A stretch of 64,000 nt of DNA from a virus (IMGVR_UViG_3300025010_000007:1-64000); one strand, 5' to 3'. Shown: positions 1 through 64,000, numbered from the stretch's first letter. Notes: generated from the sequence alone by a model not told the origin. Made by a program: numbers and translations.

Positions 1-139
1 GAAGAAGAAGTTAGGAAAATTTCTCTTAGACTAAAAGAAATTGATCAAGAAGTTTTAGCCGATCCGGAAACTTACGCCTTGTTCTTTCAAGAATACCAGG
101 AAATGGCGAAAAAAATAGAGAAATATCAAAATAATTGAT
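1..139 (+). CDS. 3' end of a hypothetical protein (partial)
   Basis: Open frame EEEVRKISLRLKEIDQE...IEKYQNN*, followed by hairpin AACCGC-TTCG-GCGGTT plus T-run. Confidence 0.5.
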
Positions 140-162
140 AATACTAACCGCTTCGGCGGTTT

Positions 163-399
163 TTATTTCATCGCCGCCCCCAATACCTGAGTAACCACAT
201 ACAACGCCACCGAAAACAATACACCCTTCCGGGCCAACGAAAACCCAAACATGCTGAAAAACAATGACACCATAGCACCCATTAAACATATTTCAAAGCT
301 GTAGTAGTAAAACGCAGTCCCGGCAGCCGCCAGAGTAGCAGCCCAGCCAGCCAGTTTTTTTAGGCCAGCAGCTACAAGCCAAGCGGCTACGGCAGGCAT
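163..399 (-). CDS. Small membrane protein
   Basis: Hydrophobic 78 aa; abuts the stop of 400..993 (coupled). Confidence 0.65.
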   Translation of the reverse strand: MPAVAAWLVAAGLKKLAGWAATLAAAGTAFYYYSFEICLMGAMVSLFFSMFGFSLARKGVLFSVALYVVTQVLGAAMK

Positions 400-993
400 C
401 TACGCCACCCCCAGGGCCATAGCCAACGGCATGACACTAAGCGCCCCTTTGATCTGATAGAAAAAGTACGGGATAACGAAAACTCCGATGTACCCAAGCA
501 TTGCATATTTGATTTTGTCCTTGCCGCCAGGATTGCCTATGATGATCTCGATTAATCCCCAAATAGCCATACCGATGCCAACCGGGAGGGCAAGCTCCTG
601 GAGCATGGAAATAACTGGTTGTAGTGCTGGAGCAATGCCCATAACTGGCTTTACCCCTGCTAATGTTACCTGAGTAGCTACGGGTACGCTGTATTGACCT
701 GCTACGGCGCTTATTGGAGCAGTGGCAAGTAGATTAATGCCTGTGGTCAAGGGAAGTATGTGGCGTTTGGCGGCCTCGCGGATGCTGGTTAAGCGGTCGC
801 GCAAGGTTTCGGTTTTTGGCTGGACGGTAACTGCTACCGCCTTGGACTCTACTGCTACCGGGAGTGATTCCGGTCTTACTTGGATATTAGTTGATTTCTT
901 GACTTTGGTCTGCCAGTAGAAAGCCTCGTTTTTGACTGGCTTTGGTGCCGAATTGCTGTAGTTTATAGGGGTTCCGTTGATTCTCACGATCAT
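400..993 (-). CDS. Membrane protein with C-terminal TrbC/VirB2-pilin-like double TM hairpin
   Basis: RBS AAAGGCGGG; C-terminal LALPVGIGMAIWGLIEIIIG...IKYAMLGYIGVFVIPYFF. Confidence 0.6.
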   Translation of the reverse strand: MIVRINGTPINYSNSAPKPVKNEAFYWQTKVKKSTNIQVRPESLPVAVESKAVAVTVQPKTETLRDRLTSIREAAKRHILPLTTGINLLATAPISAVAGQYSVPVATQVTLAGVKPVMGIAPALQPVISMLQELALPVGIGMAIWGLIEIIIGNPGGKDKIKYAMLGYIGVFVIPYFFYQIKGALSVMPLAMALGVA

Positions 994-1107
994 GTTTATC
1001 CCGCCTTTCTTATGTATGGTTTTCCGTACCGTTTTAGTATTGTATAAGATATTATTACAGATGGCTTGTCCGTTATGACAATAAAAATAAGCCCGCTATA
1101 AGGTAAT

Positions 1108-1503
1108 TTATTCCTTAATAACGGGCTCCAGGTAAAACAGGTCATTAATTTTTTCAGGGGGATAGTTTAAGGAGTTTAAAAGAAGTAAGACTGTTTTTAT
1201 TGACGGTTCGGCTTTTCCGTTTATTACGTTGTTTAGGTGTGGCCGGTTAATTCCTATTTCCTTGGCTATTTTTGCCTGAGATTTACCACTTAATTCTATG
1301 GCATCCTTAAGGTTATTTTTCATAACAATATTGCTTTTCGATAAGGCAGAAACTTCTCTGCTATACGGTTCAAGCCATTCCTCAAATATTCCTTGGAAGA
1401 ATTTAGATTCGGTAAGATCAGGATTTGATTTCTTGGCTTTTTTAAAAACAGCCTGCATTATTTCAGTTAATCCTTCCGGCAAGCCCATCAACTCCAGTAT
1501 CAT
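1108..1503 (-). CDS. XRE-family HTH transcriptional regulator
   Basis: NNLKDAIELSGKSQAKIAKEIGINRPHLNNVINGKAEPSI; RBS GAGGTGG. Confidence 0.85.
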   Translation of the reverse strand: MILELMGLPEGLTEIMQAVFKKAKKSNPDLTESKFFQGIFEEWLEPYSREVSALSKSNIVMKNNLKDAIELSGKSQAKIAKEIGINRPHLNNVINGKAEPSIKTVLLLLNSLNYPPEKINDLFYLEPVIKE

Positions 1504-1572
1504 AAAACCACCTCATACCGTTATGTATATGCGGAAATTGGTATGTCAATACTAATTATAGAGGTGATAGAC

Positions 1573-1701
1573 TTGATTCGTTTAGTTAACACATCATTAC
1601 TTAAATCAGAATACGACCGCGACAGCTACGACATCAACAAAGCCGCCAAGGATATAGCCGATAAGACTAAAAAAGCCGCCGAAAACAGCAAAAAGCAGTA
1701 A
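1573..1701 (+). CDS. Small hypothetical protein (42 aa, not in ORF track)
   Basis: GAGGTGA RBS, TTG start, MIRLVNTSLLKSEYDRDSYDINKAAKDIADKTKKAAENSKKQ. Confidence 0.5.
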   Translation: MIRLVNTSLLKSEYDRDSYDINKAAKDIADKTKKAAENSKKQ

Positions 1702-1833
1702 GGCCAGAGATGCCCTACTGCTTTTTTGCGTTACTCTTAACTTCGTTAATGCGTTACTCAAAAGCTATTCGGTTACAAGGTGGAATATGCGTGTTTTGTG
1801 GAATATTCGTTAGCGGTAAGTTCTGGGTGGGAT

Positions 1834-1849
1834 TATTCCATGTGGAATA
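1834..1849. promoter_or_regulatory. parS/NBS-hybrid palindrome, copy 1 (TATTCCATGTGGAATA)
   Basis: One mismatch to the copies at 10920 and 27291; extra GTGGAATA half-sites at about 1780 and 1798. Confidence 0.7.
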
Positions 1850-1974
1850 TTTTGAGCAAAATAGGCCTCGCGAAGGCTTTTAAGATAACTTTAGGTAATT
1901 TATTATATCATAATTGTATGCTTATGCTCTCCTAATTTGGAGGGTATTTTTATTTAAAAACACTCAAAAATGTC

Positions 1975-2003
1975 TTTACATACATGTATGTATGTGGTAT
2001 ATT
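1975..2003 (+). promoter_or_regulatory. Sigma-A-type promoter of the + strand operon with overlapping 16-bp palindromic operator
   Basis: TTTACA-17 nt-TATATT with TG extension; perfect palindrome TACATACATGTATGTA at 1977-1992. Confidence 0.65.
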
Positions 2004-2040
2004 ATATATACAGAAAATGAATTCGAGAGGAGCTAGATAA

Positions 2041-2673
2041 ATGACAACAGCAGAGCTTATTAAAAAATACGATATAACGCTACACACTGAAGGACGAATC
2101 AGAGTTCCTAACGCAAAGAAACTTTCACAGAAAACACGCGACATGCTGATAGCGGCGAAACCGGAAATTATTGCCGAACTGCAACTTCGGGAGCAGGAAA
2201 ATGTTGAGTTGAAAGCCAAGGCCGCCGCAGAGAAGGAAGCTGAAAAACAGGCTATTATTGCCGGAGCAAAAATCATCCAATTGAAATATCATGACGGCGA
2301 GTACCTGAGCGGGCACTTTACGACCGGGCAAGAAGCAAATATCCTGATAGACTTGGGAATAGCCAAATACGTTGAAGGCTGGGGTTGTCACGTAGACAAC
2401 AGAGCTGTTGATGCACTAGGTAAAGAATTCACCTATCAGCAGGCTGTTGAATACATGAGACCGGCAGTAGAGGCAAGAGAAGCTGCACAAAGGGAAAAAG
2501 AAGCCAAGCGTCAAGCCAAGCTTGATGAAGCCAGGGGAACCGGTAAGCCCGTACTATTGAAAAGCTGGAGCACCGGTTGCTGTGACCCAAGAGAAGAATG
2601 TAGTCTTGACAATCACTATGAGTATGCAATGCCGGATGGCAGCGTTGAGCATAAGTGGTGTCACACCTGGTAA
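2041..2673 (+). CDS. Hypothetical phage protein with C-terminal Cys/His motif
   Basis: RBS GAGGAG; 210 aa. Confidence 0.8.
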   Translation: MTTAELIKKYDITLHTEGRIRVPNAKKLSQKTRDMLIAAKPEIIAELQLREQENVELKAKAAAEKEAEKQAIIAGAKIIQLKYHDGEYLSGHFTTGQEANILIDLGIAKYVEGWGCHVDNRAVDALGKEFTYQQAVEYMRPAVEAREAAQREKEAKRQAKLDEARGTGKPVLLKSWSTGCCDPREECSLDNHYEYAMPDGSVEHKWCHTW

Positions 2674-2723
2674 AAACAAAGCCCCGCCGCCGGGCTAAAG
2701 GCGGCAGAAAGGGGAGCGACAAA

Positions 2724-2957
2724 ATGAAAAACAAATATATCGTTAATATCAACGCTAAATTAGAAGAAATTCAAAAATTCAAAGAAGAAGAGGACTATGT
2801 TTATTTTAAAGGTTTCTTGGCTGGATTATTTGATGCAGGGAAATTGAATTTACAAGAAGTGCAGAGTTATGAAAATAAAGCTAAAGAACTAATGGGCTAT
2901 CCTATTTATGAAAATTCAGAACAATATGTAAGGGAATGCAAAGATATAATCCGCTAA
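2724..2957 (+). CDS. Hypothetical protein
   Basis: RBS AAAGGGGAG before MKNKYIVN. Confidence 0.7.
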   Translation: MKNKYIVNINAKLEEIQKFKEEEDYVYFKGFLAGLFDAGKLNLQEVQSYENKAKELMGYPIYENSEQYVRECKDIIR

Positions 2958-3031
2958 GGGAGTGCCGAGAATCCCGGCAGGAGGCGAAAGCCTCCCCAGT
3001 TCAAGGGTTAAATTAAAGGAGGATATATAAG

Positions 3032-3289
3032 ATGAAATGCCCAGCATGTGGCAAGAGAATAGGCGGTAGAGGAATATTTGATCATGGTTTGGTGTACTGC
3101 TCTAATGATTGTGCAGATAAAGAGTGGAGAGAACACAGGGCTGACGAATGGGCAAGGGCAGAGTCAGAAGGAGCGTATACGTGCTACGAGGATTATATGC
3201 AATACGAGTACAACGCAACAATAGCTGACGACCATATACCTGAACATGGCCCAAACGATGAAAATTGGGGTCCTTATGGATGGATGTAA
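3032..3289 (+). CDS. Small zinc-finger-like protein
   Basis: CPACG...YCSNDC; RBS AAAGGAGG. Confidence 0.7.
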   Translation: MKCPACGKRIGGRGIFDHGLVYCSNDCADKEWREHRADEWARAESEGAYTCYEDYMQYEYNATIADDHIPEHGPNDENWGPYGWM

Positions 3290-3296
3290 GACATAC

Positions 3297-3350
3297 GCAG
3301 AGTGACGGCCTACGGGCCGGTAATGCGGCAGAGTGGGTCACAAGCCCCAC
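3297..3350 (+). ncRNA. Twister self-cleaving ribozyme (circularly permuted, P5-type)
   Basis: GCA-GA-GUGA, P1 CGGCC-UACG-GGCCG, G-U^AA-UGC-G-GC, P4 GUGG-GUCACAAGCC-CCAC; P2 (UGC/GCA), T1 (UCAC/GUGA) and T2 (GC/GC) all complementary. Confidence 0.88.
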
Positions 3351-3372
3351 CAGCAAGAAGGGAGATGATTAA

Positions 3373-3567
3373 ATGTACATTGATGAACTTAGAAAACTTT
3401 CCGATGAGCAACTTATTGAGTTGTTTAAAAATGCGGATAAAGAATACGATGATCCAGATAAATTCGACGAGGTAACTTATGATATCTTCGAAATTCTTGC
3501 CGATCGTTACGGCAGCGAGGTTGGTTGGATATTATTTGATGCACTAGAAGAAAACAAAAGTAGGTGA
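3373..3567 (+). CDS. Small acidic hypothetical protein
   Basis: RBS AAGGGAG; 64 aa. Confidence 0.65.
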   Translation: MYIDELRKLSDEQLIELFKNADKEYDDPDKFDEVTYDIFEILADRYGSEVGWILFDALEENKSR

Positions 3568-3571
3568 AATT

Positions 3572-4699
3572 ATGGCACAATACTCCGTTACCCGCTCATG
3601 CGGTCACGATGAAATAGTAAACCTTATTGGTCCACACAAAAACCGCGAATGGCGCTTGGAAAACGTAGAACCAAACAAACTTTGCCATTCCTGCTACATC
3701 GCAGACCTTGAGCAGAGAAAAGCCAAGGCAACCGCCGAAGCGATAGAGGCGGCAAGTGAAATGGAACTGCCAGCACTTGCGGGTACTGAAAAACAGATCG
3801 CCTGGGCTGAGAAAATACGCCAAGATGTGATCGCCAGGGCAGAAGGCTGTATCTATGGGCGTGTGCCCGAAGCGGAGCGCGAAACACTACTGCCGGGGTT
3901 CGATGAACTGCAACAAATAGAGTCTGCCCGGTGGTGGATCAATCATAGGGACATAACGCTCCGGGAACTTGAGAAATTAATGTTGAAAACGGCTAAGGAA
4001 CAGGAGGAAAAACCCCTTGCCGATGCCGCTAAAATTGAAGCAACTGTCAGGCCGGAAAAACCAGTTACCGAAACAGTTGCAGAAATACGAGCTTTGGAAA
4101 ACTGTATCGAGGTGCATTTCCCAGAGAAACGCGACGACTTCAGGGAAATTGTCAAAGTTCAGTTAGGCATGGAGTGGAGCGTTAACCGGTGGACGAGGAA
4201 ACTTGTTAAAATTAACGGCACCCCCGCAGACCGAGCAGCGGAGGCAGGGCATAGACTACTTGCTGCAGGGTTTCCAGTCAGAATCTTTGATGATGAGACG
4301 CGGCAGAAGGCTATTACTGGCACATATGGGCCGGAACATACGCGGTGGATTATGTGTCGTGTTAGCGGTGATTACCTTGGGTATCTTTCGATCAAGTGGG
4401 GTCGTAAGGAGGATTTTTACCGGGCGGCGAAGGGTATCAAAAGAAGTCGCTACTACAAATCAAACGTAGTTGTGCCGCCTGAATATTTTGACGAAGTGCT
4501 GGATTTCGCACAGTTATATGATTTCCGAATCTCTGAGAGTGCGCAGAAGGCAATAGATGTGGCACGACAGGCGCGCGAAAGTATGCTTGTGGTTAATGTT
4601 GTGCTGCCAATCGAAAAAGAGCATGTTGTTGTCAGTGGAAAGCCTCCCGTTTTAGAGGTGCCGGCGGAGGTAGATGTCGCGGATGAGTTTAGAGACTAA
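3572..4699 (+). CDS. Hypothetical phage protein
   Basis: 375 aa; N-terminal CGH..CxxC and LAGTEKQIAWAEKIR motif. Confidence 0.8.
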   Translation: MAQYSVTRSCGHDEIVNLIGPHKNREWRLENVEPNKLCHSCYIADLEQRKAKATAEAIEAASEMELPALAGTEKQIAWAEKIRQDVIARAEGCIYGRVPEAERETLLPGFDELQQIESARWWINHRDITLRELEKLMLKTAKEQEEKPLADAAKIEATVRPEKPVTETVAEIRALENCIEVHFPEKRDDFREIVKVQLGMEWSVNRWTRKLVKINGTPADRAAEAGHRLLAAGFPVRIFDDETRQKAITGTYGPEHTRWIMCRVSGDYLGYLSIKWGRKEDFYRAAKGIKRSRYYKSNVVVPPEYFDEVLDFAQLYDFRISESAQKAIDVARQARESMLVVNVVLPIEKEHVVVSGKPPVLEVPAEVDVADEFRD

Positions 4700-4712
4700 G
4701 GAGGTATATTGA

Positions 4713-4916
4713 ATGCTTATCGAAGAAAAAGGTGGTCTTTATGACGTACATGAGGAATGTGCCGAGGCCGGGGAGTGTGAGCTCCACAAAGCTAAGGACG
4801 AATTCAGCGGGTGCCATAATATTGGTAAAGCATCGTCCTGCTTTTACTGTCTTAATAAACCAGATCATCCACACATAAAATTAGTCGGAGTTTGGGTTCC
4901 GTGTGATGAATCTTAG
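4713..4916 (+). CDS. Small Cys-rich protein
   Basis: RBS AAGGAGG; overlaps helicase start. Confidence 0.6.
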   Translation: MLIEEKGGLYDVHEECAEAGECELHKAKDEFSGCHNIGKASSCFYCLNKPDHPHIKLVGVWVPCDES

Positions 4917-6315
4917 GACTGAGTTAATGTCACACCAGGCCGATGCGGTAAATAAGGTTATCTCTAGCCGCATCGGGGCTTTATTTATGGAAATGGGTAC
5001 AGGCAAAAGCAGAACGGCCATTGAACTAACCGATCGGCGCAAAACCAAAATTGATAAAGCGATCTGGTTTTGTCCGGTTAGCCTAAAAGAAACCGTCCGA
5101 CAGGAGATTTTAAAACATACAGACTGCACTAATGCCGATATATGTGTATTTGCCGACCGTACCAACGAACGTAATGCCCCGGAGGTGCTCTGGTATGTCG
5201 TAGGCATCGAATCTATGAGCAGCAGTAATCGGGTAGTATTAACCATCAACAAGCTTATCACCGACAAGACAATGATTATCCTGGACGAGTCAAGCTACAT
5301 AAAAGGGCACAGGTCGCTACGCACGATGCGGATAACCGAACTATCTAAACGGGCAAGGTACCGCCTCATTTTGACCGGCACGCCGCTGTCCCAGGGAGTA
5401 GTCGATCTATTTTCTCAAATGCGGTTTTTGTCCCCTAAAATTCTTGGTTATGATTCGTTCTACTCTTTTTCCGCGAATCACTTAGAATATTCGGAGAAGT
5501 TTCCTGGTATGATTATTCGGGCACATAATGTACCGTATTTAGCGGCAAAAATCAAGCCTTATGTCTACCAGGTGACAAAAGGGGAATGCCTTGATCTACC
5601 ATCTAAGCTTTATGATACGCGATATTTTAGGATGACTGAGGAACAGAGATATCTTTATGAACGAGCCAAGGATGAGATTCTTTCCGAGATAGAAAACAAC
5701 GACGATTACTTTACGTCTATAACTATTTTTCGTCTATTTTCGGTGTTACAGGGAATAGTCTGTGGGTTCTGGAATCGGCGGGGATATGGTTCTATTGAGT
5801 TTGAACACCGAAGGACAGAGACACTAATAGACACAGTTTATAGTATTCCAAGGGACCAAAAAATTATTATCTGGTGTAAGTATCGTTACGATATTAAACA
5901 CATCGAAAAAGAGCTAACTGATAATTTTGGTCCTGGTTTAGTCTCTATGTTTTACGGTGACTTGAACGAGTGGCGAAGAACTGAGGAAGTAGAAAAATTC
6001 CGTAATAGTTCCCGGTTCTTTTTGGCCACCCAAAGCTGTGGAGGCCACGGTTTAACGCTTAACGAGGCACACTATGTTATTTTCTACAACAATGCTTTTA
6101 AATATAGTGAACGACTCCAGGCTGAAGATCGTTGTCACCGGATAGGACAGGAACACAAGGTGACCTACATTGATATTCAATGTGCTGGCAGTATTGATGA
6201 TAAGATCGCCGAAGCACTGGCCAAGAAAGGGAGTTTAGTACACGCTTTCAAAAGGGAGGTTGATAAAATTAAGGACCAAAAAGGTAAGTTAAGGGGGCTG
6301 ATAAAGTCACTATGA
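4903..6315 (+). CDS. SNF2-family helicase/ATPase
   Basis: MEMGTGKS, LDESS, LTGTP, GHGLTL, QAEDRCHRIGQ motifs. Confidence 0.93.
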   Translation: MMNLRTELMSHQADAVNKVISSRIGALFMEMGTGKSRTAIELTDRRKTKIDKAIWFCPVSLKETVRQEILKHTDCTNADICVFADRTNERNAPEVLWYVVGIESMSSSNRVVLTINKLITDKTMIILDESSYIKGHRSLRTMRITELSKRARYRLILTGTPLSQGVVDLFSQMRFLSPKILGYDSFYSFSANHLEYSEKFPGMIIRAHNVPYLAAKIKPYVYQVTKGECLDLPSKLYDTRYFRMTEEQRYLYERAKDEILSEIENNDDYFTSITIFRLFSVLQGIVCGFWNRRGYGSIEFEHRRTETLIDTVYSIPRDQKIIIWCKYRYDIKHIEKELTDNFGPGLVSMFYGDLNEWRRTEEVEKFRNSSRFFLATQSCGGHGLTLNEAHYVIFYNNAFKYSERLQAEDRCHRIGQEHKVTYIDIQCAGSIDDKIAEALAKKGSLVHAFKREVDKIKDQKGKLRGLIKSL

Positions 6316-7604
6316 GTAAGAAATATCTCAAAAAGAATGTTTACGACGCGGCCCAGGAACGGATTAGAATTATTTTTAATGAGTTCGAGAAAGTTTATGT
6401 TTCCTTCTCGGGAGGCAAAGATAGCGGTGTTGCCCTAAATCTTATTCTCAACTATATGCGAAGTAATAGTATTACAAATAAGATCGGAGTTTTGGTAGTA
6501 GACCTCGAAGGTCAGTATCAAGAGACAGTCAACTACATACAGACGATGCTCGAAAGCAACGCCGATCTAATAGAACCGTACTGGGTATGCTTACCGCTGA
6601 ACCTACGCAACGCTGTCTCTGTATACCAGCCGTTTTGGTGCTGCTGGGAGTCGGGACTGGAGGATAAATGGATTAGGCGGTGCCCGGATTTTCCGGTCAT
6701 TACGCAGCAGGGATACTTTCCATTCTACCGCTACAGAATGGAGTTTGAAGAATTCGTGCCTGAATTCGGCAAGTGGTTTTCTGAAGGCAAAAAAACTGCC
6801 TGCCTAGTAGGTATTAGATCAGACGAAAGCCTAAACCGTTTTAGAACTATCGCCAGTAGTAACAAAGAAACATATAACGGCATCGCATGGACCACAAAAA
6901 TAGACAGCAACCTTTACAACTGCTACCCTATTTATGACTGGAGAACCGAAGATATATGGACGGCGAACGGGAAAAACGGGTGGGAGTATAATAAGCTCTA
7001 TGACCTGTTTTATAAGGCTGGCGTTAGTATCCACGATATGCGAATATGCCAGCCTTATGGTGACGATCAACGTATTGGGATTAACCTGTTCCGGGTGATT
7101 GAACCAGAAACATGGGCAAGAGTAGTTAATCGAGTATCCGGTGCAAATTTCGGCAATATCTACTGTGGGACCAAAGCCCTTGGATATCGTCAGGTACAAA
7201 TTCCTAAAGGGCATACATGGAAAAGCTACACAAAGCTACTGCTTGCCAGTTTGCCACCGGAAACCCGCGAAAACTATGTTAGTCGGTTTATCCGTTTTAT
7301 GCGTTACTGGAATAAAAATGGCTGTGGACTACCGGATGATTGCCTGAGTAAGTTGCCCGCATCCGCTGTAGTAACCAACAAAATAGCAACCAGGGGGCAT
7401 AAAAATAAAAAGGTTGTTAGATATACAAGGATCGAGGATAGTCTCCCTGGTGATATTGAAAGCAAGCACTATGCCCCCACATGGCGCAGGATGGCCATGT
7501 GTATCCTTAAAAATGATCACCTTTGTAAAGGGTTGTCATTCGCTCAAACCAAAAACCAGGCAGAGCGACAGCGGCAACTAATAGAGAAATACCGGAATCT
7601 TTAG
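6312..7604 (+). CDS. IbrA/YbdN-like PAPS-reductase (PP-loop) family protein with DUF3440-like C-terminus
   Basis: SFSGGKDS, GIRSDESLNR, YPIYDW, MRICQPYG, WRRMAMCILKND. Confidence 0.9.
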   Translation: MSKKYLKKNVYDAAQERIRIIFNEFEKVYVSFSGGKDSGVALNLILNYMRSNSITNKIGVLVVDLEGQYQETVNYIQTMLESNADLIEPYWVCLPLNLRNAVSVYQPFWCCWESGLEDKWIRRCPDFPVITQQGYFPFYRYRMEFEEFVPEFGKWFSEGKKTACLVGIRSDESLNRFRTIASSNKETYNGIAWTTKIDSNLYNCYPIYDWRTEDIWTANGKNGWEYNKLYDLFYKAGVSIHDMRICQPYGDDQRIGINLFRVIEPETWARVVNRVSGANFGNIYCGTKALGYRQVQIPKGHTWKSYTKLLLASLPPETRENYVSRFIRFMRYWNKNGCGLPDDCLSKLPASAVVTNKIATRGHKNKKVVRYTRIEDSLPGDIESKHYAPTWRRMAMCILKNDHLCKGLSFAQTKNQAERQRQLIEKYRNL

Positions 7605-7612
7605 GAGGGCAC

Positions 7613-8041
7613 ATGAAAATCAAACGATTAACAAATCAAGATAAGAATTTTTACAACACGCTCGGACCATTCCTGGCCCGTCGAGATATTGAGCGTGAAA
7701 TAGGTTACAAGGTATACGATGATGATGGAAAGGAATGGCTAATTGCTACTGAGATGAATAAAATTATTGGCTTTTGTTATATTCAGGAAAAACCTAAATC
7801 GCATTATCGAATTGGTAGTTGTTATGTTGTTGATAAATACCGGCAAAAGGGGGTTTTCAAAGAGCTATTTAAGAACGCTATTAAAAACATCAAAGGTGTT
7901 GCTACGATGACAACAAAAAATAAGCATCTTATGGGGATGCTTATAAAGCATGGTTTTACAGAAAGTAAGCAGAGAGGTAGCTTTACTGAATACTCAAAGG
8001 AGTTTGGTGTTGATGAAGAAGTTCGAGAGTCCGGTTTATAA
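7613..8041 (+). CDS. GNAT-family acetyltransferase-like protein
   Basis: IIGFC...YVVDKYRQKGVFKELF acetyl-CoA motif A and KHGF motif B. Confidence 0.75.
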   Translation: MKIKRLTNQDKNFYNTLGPFLARRDIEREIGYKVYDDDGKEWLIATEMNKIIGFCYIQEKPKSHYRIGSCYVVDKYRQKGVFKELFKNAIKNIKGVATMTTKNKHLMGMLIKHGFTESKQRGSFTEYSKEFGVDEEVRESGL

Positions 8042-8522
8042 TGTTATAGGTGTGCCGGTTGAACAGGTGATAGCCAATGATTATAATCCTAACGCCGTTG
8101 CTCCACCTGAAATGAAATTGCTTGAACTGTCCATTTGGGAGGACGGCTTTACTCAGCCGGTAGTAACGTTTTATGACAGCGAAAACGATAAGTATATCGT
8201 TGTTGACGGTTTTCACCGGCATTTAATTCTGAAGAACAGTAAGCGAATCTACGACCGCGAAAACGGACTACTACCAGTTGTGGTCATTGATAAGAAAATC
8301 GGTGAACGTATGGCCTCTACTATCAGGCATAACCGGGCCAGGGGTACGCACAACATCGATCTGATGAGCAATATTGTGGCCGAGCTTGTTGAAATGGGCA
8401 AATCAGACTCCTGGATTGCAAGGCACCTGGGAATGGATGTTGATGAGTTGCTTAGACTGAAACAGATTACCGGTCTGGCCACATTATTTAAGGACCGGGA
8501 ATATTCTAAATCATGGGTTTAA
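8013..8522 (+). CDS. IbrB/YbdM-like ParB/Srx-domain protein
   Basis: ANDYNPNAVAPPEMKLL, VVDGFHR, STIRHNRARG; likely start MKKFESP at 8013. Confidence 0.9.
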   Translation: MKKFESPVYNVIGVPVEQVIANDYNPNAVAPPEMKLLELSIWEDGFTQPVVTFYDSENDKYIVVDGFHRHLILKNSKRIYDRENGLLPVVVIDKKIGERMASTIRHNRARGTHNIDLMSNIVAELVEMGKSDSWIARHLGMDVDELLRLKQITGLATLFKDREYSKSWV

Positions 8523-8535
8523 GGAGGGGTTACAA

Positions 8536-8838
8536 TTGAGAAAAAGCCTACAGGACATAGCTCATATGATACAAAAGAGGCCTTATTCGGGGCAACTGCC
8601 GGAGGAATTGAAACCGTACCACTACTATATTTCAGATTCAGGTCATTCTATTATGTGTGTTTTAGAAACGCACCTGGGCGAAGCGCAAAAGTCTAATATG
8701 GATGACTATGAAGTACCAGTGCCGGTTAAATACGTGGTCGAAAAGGGATACAGATTTGTAGATCAATACATCGTCGTTGACGCTGAATACGATAATAATT
8801 TTGGCTTGATGGTGGATGATAGGTATTCTGAATATTAG
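8536..8838 (+). CDS. Hypothetical protein
   Basis: RBS AAGGAGG; 100 aa. Confidence 0.7.
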   Translation: MRKSLQDIAHMIQKRPYSGQLPEELKPYHYYISDSGHSIMCVLETHLGEAQKSNMDDYEVPVPVKYVVEKGYRFVDQYIVVDAEYDNNFGLMVDDRYSEY

Positions 8839-8849
8839 GAGGTTGAGTT

Positions 8850-9002
8850 GTGGCAAAAATAGCTTACAGTACACAAATAGAATATGAAACATTGCAACTG
8901 CTTAACAAATATATCGAGCAGACGGGAGACTCTAAGGCTTCGGTTACTAATGAGGCTATCAAGGAGTATATAGAAAAAAGAATAAATAAGGATAAAAAAT
9001 AA
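8850..9002 (+). CDS. Ribbon-helix-helix DNA-binding protein (50 aa, not in ORF track)
   Basis: RBS AGGAGG, GTG; MAKIAYSTQIEYETLQLLNKYIEQTGDSKASVTNEAIKEYIEK fits the RHH pattern. Confidence 0.7.
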   Translation: MAKIAYSTQIEYETLQLLNKYIEQTGDSKASVTNEAIKEYIEKRINKDKK

Positions 9003-9004
9003 TC

Positions 9005-9027
9005 GCCTACGGGCGGTTTTCTTTTTG
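9005..9027 (+). terminator. Intrinsic terminator ending the + strand operon
   Basis: CGCC-TACG-GGCG followed by GTTTTCTTTTT, between convergent genes. Confidence 0.65.
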
Positions 9028-9102
9028 AGTAAAAAGCCCCACCACAAGGGCAGGGCATAGAAAGAAATTCGCGGTATGTTACTTTGTCCAACATGGGTAA
9101 AT

Positions 9103-9558
9103 TTATGATGCTTGGCTTTCTGTTTCGGTAGCCGGCTGCACTTCTCCGACCGGTGCAACTTCCTCCGGGTCTAGGTCCCCAGCATCCACCTGCACATCAA
9201 AGGACCTCATACTCTTATCAGCAAGCCACGCCTGCTCAATCGTATTCCTAATAGCCTCGTAAGACAAATCAGGTAAACCGTACTTATCCATATTCTTGTT
9301 GAAAAACGAAAGAGCTTCATGCAGCTTATCCGCCCCGTTTTTGTCCTTGAAAACGGTCTCAGCGTAAACGAAAGCCTCATGGCCAAGTTCCTTGATAAGC
9401 TTTTTCTGCGCTGCGGTTGTGTTAGCTTCGAACCAGGCAGCAACTACCGGCTGAAACTTTTTGATCTGCATCCCGACGTAAGAAAATAGTGTGAGTGCAG
9501 CTAAATATACAATCATGGATATTAGCTGGCTAAATGACTGAGAAAGGATTTCTTGCAT
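9103..9558 (-). CDS. LL-H-family holin-like protein
   Basis: N-terminal TM; AFVYAE...GADKLHEAL...IEQAW; downstream of endolysin. Confidence 0.7.
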   Translation of the reverse strand: MQEILSQSFSQLISMIVYLAALTLFSYVGMQIKKFQPVVAAWFEANTTAAQKKLIKELGHEAFVYAETVFKDKNGADKLHEALSFFNKNMDKYGLPDLSYEAIRNTIEQAWLADKSMRSFDVQVDAGDLDPEEVAPVGEVQPATETESQAS

Positions 9559-9694
9559 GGTTTTATACCTCCTAATTAAATTTTAGCCCTAGCGCAAATG
9601 GCTAGGGCATGGTCACCCATAATGGAATCCATTTGGAGTTACTTGGCCATCTGGCACGGGCATCACCTACCTTTCCTTGTATGCCTAGTCATAA

Positions 9695-10444
9695 CTAAAC
9701 TAAAGCACTTTTCTTTAATGTATTAAGCGACACTTTCAGCACAAACCACTTTGGTGCTGATTCATCAGGATCATGGTCCCCGGCAATCAGACCGGCCTTC
9801 TTCGCGTCCTCGATGATGTCAAGTTTCCATTGCTCCGGGCCTGCTTGTACCGACCGTACCGGAATAGGAATTCCGTAATAATTCAAAACCCCATCGGCAA
9901 TGGCCCGCGCAATTCGCTTTTGAAATTCCGGATTGGTTAGTAATTTTTCCTCTGCTGGGTTACTTATAAATGCCATCTCTATAAGTATGGCTAACATTCC
10001 GGTGCGCGTCAGAACGGCGAAATTTGCCTCTTTGTCGTCATCACCGTCTGACCTATCTTTTCTAAATGCTAGTTCCGGGAGTGCAGGTTCTAAGCTGGCT
10101 ATAACGCTGGTGGCCAACTTATCTGACTTGGTATCTCCACGCGAAGTAAAGACCTCAATGCCATGCGCGGAAGGGCCTGCAGCAGAATTGCAGTGAATAC
10201 TAATGAAGAAATCGGCATTCGATTTGTTAGCTATATCAGCTCTGGCTGTCAAATCGGCATTGAGAGTTGTACCCAGCCTGATGTCAGTTTCCCTGGTATA
10301 ACCAATGTCCAATCCGGCGTCCTTCAAATAACCTCCAACCAATTTCGATATAATCAAATTTACGTCTGCTTCGTGGGTTTTGCCTGGGCCTATTGCGCCA
10401 GGATCCGGGCCGCCATGTCCCGGATCGATTTCACCTTTAAGCAT
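9695..10444 (-). CDS. Endolysin, N-acetylmuramoyl-L-alanine amidase (Amidase_3)
   Basis: IDPGHGG, E, FISIHCN, ILIEMAFISN zinc-amidase motifs. Confidence 0.95.
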   Translation of the reverse strand: MLKGEIDPGHGGPDPGAIGPGKTHEADVNLIISKLVGGYLKDAGLDIGYTRETDIRLGTTLNADLTARADIANKSNADFFISIHCNSAAGPSAHGIEVFTSRGDTKSDKLATSVIASLEPALPELAFRKDRSDGDDDKEANFAVLTRTGMLAILIEMAFISNPAEEKLLTNPEFQKRIARAIADGVLNYYGIPIPVRSVQAGPEQWKLDIIEDAKKAGLIAGDHDPDESAPKWFVLKVSLNTLKKSALV

Positions 10445-10856
10445 TTTTACTGTCCCCCTGTCCTGACTTTCCCTTTAAAACAGCAACAGCCTGCTTGATC
10501 ACGTCCGGTACCGGCAGACCAATGCGGCCGGAATTTTCAATAATACTTAACAACTCGTTCGCCAGATAGAAAAATATTGTCGCATCCCTAAAAACATGGC
10601 CCTGGGCAATGGCAGTATCGACCAGGTGGGCCACCGCCACCATGAAAAAGATAGATACTTTCTTGGCTATTCCCCGTAATCCAACTGAGCTGCACAACGT
10701 CCCCTCAATGCCGGCCGCAAGCATACCCGACATGTAATCAATCACAACAAATGTCAACAATACCCCTAATATAGTGGACCAACCCCCAAACAGATAGGAG
10801 GTGATTGCGCCACCCACTGCTACTAGGGTTCTAAAAATAATGTCCCAGCGTTCCAT
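10437..10856 (-). CDS. Phage holin (toxin secretion/phage lysis family)
   Basis: LFGGW..IDYMSG..GIAKK..NELLSIIEN; start MERW after GGAGG. Confidence 0.9.
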   Translation of the reverse strand: MERWDIIFRTLVAVGGAITSYLFGGWSTILGVLLTFVVIDYMSGMLAAGIEGTLCSSVGLRGIAKKVSIFFMVAVAHLVDTAIAQGHVFRDATIFFYLANELLSIIENSGRIGLPVPDVIKQAVAVLKGKSGQGDSKNA

Positions 10857-10919
10857 CTTGCACCTCCGGTAACCAATTTTGACAAATAAAAAACACCCCC
10901 TGGGTGTATCACCTCCAAT

Positions 10920-10935
10920 TATTCCACGTGGAATA
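10920..10935. promoter_or_regulatory. parS/NBS-hybrid palindrome, copy 2 (TATTCCACGTGGAATA)
   Basis: Perfect 20-bp palindrome 10918-10937, intergenic. Confidence 0.8.
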
Positions 10936-10936
10936 A

Positions 10937-11089
10937 TCAAAAGCTTTTAGCTTTTAAAATCTCTCGCTTTGGCGTTACATAGTCAGGATTTTGCTTTTGC
11001 GCTTCCTTTTCCAATTGCTCCACCCTGCGCCTAAGATATTCCAATTCGCTCTCCGACTTCTCATGTACCTGTCCTTTTGTGTGCTTCAT
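10937..11089 (-). CDS. Small tail-region protein (50 aa, not in ORF track)
   Basis: MKHTKGQVHEKSESELEYLRRRVEQLEKE...; abuts 11090..11500. Confidence 0.55.
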   Translation of the reverse strand: MKHTKGQVHEKSESELEYLRRRVEQLEKEAQKQNPDYVTPKREILKAKSF

Positions 11090-11500
11090 TTATTTACCCC
11101 CCGATACATGTTTTAGTACAGTCAATTCTATTTCCGTCCCAGCAGCAGGAATATACCCCCAAGCAACTTTACCGCTCACAGGGCCTTTATTATCCAGCAT
11201 GGCTACTTCCGTCTGTTGATGTGTCCCATCTTGCAACACCTCATCCAGCAACCACCCATCCGGGTCAGTGGGGTCGATGTAGACATACAAATTTTTAGCA
11301 TAATCGGGGTCTGCCTGAAGTTCCAATGTAACTGCTTGAGTGGTTACCTGCTCGCCGCGATAATAAAACGTAGTAGCCGGTAGCTGCAGTTCTAAACCAT
11401 TTACAATTATTTCACCGTCAAACCATACCTTGGGGGAGCGTTTACCGCCGTTTTCGCCCATTTCCAGTACGCTCTTTTGTTTCACATAGTTAACTGCCAA
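11090..11500 (-). CDS. Tail-fibre-associated hypothetical protein
   Basis: Coupled to the fibre gene. Confidence 0.65.
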   Translation of the reverse strand: MAVNYVKQKSVLEMGENGGKRSPKVWFDGEIIVNGLELQLPATTFYYRGEQVTTQAVTLELQADPDYAKNLYVYIDPTDPDGWLLDEVLQDGTHQQTEVAMLDNKGPVSGKVAWGYIPAAGTEIELTVLKHVSGGK

Positions 11501-11501
11501 A

Positions 11502-12488
11502 TTAGTTCACCCCCATAGCGACCCAATATGCTTTTAGGGACCTCGTAACCGAATCCCCATTGTGGATGTGCAGATTGAATCCTGTTACGGTTACGTCACT
11601 GACAGAAACTTTGTACTTACTGGGGTCAGCATCATCAATGGTAGCCACAACCGAAAGTATATTAGAAAACGCAGAGGGATAAGTAACGGCTATAGTACCC
11701 ACTAATCCAGCCCCAATATTATTGATTGTTGTGTATCCAACCTGCATCCTGGGGAGGCTGTATTGCGAATCATACCCATTGAGCTGGCATTCTACTGCTT
11801 TTATATATTGGTCATTAGGATGGTTTGTAAAAGGCATGGGGACCTCGCCAGCCACAAGCGTTACTTCATCGACGTATACGGTTCCAGTGAGGGCAACACT
11901 ATCAATGACAGCAGCAAACACCTTTATCGTGTAAACGTTAGACGGGACAGCTGCCGAGATAGTGAGTTTCTCATATGCGTTACTACCAGTATGATGAGCT
12001 GATTGATGGGTGGAAATTACTTCACCGGAAGTATCCAAGAATTGTATCGTTGCGTGCACACCGGATGCGATAGTTGTTTTGATATTAGTTGTTAGCGAAA
12101 CCTTATTACCTTTCAACCTGTATATAACAGCGTCAATTACAGTTTGATATAACGACATTTCGCTACCGACAACATTCTTTAATAATTTCATACATGCGGG
12201 TGCGGTTAGCCAGTTCACGACGCTAATGTCATAACTATTTAAAACATCGCTATTAATAACTGCCCACGCATCAGGTATTCCGTTATCTGAGGCCCAGCCC
12301 CAAAAGTCACCGTTTCTAATTATGTTTTCATATTGCTGGTTGTCAAAAATATTTTTAAAATATACATCATTATTAATCAAGCGCTCAAAAAGAGGATTAA
12401 AAGTATTTGCATGAGCTGGGTCTGCAGTTTCCAGTAGTCGTACTATTTCACTATAATCTTTTGGTTCGTGAATCGGTTGATTAGGCAA
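11502..12488 (-). CDS. Tail fibre protein (carbohydrate-binding-like plus C-terminal H-type-lectin-like domain)
   Basis: LETADPAHANTFN..LINND fibre N-terminus; IIRNGDF CBM start; VTYPSAFS...AYWVAMG end. Confidence 0.75.
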   Translation of the reverse strand: MPNQPIHEPKDYSEIVRLLETADPAHANTFNPLFERLINNDVYFKNIFDNQQYENIIRNGDFWGWASDNGIPDAWAVINSDVLNSYDISVVNWLTAPACMKLLKNVVGSEMSLYQTVIDAVIYRLKGNKVSLTTNIKTTIASGVHATIQFLDTSGEVISTHQSAHHTGSNAYEKLTISAAVPSNVYTIKVFAAVIDSVALTGTVYVDEVTLVAGEVPMPFTNHPNDQYIKAVECQLNGYDSQYSLPRMQVGYTTINNIGAGLVGTIAVTYPSAFSNILSVVATIDDADPSKYKVSVSDVTVTGFNLHIHNGDSVTRSLKAYWVAMGVN

Positions 12489-12500
12489 AACTTCACCTCC

Positions 12501-12881
12501 TTAAAATTCGTCATCAAGTTCAAAAATCATTTCCATGTCGGCATCCTTAATTTTGTCGGTCATGGTCTTTTTGCAAACCATTTTGCCATCAGCATCTATT
12601 AATGCAATTTCGTTTATGGCTTGCTCGACTAATTCGTTTTTAAGTAGTCTGCAGGAATAACGACAGGTTGTTGATATGGGATAAGTATGACCGTCTATCA
12701 CCTTGCGAAGCAGTTCATTGCTGAGCCCAGTATCTACCCCGGTTGGCGGTATCGGGTTGCCATCAACATCCACTCCACCATTACCAAAGGCCATATGCGT
12801 GATTGTCGTTATGACGGTATCACCAGCTCTGGCTTTAGCCATTTGCTCCCGTGCATACTCTGTCGTTACACTGTTAGCCAT
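12501..12881 (-). CDS. Tail-collar/fibre attachment protein
   Basis: ITHMAFGNGG...INEIALIDADG motif of P2 gpH-like N-termini. Confidence 0.8.
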   Translation of the reverse strand: MANSVTTEYAREQMAKARAGDTVITTITHMAFGNGGVDVDGNPIPPTGVDTGLSNELLRKVIDGHTYPISTTCRYSCRLLKNELVEQAINEIALIDADGKMVCKKTMTDKIKDADMEMIFELDDEF

Positions 12882-12993
12882 TTACATTCCCTCCCAAAAG
12901 AAAAACCGTCCTATTAGGGCGGCTATCTGAAATATTTATTATACTCCTGGCGACTTACTGGCATTAGGGAACCTCGGAACATAAGGAATAGCC

Positions 12994-14589
12994 TTACTTC
13001 CCAAAGTTCCGTTTCTCTCTAACAAATTTACCAACAGGATTACCAGTCCAGACTCGGAGATCTTTGCTATATAAAATTTTGTTACCTGATTTAATTAGTC
13101 TTTTCTTTGCTTTGTTGTAAACTACACAACTTAAAGGCGGATAATTTTCGGTAGAAAAGATAATTATATATGCATCAGTCTCAGCAATATACCAGTATGG
13201 CGATATTTGGCTAAATTTTGTAGTTAAAATTGATCCGATGTTTAGGTCCGGATCTAGTTGATACGAAAATTTTTCTTCGCTCAAGCTATCTACAAACCAC
13301 CATCCGTCAAATCCAAACGCGATGGCTGTTAAATAACTAAGTTTTGCGTCTTCCATAGCTTCATCCTGAGTGGCAGCATCCCGTTGATCGGAAAGGCAGC
13401 AAATATTAACACCAAGGCTTTCCTTGTAGTTTTTAGCCTTTGTGTATTTTTCAATAGCTGTGTATGCATCGCTGGTATAACCGGAATTTGACATTAAAAA
13501 TGCCTCAAGTAAAGCCCAGTCGCCCAGCGCTAAACTTGTAGGTGTTCCGCTTGGGTTGTAGGTGGGGTTAATTTGACTACCCAACACATCATCAATATTC
13601 CAGGCATTTGCAAAGGCTTTTAAGTTTTTACTGTGACAATAGTCTACAATTTCATTTTGTCTGGCGCGAGTTTCTTTGTAGTCGTATCCGAATCTATCAA
13701 GAAAAACACCGTACCATCCCTCTGCTGCAATTCTGTCTACACCAGTCTTAAGAGCGGTCATATCAGGTAAGGGATCTGTTCCTTCTGCGCCCATAGCAAT
13801 ATAGCCAAATATTTTTACAGTAGTTTTTAGTTCATCGGTAACATATTTTTCTCTTACAGACAGAGTTCCCGGTTCATTACAAACAAGATAAGGAAACTGT
13901 TTCAGCGTTTCGATTGAGTGCGACGGACTTGCTTGTAAGTCAATGTTATCTAGATCGCCATAAAAAAAGGCAACCATGTCTAATTTAAGCTGCCCCTGTG
14001 GTGAAACCGGGCTAATGGGTTCATAGATACACTCAGGTTTTGAGTAAGCTTCGCCAACTTCAGATAATTCGACAGTAGATAAGTCCATAACCTCAAGAAA
14101 TTTAACTTTTGCCTTACCTGTTCGCTGCCTTAGATACACGGACGGATAAACATAGTTAATTGTCTTACCTGCCGCTGATTTAGTTGTAAACGCAAACTGT
14201 GACCATGGGTATTTTCCTGTTGGTATCGGCAGTCGTACCGCATATTCCCATGTATCATCGTGATGTCTGATATCAACATACAGGTACCAACCATCACCCA
14301 TCGCTCCAGGAACATCGTCTGCCTGCACTAATGCCCGGAACAGTATTTCACCGCCAGGTGTTTGTTGGTCTATGTGCACAATATCGCTAACTTTTTGCGA
14401 CAAGGTAGGATTTTGATTATTGATTACCGCTATTTCTTGATCCTCTGTAGTTATTGCTCCCGAAAAATCCCAGTCAAGAGCGTTTTTCGAAGTCAGAGCA
14501 ACGGGAGCTAATACGATATCCGCACCGTCTTTTTTAGTGTTTACATAGATACTATCTTTGTCGTTATAAATAAAAGAGATAATAGACAA
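12994..14589 (-). CDS. Putative glycoside-hydrolase-like (TIM barrel) protein with N-terminal CBM-like domain
   Basis: KIFGYI..GWYGVFLDRFGYD..ALLEAF; RBS GGAGGTG. Confidence 0.55.
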   Translation of the reverse strand: MSIISFIYNDKDSIYVNTKKDGADIVLAPVALTSKNALDWDFSGAITTEDQEIAVINNQNPTLSQKVSDIVHIDQQTPGGEILFRALVQADDVPGAMGDGWYLYVDIRHHDDTWEYAVRLPIPTGKYPWSQFAFTTKSAAGKTINYVYPSVYLRQRTGKAKVKFLEVMDLSTVELSEVGEAYSKPECIYEPISPVSPQGQLKLDMVAFFYGDLDNIDLQASPSHSIETLKQFPYLVCNEPGTLSVREKYVTDELKTTVKIFGYIAMGAEGTDPLPDMTALKTGVDRIAAEGWYGVFLDRFGYDYKETRARQNEIVDYCHSKNLKAFANAWNIDDVLGSQINPTYNPSGTPTSLALGDWALLEAFLMSNSGYTSDAYTAIEKYTKAKNYKESLGVNICCLSDQRDAATQDEAMEDAKLSYLTAIAFGFDGWWFVDSLSEEKFSYQLDPDLNIGSILTTKFSQISPYWYIAETDAYIIIFSTENYPPLSCVVYNKAKKRLIKSGNKILYSKDLRVWTGNPVGKFVREKRNFGK

Positions 14590-14673
14590 CGCATCACCTC
14601 CTATATCAATATAATATTATTCTAACTAAAACTTTACCTAACTAACGCATACCTATTGTTTCACACGAAATAA

Positions 14674-15696
14674 TTAATTATTACGTTCAAACACCAAATC
14701 ATCAAAAAGCTTTTTACGTAATTTATAGCTATTACAGTGCTTCACATGCCCAAGCCAAGAATGAATAGACGCTCTTATCTCGTCAAGCTGCATCTTTCTT
14801 TTAGAATACAGCTTCATAAATAGCCTTAGCTTCCTCTTTATTCTCCTCTTGGACTGGCCTTTTAATAATCGATGCGTAGACCAAACCCTATACCCGAGAA
14901 AGGTTACGCCTCTTTTCGCGGCTATCACCTGAGTTTTACCGTTTGTTTTGAGCCGCAAATCGCTCCAAAGGAATGCCTCTATCTCCTTCCTAAGCTCATG
15001 AAGATAGTTTTTGTCTGGATGAAGAATCACGACATCATCCATATACCTCACGTAATTTTTTATCTGTAATATTTCTTTTGCATAATGATCTAGATGGTTT
15101 AAGTAAATATTTGCAAATAGTTGCGAAGTAAGCGCTCCTATTCCGAGTCCTGGATCCGTAGGACTACTATCAATAATTGTTTTGATTAACCAAAGGACGT
15201 CCATGTCTTTTATTTTACGCCCGACCAAACCAAATAAAATATTGTGGTTTATACTTGGAAAATATTGTGCTACGTCTATTTTAAGGCAGTACACTTTGCC
15301 ATATTTGCCCTGCATGGACCTGAGCAACTTCTGAAAATAGTCTACTGCTGCATGCGTTCCCTTGCCATGTCGGCAAGCGTAGTTGTGATAAATAAACGAC
15401 CTGTCAAAAATAGGCTCTATAATATTATGCAGTGCATGATGTACCACCCTATCATAGAAAGCCGGTGCAGTTATGAGCCTTTTCTTTGGTTCGATAACGT
15501 AAAATTGCCTTGAAGTTCTTGGTGTGTAGCTTTTCCAAATGAGTTCATTTTGGATTGTAATGAGATTTTCCTCAAGGTTAGAAGTAAATTTCAATACTTC
15601 ATTGCGATACCGCTTAGACTTTCTGGCATCTAAATAGGCCTTGTAGATATTTTCGTAGTCATATATTTTGCTGTATAGGTTCCCGATTCTTTTCAA
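14674..15696 (-). CDS. DGR reverse transcriptase
   Basis: YVRYMDD, GLGIGALTSQLFANIYL (DGR-type SQ), DRVVHHA, GKGTH; adjacent TR and avd. Confidence 0.97.
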   Translation of the reverse strand: MKRIGNLYSKIYDYENIYKAYLDARKSKRYRNEVLKFTSNLEENLITIQNELIWKSYTPRTSRQFYVIEPKKRLITAPAFYDRVVHHALHNIIEPIFDRSFIYHNYACRHGKGTHAAVDYFQKLLRSMQGKYGKVYCLKIDVAQYFPSINHNILFGLVGRKIKDMDVLWLIKTIIDSSPTDPGLGIGALTSQLFANIYLNHLDHYAKEILQIKNYVRYMDDVVILHPDKNYLHELRKEIEAFLWSDLRLKTNGKTQVIAAKRGVTFLGYRVWSTHRLLKGQSKRRIKRKLRLFMKLYSKRKMQLDEIRASIHSWLGHVKHCNSYKLRKKLFDDLVFERNN

Positions 15697-15869
15697 CCCG
15701 ACACCTCAATCTGACTGATGTAAATAAAAAGAAAAGCCTTTTGAATAAATCTACTAAACTATTCTTTTGTTGTTTTTGTATTTACCCGCACAGGGAAGGT
15801 AATAGGCCCCTTTATCCCCGGCACTGGACATTAACCCTTGAGTTAACGACTTCCGGCTAATGGGGGTAG

Positions 15870-15980
15870 AGCGGAGCGAAACCCAATGTTGTTGTTGGCG
15901 TTCGACCGACCGTTGTTGAGGTTCAAGTAGAACACACCCGCATTCGAACCGTTGTTCCAGTTGCCACCACGATAGGGCAC
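15870..15980 (-). repeat. DGR template repeat (TR)
   Basis: 111 bp, 95/111 identical to 16446-16556; 11 AAY codons. Confidence 0.97.
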
Positions 15981-16005
15981 TTACGGCCTATTACCTAAAA
16001 ACAAT

Positions 16006-16375
16006 TTATTGTTTAGAGTTTTTTATCCACTGACCAAGTATTTTCCCTATTTCTTAGATGCCTCGACCATATCTCGTATTTTTTTAAAGAAAGAAAGGGA
16101 GGTTCCCCGGGAGAATTCCTTAGCTCACTGGCAAGACGCACCGTTGTTTTAAGAAATTGTAGCTCTACATCTATCTCCTGGAGCGTTGTTTTCTTATAAT
16201 ATTTTTTGCTCGCGGCTATGAGCAATTTTAGCAGCGTGTACATACTGGTTTTTATTTCTGCAGCCATTGTATGCTTCTCAGACTTCGGGAACTGCCGCAT
16301 GCAAATATATGCGTACCGGATCATGTCGTATGTTTTTTGAATTATTACCATGTCTTGATATTGTTCGTTACTCAT
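16006..16375 (-). pseudogene. avd: DGR accessory variability determinant, apparently frameshifted near 16054
   Basis: QKTYDM..FPKSEKH..KKTTLQEIDVEL; conserved C-terminal EIGKILGQW lies in the +1 frame. Confidence 0.85.
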
Positions 16376-16392
16376 GCGTTGCCTCCCTAATG

Positions 16393-16410
16393 GTCGCGCG
16401 ATAGCGCGAC
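16393..16410. promoter_or_regulatory. DGR target-recognition hairpin downstream of VR
   Basis: GTCGCGC-GATA-GCGCGAC: 7-bp GC-rich stem, 4-nt GRNA-type loop. Confidence 0.8.
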
Positions 16411-16433
16411 AGACAGAACACAAGATGCAGAAA

Positions 16434-17657
16434 TCAGATTACGAAAGCGGAGCGAAACCCAATGTTGGCGTAGGCGTACGACCGACCGTAGCTGAGGATC
16501 AAGGCGAACACACCCGCACTCGAACCGTAGCCCCAGGAGCCACCACGAAAGGGCACCCGCTCTCCGTAGTTTCGTATTTGTAAGTTGTCGCCACCATGGG
16601 ACGCATCAACAGAAGCTAAACCTAAAAGTTTTGCTATATTAGGTACCGTTATACCACCTGCAGCAGTAAGACTTTCAAATAAAACCTGAGAATATCCATA
16701 GTCAAATTGACCTCCTGGGATATACATAGGGTTGCTTATTACTGTATTGATCTTAGGATCGCCGCCTACGTCATGGGATGTAGTAGTCGAATCTCCGGCA
16801 GACGTATTGTCATATTTAAGTGTACCTGCAGTGCCAGGAGCAACTAAACTTCCATCTGTTGCAAGTATCGCTTTCCATTCTGCACTGCCCGCCGCTTGAT
16901 CTTTAGTGTTATCAGCAGCATTATTATCGGCAAGGATCTGGATTTCACCGTTAAGACGAAGGCCACCGACCCACTCGGACACATTTCCGTTTAAGTCATA
17001 GATGCCGAAAGGACTTCCATCATGGCTCCACGCTACTGGACCGCTGCCGGTTGCTACCCTACCTGTCTTGTTGACTCCGGTGTCTTTATGTGACGGTATG
17101 CCTTTTTCTGTTGCAACAGCGGCATCATATCCATAGTTGTTGTTACCGCGTGGCATAAATCCGTTTTTCTTGCACCAAAGTGCAACGGCTGCCCACTCCG
17201 CGTTGGTCACGAGATGCCAACCTACACCTTTTAACTTGCAATTTGTTAGCGCAGAATCAATTGTCAATGAGTTTGCCGGGTCTTGATATTTCAGTGATAG
17301 TGCCCTTGCTGCAGCTCCGCTGCCAACAACGATGTTTTGGTATTTTGACACATAAATAAATGGTTTAATCACACCATTTAAGATGAATGCCGAATGGGGA
17401 TATTGTCCGCCACCGGTAAGGACATCTGCTTCATTGAAGCAAGGAACGACCACCATAACGGAAGGATTGCCCTGGTCATCAAATATTACAGTATTCCGAC
17501 CAAAGCTGGCATCCTGTACCCGCTCACGCCAGGACCGCTGTTCTGCGGCATCGGTAATAACTCCGCTACGCTGGAATCGCTCAGTAAGCGAGATTTCAAT
17601 TTCGTTAATATCCCTAAGAAGTTGCCCCTGGGTATATGGACCACTAATGTATTGCAT
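16434..17657 (-). CDS. DGR target protein, C-type-lectin/FGE-like fold (Mtd-like receptor-binding protein)
   Basis: GWHLVTNAEW, GIYDLNGNVSEWV, C-terminal RGGSW...NIGFRSAF containing VR. Confidence 0.93.
   Translation of the reverse strand: MQYISGPYTQGQLLRDINEIEISLTERFQRSGVITDAAEQRSWRERVQDASFGRNTVIFDDQGNPSVMVVVPCFNEADVLTGGGQYPHSAFILNGVIKPFIYVSKYQNIVVGSGAAARALSLKYQDPANSLTIDSALTNCKLKGVGWHLVTNAEWAAVALWCKKNGFMPRGNNNYGYDAAVATEKGIPSHKDTGVNKTGRVATGSGPVAWSHDGSPFGIYDLNGNVSEWVGGLRLNGEIQILADNNAADNTKDQAAGSAEWKAILATDGSLVAPGTAGTLKYDNTSAGDSTTTSHDVGGDPKINTVISNPMYIPGGQFDYGYSQVLFESLTAAGGITVPNIAKLLGLASVDASHGGDNLQIRNYGERVPFRGGSWGYGSSAGVFALILSYGRSYAYANIGFRSAFVI
16446..16556 (-). repeat. DGR variable repeat (VR)
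   Basis: 16 mismatches to TR, 15 opposite TR adenines. Confidence 0.97.
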
Positions 17658-17876
17658 CTATTGTAACCCTCCCTCTGCTGCCACTGGCATTTCTGATATA
17701 GGGAATAATTCAATATTATTTCTACGTAAATCAGCTTCGTAGGTTGATAGATATGTTGATGCAGAAGTTTTATTGCCTTTGACAGAGGTTTCCCCCACTA
17801 GGTCAACGCCTTCATCCATGAAGTCAACTTTTATCGTGGTTGTACCGTCATCATTTTCGATAAATTCATGCATCAT
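17658..17876 (-). CDS. Small hypothetical protein coupled to the DGR target
   Basis: Overlapping/abutting start and stop codons on both sides. Confidence 0.7.
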   Translation of the reverse strand: MMHEFIENDDGTTTIKVDFMDEGVDLVGETSVKGNKTSASTYLSTYEADLRRNNIELFPISEMPVAAEGGLQ

Positions 17877-18514
17877 GCTTCCATCACCGCCACATTAATA
17901 TTTACACCTTCTGATATGACGTAGATCGGCACCATAATTGTAGGGTCGAATTTAAATGTTATCACGGTCCCAGACTCAACAGGGAAACCAGTTTGCTGAG
18001 TAACGCTAGACGGGCCAATCCGGAAGCGAAGCACGGGATCTTCGTTTTTAATAATCATCATACGCCTACCTGTTTTTGCCGACGCCGCAGCAAATATTTC
18101 TGCCGCGGTAGTCGTTACTGTTTTAGTCCCAACGGACGGAGCTGCAACAATTTCATCTCCCGTGCCGGTAATAGTTGCACTTACTGACGCGTCTACTTTC
18201 AACTTTCCGTCAGAAGTCACTCCGACATCGTTTGAGCCATCTGTTATTTTTGCTTTACCAAGTAGTGCAGTCCCTGCTGGTAGACTACCAGTTAGCTTGG
18301 TAGGGATTGCCTCCGCATCCTGGTTAACAACCTTCACATTCCCGGGGCTTGCAGCCGTCAATAACGGGTTACCCTGGGCATCATACAGCAGCACTCTGCC
18401 AGCGCCGCCTTCACCTTTCCACATTTCAAATCCCGTCTCGTCACTATTTACATATTGGGGCACGGGCAAACCTCTGTTGGTTACTAAAATATCCGCATCA
18501 ATAACAGCCGGCAT
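17873..18514 (-). CDS. Putative virion/fibre adaptor protein
   Basis: Likely start MPAVIDAD after AAAGGGGAG; beta-rich; tail module. Confidence 0.65.
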   Translation of the reverse strand: MPAVIDADILVTNRGLPVPQYVNSDETGFEMWKGEGGAGRVLLYDAQGNPLLTAASPGNVKVVNQDAEAIPTKLTGSLPAGTALLGKAKITDGSNDVGVTSDGKLKVDASVSATITGTGDEIVAAPSVGTKTVTTTAAEIFAAASAKTGRRMMIIKNEDPVLRFRIGPSSVTQQTGFPVESGTVITFKFDPTIMVPIYVISEGVNINVAVMEA

Positions 18515-18549
18515 TTTTTTTCTCCCCTTTCTTCTAAAAACCATTTCTC

Positions 18550-19410
18550 CTAGAGTTCGTATAACAAAACCTCTGCATCCAGTAGCTTTATACCGTCTAA
18601 ACCGTAAGTACCGTCGAGAAACCACAAGTCGTGTTCAATTATTACCCTGGAGCTGATATTTTCCGTATTTTGGTTGCTTGCAGTATAGCCTAAATTTAAG
18701 TCATGTTCTTTTTGGATCTCCTTACTACTAAGGTTATACGTACTATCAAGTAAAGCCGCTACAGATTGCTGTGTAGGCATATAAAAACCCATACATGTTA
18801 AAATAGGTTCATTGGCGTAAAGAGACCCACTAAGTAACCAACTACCGTCCAAATACAATATACGCTCATTCCAAAAATTGATTGTTGCCCGATAGGTAAT
18901 AGTAAGTTCTATCTCTTTGGGGTTTGTTGCTAAAAAAGGCATAACCCACACTTTACCAACATGCGCACGGGTAACTCTTTCAACGAAGGCAGTTATTTGG
19001 TCAAAGCCAAAAACATCTGTGTAAGACGGATTAGTTCGGATCCACATCTCACTTAAGTTAAATATGTTTTCGATAGTCACTTCTATCCCATAAGAGCGCA
19101 GTGCATTAATCAGATCCGACTTTGTCATCGGACCGCCGGGTTCTCGCATTATGGCGATAATATTAGCACGACGGACATCCAAGGATACAGCCGGATTTAT
19201 AGGTATACCGTACTCAGTTTCACGAATAGGTATGGTTTCAACGGCTGTAGAGACTCGCATTTCCTGCTTAACTTGATTAACTAAGGCGTCATACTTATCC
19301 AAAACGGTTCCCAGACCTCCAAAAAGCCTTTGGTTCCCCTGACCTTTTAAATCCAGCCACCTGTGCGGGAAAAAACTCAATAAAAACAATTTAAACCCCA
19401 AGGCCATCAC
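18550..19410 (-). CDS. Baseplate wedge protein (P2 gpI/DUF2313-like)
   Basis: Follows baseplate J; EYGIP..RRANI; LDGSW/LDGTY repeats. Confidence 0.75.
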   Translation of the reverse strand: MMALGFKLFLLSFFPHRWLDLKGQGNQRLFGGLGTVLDKYDALVNQVKQEMRVSTAVETIPIRETEYGIPINPAVSLDVRRANIIAIMREPGGPMTKSDLINALRSYGIEVTIENIFNLSEMWIRTNPSYTDVFGFDQITAFVERVTRAHVGKVWVMPFLATNPKEIELTITYRATINFWNERILYLDGSWLLSGSLYANEPILTCMGFYMPTQQSVAALLDSTYNLSSKEIQKEHDLNLGYTASNQNTENISSRVIIEHDLWFLDGTYGLDGIKLLDAEVLLYEL

Positions 19411-19413
19411 ATC

Positions 19414-20532
19414 CTACGATATTAAAATCGTTCCAGGTAGCGCCATCTCGGTATTATCCAGCACCTGGTTTGCTGCTGGTGTGGTCATATTAAAGTCAAT
19501 CAGTACTGGCTTTTTATCAGTGTCAATCAGGTCATAAGCACCGCTCGCTGCAGTAATAAGGTTAACCACACGGATAATTCGGTCAAGGTTTGCCTGTCCG
19601 TTAATATATTCCTTCAAAGCAGCTTCTACAATTGGCCTTCCCGTGTCAACTGTGTATCCTTCCCGCCACACACAATCGGTTAAAGTAACATCCACTGCAA
19701 CCCCCGTTGGTGAAATAACTAACACTCCTCCATCGGCAATATCGGCAGGTATTTTAGTGTCGATATACGCCTGCACATCATCAACAAGATCCTGGCTTGG
19801 TATCCCGTCAGGACCGGAAATCATAATATCAACTGTTCCATTACCACGATTGCGAGGAAAAACTGTAGCCGATACCACACCATTAACACTTTCAGCCCAG
19901 ATCTTATAGTCTGATGAGGTTCCCCCGCGCTCCGGGTTGCGCTTACGGGCCAGGATCCTGGCCCGGTATGGTTCATCGTCCTCTTTTTCTGTACCAGTCT
20001 GCAAAAGAGCCGAATCAGTTACAAAATCAAACCCGGCCTGAGCCACCAGGTTAATGGCACCATCGGGAACGTTTCCAATTTCCCCTGTCTGGGTGCATTC
20101 AACCTGTACCCCTACTATAAAAGAACTACCGGTAGGGATATATTTACCCTGCCCAACCACTACCCGAAACTGAACAGGTGGGTCATTACCAACCGGTGTG
20201 GTAGTTAATAAGAAATCATCTGGTACGAGTAGATCAGCAACCACAGGGGCACTTTTATGCAGCGTTACTGTATGAATGGACTTGGCAGCTAGTTTTCGGT
20301 CTACCCCATATTCATAACCCATTTCGTCTAATTTATCTTCTTTTGCTCCTATAGCTGTTAGCTGGTCATAAACCATTTTAATTACAACTACCAGTATATA
20401 AATAGCTTCTCTTAGTCCTACGATCAGATGTTTAATAACCCATTGATTAGCTAAATCCTGAATGGTTTTATTCGACCCAACAATGTCATTAACCAGGGTC
20501 TGTGTAATTTCGTCCTTTGTTGGCCATATCAA
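19414..20532 (-). CDS. Baseplate J-like protein
   Basis: GEIGNV, EDDEPYRARIL, GGTSSDYKIWA, GNGTVDI. Confidence 0.92.
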   Translation of the reverse strand: MIWPTKDEITQTLVNDIVGSNKTIQDLANQWVIKHLIVGLREAIYILVVVIKMVYDQLTAIGAKEDKLDEMGYEYGVDRKLAAKSIHTVTLHKSAPVVADLLVPDDFLLTTTPVGNDPPVQFRVVVGQGKYIPTGSSFIVGVQVECTQTGEIGNVPDGAINLVAQAGFDFVTDSALLQTGTEKEDDEPYRARILARKRNPERGGTSSDYKIWAESVNGVVSATVFPRNRGNGTVDIMISGPDGIPSQDLVDDVQAYIDTKIPADIADGGVLVISPTGVAVDVTLTDCVWREGYTVDTGRPIVEAALKEYINGQANLDRIIRVVNLITAASGAYDLIDTDKKPVLIDFNMTTPAANQVLDNTEMALPGTILIS

Positions 20533-20945
20533 ATATTTTCACCTCCAAGCGATAATTGAAGTTCCTGTAGCTCAGTCTCGCCTCGGGGAAGGTATTTAAC
20601 GTAAAGCATTTTGACCTGCTTACCTTCGATTGTGATTAACTGCAGCTGACATTCAAATACCTGCTCTATCCACCCTTGCCCTCCACTCTGGGTACCAATA
20701 AGCAGCAGGGCTGCTCTAGCCTCAGCCTCTACCATTCTCGCATTCTCCTCGGTATATGGCTTGGTTAGCAAAGTATACAATGTTGTTCCATAGTTGAGGA
20801 AAAACACACTTTCACCCAGGTCGGTTAATAGTCGTAAATAGGCTTGCTGCTTGATATTATCTTCGCTGCTAACAGTTGATAGGTTGTCCATGTCAAAAAC
20901 AATATCTCCGTTTAAAATTAAAATATCTGTTCCAGTATTTATCAT
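20529..20945 (-). CDS. Baseplate sheath-initiator (gp25/GPW-like)
   Basis: DNIKQQAYLRLLTDLGE..NYGT; position. Confidence 0.75.
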   Translation of the reverse strand: MINTGTDILILNGDIVFDMDNLSTVSSEDNIKQQAYLRLLTDLGESVFFLNYGTTLYTLLTKPYTEENARMVEAEARAALLLIGTQSGGQGWIEQVFECQLQLITIEGKQVKMLYVKYLPRGETELQELQLSLGGENI

Positions 20946-21352
20946 GTTTCAAACTCCGTTAACTTAGGTTCATCTTCAGCAACTAAGGGACCTTTATCAA
21001 TGAGCCCCAAGACCACATATTGTTCACTGCCGAGGCTTCCTTGAACTGCGGCTGCCAGAACTTCTTGGCCTACCTTGTAGGGCCACTGAGGCAGGTGTAT
21101 TGTATGATCCTCATGCGGGTGAGACGGTCCCGGGGGAACATGCTCAGGGTGCGTAGCATGGGTTTTATGCCGGCGAAACGGGTAAAAGGTATCCATAAGG
21201 CACCTACACCAGCCTGTTTCTGTTTCCCATGGCTGTATTAGAATCTTTAACAACCTGTTATCCTCGTCAACGGCAACAATTTCAGCGAAGACAATAGGGG
21301 ATTGAGGAATTAAATCTTCCATTGTTTTTTGCTGCTCAGTAAATAGTCTCAT
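20942..21352 (-). CDS. Short baseplate spike-like protein with His-rich insert
   Basis: OB-fold-like ETGWCR..KVGQEVL; position after hub. Confidence 0.6.
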   Translation of the reverse strand: MRLFTEQQKTMEDLIPQSPIVFAEIVAVDEDNRLLKILIQPWETETGWCRCLMDTFYPFRRHKTHATHPEHVPPGPSHPHEDHTIHLPQWPYKVGQEVLAAAVQGSLGSEQYVVLGLIDKGPLVAEDEPKLTEFET

Positions 21353-22479
21353 TAACCGAATTGCCCCCCTTCCTCAAAAGGTAGATTCGTAAAGCTAATT
21401 TCTGCCTTTAAACCTTCTTTTGATCCCAATACCACGATTTTAGGTGTAAAGTATACCTGACTCAACCCAACCCCCACACCATTTAGACTAATGCGCCGGT
21501 CATTTGATAGCTCCGGAAACCAGTCAGTGTCAAATGAACCATATACCTGCTGCCGAGACAAATCCTCCAGGATACTTCTTGCTTTTCTCTGGCATTGATC
21601 CCGGGTAAGATTCGGGTAGTAATACCGTTGGGTGTACTTGTGCCCGGTCGATGAACCTGAAAAGGACGCCTTTTCTACTATACGCTGCCCTTTGCCTTTC
21701 TTTTTACCAGGTATCCAGGATATAACCTCCACTATAAGGTTACGTGCTGCGTTGGGGGCTCTTTCAATACAAAAATGCTCATCAATGTTAAAGCCCCAGG
21801 TAAAAGAAATCGGGTCAAGGGTATAGCCGGGGAGATTTTCTTGCGGACCAAAATACCATTCCTCGCCCTTCACCCTTGTTGTAAATCCTTCATTTTGGGC
21901 CATATATAAAACAAAATCCCAGTGTGATATTTCACGCTTCGTGTCAACATGGTCTTCCTTTTCGTATCCACCTATCAGAGTGGCTGTTTCCACCGGTACC
22001 ACTGGAGTTAAACCATGAATAGCAGCAATTTGCTTAAACGCAGCTGTAGAAGTCTGGTTTTGCCACTTAGCTGTCTCCTTATAGTCAAATGGCTTTGCAG
22101 CATAAGAGCGACCATGGATAGTTACAATTTCCCCATCGCGCTTAGAGAAATCCCAAGTAGGCCTGTCCATCATGCCTTCAATTAACAAAGCAGGATCTCC
22201 CTCGCCCTCGAAACCGGCTTCAATTTTAACTGCTGCTGTGCCAAAAACCAGTTCAGAGGATTTTGATGGACCACTAAAGAGCAGTTCATCCCGAGGCTGG
22301 TTTTCGGTTACCTCCCATGGCAAAGTTACCTGAAAGGCATCAACTGCCCCCAATCCGTTAGCCTCTGCCTGAAAAGAAATCCAATCTACAACCCGCTTAT
22401 CATTTATACTTATTATTACTATTGGTTTACCAATAGTACGAAATGGACCTTTACGGTTCACAAAGGGATCCTTAAGCAC
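21352..22479 (-). CDS. Baseplate hub (late control D/gp27-like)
   Basis: TIHGRS, SHWDFVLYMAQNEG; position. Confidence 0.8.
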   Translation of the reverse strand: MLKDPFVNRKGPFRTIGKPIVIISINDKRVVDWISFQAEANGLGAVDAFQVTLPWEVTENQPRDELLFSGPSKSSELVFGTAAVKIEAGFEGEGDPALLIEGMMDRPTWDFSKRDGEIVTIHGRSYAAKPFDYKETAKWQNQTSTAAFKQIAAIHGLTPVVPVETATLIGGYEKEDHVDTKREISHWDFVLYMAQNEGFTTRVKGEEWYFGPQENLPGYTLDPISFTWGFNIDEHFCIERAPNAARNLIVEVISWIPGKKKGKGQRIVEKASFSGSSTGHKYTQRYYYPNLTRDQCQRKARSILEDLSRQQVYGSFDTDWFPELSNDRRISLNGVGVGLSQVYFTPKIVVLGSKEGLKAEISFTNLPFEEGGQFG

Positions 22480-23059
22480 TATTTATCACCAACTTCATGC
22501 CGGGTTGGATTTTATGCGGTCCATTAGCCAGAATGCCCTGATTATCCTGGTATATCTGTTCCCACTTATTTGGGTCACCTAAAAGGTTTGCGGCAATTCG
22601 GCTTAATGTATCTCCCGACTTTACGATATATTCTTTATTACTTATTGTCGTTGACTCCGCTACCAGTGAAGTTGCCTTATCTACCGCATCTACCACCTGA
22701 GTTTGATTTGAACTGTTATCAACAACCCGGCGTACCGTAATGGAAAAAGGAATTCGCCGGGCAGTCTTGTAATCCGGTAAGAATTCCTCTATTACTACAG
22801 GTATCGTAAATTTCTCAGTAGTAAGCAGCACTGCCTTTCCAGCAGTTCTCATTAGGCCTATGGTCATCATGCGTTCATAGGCATCAGTACCAGTAAACGT
22901 GCCACTCCAGCTTATAGGTCGGTAAGTCGGGCCAAAGTCCTGTATGCTCATACTGCCGCCCGGAAATTCCCGGATGGCTAACATCTGCTTGCCGCCTAAC
23001 TGGATTAAATCGGGCTTTTCAAAATCCCTTAGCTCAACCCCTCCGAGAGAAACTTTCAT
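22472..23059 (-). CDS. Tail tube initiator with LysM domain
   Basis: YIVKSGDTLSRIA..IQPGMKLVI. Confidence 0.88.
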   Translation of the reverse strand: MKVSLGGVELRDFEKPDLIQLGGKQMLAIREFPGGSMSIQDFGPTYRPISWSGTFTGTDAYERMMTIGLMRTAGKAVLLTTEKFTIPVVIEEFLPDYKTARRIPFSITVRRVVDNSSNQTQVVDAVDKATSLVAESTTISNKEYIVKSGDTLSRIAANLLGDPNKWEQIYQDNQGILANGPHKIQPGMKLVINSA

Positions 23060-23062
23060 CTA

Positions 23063-26000
23063 CTATACCCCCTGGAAGCTGGTATGCCGCCCTATAGTGA
23101 GTCGGGCTTGCTGGGCTTTAAAGCCACTTCTTCTTTCTAATATATCAGCCACGCGTTCGGCAAGTACCCTAGAATCCTCACCCGGCTGTTGATAAATGTT
23201 TATTGTCACATCTCCATGATTATACACTTCCTTCCTGCCCAACACATCTGACAGTCTATGATTAGGTGTAATTTGACTACCCCGCGGTACATTCATTAAC
23301 TCAGGCCCTTTTTCACCTACCCAGGCTAAGCCACCAGGGGCAGAATCCGTACCTGCAGCAAATCGAGCTATATTGTCATACATACTACCAGCTAATGCCT
23401 GACCACCAAACGAGCCCAAACCTGCACCAACTGCTGCACCAATCAGTGCTGTCAAAGGCGATAAAACACCAGCGCCGACAAGCGATCCGGTTACAGCACC
23501 AGTTAAAGCCCCTACTCCTATGGAACCCAGTGAAGAGCCTAGTTCTTTTGCTAATGCTTGCTTTTTATCATTTGCACTAATTATTTCCGATGCAGAAGCA
23601 AACAGTGCTAATGGTATAGCTAATCTTGAGAGTGTCTTAGTTATATCACTAAATCCCCGTGCAAGGTTTTTTGCTTGGTGGGCTATCCTGCGAACCTTAT
23701 CCGCTTCTTCTATTGTGTTTGTTTTAGCTATTTTCTTCACATAGTCTTTATGAATTTCATGTACGGCTTTTTCATATCCAGTTCTACTAGATTCAAGCCC
23801 TACCGCCGCGTATTCAGCATTGTTAGCGCTATTTTGTATTTTTTCGCTACCGAAAAATCCTTTGACCCCACCCCAGGCATTAGACATGAAATTTCCAATA
23901 CCACCAAAGAAACCTCCTTCAGCGTGCATTGGAATCCCTAGCATCTCTCCAGCCCTTTGCCATAAGGCTAGTGCTCCACCTCTTCTGCTTAGGGACAGAG
24001 GAATAATGACCTCTGGGCCAGCCTCACCTACAAGCCCAAGGTGTGAGCTGGTTATAATGCCACCGGAAGCGTACTTTGCAAGTGTCGAACCAGTTTCGCC
24101 TGACGTAACACTTACACTTCCGCCTATACCTGCACTCCTTTTAATATTTGACCATATCTCTTGCACCGCATGGACAGGGGACGTTGCCATGGACTTAATA
24201 CCATCCACCAACATGCTTATTATATTGGCACCGAGATTATAAAAATCTGTTCCTAAGTTACCAAGAGTAGACTTCATATCAGTCCATGTATCGGAAAACA
24301 TATTTTTGATGTCTGTCCAAGCCTTGCCCCATTTACCCGTTAAGATATCGCAACCAATAACAATAATACCAGACACAATATCCCATGCAATTTTAATTAC
24401 TCCCACAATATAATCCCAAGCTAGTTTGGCTGAACTTTTAATGACACTCCAAGCACCTTTTAGAAATGCAATTGCTGGCTGCACACCGTTTTTGATAAGC
24501 GGTCCTACCACTAACCATACATTTGCCATTGCCTGTTTTATAAGAGGCATATTAGTAATAAACCAGGATTTAACCGTTGTCCATGCGCTTATCGTAGAAC
24601 TTCTTACTGCGTTCCATGCTCCCATAATGGAATTCTTAATCTCATTAAATGCGGGCATAATCGCCGACTTAATAGTGTTCCAGAAACCAACCAATAATGG
24701 TCTTATGGTGTCCCAATTCTTGTACACAAGATAGGCAATACCTGCAACAGCAGCAATGGCAAGGACAGCTCCGCCAGAAAATAAGGCTATTTTACCGAAG
24801 GTGATACCAGCAACCGATAAGGCTAATTGTAGGGCTCTAAAAGATGTAACAACTACGGTAATTGCGCCACCTATTGCCAAAAAAGCACTAACACCACCCG
24901 CAATAGCAAATATATATTTACTCACCTGGGGATGCTTATCAAAATATTTTGTTAGCACCTCCAGTTCATCCCTTATAAGATTAAACATTTTCGATGTTCC
25001 ATCAAGCAAAGGTGTGCCCAGCACGGTCAGAGATGTAACCCATGATTCTTTAGCTGTATCCATTATTTGGTTAAAATTCTGCATTTGCAAAGACACGCGC
25101 TCATTTAAGCTCAACTGATTTATTAAGCCATCTTGAATTTCCTCAAGCGAACCCTCCCCAGTTCGCAGTAGGGTGTATGCTGTCCTTCCGCCCTGTTCGC
25201 CGAACACTTTATGGAACAGTTTAATTAGTTTATCTGTACCCATCCCTTGCTCCGCCAGTTCAAATTGCCGCCCTATCTCTTTTTCATCGGCAATAATTTT
25301 GCCTCCACCGACAGTTTTTCGTAATATTTCCGCAATATCTTTAGCGGCTTTTAGTTGTCCTCGTGGATCTTTAGCGTAATCAAGGAATATAGACTTACCT
25401 GAACTGTCCAGCCAACCGACTTCGGCCATCATCTCTGTTTGTTTTTTTGTTTGCGGTACAAGGCGTTCCAGGAAGTTGCGTACAAATGTACCAGCGGAAG
25501 CACCTTCAGGTGTTTGAGTTCTGGTTAATGCAACCAGCACAGAAGAATCCAACACCTGTTCAGCTTTACTCCTATTAAGCCACATTCGCGTAGCTACACC
25601 AGCCATATTACCCAGGCCCCGGTTAATATCTTCTGCATTTGCTGAAGAAGCTGCAGCTACTTTTGTTACTGTATCAGCAGCTTCAAGCATTTGCTGGCCT
25701 GTCAACTGAAAACCAGCTCTAGTTTGAACCATAAGTTCTGCAGCAGATTCTGGAACCATTTTATTTAACTGAGCAAATTTTATAGTGGCCTCAGCGGCTC
25801 CGTTCATAATATCCTGATACTGAATACCGCCCTTTTGAAGCTCAACAAAAACACGTCCGGCATCAAGATTAGAAAATGTTGTTTCAAGACCTAACCTGGT
25901 GGTAAGGTTTTGAATGTCATGCATTTTTTGAGTAATTTCATTGGCCTTGGACGGGTCAAAAAGATCTTTACCGAAAGTTAAGGACTTAATTTCAGTCATA

Positions 26001-26248
26001 ACTTCCTGCAGGTCTCCAGCCTTACTCACCGCTTCCTTGGCAGCTGCAGCGGTAGCTAACATTCCTGCTGTACCAACTGCAGCAAGGGCTCCCCCGGCAA
26101 AGCTAATATTTCTTAAACGGTTCATTTGATCTTGAACTTGCTGAGTTGCGCCTTCCAGTAAGCGAAATTGTGAAATTATATTCCTGACACCGCTACTGAT
26201 ATGATCTGCTAGCGATATACTTATCGCTAAATCTAATATCGAACTCAT
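23063..26248 (-). CDS. Tail tape measure protein
   Basis: TP901-type core, periodic Trp repeats, GEAGPE/GEKGPE motifs; start MSSIL after GGAGGTG. Confidence 0.93.
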   Translation of the reverse strand: MSSILDLAISISLADHISSGVRNIISQFRLLEGATQQVQDQMNRLRNISFAGGALAAVGTAGMLATAAAAKEAVSKAGDLQEVMTEIKSLTFGKDLFDPSKANEITQKMHDIQNLTTRLGLETTFSNLDAGRVFVELQKGGIQYQDIMNGAAEATIKFAQLNKMVPESAAELMVQTRAGFQLTGQQMLEAADTVTKVAAASSANAEDINRGLGNMAGVATRMWLNRSKAEQVLDSSVLVALTRTQTPEGASAGTFVRNFLERLVPQTKKQTEMMAEVGWLDSSGKSIFLDYAKDPRGQLKAAKDIAEILRKTVGGGKIIADEKEIGRQFELAEQGMGTDKLIKLFHKVFGEQGGRTAYTLLRTGEGSLEEIQDGLINQLSLNERVSLQMQNFNQIMDTAKESWVTSLTVLGTPLLDGTSKMFNLIRDELEVLTKYFDKHPQVSKYIFAIAGGVSAFLAIGGAITVVVTSFRALQLALSVAGITFGKIALFSGGAVLAIAAVAGIAYLVYKNWDTIRPLLVGFWNTIKSAIMPAFNEIKNSIMGAWNAVRSSTISAWTTVKSWFITNMPLIKQAMANVWLVVGPLIKNGVQPAIAFLKGAWSVIKSSAKLAWDYIVGVIKIAWDIVSGIIVIGCDILTGKWGKAWTDIKNMFSDTWTDMKSTLGNLGTDFYNLGANIISMLVDGIKSMATSPVHAVQEIWSNIKRSAGIGGSVSVTSGETGSTLAKYASGGIITSSHLGLVGEAGPEVIIPLSLSRRGGALALWQRAGEMLGIPMHAEGGFFGGIGNFMSNAWGGVKGFFGSEKIQNSANNAEYAAVGLESSRTGYEKAVHEIHKDYVKKIAKTNTIEEADKVRRIAHQAKNLARGFSDITKTLSRLAIPLALFASASEIISANDKKQALAKELGSSLGSIGVGALTGAVTGSLVGAGVLSPLTALIGAAVGAGLGSFGGQALAGSMYDNIARFAAGTDSAPGGLAWVGEKGPELMNVPRGSQITPNHRLSDVLGRKEVYNHGDVTINIYQQPGEDSRVLAERVADILERRSGFKAQQARLTIGRHTSFQGV

Positions 26249-26301
26249 AAAATCACCTCCCTTACTAAAATAAAAGCATCCTATATAGGATGCCATAGCT
26301 T

Positions 26302-27171
26302 TCATCTTAACTTTATTGAGTTAAAAACACCTGTTATTTCATCTTTAACTGCTTGAACATTACCGCCAGTACCATCAAGGTCGTTCCACATTTCTTTAAT
26401 TAAATCAACGTGTATTTTTATATACAAATCGTTTATACTAAATACGTTATTGGCATTTTCCGGCAATACTAGTCCAACTGGAAACTCTTCAGTAAATATA
26501 TTTCTGTTTTTATCAATATTAGCCCGGGTTTCATTGGCAAAACTTGCCCATTCAAGTTTATCATAGTTATTTCTTTGTTCGTTATATTTTTGGTTAATGG
26601 AATTATAAATAGATTTTAAAAAGTCTACATGAATTTGCAACTTCTCACTTTCTACTACTGACTGAGGTTTTTGTGAGGAGGCTTTTAATTTTATATCCAC
26701 CTCTCGCGATACCCTCATAATGTTAAAGCCAAACGACTCTTGGACACTATCTCCTTTCAAATACTCCCCATCCTTACCAACCAATTTAAGTACAGAGTCT
26801 GACTGATTACGAGGAGTAAACAAAACTTCAACAACATAAGGACCTATGAATTCAGGGTGATTAGGTGGTAGCAACTCAGTTGAAAACTTTCCATTAATAA
26901 CTTCCACCCCGCTAGTTACTCCTATATATGCTGCCGTTTCTGGACGTCCTGCAACATCAAGGCTAACAGAAAGTTTTGAACCTACAGGTAAATCTGTTGT
27001 ACCGGCAATCAAGACTTTATCATTCTGGTAATCTACATCTAAGATTTCGAGTTTTGAAAATTCATTTGTTCTATCATTGCTTTTATTTCCAACTTCCTCT
27101 TTATCACCTTCACACCCCACCAAAACCACCATCAACAAAGCCATCATCACAAAAAGTAAAATTTTCCTCAC
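26302..27171 (-). CDS. Lipoprotein (moron)
   Basis: Signal peptide with lipobox VLVG-C. Confidence 0.8.
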   Translation of the reverse strand: MRKILLFVMMALLMVVLVGCEGDKEEVGNKSNDRTNEFSKLEILDVDYQNDKVLIAGTTDLPVGSKLSVSLDVAGRPETAAYIGVTSGVEVINGKFSTELLPPNHPEFIGPYVVEVLFTPRNQSDSVLKLVGKDGEYLKGDSVQESFGFNIMRVSREVDIKLKASSQKPQSVVESEKLQIHVDFLKSIYNSINQKYNEQRNNYDKLEWASFANETRANIDKNRNIFTEEFPVGLVLPENANNVFSINDLYIKIHVDLIKEMWNDLDGTGGNVQAVKDEITGVFNSIKLR

Positions 27172-27290
27172 AATACCCCTCCTTTTCAGTAATTAATACC
27201 ACACCGGAGAGGTATTTCCTTCTTTTCCTGCTAGACAATCACCAAGCATCTAAGTTATATTATTTACTCATAGCAATCACTTCCTCTAAT

Positions 27291-27306
27291 TATTCCACGT
27301 GGAATA
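27291..27306. promoter_or_regulatory. parS/NBS-hybrid palindrome, copy 3 (TATTCCACGTGGAATA)
   Basis: Perfect 22-bp palindrome 27288-27309, intergenic. Confidence 0.8.
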
Positions 27307-27348
27307 ATTCTGTCACTCTTAATAATATTCGTCGACATTCTTTTACAA

Positions 27349-27373
27349 AGGAATCACCTCACTGTTGTCGAAT
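27349..27373 (+). promoter_or_regulatory. Sigma-H-like promoter
   Basis: AGGA-17 nt-GAAT; overlaps TGTCGAA (Spo0A-box sequence). Confidence 0.6.
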
Positions 27374-27406
27374 ATTGCCATGGGGTGTAATTCGAGAGAA
27401 AGAGAG

Positions 27407-27559
27407 GTGATTAATATTAGCGATAAACCAAAAGATGCTGAGAAACCCAGACTAGTACCAATACTCGACCATGCCTTAAATGAATCGTACCTAAAAGAAA
27501 CTGCAAGATTAACAGAACAAGTGGATAACGATCCACCGCCACCACCCAAGAAGCCTTAA
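27407..27559 (+). CDS. Small Pro-tailed peptide (start uncertain)
   Basis: Downstream of a sigma-H-like promoter; convergent with 27561..28223. Confidence 0.5.
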   Translation: MINISDKPKDAEKPRLVPILDHALNESYLKETARLTEQVDNDPPPPPKKP

Positions 27560-27560
27560 T

Positions 27561-28223
27561 TTATTGCCTGAATTCTTCGGCCCTCCGTTTAGCATCTTCG
27601 TATGCTGACGGAGGGAAAAATTCATAAACTGTTTTAGTAACTGTATCTACGTATGTTCTTTCAGGCTTCTCAAGCCATCCATTCCAAGCTTGAAACTGCT
27701 CCGTACAAATTAAAAGCATTCCCTTGTCTTGAGCCCCAGGAGTCCAGCTTGCTTCAAATAAACCTACTATCGCACATTCCTTCTTATCAATTTGGTAAAC
27801 TCGAATAATAGCTTCTTTTTCGCTACCAACAAACTTCTCCCAAGCAGATTCTGACGACAGTACTGGACGTAGCCCATCCCGTTTTTTGTATGTCCAATTG
27901 AGAATAAATCTTCTCCCCTGCTTTTCCCACCATAAAGCTATTAGTAAAGCAACGATAAAAACAGTAAGAATATAAAAAATAAAACACGGCATTTTTAAAG
28001 TAATAGCTTCAAAATCTATTATAGAAAGTTTTTTATGAAATCTAATTGATGCTGCTCCCCAAGTAAGTAAGATGCCTGGGATACTGAAAAGCAATCCGAT
28101 TACTGTTTTCTCAAAATCAGTGGAAGTCTTGCTCTCAGATGGACCAATCATCCGTGCCAAATATGAAGCGATTATGCCGGGCAGCACCAATAAAATAGTG
28201 CCAAGTAAATTAAAATTAGTCAT
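27561..28223 (-). CDS. 3-TM membrane protein (DUF6338-like), paralog of 31320..31973
   Basis: LLVLPGIIA..TDFEK..LFSIP..SAWEKF..TYVDT. Confidence 0.7.
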   Translation of the reverse strand: MTNFNLLGTILLVLPGIIASYLARMIGPSESKTSTDFEKTVIGLLFSIPGILLTWGAASIRFHKKLSIIDFEAITLKMPCFIFYILTVFIVALLIALWWEKQGRRFILNWTYKKRDGLRPVLSSESAWEKFVGSEKEAIIRVYQIDKKECAIVGLFEASWTPGAQDKGMLLICTEQFQAWNGWLEKPERTYVDTVTKTVYEFFPPSAYEDAKRRAEEFRQ

Positions 28224-28286
28224 TGTTTCACCTCAATACTAGAGTTCGATATAATTTCCATTTTCCCCTCCAGTATATTCTTAAAT

Positions 28287-28302
28287 TATTTCACGTGGAA
28301 TA
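28287..28302. promoter_or_regulatory. parS/NBS-hybrid palindrome, copy 4 (TATTTCACGTGGAATA)
   Basis: Within a 28-bp near-perfect palindrome 28281-28308, intergenic. Confidence 0.8.
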
Positions 28303-28398
28303 ATTTAAACAACCCCCCTTCCCTTTTCATCGATAAACTCTATCAATAGAAAAACACCCTGGGAATGGGTGTTTTAATCTAAATTTATGTCACCAGTT

Positions 28399-28827
28399 TC
28401 ATTTTCTCGAACACTCTATCTTATCTGGCAATGTCTCAAAATCATAATCATCGGGAAAAACATCAATTACTTTCCATCCAAGTCTGTTAAGCTCCCCGTC
28501 TCTTACCCTAGCCTTTCTACTAGAAAATATGGTTTTTGAGGTCCATATCTCAATGCCTACGGAACAGGTAGGAATGCCTATATCAAGATAATATAAAGGC
28601 TTTTCTTCAAATCCCAATAGCACTGGAAATTCAATTGCTGCAACATAGCTATTTTGTATTATTTTAATAAATGCAGACATTTTTAAGAAATAGTGTAGAT
28701 ATGTTTCATTTCTATGTTTACCATATCTACTTCTCAATGATTTATACATATCTTTGAGCGGGAACCCTTCAAAAACACCATTCCTTAAATCTTCATTTAA
28801 TTTTTCGATATTAATGGTATCTACCAC
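28399..28827 (-). CDS. DUF559/Vsr-like PD-(D/E)xK endonuclease-fold protein
   Basis: YYLDIGI..VGIEI..RDGELNRLGWKVI. Confidence 0.6.
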   Translation of the reverse strand: MVDTINIEKLNEDLRNGVFEGFPLKDMYKSLRSRYGKHRNETYLHYFLKMSAFIKIIQNSYVAAIEFPVLLGFEEKPLYYLDIGIPTCSVGIEIWTSKTIFSSRKARVRDGELNRLGWKVIDVFPDDYDFETLPDKIECSRK

Positions 28828-28923
28828 TTCTTATTCCTCCATGGGTTAAAAGAGTTTTAAGTTAAAATTCCGTTATCGACCAAATCAATAACGGAATTAA
28901 TGAGAATAGGTATCTTGACTCCC

Positions 28924-29165
28924 CTACTTAACCCGCCTTAACTGGCCCGGAATATTCCCATTAGACCAGCTAAATACAACCTCGCCCTTTAGGTCTATCT
29001 CTGCCTTTACCCGACCCAGGAGAACCCCTACAATCATAATCTTACCTATTTCTGCACCTGCCAAATCGCCGCTATCAATATCCTTATCCACCTGCTCAGC
29101 GGCTTTGCGTAATACGGCTGTTCAAACTGTTCAATTTGAGCCTGATTAATTTGAGGCAGATTCAT
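28924..29165 (-). pseudogene. Small gene with apparent 1-nt deletion near 29118
   Basis: MNLPQINQAQIEQFE continues as AVLRKAAEQVDKDIDSGD...RRVK* in another frame. Confidence 0.5.
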
Positions 29166-30225
29166 GATACACCTCCACATAATTATCATTTACGTTAAGC
29201 TCATTTTCGATCTTGTCCAGCCATTGACGGGCTTTTATAATCGCTGACCTACATTCCATTCTTAATTCGGGCCGACTAATTAACCGAAGTGAACTGTTAA
29301 TTACAAGTAAAGGGGCGGTTTTTTCAATAAAACCATATATCTGCATTATTACGTCAGTTGCCGCCTGTTCTTCTTTACGAAGTTCCGCTTCAGGACTTTC
29401 CCTTAATACCCTCTGCTCCTCATTCAACTGCTTAATCTTTGCCTGGTACCACTTTTGCTCCTCTTTTAGTTTGGATAACTGATCCTTAACCTTTTCCGGC
29501 ACTACCTCCACCGTTACGGTTTTTTCTATGATCTCTGGCTCCTTATTTTGTGCTTCAGTCAACTTTCTTTCTAAATCCTGCACCCGGTTCTGCTCTGCCT
29601 TTGCTTTGGCCTCTGCATCCTTGGCTTTTCTTTCGGCAGCATCAAGTTTAGCCTTTGTTTCAAGGTGAGCCTTATTAATGCTGATTTTTTCCTCGTTGAG
29701 CTGCTGAATGATTTCCGGTTCTGCATGTTCCGCTATGAATTTGGCTTTACGGTATTGTTCACCACTACCAAACCCGATCTGCTCTGCAACCTCGTCTCTT
29801 GAATTGCCTGCTGCCTTACTTCCTGCAAAATTTTGCAGAATGTCATTTCTTGCACCTTGCCTTTGCTTAGCTCGTTCTTTCTCAATTAGTTCAATCTTAT
29901 TGGAAAGTTCCATCATTTCTGTAAAGGTAAAATTTTTCCGGTGTGCGTTTTCTGCACGTTCTGCTTTAAATTGTTGTAAATAATCCTCAAATTCTACTAT
30001 TCTAACTTCAATCTGCTTTAGTCCAAGCGACTGACAGGCTCTAATCCTTCTCTCGCCGGCTACCAAAACATATTCTTTAGTGATTACAGGAGGTTGGAGA
30101 AGCCCTATTTCCTTAATAGAATCGGCAAGTTCCTGTAAGTCTCCTAGATCTTTTCTTGCTCGGTCAACTACTTTAATTTGATTTATATCTACAAGCAAAC
30201 TTTCACCCCCACCTTGTCCATCCAT
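29146..30225 (-). CDS. ParB N-terminal-domain protein with HTH and coiled coil
   Basis: GLLQPPVI..LVAGERRIRA..AENAHRKNF. Confidence 0.85.
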   Translation of the reverse strand: MDGQGGGESLLVDINQIKVVDRARKDLGDLQELADSIKEIGLLQPPVITKEYVLVAGERRIRACQSLGLKQIEVRIVEFEDYLQQFKAERAENAHRKNFTFTEMMELSNKIELIEKERAKQRQGARNDILQNFAGSKAAGNSRDEVAEQIGFGSGEQYRKAKFIAEHAEPEIIQQLNEEKISINKAHLETKAKLDAAERKAKDAEAKAKAEQNRVQDLERKLTEAQNKEPEIIEKTVTVEVVPEKVKDQLSKLKEEQKWYQAKIKQLNEEQRVLRESPEAELRKEEQAATDVIMQIYGFIEKTAPLLVINSSLRLISRPELRMECRSAIIKARQWLDKIENELNVNDNYVEVYHESASN

Positions 30226-30272
30226 CGCCCTAAAGGGTAACCGCCTAAAGGCGGCAATATTAAAAGGAGGGA

Positions 30273-30629
30273 TTATTTACCCTCCTTTTTTTGTCTCAAC
30301 ATTTTAAGTATGTTCGTTCGTTTCTTGACTTTTCCAAGAACTTTACTTTTCTTAATTAGTGGGTAAGCGTTTTTCCGAGGACCGCAATAAACAACTTTGA
30401 CTTCGTATTCGCTTAGTATTTCATATACCGCCCTATACGATTCGTCGTTATAATCTATAACAAACTTATAACAGCCGATCAAGTCTCCACTCAAAGCAAT
30501 GCCCGCCTCTATATCCTCATAGATGGCGGACAGTTCGGCTTTAAATAGTTCCTTTAATTCCGATGGACACTTCTTTAAAAATTTTTTAGCCTCACTCACA
30601 AATTCTACACTAATCACCGAAAACGTCAT
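30273..30629 (-). CDS. RelE/ParE-family toxin
   Basis: EAKKFLKK..LSGDLIGCYK..YRAVYEI..CGPRKNAY. Confidence 0.82.
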   Translation of the reverse strand: MTFSVISVEFVSEAKKFLKKCPSELKELFKAELSAIYEDIEAGIALSGDLIGCYKFVIDYNDESYRAVYEILSEYEVKVVYCGPRKNAYPLIKKSKVLGKVKKRTNILKMLRQKKEGK

Positions 30630-30840
30630 CCCAAGAATACGTCTTTCCCGTCCTTGCTTCCCTACGTCCTTTTTCTATTTTAGATATTGCTAGCTTGTCC
30701 CTTTTAAGTGATGCTGTAGCTGCTATGTCCGGTTTTTTCTTCCCTCTAAACTTCGTTTCTATTGTAGCAATAGCAGGTGGCATAGTAACACCCCTCTTCC
30801 TTAGTAATCCCTTTACTTTGTATTTTTTTCTGTTACTCAT
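30610..30840 (-). CDS. Putative cognate antitoxin
   Basis: Upstream of and overlapping the toxin; C-terminal GKTYSWDDVFG. Confidence 0.7.
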   Translation of the reverse strand: MSNRKKYKVKGLLRKRGVTMPPAIATIETKFRGKKKPDIAATASLKRDKLAISKIEKGRREARTGKTYSWDDVFGD

Positions 30841-31077
30841 AGATTACCACCCTTATCCAAAATATAGAAGTAATTTATAGTTATTATTTCCATATTATAG
30901 GCTAAAATCCTGCTAGGTCAGAAAATATTTTTTGATTTTATGTATCAACTACTTATATTTTTCATATAATATATATTTACCTATTTGGGACTTAAACATA
31001 TATACCATTGCACTGGAGTTCTACAACCCCCCCCCCGGTTATCTTTTAACCGGAATTAACTTTTTCCCTACCATTAA

Positions 31078-31102
31078 AGGAAACACCCCCCAGCTGTCGA
31101 AT
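31078..31102 (+). promoter_or_regulatory. Sigma-H-like promoter
   Basis: AGGA-17 nt-GAAT with TGTCGAA. Confidence 0.6.
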
Positions 31103-31144
31103 ACTGCAATTAATGGAGCGGTTTCGAGGAAGGGAGGTGTATTT

Positions 31145-31300
31145 ATGTCAAAAATACCACAAAAGTCAATTAGAGGTAGCGCTAATGACAGTGCGACAAA
31201 AGCTTCTATAGTTCCAGATAATTTCTCAGTTACTAGACAAAGTATTATTCCCGATAAGGCGCAACAACCAGATACAAACCAAACTTCTGATAAAAAATAA
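31145..31300 (+). CDS. Small hydrophilic peptide (51 aa)
   Basis: RBS GGGAGGTG; MSKIPQKSIRGS...; convergent with 31320..31973. Confidence 0.6.
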   Translation: MSKIPQKSIRGSANDSATKASIVPDNFSVTRQSIIPDKAQQPDTNQTSDKK

Positions 31301-31319
31301 GATTCAATTAATCATCCTT

Positions 31320-31973
31320 CTAGCCCTCTATTTCTATTGCCTTATTAAATTCATTGGCATTGTATATAACTACAGCAACTCCCGATTTTGTATCCACATA
31401 AACCCTATCGACCGGGACATTGTATTTAGTTACAATGTCCTCAACTTTTTTAGAATCAGCTAGAAGAAGGCATCTTTCTTCTGAGATACTTTCTGACATA
31501 TTTATTGGACTTCCATAAACTTTTGCATCTTTCAATATGACCTTTACTGCCTGTGATTCTTCACCATGAAAAGCATCTTCCCAAACCAAATTCCCCTCAT
31601 TAAGCTCTGCTTTATTATTACTTTTTCTAAATTTATTAATTAGTTTAATTGCAAATTCCTTTTTGACAAAACCATTCCAACATCCACAAACTACATAAGC
31701 CATTAATAAACTCGAAAACATATATAATACTAAACCGCTTAACGACTTTATTTCTGTCTGCAATTTCGTAATATTTGCCGCCTCTAAACTACCCTCTTTT
31801 AATGCCAATAAAAACAAATTACCAATTAATACTGGTATTGAAAAAAGAACAGCTATTACCAACTTTTCTATATTAGTATATTTGGCAGAGGGGTGTGAGC
31901 CGACTCGTTCATTTATCAGTATTGCAATTAGCCCCGGAGCCAACAATAATATGTATGCGAGCAAAGTATCCAA
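31320..31973 (-). CDS. 3-TM membrane protein (DUF6338-like), paralog of 27561..28223
   Basis: LLLAPGLIA..TNIEK..LFSIP..LVWEDAF..VYVDT. Confidence 0.7.
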   Translation of the reverse strand: MDTLLAYILLLAPGLIAILINERVGSHPSAKYTNIEKLVIAVLFSIPVLIGNLFLLALKEGSLEAANITKLQTEIKSLSGLVLYMFSSLLMAYVVCGCWNGFVKKEFAIKLINKFRKSNNKAELNEGNLVWEDAFHGEESQAVKVILKDAKVYGSPINMSESISEERCLLLADSKKVEDIVTKYNVPVDRVYVDTKSGVAVVIYNANEFNKAIEIEG

Positions 31974-32042
31974 AACTACACCCCTTATTAAATTATAACA
32001 AAATATGTACTTAAAAGCTTCAATTTAAATCTAATCCCCCGG

Positions 32043-32521
32043 CTAAAATCTGACCGGGGGATTCTTTTCGTTCCAATCATTAACAACCTGCACGCATGCC
32101 AAAAGTTCAACCTCTGTCATGTCCATCGCTTCGGCATATGAAATACCTGCTCCGGAAGCCAAGGAAAGTTCGATCCGCAACTTGAACCATCCTTGATTTG
32201 CTAGTTTTTTGCCAGTTCCTCAAGCTTATCCTTTACAGACCTTGGCATGTTTTCTTTTTCAAATTCAGCCCATTCCTCATAAGTGAATTTATCCATCACC
32301 TCAAATATTTCAGCAAGGTTTTGAGGTACATCCACCTTTTCCCCATTAACGGCATCGACACTAATAATGTTCTGTACGGTCAAGGTTGACATAACGCCAC
32401 CAATATTATGCCCACCTTCATCCATACTTGACGCTAAAAGTTTGCGCTCAATAAAATGGTGCTGGCCCTTCTTTTCCCGTAATTCAATTTTCTTACCGGT
32501 CGATAAAATAATTTCTAACAT
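32043..32521 (-). CDS. Tail assembly chaperone (32201..32521) with predicted -1 frameshift extension to 32043
   Basis: After the tube gene; slippery A AAA AAC at 32210-32204 just before TAG; -1 frame open to 32043. Confidence 0.8.
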
Positions 32522-32576
32522 GAACTATACCTCCAGAATTTTAATTTATTTTAACGTGGTTTTTCCACGCTCTTAC

Positions 32577-33014
32577 CTATGAGATTTTGCTACGCTTAAC
32601 CGCATGCCAGTTTAATGTATTATTGAAAGGTTTATTATTACCGTCAACCGACTTCTTAAAGCCATCAAAGGTAACCCCTTCATATTTGTACTTTCGAACG
32701 GTGCCGTCCTTATAAGTCTCAGTAGTAAAAATCAAAAACTTAAGCGTACCGCCGTTTTGCTCCTGATATTCGTTCTTTTTATCTACAATGTCATCGTAGG
32801 CTGTATTTACGCTTTGCCCTTCAATACTCCCCTTCCAGCCGCTTTGGATGACCTGGCGGTGCTCGGTTTCCTCACCAATGGGATTCTTTTTTTCTTCACT
32901 GGTTATTTCTTCAACCGACCATTTTAGGATTTCCGGTGTTTTCTCCAGAACATTACCTAATTCATCGGTTAGGGCAACTACAAGTTTTTTACCCAGCAAT
33001 CCATCTTTGGCCAT
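32577..33014 (-). CDS. Tail tube protein
   Basis: Follows sheath; GWKGSIE..YKYEGVTF. Confidence 0.8.
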   Translation of the reverse strand: MAKDGLLGKKLVVALTDELGNVLEKTPEILKWSVEEITSEEKKNPIGEETEHRQVIQSGWKGSIEGQSVNTAYDDIVDKKNEYQEQNGGTLKFLIFTTETYKDGTVRKYKYEGVTFDGFKKSVDGNNKPFNNTLNWHAVKRSKIS

Positions 33015-33015
33015 A

Positions 33016-34545
33016 TTAATTCACCTCCACATTTGTACCGCCTTGGAAATTAAGTAAAATCCACTCAGCGGTATTGTAGTGTTTGACCTTAATGTTCTGA
33101 ACAAACTGATCGATAGCTGCTGCTGCATCATCGAAGGCGATTGAATACGCCTCGATTTTACTTGTTTCTTGTTCATCAACCGGTGCAACAAGGTTATCAA
33201 AAAAAGTTCGGATCCTGCGCTCTGCATTGCCTTTCATAACCTTCGTCATAGCCTTACCCTGCCAGGGAGCTGCCACAGCCTCTAATGCTTTTTCAATCCA
33301 GCTATTTAACCGGCGCTTATTTACTTTGCGGTTTTCATCATCACTGATTAGTTCACCTGCCACATCGGTCTTAGCAAGAGTGTAATCGTTAGCTATGCGC
33401 CAGGCCAAAGAACCATCACCGGCTGCCGAAGGTTTAAGCTGGAAGGCAGCAATCTGATGATTATATAACTGGGAATACTGGTCAAAGTCAAGTTCCTGCT
33501 CTGCCCCGGATACCCAAGTACATTCTACGGCAAGGCCGGAATCTTCGATGTTTCCGATTACATGGGCAATGGCCGACAAGCAAGCACCGGAGGTATATTG
33601 GTCTCCCACTGATTTATAACGACCATAGACCATCTGCATAAAGTCAGTGTCATAAGTATCCCGGTAAGTGACAGCAGCATCCACATTAGCTGCAGAACCG
33701 ATACCACAATATGTCAAACAGTTGTACTTCTCACCGAAAGCATATAATGCAGCATCAGCCGTGGCCTCGGAGAAGTCGGCAAGGGCTACATCAGATACAA
33801 CTGTTCCCACTAACTCCAAAAGTTTAAGACCGGTTCGTTTACCTGTACCAGAGTCGTAGGTACCAATATAATCAGCTGCAGTAAGTGCTGCTCCGTTAGA
33901 ACCACTGGTTAACTGTGTTTGAGCCAGTACAGCTGGACGGGCATCGGTAAAGGATGCAGCATCGGATTGTAAATCCTCCAAAACAAAATGCTCGCTGCGA
34001 GAATTGACATAGGTTACCGCATATCGAGCACTTGCCGGATCCATACTTAAGTTGTCATAGGTTTCAAAGCCACCGATATCAGACCATAACATCAGTTTAA
34101 ATGTATTGGCATCGGTTCCATCGGCAGCTTGTACGGTAAAGATGTTGGCATACTCACCCGGACCGGCTTTTGGTGTCACCTTAAGAGTTGGATCCGGTGT
34201 TACTTGTCGGTCATTCAATGTTTTGCTGGCTATGGCGTATCCGGCACACAGAACCCGCACAAAAACAGCTTTTTTAACCCGTGCCCGGTGTAGATGGTCT
34301 AACAGGGCGTTACCCTTTTTGGATGCAGTTGTCAATCCCAGCACCGACGCTACAATCTCAGAAAGACGTTTGGTCGGCGTTTCGCTGGCGTAAACATACT
34401 GGTTAACTGGTCCCCGGTCGAAATCACCCACAAAACCCAACACAAAGTCCTTCAAGTCTACTGCATCCGACTGCGGCACAGCTAACTCATTAATATATAA
34501 GCCTGGTGGGTACCCGGCTAAAGATGTTACTCCACGTAAAATCAA
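33016..34545 (-). CDS. Tail sheath protein
   Basis: PPGLYINE..FVGDFDRGPVN..VNKRRL. Confidence 0.92.
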   Translation of the reverse strand: MILRGVTSLAGYPPGLYINELAVPQSDAVDLKDFVLGFVGDFDRGPVNQYVYASETPTKRLSEIVASVLGLTTASKKGNALLDHLHRARVKKAVFVRVLCAGYAIASKTLNDRQVTPDPTLKVTPKAGPGEYANIFTVQAADGTDANTFKLMLWSDIGGFETYDNLSMDPASARYAVTYVNSRSEHFVLEDLQSDAASFTDARPAVLAQTQLTSGSNGAALTAADYIGTYDSGTGKRTGLKLLELVGTVVSDVALADFSEATADAALYAFGEKYNCLTYCGIGSAANVDAAVTYRDTYDTDFMQMVYGRYKSVGDQYTSGACLSAIAHVIGNIEDSGLAVECTWVSGAEQELDFDQYSQLYNHQIAAFQLKPSAAGDGSLAWRIANDYTLAKTDVAGELISDDENRKVNKRRLNSWIEKALEAVAAPWQGKAMTKVMKGNAERRIRTFFDNLVAPVDEQETSKIEAYSIAFDDAAAAIDQFVQNIKVKHYNTAEWILLNFQGGTNVEVN

Positions 34546-34556
34546 TGTTATCCCCC

Positions 34557-35114
34557 CTAAAATTCTTGAATCTTAGGCTTAAATTTACTTACATCAATGG
34601 CACTTACCAATTCCTCGGTGAATAACTTTCCGCGGCAGGAAAATGTTAAATCGCTTTGATACAGCCCTGTTTCTCCTCTGGGTGGAAGTGGTGAACCTTT
34701 GGTGAAAATTTGTACCGTTTCACCCCATTTATCATCCTGGATGGGGATTTCGTTTTCTGTTTCGATGTAAACCATAAATTCTGTAGCCAGGCGCAGTGCA
34801 GTTCCCTGTCGCTCGGCAAAAAAAGAAACCTGGATAAGGTAGTCAAACCGCAGGATTTCAGTTCCAACCGTGTAAGTACCGTCCCCGTTATCAATTAGTC
34901 CATGTGGCTCATACTCACGCATTAGAGCCTTTTCAGAAGTACCACTGACATATGAGATATTGGCCCCTGGAAGCACCGGTTTGTTATTATCCTTGGGATC
35001 TAGGGTAAATTCCGTTGGGTCGGGTTGCTCATCCCTTACTATAAACTCAGCCCCGTGAACTACTCGGACTGCAGTTTTGATTGCCTTGTACATTTCAACT
35101 AACGGGTCTCTCAT
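34557..35114 (-). CDS. Tail terminator/completion protein
   Basis: Position immediately before sheath. Confidence 0.6.
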   Translation of the reverse strand: MRDPLVEMYKAIKTAVRVVHGAEFIVRDEQPDPTEFTLDPKDNNKPVLPGANISYVSGTSEKALMREYEPHGLIDNGDGTYTVGTEILRFDYLIQVSFFAERQGTALRLATEFMVYIETENEIPIQDDKWGETVQIFTKGSPLPPRGETGLYQSDLTFSCRGKLFTEELVSAIDVSKFKPKIQEF

Positions 35115-35686
35115 CTTCCAAACCGCCTTAATTCATGCATTAGTTCCTTAGCCACGTCTTCTTTAATCTCTTCTTTGGACTCATGTAGAGCTGGCCTTAA
35201 ATAGGGTCTCGGGGGTATTTTCTTCGGCGCATAACCAAACTCTTGGGCCGCAGCATAATCTCCTGGGCTTCCTTTGCCCTGAGTACCACTACCGGCAGCA
35301 ACTCCCACATACATTACACCCTTGCTATCCAGTTGACTGTCATCTGTGGTTATTGCTTGTTTTAAATGCCCGGCAATACCTACTAACGGAGCATCATCAT
35401 TCCCGCCAGCACCCCACGAACCGTGTTTTACGATGTACTTTTTCCCTGCCCCAGTTAGCTTTCCTTTATTTTTGCCTGATTGAGACATGTGTTTCCGCTT
35501 AACCGTTTCAGGTTTTAGCTTAGGCCAGGCGGGATACCCACCGGATGCCGGTTGATAGGTGCCAAGCTTTTTCTTGGCCTTACCCATCACCCGTGCCGCA
35601 CCTTTTTTGAGCCCTTTCTTTGTAGCTCGGTCAACACCACCGGGGATGCTGCTTAGTGCCTTATATAAATCGCTAAAATCGGCCAA
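35111..35686 (-). CDS. Neck/tail completion protein (HK97 gp10-like)
   Basis: YAAAQEFG..IPPRPYLRPAL. Confidence 0.8.
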   Translation of the reverse strand: MADFSDLYKALSSIPGGVDRATKKGLKKGAARVMGKAKKKLGTYQPASGGYPAWPKLKPETVKRKHMSQSGKNKGKLTGAGKKYIVKHGSWGAGGNDDAPLVGIAGHLKQAITTDDSQLDSKGVMYVGVAAGSGTQGKGSPGDYAAAQEFGYAPKKIPPRPYLRPALHESKEEIKEDVAKELMHELRRFGR

Positions 35687-36094
35687 TTAAATCACCCTCT
35701 TTGCCTGACATTCTTTAATTACCAACTGACCGGCCAAAGTAGCCGGGGCAACCAAAGTGATTTTAAATTCCTTCCCGTCATATTCCATAAGTCGACTTTC
35801 CTTTACCTTTCTTTCGTCAGGCTCTCCCGAATCATCCAGTACAATGAATTCTAGGACTTCATCCGGGTTATCACCAAGCTCCATAGGATTTTCCTTGGTG
35901 TCATGGCCGGTTACCACGATCTTTATAGTCTCTTTATGAGGTTCGGGCTGCCCCTCGTCCTCAATACTTAACTCATCCCGGTTCTCCACACCGGTGGCAG
36001 GGGTTTTTAAGATAACATCCACCTCATATCCTTTTTGCCGGATATGTTTTTGAATTATATTTTTTACCTTGTCGGACAGCTTAAGTGCATCCAT
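35687..36094 (-). CDS. Head closure protein (putative)
   Basis: Position; ends YDGKEFKI..CQAKR. Confidence 0.6.
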   Translation of the reverse strand: MDALKLSDKVKNIIQKHIRQKGYEVDVILKTPATGVENRDELSIEDEGQPEPHKETIKIVVTGHDTKENPMELGDNPDEVLEFIVLDDSGEPDERKVKESRLMEYDGKEFKITLVAPATLAGQLVIKECQAKRVI

Positions 36095-36627
36095 TAGGTG
36101 CACCCCCCAACGACTAGCTTGACGTTACGATTGTAGTTATCAAGTCGCCGGGCAGCCAGCTTAGAGATTTCATCGAAGTTATCAAACTTTATTTCCAACC
36201 CCTTACCCAGCTTAAGGCCGCTGATTTCGGCACCTTCGCGGACGATATCAGAGAGAAGCTTCCACATGCAGTAATCAATTAAGATTGCCGCATCTCGGAC
36301 GGGGACTGTTTCAATAGTATGATCGCCTAAATAGGTGTATGAGATAGTTCCGGTACCCACCGGAGCCGCATCAAGGTATAGTGTCTTATCCAATATCTCG
36401 TGATTCTCCAGGCCAGAAAGCCAGGTCTGGTAATCATCGGGAAACTGATATTCCACAGTACCCGGTACCAAGCTAAGAGCACCCTTCTTTTTCCTTGGCC
36501 GGTACCGGGAGTAGTCGCCTATAGTATCACTGATAATATCACTCAGCTGCGGGTCCGGAATCCTGTACGGTTCCTGATTGTCTCCTATTTCCCCGCGAAG
36601 CTTTCTTAATAGTTCCGCTTTCTCCAT
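36094..36627 (-). CDS. Head-tail adaptor (putative)
   Basis: LRGEIGD N-terminus; position. Confidence 0.65.
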   Translation of the reverse strand: MEKAELLRKLRGEIGDNQEPYRIPDPQLSDIISDTIGDYSRYRPRKKKGALSLVPGTVEYQFPDDYQTWLSGLENHEILDKTLYLDAAPVGTGTISYTYLGDHTIETVPVRDAAILIDYCMWKLLSDIVREGAEISGLKLGKGLEIKFDNFDEISKLAARRLDNYNRNVKLVVGGCT

Positions 36628-36778
36628 CAGATTTCACCTCTTTTTTTAGGGAAGAAGTAGAGGCTGTCTTATCTTTCGGGGCAGCCTCAAATTCTGCATA
36701 CATTTGTCCGGGACCAATCATTTGACTAGTTACTGGATGGATAAACGCATGTCCTGTGTTCACTTTCAAATAATCCAC
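36539..36778 (-). CDS. Small head-region protein
   Basis: Directly after the capsid gene. Confidence 0.5.
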   Translation of the reverse strand: MDYLKVNTGHAFIHPVTSQMIGPGQMYAEFEAAPKDKTASTSSLKKEVKSDGESGTIKKASRGNRRQSGTVQDSGPAAE

Positions 36779-36783
36779 CCGCC

Positions 36784-39700
36784 TTAAGAGTTGTAAAATT
36801 TAATGGTCCGGTACGGCGGGTTGTAAGTTACCCCATCTTTGTCCGTTACCAGCGGAGTGGCAATACTTATTTGCTGTGTGGCGTGGTACTGCTTGGCTGA
36901 AGTGATTTTGCCATCCGTTGTATAATACGGATCCGGCCCCTCAATCTGCATCGGGGAACCAGTACCGAAGCGAGTTGCATTAATTTTGCCAAGTAGAATC
37001 CTTTTGTCCCCAGCCACCCAGGGAACGTTTACTTCACCTAGTTGTAAGCCATTTCTGGTTGCAAAATACATTCGGCCCTGCAATAGGTTTGTTCCTTCCG
37101 GAGAGGCAGACTTATAGAACAGTTCCGCAATCTTTGCATTTACCATGGCATTTAAACTGCCAATGCCGAAATTAGGTACCGAATATCTAGGGGCACCACC
37201 CATATAAGCTTTCTCGTAATCGAAAAGCTCTAATAGTCTGTTGTAATACTTGGCAGCTTCTACTCCGCTTGGTACTGTTAAATTAAAAAACGATATATTA
37301 GTAGCATAGCTGTAAGAGATGGTTGGCTTATTGGTATCATTGTCCACCCCGGACGCCTCAGTCAAATAGACTTTTGCATTTTCAAAGTCAACTGCATAGT
37401 CAGCACCAGCAGATATTTTGCCGGTAACTGGGTCCCATGTGCCTCGTGTAAGGGTGGCAACCCCTAGCTTAGCAGTAATCGGTTTTGCGGTTGTAGTTTG
37501 CTTTTGGCCTGCCGGGTCAATGTACTGGCGAACCCTCGGTCGTACTACAGGTGGAACAGTTGCACCAATAACTCCAGTAGAATAACCGCAAAGAAGACTC
37601 ACAATCCATGCAGCATTTGAGCCAGTCGGGACATTGGTTCCAGGAACCGCAACAGCTATTTCTGCAGCAGCGACAGCTTCATTAGTCACAGCTACAGACT
37701 GGTATTCATCAGAGATGTGCAACATTTCAAGACTTAGGCGCTGGTCTATATAGCGAGAGAAACGCATGGCTAAATTAGCTAGGTTCCGAGCCAGCACATC
37801 ATAATTAAAGGGGCCGGTCTGCAACTCGCGCATAGCCTCCTTAGTAACTACGGTACCGCGCTTCATCCACTCAGCACCGAATTCCAGGGTTACAGTGGAC
37901 ACGCCTTCAGTGGGAATACCGTCAATTTCACCCACAATTAGGTCATCCTGAGAATATAGATCCATGGATGTTATTTCAGACAGTATTTTATGAGTGGTAC
38001 CACTAAACGGTTCAGCCATTACCAGTTGTAGGAACATGAGGTCCTGCCATACCTGTTCCATAATCGCTTGAGAGATAATAGGTGCCTGGGCAAAGTCTCC
38101 AGTAGTACTGATAGCAGAATCAGTAATAGCTCCATCCGTAATAACTTGGGCAGAATCAGTCAAAGTCTTCATGTATTTGGTATATTCCGGGTTATTTTCT
38201 CTGTCCATACGGGCTAAGATATTATTTAAGATAGATCTATTTGCTTTTCGCAAGTCGGGATCCGGTAACGCACCTGTCCTAATTTTAATTTGGTCATCCA
38301 GTGCAGCTTGAAGATTATCGACAATAGGCCTCCAAGGCTGGGCAGCAGCACCTATCTGAATTTCCGGGTCAATAACTGCAACTCTACCCGCCATGGGAAC
38401 ACCCAGGGCAGCCAACTTGCTGCTTATGGCAATAGAATCAACAAAAGCCTTTTCCTGCTCAATAAACCCAACTACCTGTGCGGCATCGGTGATAGCCTCA
38501 CCCTTTTTAATCAAGGCATCTTTGGTTTTTTGGTCATAAGGTAAGGCGGTTACAGCGTCAGTGAGTGCCTGCTGTGCGGCAGTTTTAGCTTGTGCGGCAA
38601 CTACTTCTGCCTGGCGTGTTTCTTCTGCCTGCCTAAACTTGTTTAACTCATCGGTCAGTGCGGTGTGCTGATCTGCCTGTTCTTTTGCGGCGATCATGCT
38701 GTCGCAAATGCCAACATACTCATTGTCGGCGTTCTGCGCTTTCCATGCCTTAAGTTCTGCAAGGGTCATTAAATGAAATTTGGGCACGTTATCGCCCTCC
38801 TTTTTGTTGAGTTGATCTAATATTTCGGATACTGCGGAATCGGTTAGCTGCTGTGGCGTATCAAAGGCGTCAACTTCTGCTGGATTCAACACGATATCCC
38901 AAGTGTAAAGAGTTAACTGCTTGGCCACACCAACTTGTTTTCCGTTAACCCTCGCGGGCACTAATTTACCGGTCATACGGTTACTAAAACCTATAGGCAG
39001 TCCGGCATCCAGCATGGCCTGCACCTGCTTGCCCATATCGGTTTGTAGTGGTTTAAACTCAGCGATTACGTTCCCTGCTGCGTCAATATCTGCCTTCCTG
39101 AACTTGACCGCCTGGTTAGGTACTTTGGAATCAAAAAGCACCCTGCCGTCAGCGCCTTTGAAGCTGCGGGGGTGTGGATGCTCTCCAGCGTACGGGAAAC
39201 CTGCATCACTTAGTGCTTTTAGCGCTGGACCATAGACAGGACGTGGGTAAAGTCTGACATTGCCGTTTATAGCGTCGACTTTAGACACCGTCTGCCGGTA
39301 CCAACCAGACGGTTTTCCGGCATTATCAGTAATCGCTACTGCTGCACTAATACAAACGTCCTGCATCTCTCCTGCTTCGTCAGTTATTGCGCCGTGTTGT
39401 GCGTCAGAAACTACAGTAACAGTGGCATTTTGCATCTGAAAACCAGCTTGCGCCGCTATTTTTTGTGCTTCTTGCTCTTTTCTGACAGCATAGCCTATAT
39501 CCCAATAACCAAATTCAGCGCTACATTTAGCACCTATAGCTTCGTAATAAATCCTCCGATCAACTTCTGTTAAGGCACTATTAGCGAGTTTCTTTTTAAT
39601 GGCCAGAAGTCCGACCGCTGTTGTTGCGGCCAGTATTTCAGCCATTTGAGGATCATCGGTCAGCGCGTCAGTTACTGGAGCTGTATTGTCATCTGTTGCA

Positions 39701-39813
39701 TTGTCGTTTATAACCTGCTCCTCGCCGGGCCTAAATCCGATTGTATTTCCTTTTTCGCCAGGCTCCAAGCTATCTAAAATAGCTTCTTCCCAGTCGCTAT
39801 TTGGCAGTTTCAT
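36784..39813 (-). CDS. Prohead protease-scaffold-major capsid polyprotein
   Basis: NGNVRLYP, GEHPHP, GFSNR, WDIVLNP (T4 gp21/herpes-type protease motifs), Ala-rich coiled coil, then capsid-sized domain; no other MCP candidate. Confidence 0.85.
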   Translation of the reverse strand: MKLPNSDWEEAILDSLEPGEKGNTIGFRPGEEQVINDNATDDNTAPVTDALTDDPQMAEILAATTAVGLLAIKKKLANSALTEVDRRIYYEAIGAKCSAEFGYWDIGYAVRKEQEAQKIAAQAGFQMQNATVTVVSDAQHGAITDEAGEMQDVCISAAVAITDNAGKPSGWYRQTVSKVDAINGNVRLYPRPVYGPALKALSDAGFPYAGEHPHPRSFKGADGRVLFDSKVPNQAVKFRKADIDAAGNVIAEFKPLQTDMGKQVQAMLDAGLPIGFSNRMTGKLVPARVNGKQVGVAKQLTLYTWDIVLNPAEVDAFDTPQQLTDSAVSEILDQLNKKEGDNVPKFHLMTLAELKAWKAQNADNEYVGICDSMIAAKEQADQHTALTDELNKFRQAEETRQAEVVAAQAKTAAQQALTDAVTALPYDQKTKDALIKKGEAITDAAQVVGFIEQEKAFVDSIAISSKLAALGVPMAGRVAVIDPEIQIGAAAQPWRPIVDNLQAALDDQIKIRTGALPDPDLRKANRSILNNILARMDRENNPEYTKYMKTLTDSAQVITDGAITDSAISTTGDFAQAPIISQAIMEQVWQDLMFLQLVMAEPFSGTTHKILSEITSMDLYSQDDLIVGEIDGIPTEGVSTVTLEFGAEWMKRGTVVTKEAMRELQTGPFNYDVLARNLANLAMRFSRYIDQRLSLEMLHISDEYQSVAVTNEAVAAAEIAVAVPGTNVPTGSNAAWIVSLLCGYSTGVIGATVPPVVRPRVRQYIDPAGQKQTTTAKPITAKLGVATLTRGTWDPVTGKISAGADYAVDFENAKVYLTEASGVDNDTNKPTISYSYATNISFFNLTVPSGVEAAKYYNRLLELFDYEKAYMGGAPRYSVPNFGIGSLNAMVNAKIAELFYKSASPEGTNLLQGRMYFATRNGLQLGEVNVPWVAGDKRILLGKINATRFGTGSPMQIEGPDPYYTTDGKITSAKQYHATQQISIATPLVTDKDGVTYNPPYRTIKFYNS

Positions 39814-39916
39814 AATATCCCCCTTTCATAAGTTAAAGAAAGTTAATAGTAACGTGTCGGTTCTCTCGCCTTTGCCAAATCTATTCACCGTCCTTGCTAT
39901 TTACTTTTTTAGCTTT

Positions 39917-42900
39917 TTAATCTACTGGCAATAAACTGCATCGGCAGTTGCCACACCAGGCAGCTTTTCCATTTCGTCTAACCCAGAGAATGTGGTTTTT
40001 CTCTAGTTCTACACAATAAACCTTATCGTCATAGTATTTATTGAGTATTTTAACGCCGTTCTTTCTACCTCGCTGATAGATTGAACACTTCTTGTTGTTG
40101 ATGTAGATTACCCATATATCGTGGTTTATCGTGTATGTTCCGTTACTGAAAACCTGTTGTTTGCCCTTGGTTTTGCGCAAAGTAAAAGACGGGTAGAATC
40201 CCGCCTTCAAAATAACTTCACCGAGGTCTGATGCCATTAACGTTGAGTAGGTGTCAATTTTTCTACCAATAGACTTAAATTCTTTTTCCTTCCAACTGGT
40301 TACTTTTATATTTCCATCCCCAAGCACATAAGCATCAAGGAATAGGTTTAACTGCTCTCTTGGTAGTTTCTTTATTTCTTCGGGAACATATCTTACATGT
40401 TGCTGTCCCATTTGCTCAAGATATTTACCAAGTGGAACGCTGTTAATATAAAACTTACCCTGTCCCCTATTAACCTTAACTGGCATATCTTTAATGTCAT
40501 TGTAAATCTTTTTATAATTATCCGTTTTTTCTTGGGTAATAGAAATTTGATAAGCATTTTCTCCACGCTTAACAGTAGAACCTTCACTCAGATAATAACC
40601 CATAAACTTAGTAAAAATATCTACAGGTATTTGCAGTCCGTTAATATCAATATGTCTTAAATACTCACCAGACCAATTACAAACTTTATTAACGTAAAAC
40701 TCGGACAAATCCATTAATTTACCTGCATCAACAAGACCCCATCTTAGTTTTCTTTTAGCACCCTTACGCTCTCCAATATACATTTGATGATTAGGAGTAA
40801 CCATCATGTCAAGACTATTAGATTTTAAACTTATCATATCGCCTTCATAGCTGTAGGAGATGTTTTTAACACTTGATGTCCATTCCGGTTGATGCGTCTC
40901 TGGATTTAAGGATAAAAACTTCTCGTCACCAATCAGTTTGGAAAACTTTATCCAACCTCTATCAGTATAGACTTCTGTTTCTTTGTCGTAACAGCGCGGG
41001 TGAGCCGGACAATCTGGATGATTGTCTATCGGATACGTTTCCCCATTCCGCCCCCGGCATATAGGGCACGTCCGTTGGTCTAACACTGCCGACCATTCTA
41101 CACGAGCAAAGCCAGCGTCCCGGTATATTCGCTTAGCACTTCGATTATATGCCCAGCTGAGTTCCGTTCTCGCTATCATCTCTGCCCGAACTTCATTCAC
41201 AATAATAGGCTGCAACTGCTTCATAATGTTTTTCCAGCCTAGATCCTGCTCAAAACCTTCGGTCAAGGCTCCTCGAATTTGTTTAAGGGTTGTATCTTTA
41301 ATCCCCTTAATACGTTTTCCAGATTCATTAAACAAATCATCTCGGATGTCACTTTTTACAATACGAGGTTTGATTTTTACACCACTGGTACCGGGCGGGA
41401 CATCACCACTACCACCTTGTCCGCCAGAACTACTTTTAGCCTCTACCAACTGCAAAGCTCTTACTGCACCAATAACTGCAGCTTCGGTCATTTGATTTGT
41501 GATACCCACCTGGTATTTACTTTCTTTTTCGTCCCATGCATCCTCCAAAACCGTAATAATGGAATCCTCTGAGAATTCGTTGACCTCATCGGTTACTGAG
41601 ACATCTCCACTATATTTAAGCATCCGAGTATAAACGGCACGAAAAAAACGCAGTACGGTTGCCTGCGCTTTCTGCTCTATCGCTTCCATGACCGGACGGT
41701 CTTCCAGGAGAACATCTGTAACCAGGTTATCCTCGCTTTCCTCTTCCTCCGGGTCTTCGCCAGGTTTTAGCTTGTCCCTTGCAATGTTGGGTTTAGCTGC
41801 AGCCATGACCGCCCTGTCCCGGGCCTCTTCCTCTTCAACCAGTCGGGCCATCTCTTCTGGATCCTCAATATCAAAATCGTTAGCAGATGCCTGGATAGCC
41901 TTTAACCGAGTAATAACTTTAACACCCTTGTTTGCACCCAGGGCTTTTTGAACCCTGTCCATGCGCTCATTGGGTGTTTCGTCAGTTTTATCACTCCAAA
42001 CAATGTCGTAACTAATAGCATCAGGGTTAATCCCGGTCAATAATAGCTGCAAATCAATAATTGCTCTTAACCCAGAGAACGGTCCGGGATCACCATACTC
42101 CAACACATCAGTTATATCCTCCAGAGTCTGCAGGTAGTGCGGGTACTGGACTTTTAGCACATCCCGGTTAATGTCTGCACCGGCTGTCAGTACAGCTTTC
42201 GGTACACTTAGATTCAGCCAAAGCAGTTCCTCGAAATATTTAACGTCGTCCATCTCACTCAGGTTAGTAGTATCATTTAGTGCCGTTACTTGTGCAGTAC
42301 CTACGAAGTCAGACAAGAGATGTGCGTTTTTTGTTGGGTTACCATCCTTATCAACAAGCCCAACGTTACGCATGTACTCAACGACCTGAGTTTCCCCTGT
42401 ATTGTCTGGAAGTTTATGACTCCTCTTTTTAACACTTCGGAATTCCCGCCTTATGGCCGTTGCTCGCTCCATCCTCTGTAGGATGCTAAATATAGCTCTG
42501 GCAGATTTATAGTGACTTGTGCCGTAATTTTCTGTTTCCTCACACAGCCACCGGATATGATTCATTTGAAACAGGGCAAAGTGTCCTCTTGCCTCGCTCG
42601 GAGGACCAATTTCCATTAGGGTATGTATTTGGGTTTTAGGGTCTATCTGACTGAACGCCTTTTCTGGGTCTGGGAATTCACCATACTCATCATTGTTTCT
42701 CTTGATTGTCAGTACCGGTCCTTGGCGAACATCCAAAATTAATCCGGCAGCTAAATCAACCAATGGATTTAGAAACAAGTCGCCATCCCGGACTAAACCC
42801 CTGGTATAACCTTTTGCCTTAGCCTGTAATTTAGTTCGCGTCAGTAAGTCGTCTATAACCTGCTGGGCTATATTAGCACCCGGTGTTAGACGTTTTAGCA

Positions 42901-43195
42901 CCGACTTCCCTTTCTTTCGCCTGGCCTGCCTATACGTTTCGCTGCCGTGTACCACAACCTTAAATCCCCCACGCGCTGCATCGGCGGCCAGCCTAAGATT
43001 AGTCATCGTAAAACGGAGATCATGCTTGACTAACTTTTGAACATCACGGACAACAGATATACGATCAGTTGCAAGCTTAAACTGCTCATATATATAAAGC
43101 TGTGGCGACTCAGCATAGCTTACTTTGGCTGATTCGGTTGTTTTTGTTGTACGGTCTGGTTCAGGAGTAACCTTAGAGCGCCCAAAGAAATCCAT
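39917..43195 (-). CDS. Portal protein fused to MuF/SPP1-gp7 minor head domain, intein-containing
   Basis: Follows terminase; RAEMIARTEL..DQRTCPIC..PAHPR|intein|CRC. Confidence 0.88.
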   Translation of the reverse strand: MDFFGRSKVTPEPDRTTKTTESAKVSYAESPQLYIYEQFKLATDRISVVRDVQKLVKHDLRFTMTNLRLAADAARGGFKVVVHGSETYRQARRKKGKSVLKRLTPGANIAQQVIDDLLTRTKLQAKAKGYTRGLVRDGDLFLNPLVDLAAGLILDVRQGPVLTIKRNNDEYGEFPDPEKAFSQIDPKTQIHTLMEIGPPSEARGHFALFQMNHIRWLCEETENYGTSHYKSARAIFSILQRMERATAIRREFRSVKKRSHKLPDNTGETQVVEYMRNVGLVDKDGNPTKNAHLLSDFVGTAQVTALNDTTNLSEMDDVKYFEELLWLNLSVPKAVLTAGADINRDVLKVQYPHYLQTLEDITDVLEYGDPGPFSGLRAIIDLQLLLTGINPDAISYDIVWSDKTDETPNERMDRVQKALGANKGVKVITRLKAIQASANDFDIEDPEEMARLVEEEEARDRAVMAAAKPNIARDKLKPGEDPEEEESEDNLVTDVLLEDRPVMEAIEQKAQATVLRFFRAVYTRMLKYSGDVSVTDEVNEFSEDSIITVLEDAWDEKESKYQVGITNQMTEAAVIGAVRALQLVEAKSSSGGQGGSGDVPPGTSGVKIKPRIVKSDIRDDLFNESGKRIKGIKDTTLKQIRGALTEGFEQDLGWKNIMKQLQPIIVNEVRAEMIARTELSWAYNRSAKRIYRDAGFARVEWSAVLDQRTCPICRGRNGETYPIDNHPDCPAHPRCYDKETEVYTDRGWIKFSKLIGDEKFLSLNPETHQPEWTSSVKNISYSYEGDMISLKSNSLDMMVTPNHQMYIGERKGAKRKLRWGLVDAGKLMDLSEFYVNKVCNWSGEYLRHIDINGLQIPVDIFTKFMGYYLSEGSTVKRGENAYQISITQEKTDNYKKIYNDIKDMPVKVNRGQGKFYINSVPLGKYLEQMGQQHVRYVPEEIKKLPREQLNLFLDAYVLGDGNIKVTSWKEKEFKSIGRKIDTYSTLMASDLGEVILKAGFYPSFTLRKTKGKQQVFSNGTYTINHDIWVIYINNKKCSIYQRGRKNGVKILNKYYDDKVYCVELEKNHILWVRRNGKAAWCGNCRCSLLPVD
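39947..40993 (-). mobile_element. Intein (349 aa) with LAGLIDADG homing endonuclease
   Basis: CYDKETEVYTDRGW start, VTPNH block B, FMGYYLSEG and FLDAYVLGDG, VYCVE..WCGN end, +1 Cys. Confidence 0.93.
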
Positions 43196-43266
43196 AACTT
43201 TCGTGAATATATTAGCTATTTTTTATCACCACCTTTGCAAAAGAAAAACACCCGGTTATCCAGGTG

Positions 43267-43602
43267 TTATCCGTATTTCTTTTTAGCCTTCTCCAGGTTT
43301 CCCCTAGCTTCAGTAGCTCCTTGTTCTATATTCCTATAGTGCTCAATCATTGCCCTGTAAGCTCTAATTGCTTTTTCATCATCAATCCCGACTACTTGCC
43401 CTGGACGTTTTTCCTCCAGCACCACAGACGCCTTTTCAAAACCATCGGCCAAGGATTTAACCGATTCCTCCAGCAGTGTAGCCTGCTCAATTAACTCATG
43501 CCAGTTGATATCCAGGCTTAACCTAAAAGATAAGGGGTTTTCTTGGTTTGCCTCATTTTTGTTCACAATTCCAAGGGAAACGATTTTACCTTTATCAGCC
43601 AT
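43267..43602 (-). CDS. Moron, coiled-coil hypothetical protein
   Basis: Own sigma-H-like promoter (43636-43660) and terminator (about 43241-43269) between terL and portal. Confidence 0.7.
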   Translation of the reverse strand: MADKGKIVSLGIVNKNEANQENPLSFRLSLDINWHELIEQATLLEESVKSLADGFEKASVVLEEKRPGQVVGIDDEKAIRAYRAMIEHYRNIEQGATEARGNLEKAKKKYG

Positions 43603-43665
43603 CAGAGCACCTCTCTTTATAGTTATTAGGACTATATTCGACGCGCTCTGCCGCTTTCCTTTAAT

Positions 43666-45192
43666 TTACCAATCATCTTCTGTATCTCCGAAAACTGCTG
43701 AAATATCAGCCTTGACAGACATGCCTACAATATGTTTAATGTTTTTCGCTGCTCGCATAAGGTACCCCAAACACTTCATAAAATCATCATGCCCCTCAGT
43801 CTCATTAACAAAAAACTTAAGCTTTTGATGAGCCTTTATTTCATAGCGGCAAAGCCTTACTTGTTCCCAAAATTCCTTATATTCCTCGCTGCTATCATCG
43901 GCAAACATTTTTAATAACCCGGTATTTACCCGAGCCAATATATCAAAACCATCCTCGCTATTCGTTACATCAGTTGACTGATGCTCCTCTAATTGGTGAT
44001 ATTTTTTTGCCAGCCAGGAGGATATATCTGCACCAATACCACGGGCATCAGAAATAACAAACTCGGGCCGCCATAACTGCAGATCAGATAAAAGTTCCAA
44101 CTTTTGCTGGTCGAAGTCATGACCAGTGCGGTAAGTTATCTCCACAACATTTATTCGGGGGTCGGTATTAATCGCATCACAAACTGAGAAATCAAGTTCC
44201 CCAATTATGAGCACCGTACTATCCTTTTGTGGCTTTAAACCCCGCAGGACTGCATCTTGAGCTTCCTCATCCTTACCGGCAATATCTATCGCAGCTACAT
44301 ACCGGCGACCTACTTTAGGTTTATGGTATCGCTTATGTTCCCCCTGTAGCTTTGCCTTCTGCTGCTCGTTAAAAAACTTGCCAGCAGCGGCAATGGCCTT
44401 TAGCAAGTACTGAGTTTGAATAATCGGGTGCTCTAATCCAAGACGCTCAACTTCGCGGTTAAAGTATGTTTTATAATCCGGATTATGCTTGGCTACCTCA
44501 TAGGCATCATATTCAAAATGGTACCTTTCCTCCGGTGGTAAATCCTTAACACGGCAGCCCAGTTCCCGAGCCCGGCCCTCATCCTTCTTAATATTTATCT
44601 GCCGCTGCTTTTCCAACATGTTGTCAGTGTCCCAGGCAGTACCCCAAAACACCGTTGTAACTGCTTTGTTAGCACCCATTGGAGCGAAGTCTTTATCATA
44701 CTTCTGTTGATTTACGTCCTGAGCTTCGTCTATCTCCAGGAGTATATCAGCTGTAGCACCGACTACTTGAGCAGTTGGTTCGGCAGAAAAAAAGGCTATT
44801 CGTGCCTTACCCAGCACCCTCATAAATCCAAAGCTCCCCCGGTGAAGCTTACGAGTGAGCGGGTTATCCAAGACCTCCTGAAGCCGAATCATCGAGTTTA
44901 CAATTTGCGGCTTCCAGGTAGGAGCCGCCTTCACAATGGTTCCACCCCGCTTTTTATTCCGGGTAAGCAAAAAACCCTCCAATTGTGCGGAGGATTCGTT
45001 TTTTCCACTTTGGCGGGACATCATCACAGTAATGATTTTGGATTTTTTATTTTCGATACTATCAATAGTGCAGAGTAATGGGTCTACCTGGTACGGACGA
45101 AGGGCTTTACTTTTTCTTAAGCGACGGGAGAATTGCCTAATATCCCGGATAATTAAACGAATAACCGCCTTTTTGCGTTCTCGTTTATCCAT
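43666..45192 (-). CDS. terL: Terminase large subunit
   Basis: MSRQSGKN Walker A, LEIDEAQ Walker B, AAIDIAG and HDD nuclease acids. Confidence 0.93.
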   Translation of the reverse strand: MDKRERKKAVIRLIIRDIRQFSRRLRKSKALRPYQVDPLLCTIDSIENKKSKIITVMMSRQSGKNESSAQLEGFLLTRNKKRGGTIVKAAPTWKPQIVNSMIRLQEVLDNPLTRKLHRGSFGFMRVLGKARIAFFSAEPTAQVVGATADILLEIDEAQDVNQQKYDKDFAPMGANKAVTTVFWGTAWDTDNMLEKQRQINIKKDEGRARELGCRVKDLPPEERYHFEYDAYEVAKHNPDYKTYFNREVERLGLEHPIIQTQYLLKAIAAAGKFFNEQQKAKLQGEHKRYHKPKVGRRYVAAIDIAGKDEEAQDAVLRGLKPQKDSTVLIIGELDFSVCDAINTDPRINVVEITYRTGHDFDQQKLELLSDLQLWRPEFVISDARGIGADISSWLAKKYHQLEEHQSTDVTNSEDGFDILARVNTGLLKMFADDSSEEYKEFWEQVRLCRYEIKAHQKLKFFVNETEGHDDFMKCLGYLMRAAKNIKHIVGMSVKADISAVFGDTEDDW

Positions 45193-46156
45193 CGACCAAC
45201 CCTTCTTCTTCAATCACTTCATCTAGAAGAATATCGTCATCCCCGCTACCTTTTGCCTTCTCGATATCAGCCTTCAGTTTTTCAATACGTAATCTGTGCT
45301 CTTCAACTACCAGGCCCTTAAGCTCATATCTTTCCACCATATCTTCATAACGCAAAATAAGACCCTCCAAGGTCTTCATAGCAGTGCTCTGGGCTTTCAA
45401 GAAACCAGCCTGCTTATCCCATGCAAATTGGAGCTCCCATTCTTTCTCCCAGCTATCACTTTGCATACCGCTGGTTTCCTTCTGGCGTTTCAAGACCTTA
45501 GTTAAATCATCCTGATCCTTAACAAACATAATCTTCTGCGCCCTGGCTATAGCTGTATACTGAATCACAATTTGTTCCCAAAGAATATCCAGAGGACTTT
45601 TTTCTATAATCTCATTTACAATGGCCCTGGTCTCCTCATCATCGGGGAATATACGAGCAAAGAACCCGTGTTTCAGGTTGTTTTGTGTTCCCGGTGACGG
45701 ACCCGTACTCTTCCCCCCGTGAAACTTGCACTTATCTTTACCCGGCTCCGCCTTCTTCTTACAGCGCTCCCCAGTCCCTTTACATTTCGCGGTACACTGG
45801 CCCGGTCGGCCATCCAGGTGAATCTGGCAGAAACGCTCCCCATCTAAAGCCTTATTACGGCAGCGTTCACCAGACTTATGGCCCATAGCTTCACATTGGC
45901 CGGGGAAAGGATCTGTCTTGTTTTCTGTTGTAGTACTACACTCAGTATCTGTAGTACTACAGTTATTTTTTGTAGTACTACACTTTTCTTTTTGTGATAC
46001 TACATTCCATTTATCCCGACACTTCCAGGCACTAATTGTTTTTTCTTTTTCTCCGAGCAGTTCAGCAATTTGACGATTAGTTATGTTTCCATCATGTTCG
46101 ATCCATATTTGACATGCCTTTTCTCTATTTGGATTACGAACTACACGGGACATCAC
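45185..46156 (-). CDS. terS: Terminase small subunit with HGGxSTG zinc-finger insert
   Basis: N-terminal HTH ..WKCRDKW, CKFHGGKSTG, NNLKHGFFA, RIEKLKA. Confidence 0.9.
   Translation of the reverse strand: MMSRVVRNPNREKACQIWIEHDGNITNRQIAELLGEKEKTISAWKCRDKWNVVSQKEKCSTTKNNCSTTDTECSTTTENKTDPFPGQCEAMGHKSGERCRNKALDGERFCQIHLDGRPGQCTAKCKGTGERCKKKAEPGKDKCKFHGGKSTGPSPGTQNNLKHGFFARIFPDDEETRAIVNEIIEKSPLDILWEQIVIQYTAIARAQKIMFVKDQDDLTKVLKRQKETSGMQSDSWEKEWELQFAWDKQAGFLKAQSTAMKTLEGLILRYEDMVERYELKGLVVEEHRLRIEKLKADIEKAKGSGDDDILLDEVIEEEGLVDG
45929..46004. repeat. Phased 12-bp palindromes TGTAGTACTACA inside terS
   Basis: Starts at 45929, 45950, 45971 and a degenerate copy at 45993. Confidence 0.8.
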
Positions 46157-46185
46157 CTCACCTTCTTTGCTTCGATGTCAAACAG

Positions 46186-46204
46186 AAAAGAGCCCGAAGG
46201 CTCT
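46186..46204 (-). terminator. Intrinsic terminator (near-identical twin at 46896-46914)
   Basis: AGAGCC-TTCG-GGCTCT-TTT on the minus strand. Confidence 0.7.
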
Positions 46205-46816
46205 CTAATCTCTTGGTTGTTCTAACATTATATTTTTAATAATTGGCATTAAATCATAGTTAAAATTATAGTGTTTTATTTGTTTTTTCTCATATGACTT
46301 ATATCGCAATACAAAAGTTACATTTGATTCTTTTAGATGTGACTTAATATCAGGTATTTTATCTTGATACTGAAAACCTTCTCCATAACCGTCTATCTCC
46401 AATTTTATTCCAAGTGATTTAACTATTTGTTGATATGGAGATAGTGGACATAAGCCAGTTGGATCTGATATTTCTAATTGTCGATATATTTCACCCCTAA
46501 TAACTCCTTTGTGTTCTAATTTACATTTAATTTCTCCTAAGGCTATAGCATTTGCACCAATATTCCTTATTAGTACAGGTATGCCGATAAGAAAGTGTAC
46601 AGGAGTATTACAGTATCGACCACCAACCGCTTCAGTGTATTCTTTTGGGCTCATATAAAGATGTATTTCAGGTTTACCCTTTTTAAACCTTGTAAAATAC
46701 AGTGCCATGCCAGAAAAAACCAATGATATAAACGATAGAACTACTGATATAGATGCTGGCAAATAATCTATCCAAGTCTTGTGACTCGAATAAAAATTAA
46801 ACACAAAAGGGAACAT
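46205..46816 (-). CDS. Moron, single-TM protein
   Basis: AT-rich; sigma-H-like promoter 46857-46881. Confidence 0.7.
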   Translation of the reverse strand: MFPFVFNFYSSHKTWIDYLPASISVVLSFISLVFSGMALYFTRFKKGKPEIHLYMSPKEYTEAVGGRYCNTPVHFLIGIPVLIRNIGANAIALGEIKCKLEHKGVIRGEIYRQLEISDPTGLCPLSPYQQIVKSLGIKLEIDGYGEGFQYQDKIPDIKSHLKESNVTFVLRYKSYEKKQIKHYNFNYDLMPIIKNIMLEQPRD

Positions 46817-46912
46817 TAATAAACACTCCTAAAACACAATCTCTCCAACTACTGATATTCGACATAAGGGGATGTTTTCCTCTATAACCAATATAAAAAG
46901 AGCCCGGAGGCT

Positions 46913-47518
46913 CTAATTATGCATTTCAGCTAACTGATGTATTTTTCTAAATAAGTTTTTATAGCTATGTTCCATTCCATCGATAAGTACTTCATAGATC
47001 ATAACTCTATAATCTGTAAGTTTTGCAATATTAAAATATTTCCCCCCAAACAACTCAAGGCCAAGAATATCAGCACTAAATTCGCACTTATCGTATGAAT
47101 CTTTCATATAATCAACCGTACTAATATCATGCTTAATCCTATCCATAAGTCCATATAACTTATTTATTAAGACTAGTTCATCGAAAGTTAAATTCTCACT
47201 TAAGTTTGCTATATGCATTGAAAAACCGCCACATATTGAGATGTTCTCCGGTGCTCTTCCTACATTCGGCTTTTCATTTTGATTTCTTATCCTAATTATT
47301 TCCCTTACTGCAGTAAATGTATCAATAATAATTATCCTTGCGCTAGTTCTCACACTTTTATCTTGCTCTTCTTTTTCTTTTTCTTTTTGCTCATTAATTA
47401 CTTCTTTATGGGCATTAATGCTATCTTTAGCTGCTCTTTTACTACCCCAATAACTCGCCAACCCACTCGCCAACCCACCAATTACTGAGCCTGCAAGACC
47501 TACTAATCCTGCTAACAA
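46913..47518 (-). CDS. Moron, N-terminal TM protein
   Basis: AT-rich; sigma-H-like promoter 47555-47580. Confidence 0.7.
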   Translation of the reverse strand: MLAGLVGLAGSVIGGLASGLASYWGSKRAAKDSINAHKEVINEQKEKEKEEQDKSVRTSARIIIIDTFTAVREIIRIRNQNEKPNVGRAPENISICGGFSMHIANLSENLTFDELVLINKLYGLMDRIKHDISTVDYMKDSYDKCEFSADILGLELFGGKYFNIAKLTDYRVMIYEVLIDGMEHSYKNLFRKIHQLAEMHN

Positions 47519-47975
47519 TGTCGTTTCAATGTGAAATCACCTCCCAATTGTTTACTTCGGCAAGGTTAAGGATTTTTCCTGTTTTTTAACCATCTGTAGT
47601 TAAACCTTACTTTGGGCCGCATCTGGTTTGTTTCATAAGTGGCAACCATACGCGCCATAAAGTCTTTGGCTGTCAGGCCTGATTGCTCAATGAGCGCTGC
47701 CAGGCCCAACATATAGAATTTGTCCATTTATAAACCGTCCCGCGGTCAATATTTAATTCTTGTGCTATATCATACTGACATAAGAACAAAAGAAGCCTCG
47801 CGGCCTCTCATTTCTTTTTATATTTATTTCTAAACTCTTCCAACATCTTCTCTTTCTCTGACTTTATATCCTTATACCAGTTCGGAATAAGTTCCCACTT
47901 ACCACCAACACATTTGAAATCATTGGGGTTAACCGGGCTCACTTTCAAGGGGTCTGCGCCAACCACTTTCCGCAT

Positions 47976-48437
47976 CTAAATTACCCCCTTATATATATGT
48001 TGCGATCGTATGACAAGCCCGATCTTTTTTTCTGCCCTAATAACAAATCTCTGTACACTGCCTTTTGTGCAGCCCATTAACTTCCCGGCCTGCGCGAATG
48101 AATAGCCTCTACCCCGAACCAAATCAAACGCATACCGTTCCCGCTCGGTCAGGTTTTTCATTAAACTATCCAACAAATCTAGTACATGTTCGGGGGCAGA
48201 TTCTGTAGATGTTCTGTTAGTGATGAACTGCGACAATTCAGTAGGATCAACTGATATTTCGCGCCTGTCTTTAGGCAGTCGCCCAACCTGCCAAGTGGTT
48301 CCTGGTATGCGCCCGGTCTCCATAATCTCAATCGCAAAGCTGGCGTCAGAGATCATGTTGCTGCTCTCCACTGGTACCACTTTAGCTGTACGTAAGTTTT
48401 TTATTGACTGCTTGTATTCCTGGATCAGACTCTGCAT
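47976..48437 (-). CDS. Sigma-70 region-4 late transcription factor (PBSX Xpf-like)
   Basis: MQSLIQEYK..MISD..GRIPG..LTERERYAF..GYSFAQAG..KGSVQ..RAEKKI; upstream of terminase. Confidence 0.75.
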   Translation of the reverse strand: MQSLIQEYKQSIKNLRTAKVVPVESSNMISDASFAIEIMETGRIPGTTWQVGRLPKDRREISVDPTELSQFITNRTSTESAPEHVLDLLDSLMKNLTERERYAFDLVRGRGYSFAQAGKLMGCTKGSVQRFVIRAEKKIGLVIRSQHIYKGVI

Positions 48438-48524
48438 CAAATCCACCCCCAAAAAAATATGTATTAGCCAGGCGTTAACCTGGCTTGTATTGCTTATTTA
48501 ACTAACAATATCTCGCATTGCCTT

Positions 48525-50549
48525 TCAAGAAGGCGACTGACACCAAATTTCACGACGCCTGTCTTCGGGCAATAGCTCCATATTTATAGAAACATATTCA
48601 CTTCCCAGCTCAATAAATCTTTCATAGTCCGATGTGGCTTCTTTGCTTTTCGCATCTTTTCCGTCACACATTTTAGAAAATGCTTTGCAGTGATTACTTT
48701 GCACATATCCGTACTTTTGGAGTATTTTATTTTGCTCCTGCACTATCTGCTCTTTCCTGCTTTGAGACAATGCAATCCACCTCTGCCCAATAAATTCTCA
48801 GCATACCTAAACTGCTGCTTTATAAAATCGTCTTCCGCACTGCCACCGCTGGCCAGCCAGTCCGTGATACGTTTTTCGATATCGCGTACTGCTGCGGTCG
48901 GCAGGTGTTTTAGGTTTTCGTGAAGTTCGGAAATGCTGGTTATTTTGGTCATTCTTTTTCTTCCTCAATGTAGAAATCATCTAAATGACTTTCCTGCACA
49001 TTTCCTTGTTCTGGTTCATATACCATATGCCATTGTATTTCATTTATTTCGCACACTGGTTTCTCGTCATCATCAGCGAGACTCAAAGGCATATTAGCAT
49101 TGAATAACTTTTCCTCTGCCTCTTCCTTGCTGTTAGCTTCGATGCAGAAGTTAATTCTAGCAACTACGCTTACTGCCCCGTAAAACTCTTTCATTACCTA
49201 CACCTCCGATTCCTCACCCTGGACGCCTTAGCAAGTTTGCGCCTGCGCCGCTTAAGCCTTACGATAACACGCTTATTGTTGCGCTTGGCCTGTAACTGTG
49301 ACTTAAGCTTGTCCTTACTGCGCTTAATTGGCTTAACTTTCCGCTCTGTCCTGATACCACCCAAAAAGCTCTGCTCTCCTACAACGGGCATTGCTCCAAG
49401 CAGCCTTGCTCCAAGTGAAGTTAGATGCCCAAATCCACCATAACCGAATCTACCTATCATCAATCACGCCTCCCTTTTCCTCTCGCCTGACCAAAGCCTG
49501 CTCCTTAGCCTATGCGTAATTAATCTTACATCCGCATGTCGGGCAATGTGATGCGCGGTGGTTTTCTGCGCTTACCGTAATAAATTTCTTGCCACATGCC
49601 CCGCATTTATATGTTTCTAGCACCTTGTCTGTACTGATTAAAAATGTTTTAGCTATTTCTCCCGAAGACTTATGTTTAGTAAAACGGTCAAAACGTTCGT
49701 TAAATATTTCAGTTCGGTAGTTTTCTAATATTTCTGCCGGAGACTTTGGGTTATGAGTGCATGTCCAGCAAGGATTTCCGTAGTAAGTGCTTAATATCGT
49801 ACACTTGTCGCAAGGATGCTTCATGCCGTTTTCTCAACCTCCCTCTTGCCACCCCGCAAAATTATCGTCCTAACAGACAACACCCCTTGCTCAATCCTCA
49901 AAGCTGCAATATATCCACCACCCAAATGAAGCAGGGCCGTACCATTGCGCGAAAACTTTAGTCCTCCAGCGGATCTAATCGTGTCGTTAACCAGGTTAAC
50001 CACCTTGTTGAGCAGCTTCTTGCGGTTCCTGTACCCCCCCGCTCACGGTAACGATTGTAGGCATGATTTGTAAGTTCTACTTTATACTCACGATATCCGT
50101 ACACCCCGCCCCCTCCTTCGGTATCCATTCTAGCCCTTAGTAAGGGCCATTGCGGCAAATGTTCCGGCATATTTTGTACGCATAAATCCTAGTTCCTTAA
50201 GCACCTTCATATAGGCAGTGAGGTGCATTTTTATAGTTTCATGAATTTTATTACCATCTTTTAGTTTTGCGAGTGCCTTTTCAAAATGCGGAAAATAAGT
50301 TTCGTCAAACTCGGAATCGTCGTTCATAAATATCCGAATAATAAGGACATCTTCGTCCGTTCCGTTCTCATAAACAGGCTTTAGTTGCTCATTTATGTCC
50401 TTCATGGAAAACATATTGTATTCTGGATTGTACCGCTTAACTATATCGTCGACGTAAAATCCACAGCAAAGACCGTGTGTTGCTTGGCCGATTTTTTTTC
50501 CGTTTTTATCGAGTATGTTAATGCAATTACCCATTATCCAACCTCCCAA
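48525..50549 (-). other. Cluster of small hypothetical middle genes (48525, 48743, 48949, 49194, 49510, 49821-50128 frameshifted, 50130)
   Basis: Overlapping stop/start codons with RBSs. Confidence 0.65.
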
Positions 50550-50884
50550 ACCTCAACCTCTGCCCTCTCCTGGTGTTTCTTACAGTTATGCCGCCAGACA
50601 TGGGCCTCAACGATCTGTCGATCATCAACATAAGCAATCCCGTTCAATCCATCACATATGGCTTTACTGATATTGTCCCAGTCTCCCGGATGTCCGGATA
50701 CGTAAAGCTTTATCCTAATACCTACGTTTCCCGTAATCATCTTTACCTTAGCCTCTTTAGCCTTCCATCCAACAGCTAATTTATAGTCAAGATATCTCTG
50801 AGCAGAGGGCTTCCATTTGTCCTTCTGCGTCATTCTAACGGCAGGTACTGGCCTTCCTGTTACGGTAAAACTAATTACTGTCAT
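50534..50884 (-). CDS. rusA: RusA-family Holliday junction resolvase
   Basis: GRPVPAVR..GDWDNISKAICDGLNGIAYVDDRQIV. Confidence 0.9.
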   Translation of the reverse strand: MTVISFTVTGRPVPAVRMTQKDKWKPSAQRYLDYKLAVGWKAKEAKVKMITGNVGIRIKLYVSGHPGDWDNISKAICDGLNGIAYVDDRQIVEAHVWRHNCKKHQERAEVEVWEVG

Positions 50885-51182
50885 AATACGACTCCACCGC
50901 CTCCCGCCAATCCTCCGGCCAATCGCCACAATGCACACAATGTTCACAGTCATCCCGGCAGCCAGTATGATGCAACCAGCAGCCGGGTTCTCCTGAGCTA
51001 AGCACTTTTCAACCAGCGCGCCATGCCCTTCAAAATCAGATCCAGAGCCACATCCACAAACTGGCACTTCAAGTGATCCAGTGCCTTGACCTTGGTCATT
51101 TTATTCATGCTCTCATGGTTCTTCTGGCAAAATTCCCTGACTTCCTCAACCTGCTGTTCTTCCTGCTCAGTCCTCTTAGCCA

Positions 51183-53627
51183 TTACATGTACCCCCCCCC
51201 TATGCCAACTATCTGACTATTAACCTGTGCCAACAATCTCCTGTCCTTCTCCTGCTGAATCCTGAACTTTCCGTTTTCCCGGCAATCCCGGAACAGTACC
51301 ATGTCTAACTCCTTTTCGCTCGCTGCGCGAAGTTGAAATCTATACTCATCACTGTCCAAAGGAAATTGCAGTAACTTATCGACAGTGGACATCATTTCAC
51401 ATCCATTGGGTGCTTGTCCTCTAAATCCGGGTAGATATATGCCATTGCCTTGGTTTTCTTGCTGCCCTGGCACTTCCTCCCCAACCCTCTTCCAGCCCCT
51501 CTTTGTCGCATATTCCACAAGGTTCCTCTCAGCCTCTTCCCTGGTCGGGACGTACGGCATCGACGTTGATTTCATGCAGGTAGGCGCATCTTCTCCGTCC
51601 TTTTGGTAGAACGTTCTGTACCCGATTATCCTGCCGCGAGAATTGTAAGTAATAAACAGTATCCGTCCCGTATCGTCTATGTGGTGGCAGGTCTCTCCGA
51701 AAGGATTAAATAGCTCCTGTTTCTGCCCCAAAACTGAAGGTTCCTGTTGCGGTTTTTCCTTCTCCGCCAAAGCTGGGGCTGAAAAACCTCTACAGGCGTG
51801 AAACAGCTTGCTATTTTCCTCGAAACCATGCCAGTTCGTTGCTTTAATACTAAAGTCAGCGTTGATGCACCGGTCCCGTAAAAATCCATTAGTCCCTGCT
51901 GGAGACTTAAATATGCAACCATCCGGGCAGTTGTCGTGAGTGTTATGAGTGCTTTTGTGGTTAAATTCGGGATTTTCTTTTAAAGGCAAAACATTGGATT
52001 CTGATACTGCAGTTTCAAAAACTCCCCGGCAGTTCTTCCACTTTTCTTCCGGATCCTCAGTGTAACTGTCGTTAAATAATTCTGGATTACTGCACCGGTA
52101 ATGTTCTCTCTCCAAGTGCATCACTTTAACTTTATATTTACATTTATCAGGGCAGTCGAAGTGTGTATTCATTGTATTTTGCATGGTATATTCACTGTCC
52201 ACTTCGACTACTACCGGTACCGGCTTATTGTGTTTACACTCGCCGTTTGAACACATCTTAAACGGCTGTCCCTCATTCATCACTGTAACGACGTGTTCAC
52301 AGTTCACCTGGCATTTTGCCGTATACAGGAATGTGTTTTCCATGGTGTAAACTGGTTCCTGCTCCTGCATCTTAAGTTCCCAGCACTCAGGCTCGGTGCA
52401 GCGGAGTGTATGCGTCTCTCCGTCATTCGGGTCAATCAGATATGACTGGCCAATACTGCAGTCGCTGCAGTCAGCATGATCTGGCAGCGGCCTTGATTCT
52501 TCCCAATCCTCTTGTCTACTGGCTTGCAGATCAGCAGCTAATAAATCCCTGCGTTTTTTAGCCTCTGCCAGGAGTATTAGTAGATATTCCTTATCAACTT
52601 CAGTGCTGATGTGGCTGCCAAGCTGCTCTTCTGTCAAACCTTCCGCTACCTGCCTGAGAGTCTCCTTCTGCTCCTCGGATAGTGACTCTTGTTCCATATC
52701 GCCCAGCAACATCACATCATTCCACACGCACCCAATGCCTATCTGTTCCCTATGCATTGCAAGTTTTTTATACTCGCAAACTTCACATTTAAGTGTAATT
52801 TCTTGTTCCTGCACTCCTGCTGCCACTAAAGCCAATCTGCGGGCCTGTTCTGCTGTGACAGTATCTATTGCTGCAGCTATCTCCTGAGAGGATTTTAGTC
52901 CTTCCCTTTCCGCCTCACGCTCTGCTCTCAGCCTCTGCCGTTCTTCCTCTTGTCGTGCCAGTTCTTCCTCCAGTAGCCTTTTTCGCTCGTTTTCAGCAGC
53001 TATCTCCTTGGCCACTTCCTCGCTCTGAACAGCTATTTCTCTGGCTATCTCCCTGACTGGTAGCCCCTTAACAACACTTTCAGCCACACGCTCCATAATT
53101 TCTTGACCAAACATTAACTTTTTGGCGGCCAAAAGTTCTTTGGCGTGACCGGGCCCAATTATTCCACGTGAAATATTTTCCCTCACACTCTCCGGCAGCT
53201 CTAACAATCGCAACCGGTTTGCTATATGACTTTGGCTCTTACCCAGTCGCTCGGCTAACTCCTCCTGCTTCAGTCCGGCATCCAGGAGCAACCGGAACCC
53301 CTGCGCCTCTTCGATGGGGTTTACGTCCTTGCGCTGCAGGTTCTCGACAACCATAATTTCAAGCTCCTGCACTTCATCCAGGCCGTATCGGATAATTGCA
53401 GGTATTGCAGACAGCCCTACTTCCCGTGCGGCTCTCCAACGACGTTCCCCTGCTATCAGGCGGTATGTTCTTGGGGTTATTTCAGCCTCAACTACCACTA
53501 CCGGCTGCAGTATTCCGACACTACGAATACTGGCGGCAAGCTCGGTCAAAGAGTTGTCATCAAAGATTTTTCTCGGATTCTGCGGATTCGGAATTATCAT
53601 GTCAAGCGGTATGTTCATCATGCTCAT
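51183..53627 (-). CDS. Spo0J/ParB-family CTPase with HTH and long Cys/His-rich C-terminal extension
   Basis: NPQNPRK, IAGERRWRAA, ENLQR, HTH QEELAERLGKSQSHIANRLRLL, GHAKELL. Confidence 0.92.
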   Translation of the reverse strand: MSMMNIPLDMIIPNPQNPRKIFDDNSLTELAASIRSVGILQPVVVVEAEITPRTYRLIAGERRWRAAREVGLSAIPAIIRYGLDEVQELEIMVVENLQRKDVNPIEEAQGFRLLLDAGLKQEELAERLGKSQSHIANRLRLLELPESVRENISRGIIGPGHAKELLAAKKLMFGQEIMERVAESVVKGLPVREIAREIAVQSEEVAKEIAAENERKRLLEEELARQEEERQRLRAEREAEREGLKSSQEIAAAIDTVTAEQARRLALVAAGVQEQEITLKCEVCEYKKLAMHREQIGIGCVWNDVMLLGDMEQESLSEEQKETLRQVAEGLTEEQLGSHISTEVDKEYLLILLAEAKKRRDLLAADLQASRQEDWEESRPLPDHADCSDCSIGQSYLIDPNDGETHTLRCTEPECWELKMQEQEPVYTMENTFLYTAKCQVNCEHVVTVMNEGQPFKMCSNGECKHNKPVPVVVEVDSEYTMQNTMNTHFDCPDKCKYKVKVMHLEREHYRCSNPELFNDSYTEDPEEKWKNCRGVFETAVSESNVLPLKENPEFNHKSTHNTHDNCPDGCIFKSPAGTNGFLRDRCINADFSIKATNWHGFEENSKLFHACRGFSAPALAEKEKPQQEPSVLGQKQELFNPFGETCHHIDDTGRILFITYNSRGRIIGYRTFYQKDGEDAPTCMKSTSMPYVPTREEAERNLVEYATKRGWKRVGEEVPGQQENQGNGIYLPGFRGQAPNGCEMMSTVDKLLQFPLDSDEYRFQLRAASEKELDMVLFRDCRENGKFRIQQEKDRRLLAQVNSQIVGIGGGYM
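53160..53175. promoter_or_regulatory. parS/NBS-hybrid palindrome, copy 5 (TATTCCACGTGAAATA) inside the parB gene
   Basis: Overlaps codons N-I-S-R-G-I-I just after the HTH. Confidence 0.78.
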
Positions 53628-53685
53628 ATTCTCACCCCGTTCTGTTTATGTGGCCGGATCGGCTCCGGTCGGCTATGTATTTTGT

Positions 53686-54600
53686 CTAATAAGCGTATTC
53701 ATAACACCCAAGGGCATCCCGCAAACCAGTTTTCCTTTCTGAAACTTTTTTCTGCTTTGTCTTCCTGGTTTTATAATTCCTTGGGCGGCATTTTCCGTTG
53801 TTTAGCCGCCAAGCCTTTATACTGCCTTCGCTCCGGTCCGTATATCCTGCCTCAATAAACTGTCTGTGCAGCTCCTTGGAAGGCAAATTCTGACTGGCTA
53901 TGCGTTTTTCTTCGTCAGAATAGTGTTTACCCATCAAACAGCCCTCCTGACTTGGTCGACCAACCTAACAACGTCTCCATATTTCTCAATTCCGTACCTA
54001 GCCAATTCAAGAAATACGTAATATGCGCTTCGATGTTTAGGCGTGGCCCGACCGGACATTTTTTTCTTGACGATATCCTCAATTTTTAGGCTAACCTTGC
54101 CGGGATCCACTGTCCCGGCCTCGTGAATTGCCTGAATAACCAAATCTAAGGCGCTAACCTTAGCCATCAATGCTCACCTTCTTTCGTGTGAGATATAGTT
54201 GGAGTTTGGCCAAAAATCCTACGGGTGCAGATTCAAGTTTATCCAGTCTGGCAGTATGGCTATTGATTATGTCCTTTTTGAATCCATTATTTTCCTGCAT
54301 TATTTCGAGGACGCGCTCAATAAGTTCTATGTCCTCGGTTAGTTTACCGACAAGAACAGTAAGATTGGGAAGTTGTTCCAGGTTTACAAGCCGCATACTA
54401 TGCCCTGATATATTTTCCTCATGAAACCTGCTGATTTTCTTGAGTTTTATAATCTCTTGCTTTAAAGAGACATTTTCATCAACCAAAGAACTAATTTTTT
54501 GATACAATTGAGCGGACCATTTAGAGTTTACTAAAGCCAAATCTGTGGCCGCTTTAACTTTCCGCTCTAAACGTTGGATGCGTGTTTTTCGCTGTTTCAT
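53686..54600 (-). other. Three small hypothetical genes (53686, 53934, 54160)
   Basis: Coupled ORFs. Confidence 0.6.
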
Positions 54601-54624
54601 ATCGCTTTAGCCTCCTGCCCATAT

Positions 54625-56406
54625 TTACGAATATACCAGGTCATCCTTAACAGGCATTACCCAAATCTCCTGATTACTCAATTCCCAAGCATCAAGCTTA
54701 CTCAGTAGCAGTGTCCGTAGTATTTGCTCCCCGATGGCTCGTGCTGCCGGTGGCGGTACCGCATTTCCGATCCTCTCACGCCACTTGGCATCTGATTTGC
54801 CTGCCAGTACTACTGGGCTTCCGTCCGGCATGTAAAGCGGGAATCCTTGGAGTGCAAGCAGTTCCCATGTTGTCAAAGGCCTATGCCAACTACCGTCTAG
54901 TGCTATGATTACCCATACTCCGCTTTCGGTGTCTTTCGGGATCCTGGGATCTGCTACTGCCGTATTGCCGGAATGAATATCAGCACCCGTGACCGTCTTT
55001 GCCGGGTCTGACCAATCCTGTACACCGTAACTGCCTGACCTGCATTTACAACTTAGTCTCGGATCCGCTATGGTTATAGCCCCGCTGTTTGGCCTGTGCG
55101 CCCCGGTTACTGTCGGCGCCGACTTATCCCACCTATACACCCGATATATAGCGTGATGGGTACCGTCTTTAAATCCGGTCCTTGGGTCCGCAATGGCTGA
55201 AGCTCCCGAACCAAAACGGGTACCAGTAACGCACGGGCCCGGCTCTGTCCAGTTGACTACTTGGTAAACTGCCGGGTGACGACCATCTCTCTTTGACAGC
55301 CTTGGGTCCGCAACTACAGCAGGGCAGTTGCTGCTTGATGCTGAGGCACTTCCGGTAATTGCCTGTGTCGGTTTATCCCAATCCAGAACACCCATAAGTC
55401 CTGGACTGCCATTAAACGTTTTTCCCATTTTTTCTGAGAGCCTTGGATCCGCTACTGCGGACGCTTGACTTCCTCCTACCCGCGTTTGTCCTATCACTGT
55501 GCCGGAAGGCTTTTCCCAATCCAAAACTCCCAAGGCTGCATTTCTCGGTATATGTTCAAGCCGGTATTCTTCCGGCGCTATTTTTTCAAGGTCTCGCCAG
55601 TCCCCACCAGCCGGGATAAGAGCTAACCTTACCCACGTTTTCCACTGCAACCGCGGTAGTCTGTGCATTATTCCACCTGCTAGACTGTCCGGCATAGGCA
55701 GCGGCCCTAAGATTTCACCAATTGACCGAACCTGCAGTTTTGGTGGTTGGTAGATGAAGTTTTGCACTTTTGCAGGGTTCCTGGCTATGAGCAGGTACCG
55801 CTTTCTGTGCTGTCCCAGTCCACCCAGCTCTCCACAGTCGTGATATCCTTCATGAAAAACATACCCGGCACGGCTCAGCAGGCTTTTAATTTCATGCAGC
55901 AGCTCCTTACCCCGGGTCGTTATTCGCGGGACGTTTTCCAGAAGAATTATGCCGGGCAGATCATCGGCAAATGCCTCCAAGGTTAGCCGTAAGCCTCTCA
56001 CTGTCAAGCGATTAAGCGCCTGATATTTCTCGCTTGCCGCTGATTTACTGGGAAGTAGACCTGAGAAACCTTTGCATGGCGGGGAAGTAAAAACCACATC
56101 CGGAGCTATTCCCCGGGCCACTTCCCGTACATCTTCCGGGGTGACTTCTCGCCAACTTTCAGGCGGCTCTTTGCCGTGAAATGCTCGGTAGTCATTACGG
56201 CTAAACAGGTCCATCTGCACCGCTGGGGCTCCGGTCAACATCTCAAAATCATTGCAGGCATCAGGATCACAATCTATGCCAGCTAAGGTGATAAAGTTTG
56301 CAGATACTCCCCGGTATTCTGTTTCAGCGGCCTGCATCCCCAAAGCGGCCCCGCCTATACCGGCGAAAAGATGCAGGACTGCATATGTGTGCTCTATACT
56401 GTTCAC
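54625..56406 (-). CDS. Orphan C5-cytosine DNA methyltransferase with five ADPR-ending repeats
   Basis: LFAGIGG, SPPCKGFS, LENVP, QHRKR, IGNAVPP. Confidence 0.93.
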   Translation of the reverse strand: MNSIEHTYAVLHLFAGIGGAALGMQAAETEYRGVSANFITLAGIDCDPDACNDFEMLTGAPAVQMDLFSRNDYRAFHGKEPPESWREVTPEDVREVARGIAPDVVFTSPPCKGFSGLLPSKSAASEKYQALNRLTVRGLRLTLEAFADDLPGIILLENVPRITTRGKELLHEIKSLLSRAGYVFHEGYHDCGELGGLGQHRKRYLLIARNPAKVQNFIYQPPKLQVRSIGEILGPLPMPDSLAGGIMHRLPRLQWKTWVRLALIPAGGDWRDLEKIAPEEYRLEHIPRNAALGVLDWEKPSGTVIGQTRVGGSQASAVADPRLSEKMGKTFNGSPGLMGVLDWDKPTQAITGSASASSSNCPAVVADPRLSKRDGRHPAVYQVVNWTEPGPCVTGTRFGSGASAIADPRTGFKDGTHHAIYRVYRWDKSAPTVTGAHRPNSGAITIADPRLSCKCRSGSYGVQDWSDPAKTVTGADIHSGNTAVADPRIPKDTESGVWVIIALDGSWHRPLTTWELLALQGFPLYMPDGSPVVLAGKSDAKWRERIGNAVPPPAARAIGEQILRTLLLSKLDAWELSNQEIWVMPVKDDLVYS

Positions 56407-56424
56407 CCCTCTTCATGAAGTTAT

Positions 56425-56658
56425 TTAAGCAGTGCCTCGTCTCGGATAAGCCATATCCTCGCGGGCTTCACGTATCATGCCATCAGTTATAGAAAAGCTC
56501 CGGCCTATCGTAAACCCCTGCATTTCTCCTGTTTCCCCGCAATTGCAGCAGGTGACTATTGCTCTACCAGGTGATTTCCAGGAGTTTACATCCACCATGG
56601 GACTTCCGCAGCCCATACAGAAAAGTATCCCTGCTGTGCAAAGTTTGCTATCCTGCAT
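56425..56658 (-). CDS. Small zinc-ribbon protein
   Basis: CMGC..CCNC. Confidence 0.55.
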   Translation of the reverse strand: MQDSKLCTAGILFCMGCGSPMVDVNSWKSPGRAIVTCCNCGETGEMQGFTIGRSFSITDGMIREAREDMAYPRRGTA

Positions 56659-57952
56659 CAATTTCCACCTCGCTTTTGCCGCCACCAAGATCACTAAACC
56701 TGGTGTATTCTTTTTCCCATTTCAATTCCAATGTTCCAGTTGGGCCCTCACGCTGCTTAGATATCATGATTTCTGCAATGCCTTTTTTTAGAGTCTCAGG
56801 GTTGTAATACTCCTCCCGGTAGATAAAAGCTATCACGTCAGCATTGTTCTCAATCCCGCCACTCTCCCGTAGGTCTGACATTTGCGGGTGCTTGTCTGCC
56901 CGATTCTCCACACTCCGGCTAAGCTGTGCCAAAGCGACAACCGGAACGTCCAACTCCTTCGCTAGTGCCTTCAAGGAGGTAGCTATTTCAGTTATTTCCT
57001 GGTCCCTAGTCCCTACTTTTCTGTGGCACTTAATAAGCTGCAGGTAATCAATAACTACCAAGTCCAGTCCGTCACGTCTTTTAATTGCCCGACATTTTAA
57101 GCGTATCTCTGGAACGGTAACCACCGAAGCATCTTCGATAACCAGATTTGATTTATGCAATTTCTCCCCAAGATTATTAACCTCGTTCCACTCCTGCTGA
57201 TTCAGGTTGCCGATTCTGAACCGGGAACCATTTAACAAGCAGTGCTGGACAAAAATCCTGTTAAGAATCTGCTCTTTGCTCATTTCTAGGCTGAAAAAAG
57301 CTACCCCCTTGCCCCCAAGTGCTGAATATTTCGCTATTTCTGTGAGTAGCGATGTCTTGCCCATACTTGGCCTGGCAGCTATAATTATCAGGTCTTTTCG
57401 TTGTAGGCCGTTGGTCATGTATTCAAATCTTTTAAACGGCATTTTCAGTCCGGTTATACCAGGTTTTCTGTCCTCGATGCTCCGTATATAGCCTAGAACA
57501 TTATCTTTGACCCGGTATAACTCAGCGCTTTTTTCCTGTCCAAGTTCGTGAAAATACTGTTCGGCCTCTGCGATCAGTTCTTCCGCCGTCTCATAGTCTC
57601 CGTCATAAGCCTTGTTTGATATTCTCCCTGCTCCAGCAACCGCTTTGCGTAAAAGGCTATACTCCCTAACCTGTTTGGCGTAATAACCGGCATTTGCTGC
57701 TGTTGGCGAATAGGTTATGAGCTCTGCTATGTAGGTTGCTGATATGTCAGCAGCTTTGGCCGATACAGATACCAGATCCGGGGCTATGTTTTCAGCTTCA
57801 AGCTCCAAGATAGTACGAAATATCGCGCCATTCCGGTTGTCGTAAAAATCATTTTGGGTTAATATGCCGCTGATCTCGTCGATGATTTCTTTGTCGCGAA
57901 AGACAGCACCAAGCAGGGTTTTTTCTGCCTCCAAATTTGCAAGTGTTTTCAT
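56648..57952 (-). CDS. dnaB: Replicative DNA helicase (DnaB family)
   Basis: AARPSMGKT, FSLEM, IDYLQL, DLRESGGIE. Confidence 0.96.
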   Translation of the reverse strand: MKTLANLEAEKTLLGAVFRDKEIIDEISGILTQNDFYDNRNGAIFRTILELEAENIAPDLVSVSAKAADISATYIAELITYSPTAANAGYYAKQVREYSLLRKAVAGAGRISNKAYDGDYETAEELIAEAEQYFHELGQEKSAELYRVKDNVLGYIRSIEDRKPGITGLKMPFKRFEYMTNGLQRKDLIIIAARPSMGKTSLLTEIAKYSALGGKGVAFFSLEMSKEQILNRIFVQHCLLNGSRFRIGNLNQQEWNEVNNLGEKLHKSNLVIEDASVVTVPEIRLKCRAIKRRDGLDLVVIDYLQLIKCHRKVGTRDQEITEIATSLKALAKELDVPVVALAQLSRSVENRADKHPQMSDLRESGGIENNADVIAFIYREEYYNPETLKKGIAEIMISKQREGPTGTLELKWEKEYTRFSDLGGGKSEVEIDAG

Positions 57953-58803
57953 TTGCGATCACCCAACGTTTTTAGGTAAAACTGGTAGTTTTCGTCGTCT
58001 TCAAAAGACGGTTTTGGGCTGGCTGGCTGTTGTATCACAGTAGGGCTTGCCCTGGTTTTACCATTTTTCTTTTTCTTAAATTCTGCATCCACCCTAACAA
58101 CACCGGCCATTGTGGTTACCTGATTGTCTACCCAGTCATTTAGTATAGTCACGGTATAGCTTAACCTGGTCTTGCCTTGCAATCTTGTTCTCCTAATTGC
58201 CTCGCAGACAACTGACTTCTCCATGCCATCATCGACATAGCTTTGCAGATTCTCCATTTCGTTAGGACTAATAAGCCTACCAAATTCCTGTTCGTAAACT
58301 TTAACGAAACTTTCCTCTTCGCGATCATGATCATTATGATCTTTTAGTTTAGTTTCGTTTAGTTTATTTAATGCGGCATGGTTGTCGGCATGGTTGTCGG
58401 CATGGTTGTCGGCATGGTTGTCGGCATGGTTGTCGGCATTAGATGCCGACAAATCATCTACCGTCTTTTTGTCGGTACATTTGTAGGCATTAGATGCCTG
58501 CTTTTGTACCGACTTTTCTTCTACGTAAAAGGGTATTATTGAATATAAAGCAGCTTGGCTTCCTTTGCGCTGTCGCCACTTAATTCTGCCCTTCTGCGCT
58601 AGTTCGTTCCTGGCAGATGATACAGTCCTGGGTGCAAGTCCAGACTTAACGCATAGCACCGATACGGCCACAGCAAACTCATCCATCCATGCTGTTTTAT
58701 TGTTTATGTGCATAAGCGCATGCCATAAAGCAATGCCAGATAGTGATAGTCCGTTTGTTTCGAGCCAATCATAGAATGCGTTAAGTTCTTTGATATAGTT
58801 CAT
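57949..58803 (-). CDS. Phage replication initiator with DnaD/DnaB_2 domain
   Basis: MNYIKELNAFYDWL; YEQEFGRLISP..YTVTILNDW. Confidence 0.9.
   Translation of the reverse strand: MNYIKELNAFYDWLETNGLSLSGIALWHALMHINNKTAWMDEFAVAVSVLCVKSGLAPRTVSSARNELAQKGRIKWRQRKGSQAALYSIIPFYVEEKSVQKQASNAYKCTDKKTVDDLSASNADNHADNHADNHADNHADNHAALNKLNETKLKDHNDHDREEESFVKVYEQEFGRLISPNEMENLQSYVDDGMEKSVVCEAIRRTRLQGKTRLSYTVTILNDWVDNQVTTMAGVVRVDAEFKKKKNGKTRASPTVIQQPASPKPSFEDDENYQFYLKTLGDRK
58375..58452. repeat. Iteron array, probable phage replication origin
   Basis: 5 tandem GGCATGGTTGTC (58375-58434) plus inverted repeat TTGTCGGCAT-TAG-ATGCCGACAA, beside an AT-rich tract, inside the initiator gene. Confidence 0.8.
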
Positions 58804-58816
58804 ATTTGCACCCCTG

Positions 58817-59308
58817 TTATCCGTTTGCTATATCTAACTCAATAACCATGTCAATCGCCTTTTCTAAGCATTTGCATGGATTTTTATAAATCTCACTTCC
58901 GGTAAATCTAGCTATCAACCAACCTTGGGATTGTAAATATCGATCTTTTTTCTTATCCCTTCTAGCCTGTTTTTCAGTTCTCTCGTGATAGTCATGACCA
59001 TCACATTCAATAGCCAGTTTGTATGAATTACTTCCAAGTTCTAAAAATAAAGCTATATCAATCCTGTAGACACCTACTTTGTATTGCGGGCAAAAACGAT
59101 CAAATGGCTTTCCATTATTAATCCCATCACGCATACCAATGGCAAATATTTCAGCTATCATTAATTGCTCAATTGGTGATTCGCAAGCATTAGCACAGTG
59201 GTAAAAATAATCATCAGTATGTTTTATGGATTCTTTCTTGCGTTTTTCGTAATAATTAAGTATGTTATTTTGTATGTTTGAAGGATCTATATTGGGTTTA
59301 TATGTCAT
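58817..59308 (-). CDS. DUF559-like endonuclease-fold protein
   Basis: ESPIE..YRIDIA..IECDGHDYH..RFTGSEI. Confidence 0.8.
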   Translation of the reverse strand: MTYKPNIDPSNIQNNILNYYEKRKKESIKHTDDYFYHCANACESPIEQLMIAEIFAIGMRDGINNGKPFDRFCPQYKVGVYRIDIALFLELGSNSYKLAIECDGHDYHERTEKQARRDKKKDRYLQSQGWLIARFTGSEIYKNPCKCLEKAIDMVIELDIANG

Positions 59309-59391
59309 AAATATCCCTCTTTAAAAGAAAGTTTCCCCGGAACCGGCTGCCACACCGGTCCCGGATATATAGGAGGTTTAGGCATTATGCC

Positions 59392-59580
59392 TTAAGCTTT
59401 TTCTTCAATCTCCTTGGGTAATATCCCACAAAAACAATGTTTCTGGTATTCAACTATAAGCTTGTCCAACTTTTCCGAAGTCTCTAAAAGCCTCTCCGGT
59501 GGGCAGCTATAGAGCTTATTTCTCAGTCGCTCAATTTTAATCCTAAGCTTGGCTTTTTCTCTTTCGTCTATTATTGCCAC
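59392..59580 (-). CDS. Spo0E-family aspartyl-phosphate phosphatase-like protein
   Basis: LRIKIERLRNKL..LETSEKLDKLIVEYQK resembles the SQELD motif helix pair. Confidence 0.75.
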   Translation of the reverse strand: MAIIDEREKAKLRIKIERLRNKLYSCPPERLLETSEKLDKLIVEYQKHCFCGILPKEIEEKA

Positions 59581-59584
59581 CTAC

Positions 59585-59933
59585 TTAAAGTTCGTACTTA
59601 TCAAGCAACGTACCGCAAAAACACTGACCTTTACGTATCTTCTTATGCCTTGCACCAGCACTACACGATTTATCCCCGTTGCCTCCGCGAGTACATTCAG
59701 CACAATCAACATACAGTTTTCCTCTTGAATCTTTTCCGCTACTCTTAGGCTTTACCGCCATTGCGCACACCTCCATGACTCTTCTTAAACTGCCTATCGC
59801 GCCAGTTAACCTTTATCTCAACGGTTATTTTGTGGCAGCACCCTGGGCACTCATAATCCTGCTTGCCGTCTTCCGGTGCCATAACCACTGAGATGTGACA
59901 TTCACACTTCGGGCAGAAATATCTAATTTCCAA
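59585..59933 (-). other. Two small Cys-rich genes (59585, 59745)
   Basis: CxxC motifs; coupled. Confidence 0.55.
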
Positions 59934-59947
59934 CTACTTCACCACCA

Positions 59948-60703
59948 TCACTCTGGTTCATGTATCGGCATTGCTGTAGCCGTTATCCTATCGCTCTTAA
60001 AAATTATAGGAGTTAAGCCGCCTTTGCAGCATATATCAAATACCTCATCCCCCATGACCATAAGAGCGGTATCAAGATACTCTTTATTAACTGTCATGCG
60101 AGCTTTAGCAGTATTCAACTTTACCGCATAATCTAGCTTCCCAGAAGGATATACTTGTACTAAATCGGTTAATGTACCGGCAGTGCAGTCGCTAACTATT
60201 AACTCAGTGTCCGCCATTACTTCTAGGAGTTTTTTGATATTGATGGCCGATACTTTGCGATCAACATGTTCCTCAAATCCACTCCTGGCGTCCCATTTTA
60301 TGCGAGTATTTTTAAGATTGTCCGGTATGCAGTCAGACTTTATAATTACTGCTATCTGACCACCATTACAGGCTATTAACTCGTTTTCTGTAAGGTTGAT
60401 ATAATAGAACGATGCAGGTAAATCATCTTCTTTAGCCGCAAAATACGACGCTCTAATAAAGTCATTAGTAAACGGATCGTCTGTGAATACGTTAATATCT
60501 TTAACCCTGGACTGCAAAAGCTGCTTTTTAATGTCATAAATCCTTAAGTCCAAGGTATCCATTCTTCTTTCGACGTTATCCCTTTCTTCTGTCACATCAA
60601 ATATTTGCTCATCCAACTCATCATAGCGACTAGACAATACTGCACGTTCCTTAGTTAACTTAATGAGTTTTTGGTCTAGCTCTAAATTGTTCATATTAAA
60701 CAC
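59948..60703 (-). CDS. Coiled coil plus sliding-clamp-like domain protein
   Basis: LIACNG..VNKEYLDTAL..LTPIIF..AMPI resembles beta-clamp domains. Confidence 0.5.
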   Translation of the reverse strand: MFNMNNLELDQKLIKLTKERAVLSSRYDELDEQIFDVTEERDNVERRMDTLDLRIYDIKKQLLQSRVKDINVFTDDPFTNDFIRASYFAAKEDDLPASFYYINLTENELIACNGGQIAVIIKSDCIPDNLKNTRIKWDARSGFEEHVDRKVSAINIKKLLEVMADTELIVSDCTAGTLTDLVQVYPSGKLDYAVKLNTAKARMTVNKEYLDTALMVMGDEVFDICCKGGLTPIIFKSDRITATAMPIHEPE

Positions 60704-60841
60704 CTCACGACCTGTCCTACTACAAACAAAAACGCTACCACAATAACACCGTACCCGATAACCAGATCCCCCGACCTGTCCTTACCCTCCAACCACTCCT
60801 GGGTTCGTGTTACTACCCGCTCAAGATATTTAACTAACTGC

Positions 60842-61390
60842 TTAATTAGGGAGGCTTTCCGATAACTTCTCCTGATCTGTAAACGGCAGTGCATTGCTGT
60901 CATCCTCCTCCCGCTCCAATTCAACATCCTCTAAACCAAATTCCAGGAGAGAAGGCTCGCTATGCTGTTCAATGGCCCTAGCAATCTTCCGCACGTCTTC
61001 CGACCACAAGCCATGCCGACGTACTGCCGCAGCAAAATCCTCTATGTCATGGCTTACCTCGTACCATATCGGATTTCCGTCTTTGTCATCGTCGGCCTTT
61101 CTCCCGCAGTGGCTGAGTTCGTGGTCTATTAGTGCTGTCTTCTGGTGCTGCTCCAATAAACGCCACACTTTACTGTTAATCACGACACAGAAGTCATAGT
61201 CGGTGAGGTGCCTTTCCCGTGCGGTCACCTTTAGAGCTCTGCCCCAGGTAGTGCGGTCTTTGCTTGACCACGGCCCTTCCCGAAAAAGGTACTTAATTCT
61301 AGCCTCTACCAAGTGCCCATGATGTTTACCTATGCACTTTCGCGCAATCATTTCAACCTCATAAGCATCATCAAACTCAATTAATGCCAT
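60842..61390 (-). CDS. Putative phage metallopeptidase
   Basis: ALIDHELSH..HDIEDF..RRHG. Confidence 0.8.
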   Translation of the reverse strand: MALIEFDDAYEVEMIARKCIGKHHGHLVEARIKYLFREGPWSSKDRTTWGRALKVTARERHLTDYDFCVVINSKVWRLLEQHQKTALIDHELSHCGRKADDDKDGNPIWYEVSHDIEDFAAAVRRHGLWSEDVRKIARAIEQHSEPSLLEFGLEDVELEREEDDSNALPFTDQEKLSESLPN

Positions 61391-61505
61391 TCTCAACTCA
61401 CCTTCTTGCGATTGTTTTTCGTGGGCGCCGCGTTCATCTTCTGAAGCGCCTTATCTACCGAATATCCAGTAATAATGCTCAAATATAGCGCAAGATAATT
61501 AGCTT

Positions 61506-61892
61506 TCACCGAGCCACCTTCTTTAGCCCATCAGTTATCCGTGCCATCATGTTGGTGTCATGGTCAATAAGTAGTTGTTTTATCTCTCCGCTCCTCAACT
61601 CAACACCAATAGAGCAGTTATTTTCAAGCATCAGTCTATTTACCGCATTTGAAACTCTAGTTAGCTTTTCCTTAGCTGCGTCAGTCTTCCTGTGCTCATC
61701 TTGAGTGTCTATATTGAATTGCTTGATAACATCCTTGACGGCTTTAATTAGCTGCTCACGACTAAGCTTCGCATAACCTTTGACCTTATTCTTCCGACAG
61801 CACTTCCGCAAATCGGTTAATGTCCAATCATCAACGGAAGGTATATTTAAAACGATTTCCTTCGTTGCAATTTCTGTCATAAATATTTTCAC
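61506..61892 (-). CDS. Protein with Rho-N-terminal-like helical domain
   Basis: TLTDLRKCCRKNKVKGYAKLSREQLI. Confidence 0.6.
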   Translation of the reverse strand: MKIFMTEIATKEIVLNIPSVDDWTLTDLRKCCRKNKVKGYAKLSREQLIKAVKDVIKQFNIDTQDEHRKTDAAKEKLTRVSNAVNRLMLENNCSIGVELRSGEIKQLLIDHDTNMMARITDGLKKVAR

Positions 61893-61903
61893 CTCGCAAT
61901 TAA

Positions 61904-62863
61904 CTAACTGACTATATCCTCCCAGCCAACACCGATGTAATCAAGTACGGCACCCCAACCCATTTTGTACATCCAAAAATTCCACTCTGCCGGACTGTCC
62001 TCTCTAAGCCTATCGAACCTATGGGGTCTCTTTTCCATATGAATACCAAACCCGCACATGGTGCATCCGGTACGCTTCGCCCTGGTAGTGTCCAAAGTCC
62101 CGTCAGGCAACCTAACTATTTCTCCGTATATCTCAGGTACCTGAACCCGCAGGTCAAGCGATAACTGCAGTAAATCGGTTTTTGAGAATATCGCAAACGG
62201 GCAACTTCGACTAACTGTTTTTCCGTAGTAGTTGCATCCATGAGCAACAAGCGCTTTAGCCCGTCGCCCCCCCTCAGAGGCCATGAGTCCCATATAGACG
62301 TATGATTTATTTTCCCTCGCAAACCTGTCGCAAGGCTTTTCCTTCATGTGGTAGCAGCAGTCGGCACTTACTTTAAAAGGCGCCTCCTGCTCTGCAAACA
62401 GCTTTAGCCACTTCTGAGGTAGTTTCATGTATGAGGAATACTTAAATCCTCCCTGCGCCCCTGTCTGGCCTGTCAGAATCGCATGTCTGACGGTAGCGTT
62501 CTTTTCTGTCGGGTTTTGTAGTAGCTTTATTTTGTCGGCAACAGCCTTACTTATGACCGGGTACCCGTGTTCCTTTAGAACCTGAGTTTTAGTCTTGCAC
62601 GGCTTCAGCAGGACCATGTTATCCATGTTTTTGTGTATCCGCTGAATGCTCCGGTCCTCCAGAGCGGATACGGAAACGCCGACAATATCTTTATTAACGA
62701 ATTCTCTAAGAAAGGCAAGCAGCGTGATGCTGTCCAATCCCCCGACACTACAGAAAACTTTTCCGTCCATCTTCTCGTAAAACTCACGACCTATAAGCTT
62801 TGCGTGATCTACTTTTAGTTCGTAAGGCAATGTCTGTCTGAACATAAATTCTTGTGGAGTCAT
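61904..62863 (-). CDS. PAPS-reductase-like (PP-loop) protein with Fe-S-type cysteines
   Basis: SVGGLDS, CCYHMKEKP, RTGCTMCGFG. Confidence 0.85.
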   Translation of the reverse strand: MTPQEFMFRQTLPYELKVDHAKLIGREFYEKMDGKVFCSVGGLDSITLLAFLREFVNKDIVGVSVSALEDRSIQRIHKNMDNMVLLKPCKTKTQVLKEHGYPVISKAVADKIKLLQNPTEKNATVRHAILTGQTGAQGGFKYSSYMKLPQKWLKLFAEQEAPFKVSADCCYHMKEKPCDRFARENKSYVYMGLMASEGGRRAKALVAHGCNYYGKTVSRSCPFAIFSKTDLLQLSLDLRVQVPEIYGEIVRLPDGTLDTTRAKRTGCTMCGFGIHMEKRPHRFDRLREDSPAEWNFWMYKMGWGAVLDYIGVGWEDIVS

Positions 62864-62930
62864 AACATGTACTCCTTTCGCATATGAATAATTAGAGGAA
62901 GATTGTTCCAGTGCAGGAGATTAAAAAAAA

Positions 62931-63304
62931 TTAATCATCTCTACATTTACACCTAGGACATTGCTTAACCGTAAATGATCCGAAACTAGGTTCTCGGTCA
63001 TGGTCAAAATAGATGTGTTTTATGCGATAATAAGTAGCTCTTTTCGGTATTACCTCTCCACAAAAGTCACATAAATGATCTTTTCTGCTCCTTGGAATAC
63101 GTTTAACTGACTTACGATCCACTAAACCACCTTATTTCTTACCGCACCGAATACCCACCGGGCAACCACGGCATTTTTTCTTGCCGATATACGCCCTTCA
63201 CGGTATCCAGTGCAGTATATTTCTTTCTCATGCTTTCCGATGGGAGGCAGTTTTGGCCTACCCAGGAATCCAGCGTTAAAACCGCTCTGATATGGATTTT
63301 CCAA
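62931..63304 (-). other. Two small hypothetical genes (62931, 63122)
   Basis: Coupled ORFs; CDFC..CPRC. Confidence 0.55.
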
Positions 63305-63395
63305 TGTTCTGCCTCCCCTTGTGTATTTTTTAAAACGACTGTATAATTATCCAGAGTGTTTATTTTTGCGGCGGGAGTTCTGGCTCCCGTCTTTC

Positions 63396-64000
63396 TTATG
63401 TAATCATCACCTTGCTTCCACCCTCTCCGGTATCAATAACCTCAATCACCTGTGGGAACCTGGCTTTCAGAGAAGGATCGTGACTTATTGCAATCACCTT
63501 CATATTACTATTTACAGCAGAGATAACTTCTAGGGCATCACAGTAAGCGTCAATTGCATCTGCACTTAAAAATGGTGGTTCGTCCAAAAAGAGCATTCCT
63601 AACTGAATACCTGCCCGCTGCGCCTTTAGTGCTGCTATTGCAAATGCCATACTAAGCGCTGAACTAACCTTCTGCCCACCTGAACGTGACAAATACGGCA
63701 GACTACCGCGAATATAGTCGATGATCTTTATATCCAGAGTATTAACTTCACGTTTATTAGACTTCTGGATTCTCTCGGTTTCAATAACAAGCGACATCTT
63801 ACCGCCCGTCATCTGCCCTAGAATATCGTTAGCCTTCGCGCTTAACTCCGCAACAACCGACCGGATAACGGCAAACGGTACTCCATCCTGTCCAAACGCC
63901 TTCGCAAGCACCTGATACTGCACAAGTAGCTTAGCTTTGGGTTCCATATCCTTGGCTAACTCCGCACGTTCAAACTCTAACTTTTCGAGTACTTCGAGTT
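63396..64000 (-). CDS. SbcC/Rad50-like ATPase, C-terminal part (runs off window)
   Basis: RSGGQ signature, LFLDEP Walker B, IAISH; frame open to the window edge. Confidence 0.88.
   Translation of the reverse strand, partial: LEVLEKLEFERAELAKDMEPKAKLLVQYQVLAKAFGQDGVPFAVIRSVVAELSAKANDILGQMTGGKMSLVIETERIQKSNKREVNTLDIKIIDYIRGSLPYLSRSGGQKVSSALSMAFAIAALKAQRAGIQLGMLFLDEPPFLSADAIDAYCDALEVISAVNSNMKVIAISHDPSLKARFPQVIEVIDTGEGGSKVMIT

Follow-up and report, generated by a model that had tools for sequence, protein, structure and literature searches.

A temperate phage from groundwater encodes an 814-residue ParB-like protein and carries six copies of a palindromic site, TATTYCAYGTGRAATA, that combines features of the chromosomal parS site and the Noc-binding site (NBS). 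We consider it very probable, judging from residues, sites and relatives, that the two form a cognate pair, an orphan ParB with its predicted loading sites. The explanation that fits the observations best overall, and that we regard as probable, is that this pair would act as a phage-specific regulatory or organising clamp. The narrower question of function, regulation or organisation instead of segregation, is answered more tentatively, with somewhat less than even confidence.

The phage genome and its hybrid sites

The window, the whole stretch of 64,000 nucleotides that was analysed, comprises the first 64 kb of an IMG/VR virus record that is 80,469 bp long, carries direct terminal repeats of 164 bp and has a CheckV completeness of 100%. 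The phage is temperate, the complete record encodes a tyrosine integrase, and its host is an uncultured, Clostridia-like groundwater organism. The nearest named match in a search for TerL homologues was "MAG: Clostridia bacterium" at 73%, and the DNA matches in a search of sequencing runs were groundwater metagenome runs, which may be the source sample, with no RNA run among them.

Pattern matching located the five palindromes of the window that the initial annotation had described. None is expected in the window, and 100 dinucleotide-preserving shuffles gave no match. A sixth copy lies at 73623–73638 of the complete phage. The sites in the window, listed without strand, are as follows.

1834–1849: variant site TATTCCATGTGGAATA, intergenic, about 330 bp upstream of an HTH_3 gene (1108–1503, minus strand)
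10920–10935: hybrid site, intergenic; read on the minus strand, a terminator-like hairpin (10907–10893) follows just 3' of it, and the holin and amidase genes lie downstream
27291–27306: hybrid site within a 22-bp palindrome, intergenic, between genes at 26302–27171 (minus strand) and 27561–28223 (minus strand)
28287–28302: hybrid site, intergenic, between genes at 27561–28223 (minus strand) and 28399–28827 (minus strand)
53160–53175: hybrid site in parB; on the coding strand it comprises the last base of the N151 codon and the I-S-R-G-I codons (ATT TCA CGT GGA ATA)

The five copies other than the parB copy all lie outside open reading frames of at least 120 residues, which agrees with the earlier description of four intergenic sites in the window and one inside parB. 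The flanking bases were also described correctly, with AT directly 5' of all six sites and AAT at five of them; two of the six extend to a 22-bp palindrome. The site at 1834 has a CATGTG core with its arms kept, and two additional half-sites lie nearby at 1780 and 1798. This variant is also present in one relative (G002), and its position is syntenic in another locus (L031). In three loci (L241, L031 and L010) a holin homologue again has a site upstream of it. The hexamer CACGTG is confined to the five CACGTG-containing sites, with no occurrence elsewhere against about nine expected, and beyond the sites no other 6-bp palindrome is depleted as strongly. A search of the window that tolerated up to three mismatches gave no site with a CCCGGG core, and a literature search on the site sequences found no paper.

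A long orphan ParB with a cysteine-rich extension

The protein and its recognizable domains are encoded as follows.

51183–53627, minus strand: parB, encoding an orphan ParB of 814 residues
53334–53621, minus strand: ParB_N, CTPase-fold domain, residues 3–98, containing Box II (GERRWRA) and Box III (ENLQR)
53034–53330, minus strand: HTH_ParB DNA-binding domain, residues 100–198, carrying the four specificity positions

By its profile scores, the protein is a member of the ParB/RepB/Spo0J superfamily, exceeding the curated cut-offs of PF02195 (ParB_N; 94.3 bits, cut-off 26.3), PF17762 (HTH_ParB; 80.6 bits, cut-off 22.6) and TIGR00180 (156.7 bits, cut-off 58.45). The KorB domain PF08535 also matches over the HTH region with 31 bits. 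The protein is not a Noc, because it scores 187 bits with the Noc model TIGR04285, below the cut-off of 315; its Q/R/E/G residues instead of Q/K/K/R, and sites without C6, are also not those of a Noc. Among proteins of solved structure it is closest to Spo0J, ParB and Noc, and the ParB core is 40–45% identical to chromosomal Spo0J/ParB. Four full-length orthologues were found (P0001–P0004), and the named relatives come from the spore-forming lineages Desulfocucumis, Peptococcaceae and Clostridia. The motifs AGERRWRAA and ENLQRKD are present, with G60, E61, R62, R63, R65, A67, N96, Q98 and R99 invariant in the family alignment (A1). The nucleotide preference of the ParB-CTPase fold is reported not to be predictable from sequence (PMC12704722).

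Beyond the HTH domain, a long helix or coiled coil (residues ~191–270) precedes a cysteine-rich C-terminal extension of about 550 residues, for which there was no family match. The C-terminal dimerisation domain PF23552 had no Pfam match in the phage protein and is missing from the Pfam lists of its Q-type relatives (Gln at the 173-equivalent), while R-type matches (Arg at that position) carry it; the phage protein may have another dimerisation element. Full-length AlphaFold2 prediction from a five-row alignment gave a poor model (mean pLDDT 45, pTM 0.23), and an ESM Atlas search with residues 260–814 returned no usable feature match, the structure matches all having a query TM below 0.3.

Four residues predict the hybrid site

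HMMER alignments to the ParB proteins of T. thermophilus, B. subtilis and M. xanthus place Q132 (53232–53234), R138 (53214–53216), E143 (53199–53201) and G160 (53148–53150) at the equivalents of Caulobacter residues 173, 179, 184 and 201, the assignment initially made. The ParB/Noc recognition code, as given in the initial annotation, agrees with its source paper: Q173 favours adenine 1 and R201 cytosine 6, basic residues at 179 or 184 have a permissive effect, and the engineered variants QKAG, QTKG and QKKG shift to a site combining parS and NBS features (PMC7383237). Applied to Q/R/E/G, this code gives an A1/A6 site, so that the residues predict the site observed, as had been proposed (PMC7383237). 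The hybrid site differs from parS at the second and fifteenth base only. Q132 would read the outer adenine as in Noc, G160 would leave the inner A:T pair as in parS, and R138 would provide the permissive basic contact; the protein is therefore predicted to use TATTYCACGTGRAATA for nucleation, but neither host parS nor NBS. The term natural specificity intermediate thus stands as a description of the residues, but not as an evolutionary position, because the tree does not resolve the backbone of ParB, Noc and the phage clade.

The copy inside parB adds a constraint at the level of DNA. ISRGI is a conserved peptide with fixed codons, and the position of the in-gene site together with its TCA-CGT codons is common to all 11 clade members read at the DNA level (the query and 10 relatives). 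The Ser and Arg codons within the site are invariably TCA and CGT, whereas the flanking Arg and Ser codons vary. With its putative loading site written in the ISRGI codons of its own DNA-binding domain, the protein would be inherited together with the site.

Site and protein occur together

The long ParB clade of mobile elements carries Q/R/[EDRK]/[GSA] throughout. A single full-length protein as query found nothing in IMG/VR, whereas an alignment-based, protein-first scan, with patterns taken outside the ISRGI region, did find members. The exact 16-mer is present in eight of the nine viral clade members, and the ninth has the 14-bp core. This comparative evidence bears out the co-occurrence of motif and Q-type ParB that the initial annotation had proposed to examine. 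Across all viral Q..G/S loci, the 16-mer was found in 8 of 16 and parS or NBS in none of the 16, and the same scan found no 16-mer at viral loci of other residue classes. Q-type ParBs further removed, at less than about 49% identity, lacked the hybrid site. In the other direction, starting from the site, a ParB homologue with Q at the 173-equivalent and G or S at the 201-equivalent was encoded at 10 of the 111 loci with a hybrid site; eight of the ten carry R at 179 and belong clearly to the clade, the other two are weak matches (30–39%), and in nine the site lies inside the ParB gene. No Q-type ParB was encoded at 119 parS-bearing viral loci; with almost no ParB of any kind beside viral parS, this control shows only that Q-type proteins are not near parS, and it offers no counterpart pairing of R-type ParB with viral parS.

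A scan of genome contigs returned mostly chromosomal ParB and Noc and found no close relative or host. Its chromosomal loci were used as a control set, and 80 R..G ParB loci among them contained 94 parS and no hybrid sites. The motif is also missing from 397 of the 401 Bacillota genomes sampled, the other four having two single matches and two clusters. These two surveys rule out that the motif is the host parS, and the site is distinct from host chromosomal parS and NBS, as originally argued. The distinction is also seen within one genome (G090), where three ParB/Noc paralogues coexist with three site types: an RTQG ParB with a canonical parS about 0.9 kb from the gene; a QKRR Noc-like gene, for which the one perfect NBS 14-mer of the genome falls about 100 bp past the aligned region and probably still within the open reading frame; and a QRKG ParB of 538 residues, which has a hybrid site in its gene and another two elsewhere on that contig (C63).

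Copies outside parB occur in relatives too (G002, G003, G005, G007, G418 and G090). A complete provirus (G004) has the in-gene site only; multiple dispersed sites are not obligatory. Sites without the protein, which had been named as evidence against the pairing, do occur, but only in incomplete records. In one such record (G009), which has three sites, the ParB (161 residues) breaks off after Box III, and three others and a MAG (G010, G415, G416 and G044) have sites and no Q-type ParB that could be found; all records with at least two sites and no intact Q-type ParB are incomplete (viral records 32–65%).

A putative clamp without partition partners

The system was initially labelled a candidate centromere. 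The window was reported to lack parA, and this extends to the whole phage, as PF13614 and PF01656 had no match in the complete 80-kb record, with controls positive in 14 of 14 genomes. The ParA-binding motif [LFI]G[KR]G[LFI] is absent from the phage ParB and from all 36 clade members, whereas 65 of the 82 other long ParB homologues, most of them R-type, carry it. There is also no room for an N-terminal ParA-activating peptide, because ParB_N begins at residue 3. The parB gene lies in a replication-to-packaging module with replication genes (DnaD loader, DnaB), RusA and terminase genes, and is not adjacent to lysogeny genes. Among canonical ParABS features, predicted cognate sites are thus present (six), and ParA, the ParA motif and PF23552 are absent. 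These features, together with the integrase, do not sustain the centromere or segregation label, and a plasmid-type centromere is unlikely in a phage that integrates, lacks both ParA and a ParA-activating peptide, and carries parB in the replication-to-packaging block.

Segregation or positioning might nevertheless be achieved if the complexes were moved by host ParA/Soj or another host machine, for partition of a replicating or pseudolysogenic genome or for forespore entry. Dispersed parS-type sites on a phage are known to serve spore entrapment in phi29 (PMC2731898), and both the 40–45% identity of the core to chromosomal Spo0J/ParB and the spore-forming relatives would fit such a role. The absence of ParA and its motif, the start of ParB_N at residue 3, the integrase and the position of parB among lytic replication genes all argue against it, and we consider it unlikely.

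Since the ParB-CTPase motifs are intact, nucleation would most likely be followed by NTP-dependent closure of a clamp, probably with CTP. The closed clamp would slide across phage DNA from six entry points, one of them within parB, and could provide a phage-specific DNA mark used after infection or induction. The large cysteine-rich C-terminal region might then confer long-range control or organisation of the lysis, structural and lysogeny modules in the manner of KorB and BisD; this analogy is our leading guess for the downstream role. Promoter-like hexamers showed no constant distance from the sites, and promoter-like matches near the sites were no commoner than in shuffles, which counts against a regulatory role.

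Chromosomal ParB-parS loads SMC in Bacillota. The phage clamps might likewise recruit host SMC/condensin, or compact or resolve replicating DNA before packaging, with no role in transcription. The location of parB between the DnaD loader/DnaB, RusA and terminase genes is in line with this, as is the position of one site in a relative, some 460 bp upstream of terS. However, the sequence has no sign of an SMC contact, known ParBs do not require a large cysteine-rich extension for SMC loading, and site positions are kept beside lysis and HTH genes, not around a replication origin, which makes this role improbable.

It is much less likely still that the palindromes are operators of some other protein, such as the Xre-type HTH protein (1108–1503), a second ParB-like protein (29146–30225) or a host factor, the in-gene copy being a by-product of ISRGI. 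The site at 1834 does lie upstream of the HTH_3 gene, and L031 keeps this gene-site pair, with no ParB found there; the second ParB_N protein is encoded near the sites at 27291 and 28287; and an intact Q-type ParB is missing from G009, G010 and G044 despite their sites. However, contig C63 of G090 has three sites and a Q-type ParB with no HTH_3 homologue, and the second ParB is matched there in the shared N-domain only. The ParB-less records are incomplete, TCA-CGT is invariant while synonymous codons around it vary, and the four-residue code independently predicts the exact site. That the palindromes are restriction-modification or methylation targets with a CACGTG core, tied to the C5 DNA methyltransferase encoded about 1 kb from parB (an adjacency kept in L239 and L018), would fit the CACGTG depletion, but this has a negligible probability and is rejected on the conservation over 16–22 bp instead of 6, the CATGTG core with retained arms at 1834, and the depletion itself, which argues that the site copies are kept for another reason.

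A regulatory or organising clamp could be set in a wider frame. There might be a third natural specificity class, with Q173, a basic residue at 179 and a small residue at 201 reading TATTNCACGTGNAATA, on long orphan ParBs of Clostridia-like mobile elements, where it would build its own clamp-coated domain beside host ParB-parS and Noc-NBS for long-range gene control and not segregation. We give this full proposal close to, but just short of, an even chance. Orphan ParBs are frequent on prophages (PMC12704722).

Relation to known ParB systems

The closest counterparts in specificity are PtoN5 (QKAG), PtoN6 (QTKG) and PtoN11 (QKKG) of Jalal et al. 2020 (PMC7383237), which share Gln173, Gly201 and a basic side chain at 179 or 184 with the phage ParB. 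They are laboratory mutants of chromosomal ParB (PMC7383237), whereas the phage protein belongs to a natural clade in which position 179 is Arg instead of Lys and position 184 is usually acidic; its C-terminal half also differs, and it lacks a ParA partner. If our reading is correct, the phage protein would be the first equivalent from nature of the intermediates engineered between ParB and Noc: hybrid specificity would be used in nature and not just be reachable in the laboratory, and R173 would not be universal among parS-like readers. The four-residue code would gain a test on natural proteins in the three paralogues and three site types of G090, and the pair would be a candidate third orthogonal ParB/site pair for DNA labelling, beside the ParB-parS and Noc-NBS tools. 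The clade also points to unexplored ParA-less ParB clamps with large cysteine-rich effector regions in temperate phages, which could serve in regulation, DNA organisation or spore carriage.

Noc and NBS resemble the phage system as an orphan ParB paralogue without ParA, with Gln at 173 reading the outer adenine and with many dispersed sites. They differ in that R201 of Noc reads C6, whereas the phage ParB has G160 and A6 sites, is phage-encoded, is 814 residues long and scores well below the Noc cut-off. N15, a plasmid prophage with SopA/SopB and dispersed centromere sites, shares the dispersal of sites, but the present phage integrates. Several ParB-type sites are likewise spread across the phi29 genome; phi29, however, borrows host Spo0J through five host-type parS, whereas the present phage brings its own ParB and a private site and integrates (PMC2731898).

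BisD of ICEclc is a ParB-like clamp acting in regulation on an integrative element, with an extra effector domain, and both BisD and KorB of RK2 are CTP clamps that load at few specific sites, slide over tens of kilobases and control promoters (PMC12409273). The architecture and site distribution of the phage ParB fit this pattern, with homology taken at the ParB core, but the likeness is tentative: the site sequence is unrelated, and neither a partner of the BisC/KorA type nor a relation of the sites to promoters was found in the phage.

Chromosomal ParB/Spo0J shares the fold, the motifs and a site inside its own gene (parS in spo0J), but has R173 where the phage has Q, and the phage lacks ParA, the ParA motif and PF23552. 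The in-gene sites also lie in different places: in three Bacillaceae loci (L356, L358 and L374) parS is near the end of the parB match, whereas the phage site occupies codons 151–156, within the DNA-binding domain.

The phage ParB and its hybrid sites

The palindrome TATTYCAYGTGRAATA, which the initial annotation had placed at five positions, was recovered at all five by a pattern search of the window, with no matches in 100 shuffled versions, and a sixth copy was found outside the window in the same phage, whose complete record comprises 80,469 bp with 164-bp terminal repeats, the window covering the first 64 kb.

1834, 10920, 27291 and 28287: palindrome copies, intergenic
51183..53627 (-): gene of the phage ParB (814 aa)
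53160: palindrome copy inside the ParB gene
73623: sixth palindrome copy, intergenic
73793-75016: tyrosine integrase gene, beginning 170 bp downstream of the sixth copy

The proposed placement, with one copy in parB and the others intergenic, holds also for the additional copy. AT directly precedes every copy, and two copies extend to 22-bp palindromes. Across the whole phage genome, isolated half-sites (TATTYCAC) are enriched (17 observed vs 6.7 ± 2.5 expected). CACGTG is the most depleted 6-bp palindrome, confined to the five CACGTG-containing ParB sites and occurring elsewhere 0 times vs ~9 expected; the sites have therefore been retained in a genome otherwise avoiding their core. Depletion is common to many other 6-bp palindromes of this genome, which suggests restriction avoidance.

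ParB_N and HTH_ParB match residues 3-198 of the phage ParB, and TIGR00180 also matches; the Noc score is far under the cut-off, and the nearest solved relatives are Spo0J, ParB, and Noc. In the C-terminal ~600 residues, CxxC...C modules recur alongside a long helix and terminal blocks that are conserved; family and fold searches gave no assignment for this region. In alignments, the four specificity positions (173, 179, 184, and 201 in Caulobacter ParB) are occupied by Q132, R138, E143, and G160, the same residues as originally read. The recognition code given in the initial annotation agrees with its source, in which adenine 1 goes with Q173 and cytosine 6 with R201, a basic residue at either 179 or 184 acting permissively (PMC7383237). 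Engineered QKAG, QTKG, and QKKG variants, named by the residues at these positions, led to a site combining parS and NBS (Noc site) features, and R173 and G201 were said to be invariant across extant orthologues of ParB (PMC7383237). The phage sites, with adenine at positions 1 and 6, are the combination that the ParB residues predict, as had been claimed. Sequence comparison supports this reading of the specificity code well, and the phage ParB with its sites is a new natural variant within the ParB/Noc kind.

On the coding strand, the in-gene site reads (AA)T ATT TCA CGT GGA ATA, encoding N-I-S-R-G-I, a stretch flanked by the recognition helix and G160. In the DNA of ten relatives and the query, its Ser and Arg codons are TCA and CGT without exception, while Arg/Ser codons slightly further off differ freely among the same clade members, which points to selection acting on the DNA in addition to the peptide. 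In Bacillaceae (L356, L358, L374), parB likewise holds a parS, but close to where the aligned region ends, so the phage placement arose at a different spot.

Co-occurrence of the ParB clade and the sites

Whether the pairing of ParB and site is more than a single-genome coincidence is answered in the affirmative by five independent lines of sequence comparison. A homologue search returned four full-length orthologues and ~40 more long proteins (470-890 aa), all with Q at 173, R at 179, E/D/R at 184, and G/S/A/T at 201; the long homologues with Q at 173 (Q-type) group as one clade (44 rows, SH-aLRT 90). When IMG/VR was scanned for the 16-mer, 10 of the 111 loci found proved to code for a homologue of ParB whose 173-equivalent residue is Q and whose 201-equivalent residue is G or S; eight, with R at 179, are clear clade members, the other two (L033 and L068) being weak matches of 30-39%. 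The site lies within the ParB gene in nine of these ten, and such a Q-type ParB was present at none of 119 loci in a control scan for canonical parS. In a protein-first scan, with search patterns excluding the site-encoding peptide, the exact 16-mer was present in 8/9 viral clade members and its 14-bp core in the ninth, the co-occurrence in related phages that the initial annotation had put forward as a check, and in no viral locus of any other residue class. Chromosomal R..G ParB loci (n = 80) gave 0 hybrid sites vs 94 parS, and 16 viral Q..G/S loci gave neither parS nor NBS. Among 401 Bacillota genomes, four contain the 16-mer, two as single matches and two as clusters; the phage host was placed no closer than "Clostridia-like, groundwater".

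Some genomes depart from this pattern. G009 has three hybrid sites, and its ParB (L268 10001-10480; 161 aa) lacks an HTH, ending after Box III in a short tail with CxxC; truncation of the gene, misassembly, or a split system could account for this. No Q-type ParB was found in G010, G415, G416, and G044, all incomplete, with at least two sites each. The in-gene copy is the sole hybrid site of the complete provirus G004. In provirus L247 (8528-11356), the Q-type ParB domain is preceded by ~490 residues of a 942-aa open frame, suggesting an N-terminal fusion. Separately, on some IMG/VR viral contigs (L127, L156, L157, L136, L155) canonical parS are clustered in groups of 3-5, the retrieved flanks containing no ParB homologue; these may use the host ParB.

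The Bacillota genome G090 (contigs C62, C12, and C63; loci L411, L412, and L407/L415/L416) encodes three paralogues, and in or close to the gene of each lies a different type of site, which makes this genome a naturally occurring trio on which the specificity code could be tested.

Table. ParB paralogues of G090 and their sites.
RTQG ParB: canonical parS ~0.9 kb from the gene
QKRR Noc-like gene: the genome's only perfect NBS 14-mer, ~100 bp past the aligned part, probably inside the ORF
QRKG mobile-element ParB (538 aa): hybrid sites, one inside the gene, two elsewhere on that contig, and one on a different contig

Possible role of the phage ParB

The centromere function originally proposed is not supported. 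The complete phage encodes an integrase, and no ParA was found in it, extending the earlier remark on the window. The ParB_N domain forms the very start of the phage ParB; the ParA motif [LFI]G[KR]G[LFI] is missing from it and from 36/36 clade members, and is present in 65 of 82 other long ParB homologues, mostly R-type. The Pfam ParB C-terminal dimerisation domain was not found in the phage protein. The gene order (DnaD-like loader, DnaB, C5 methyltransferase, ParB, RusA, sigma factor, TerS, TerL) is that of a lytic replication-to-packaging block. Orphan ParBs of prophages are a known class (PMC12704722).

The extra sites take recurring positions among relatives. A site upstream of the holin gene is common to the window, L241, L031, and L010, one upstream of an Xre-type gene to the window and L031, and another lies upstream of terS in L247. 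In the window and L031, the variable block that separates the Xre gene from the lysis genes is flanked by two hybrid sites, its plus-strand cargo measuring 7.9 kb (window 1834-10935) vs ~2.4 kb (L031 2152-6016). Terminator-like hairpins adjoin two sites, and promoter-like hexamers are no commoner around the sites than in shuffled sequence. By analogy with BisD of ICEclc and KorB of RK2, we favour a clamp that would load at the hybrid sites and spread over the phage DNA, its C-terminal region controlling or organising neighbouring modules. The phage ParB may otherwise serve SMC loading, or phi29-like carriage into the spore or daughter cell.

Besides this putative clamp, a second ParB_N protein (window 29146-30225 (-), 359 aa, with a GERRIRA motif and coiled-coil tail) is encoded ~0.9 kb from the site at 28287; no specific orthologue was found in other site-bearing loci. 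A 1275-aa protein (genome 63396-67223; L008 1396-5223, (-)) combines in one chain a calcineurin-like, Mre11/SbcD-like phosphoesterase and a Rad50/SbcC-like AAA_23 domain. The phage sigma factor gene (window 47976-48452 (-)), situated between parB/RusA and the terminase genes, is 85-90% identical in the ParB-sharing relatives L239 and L240 and is a candidate activator of late genes, perhaps acting together with ParB.
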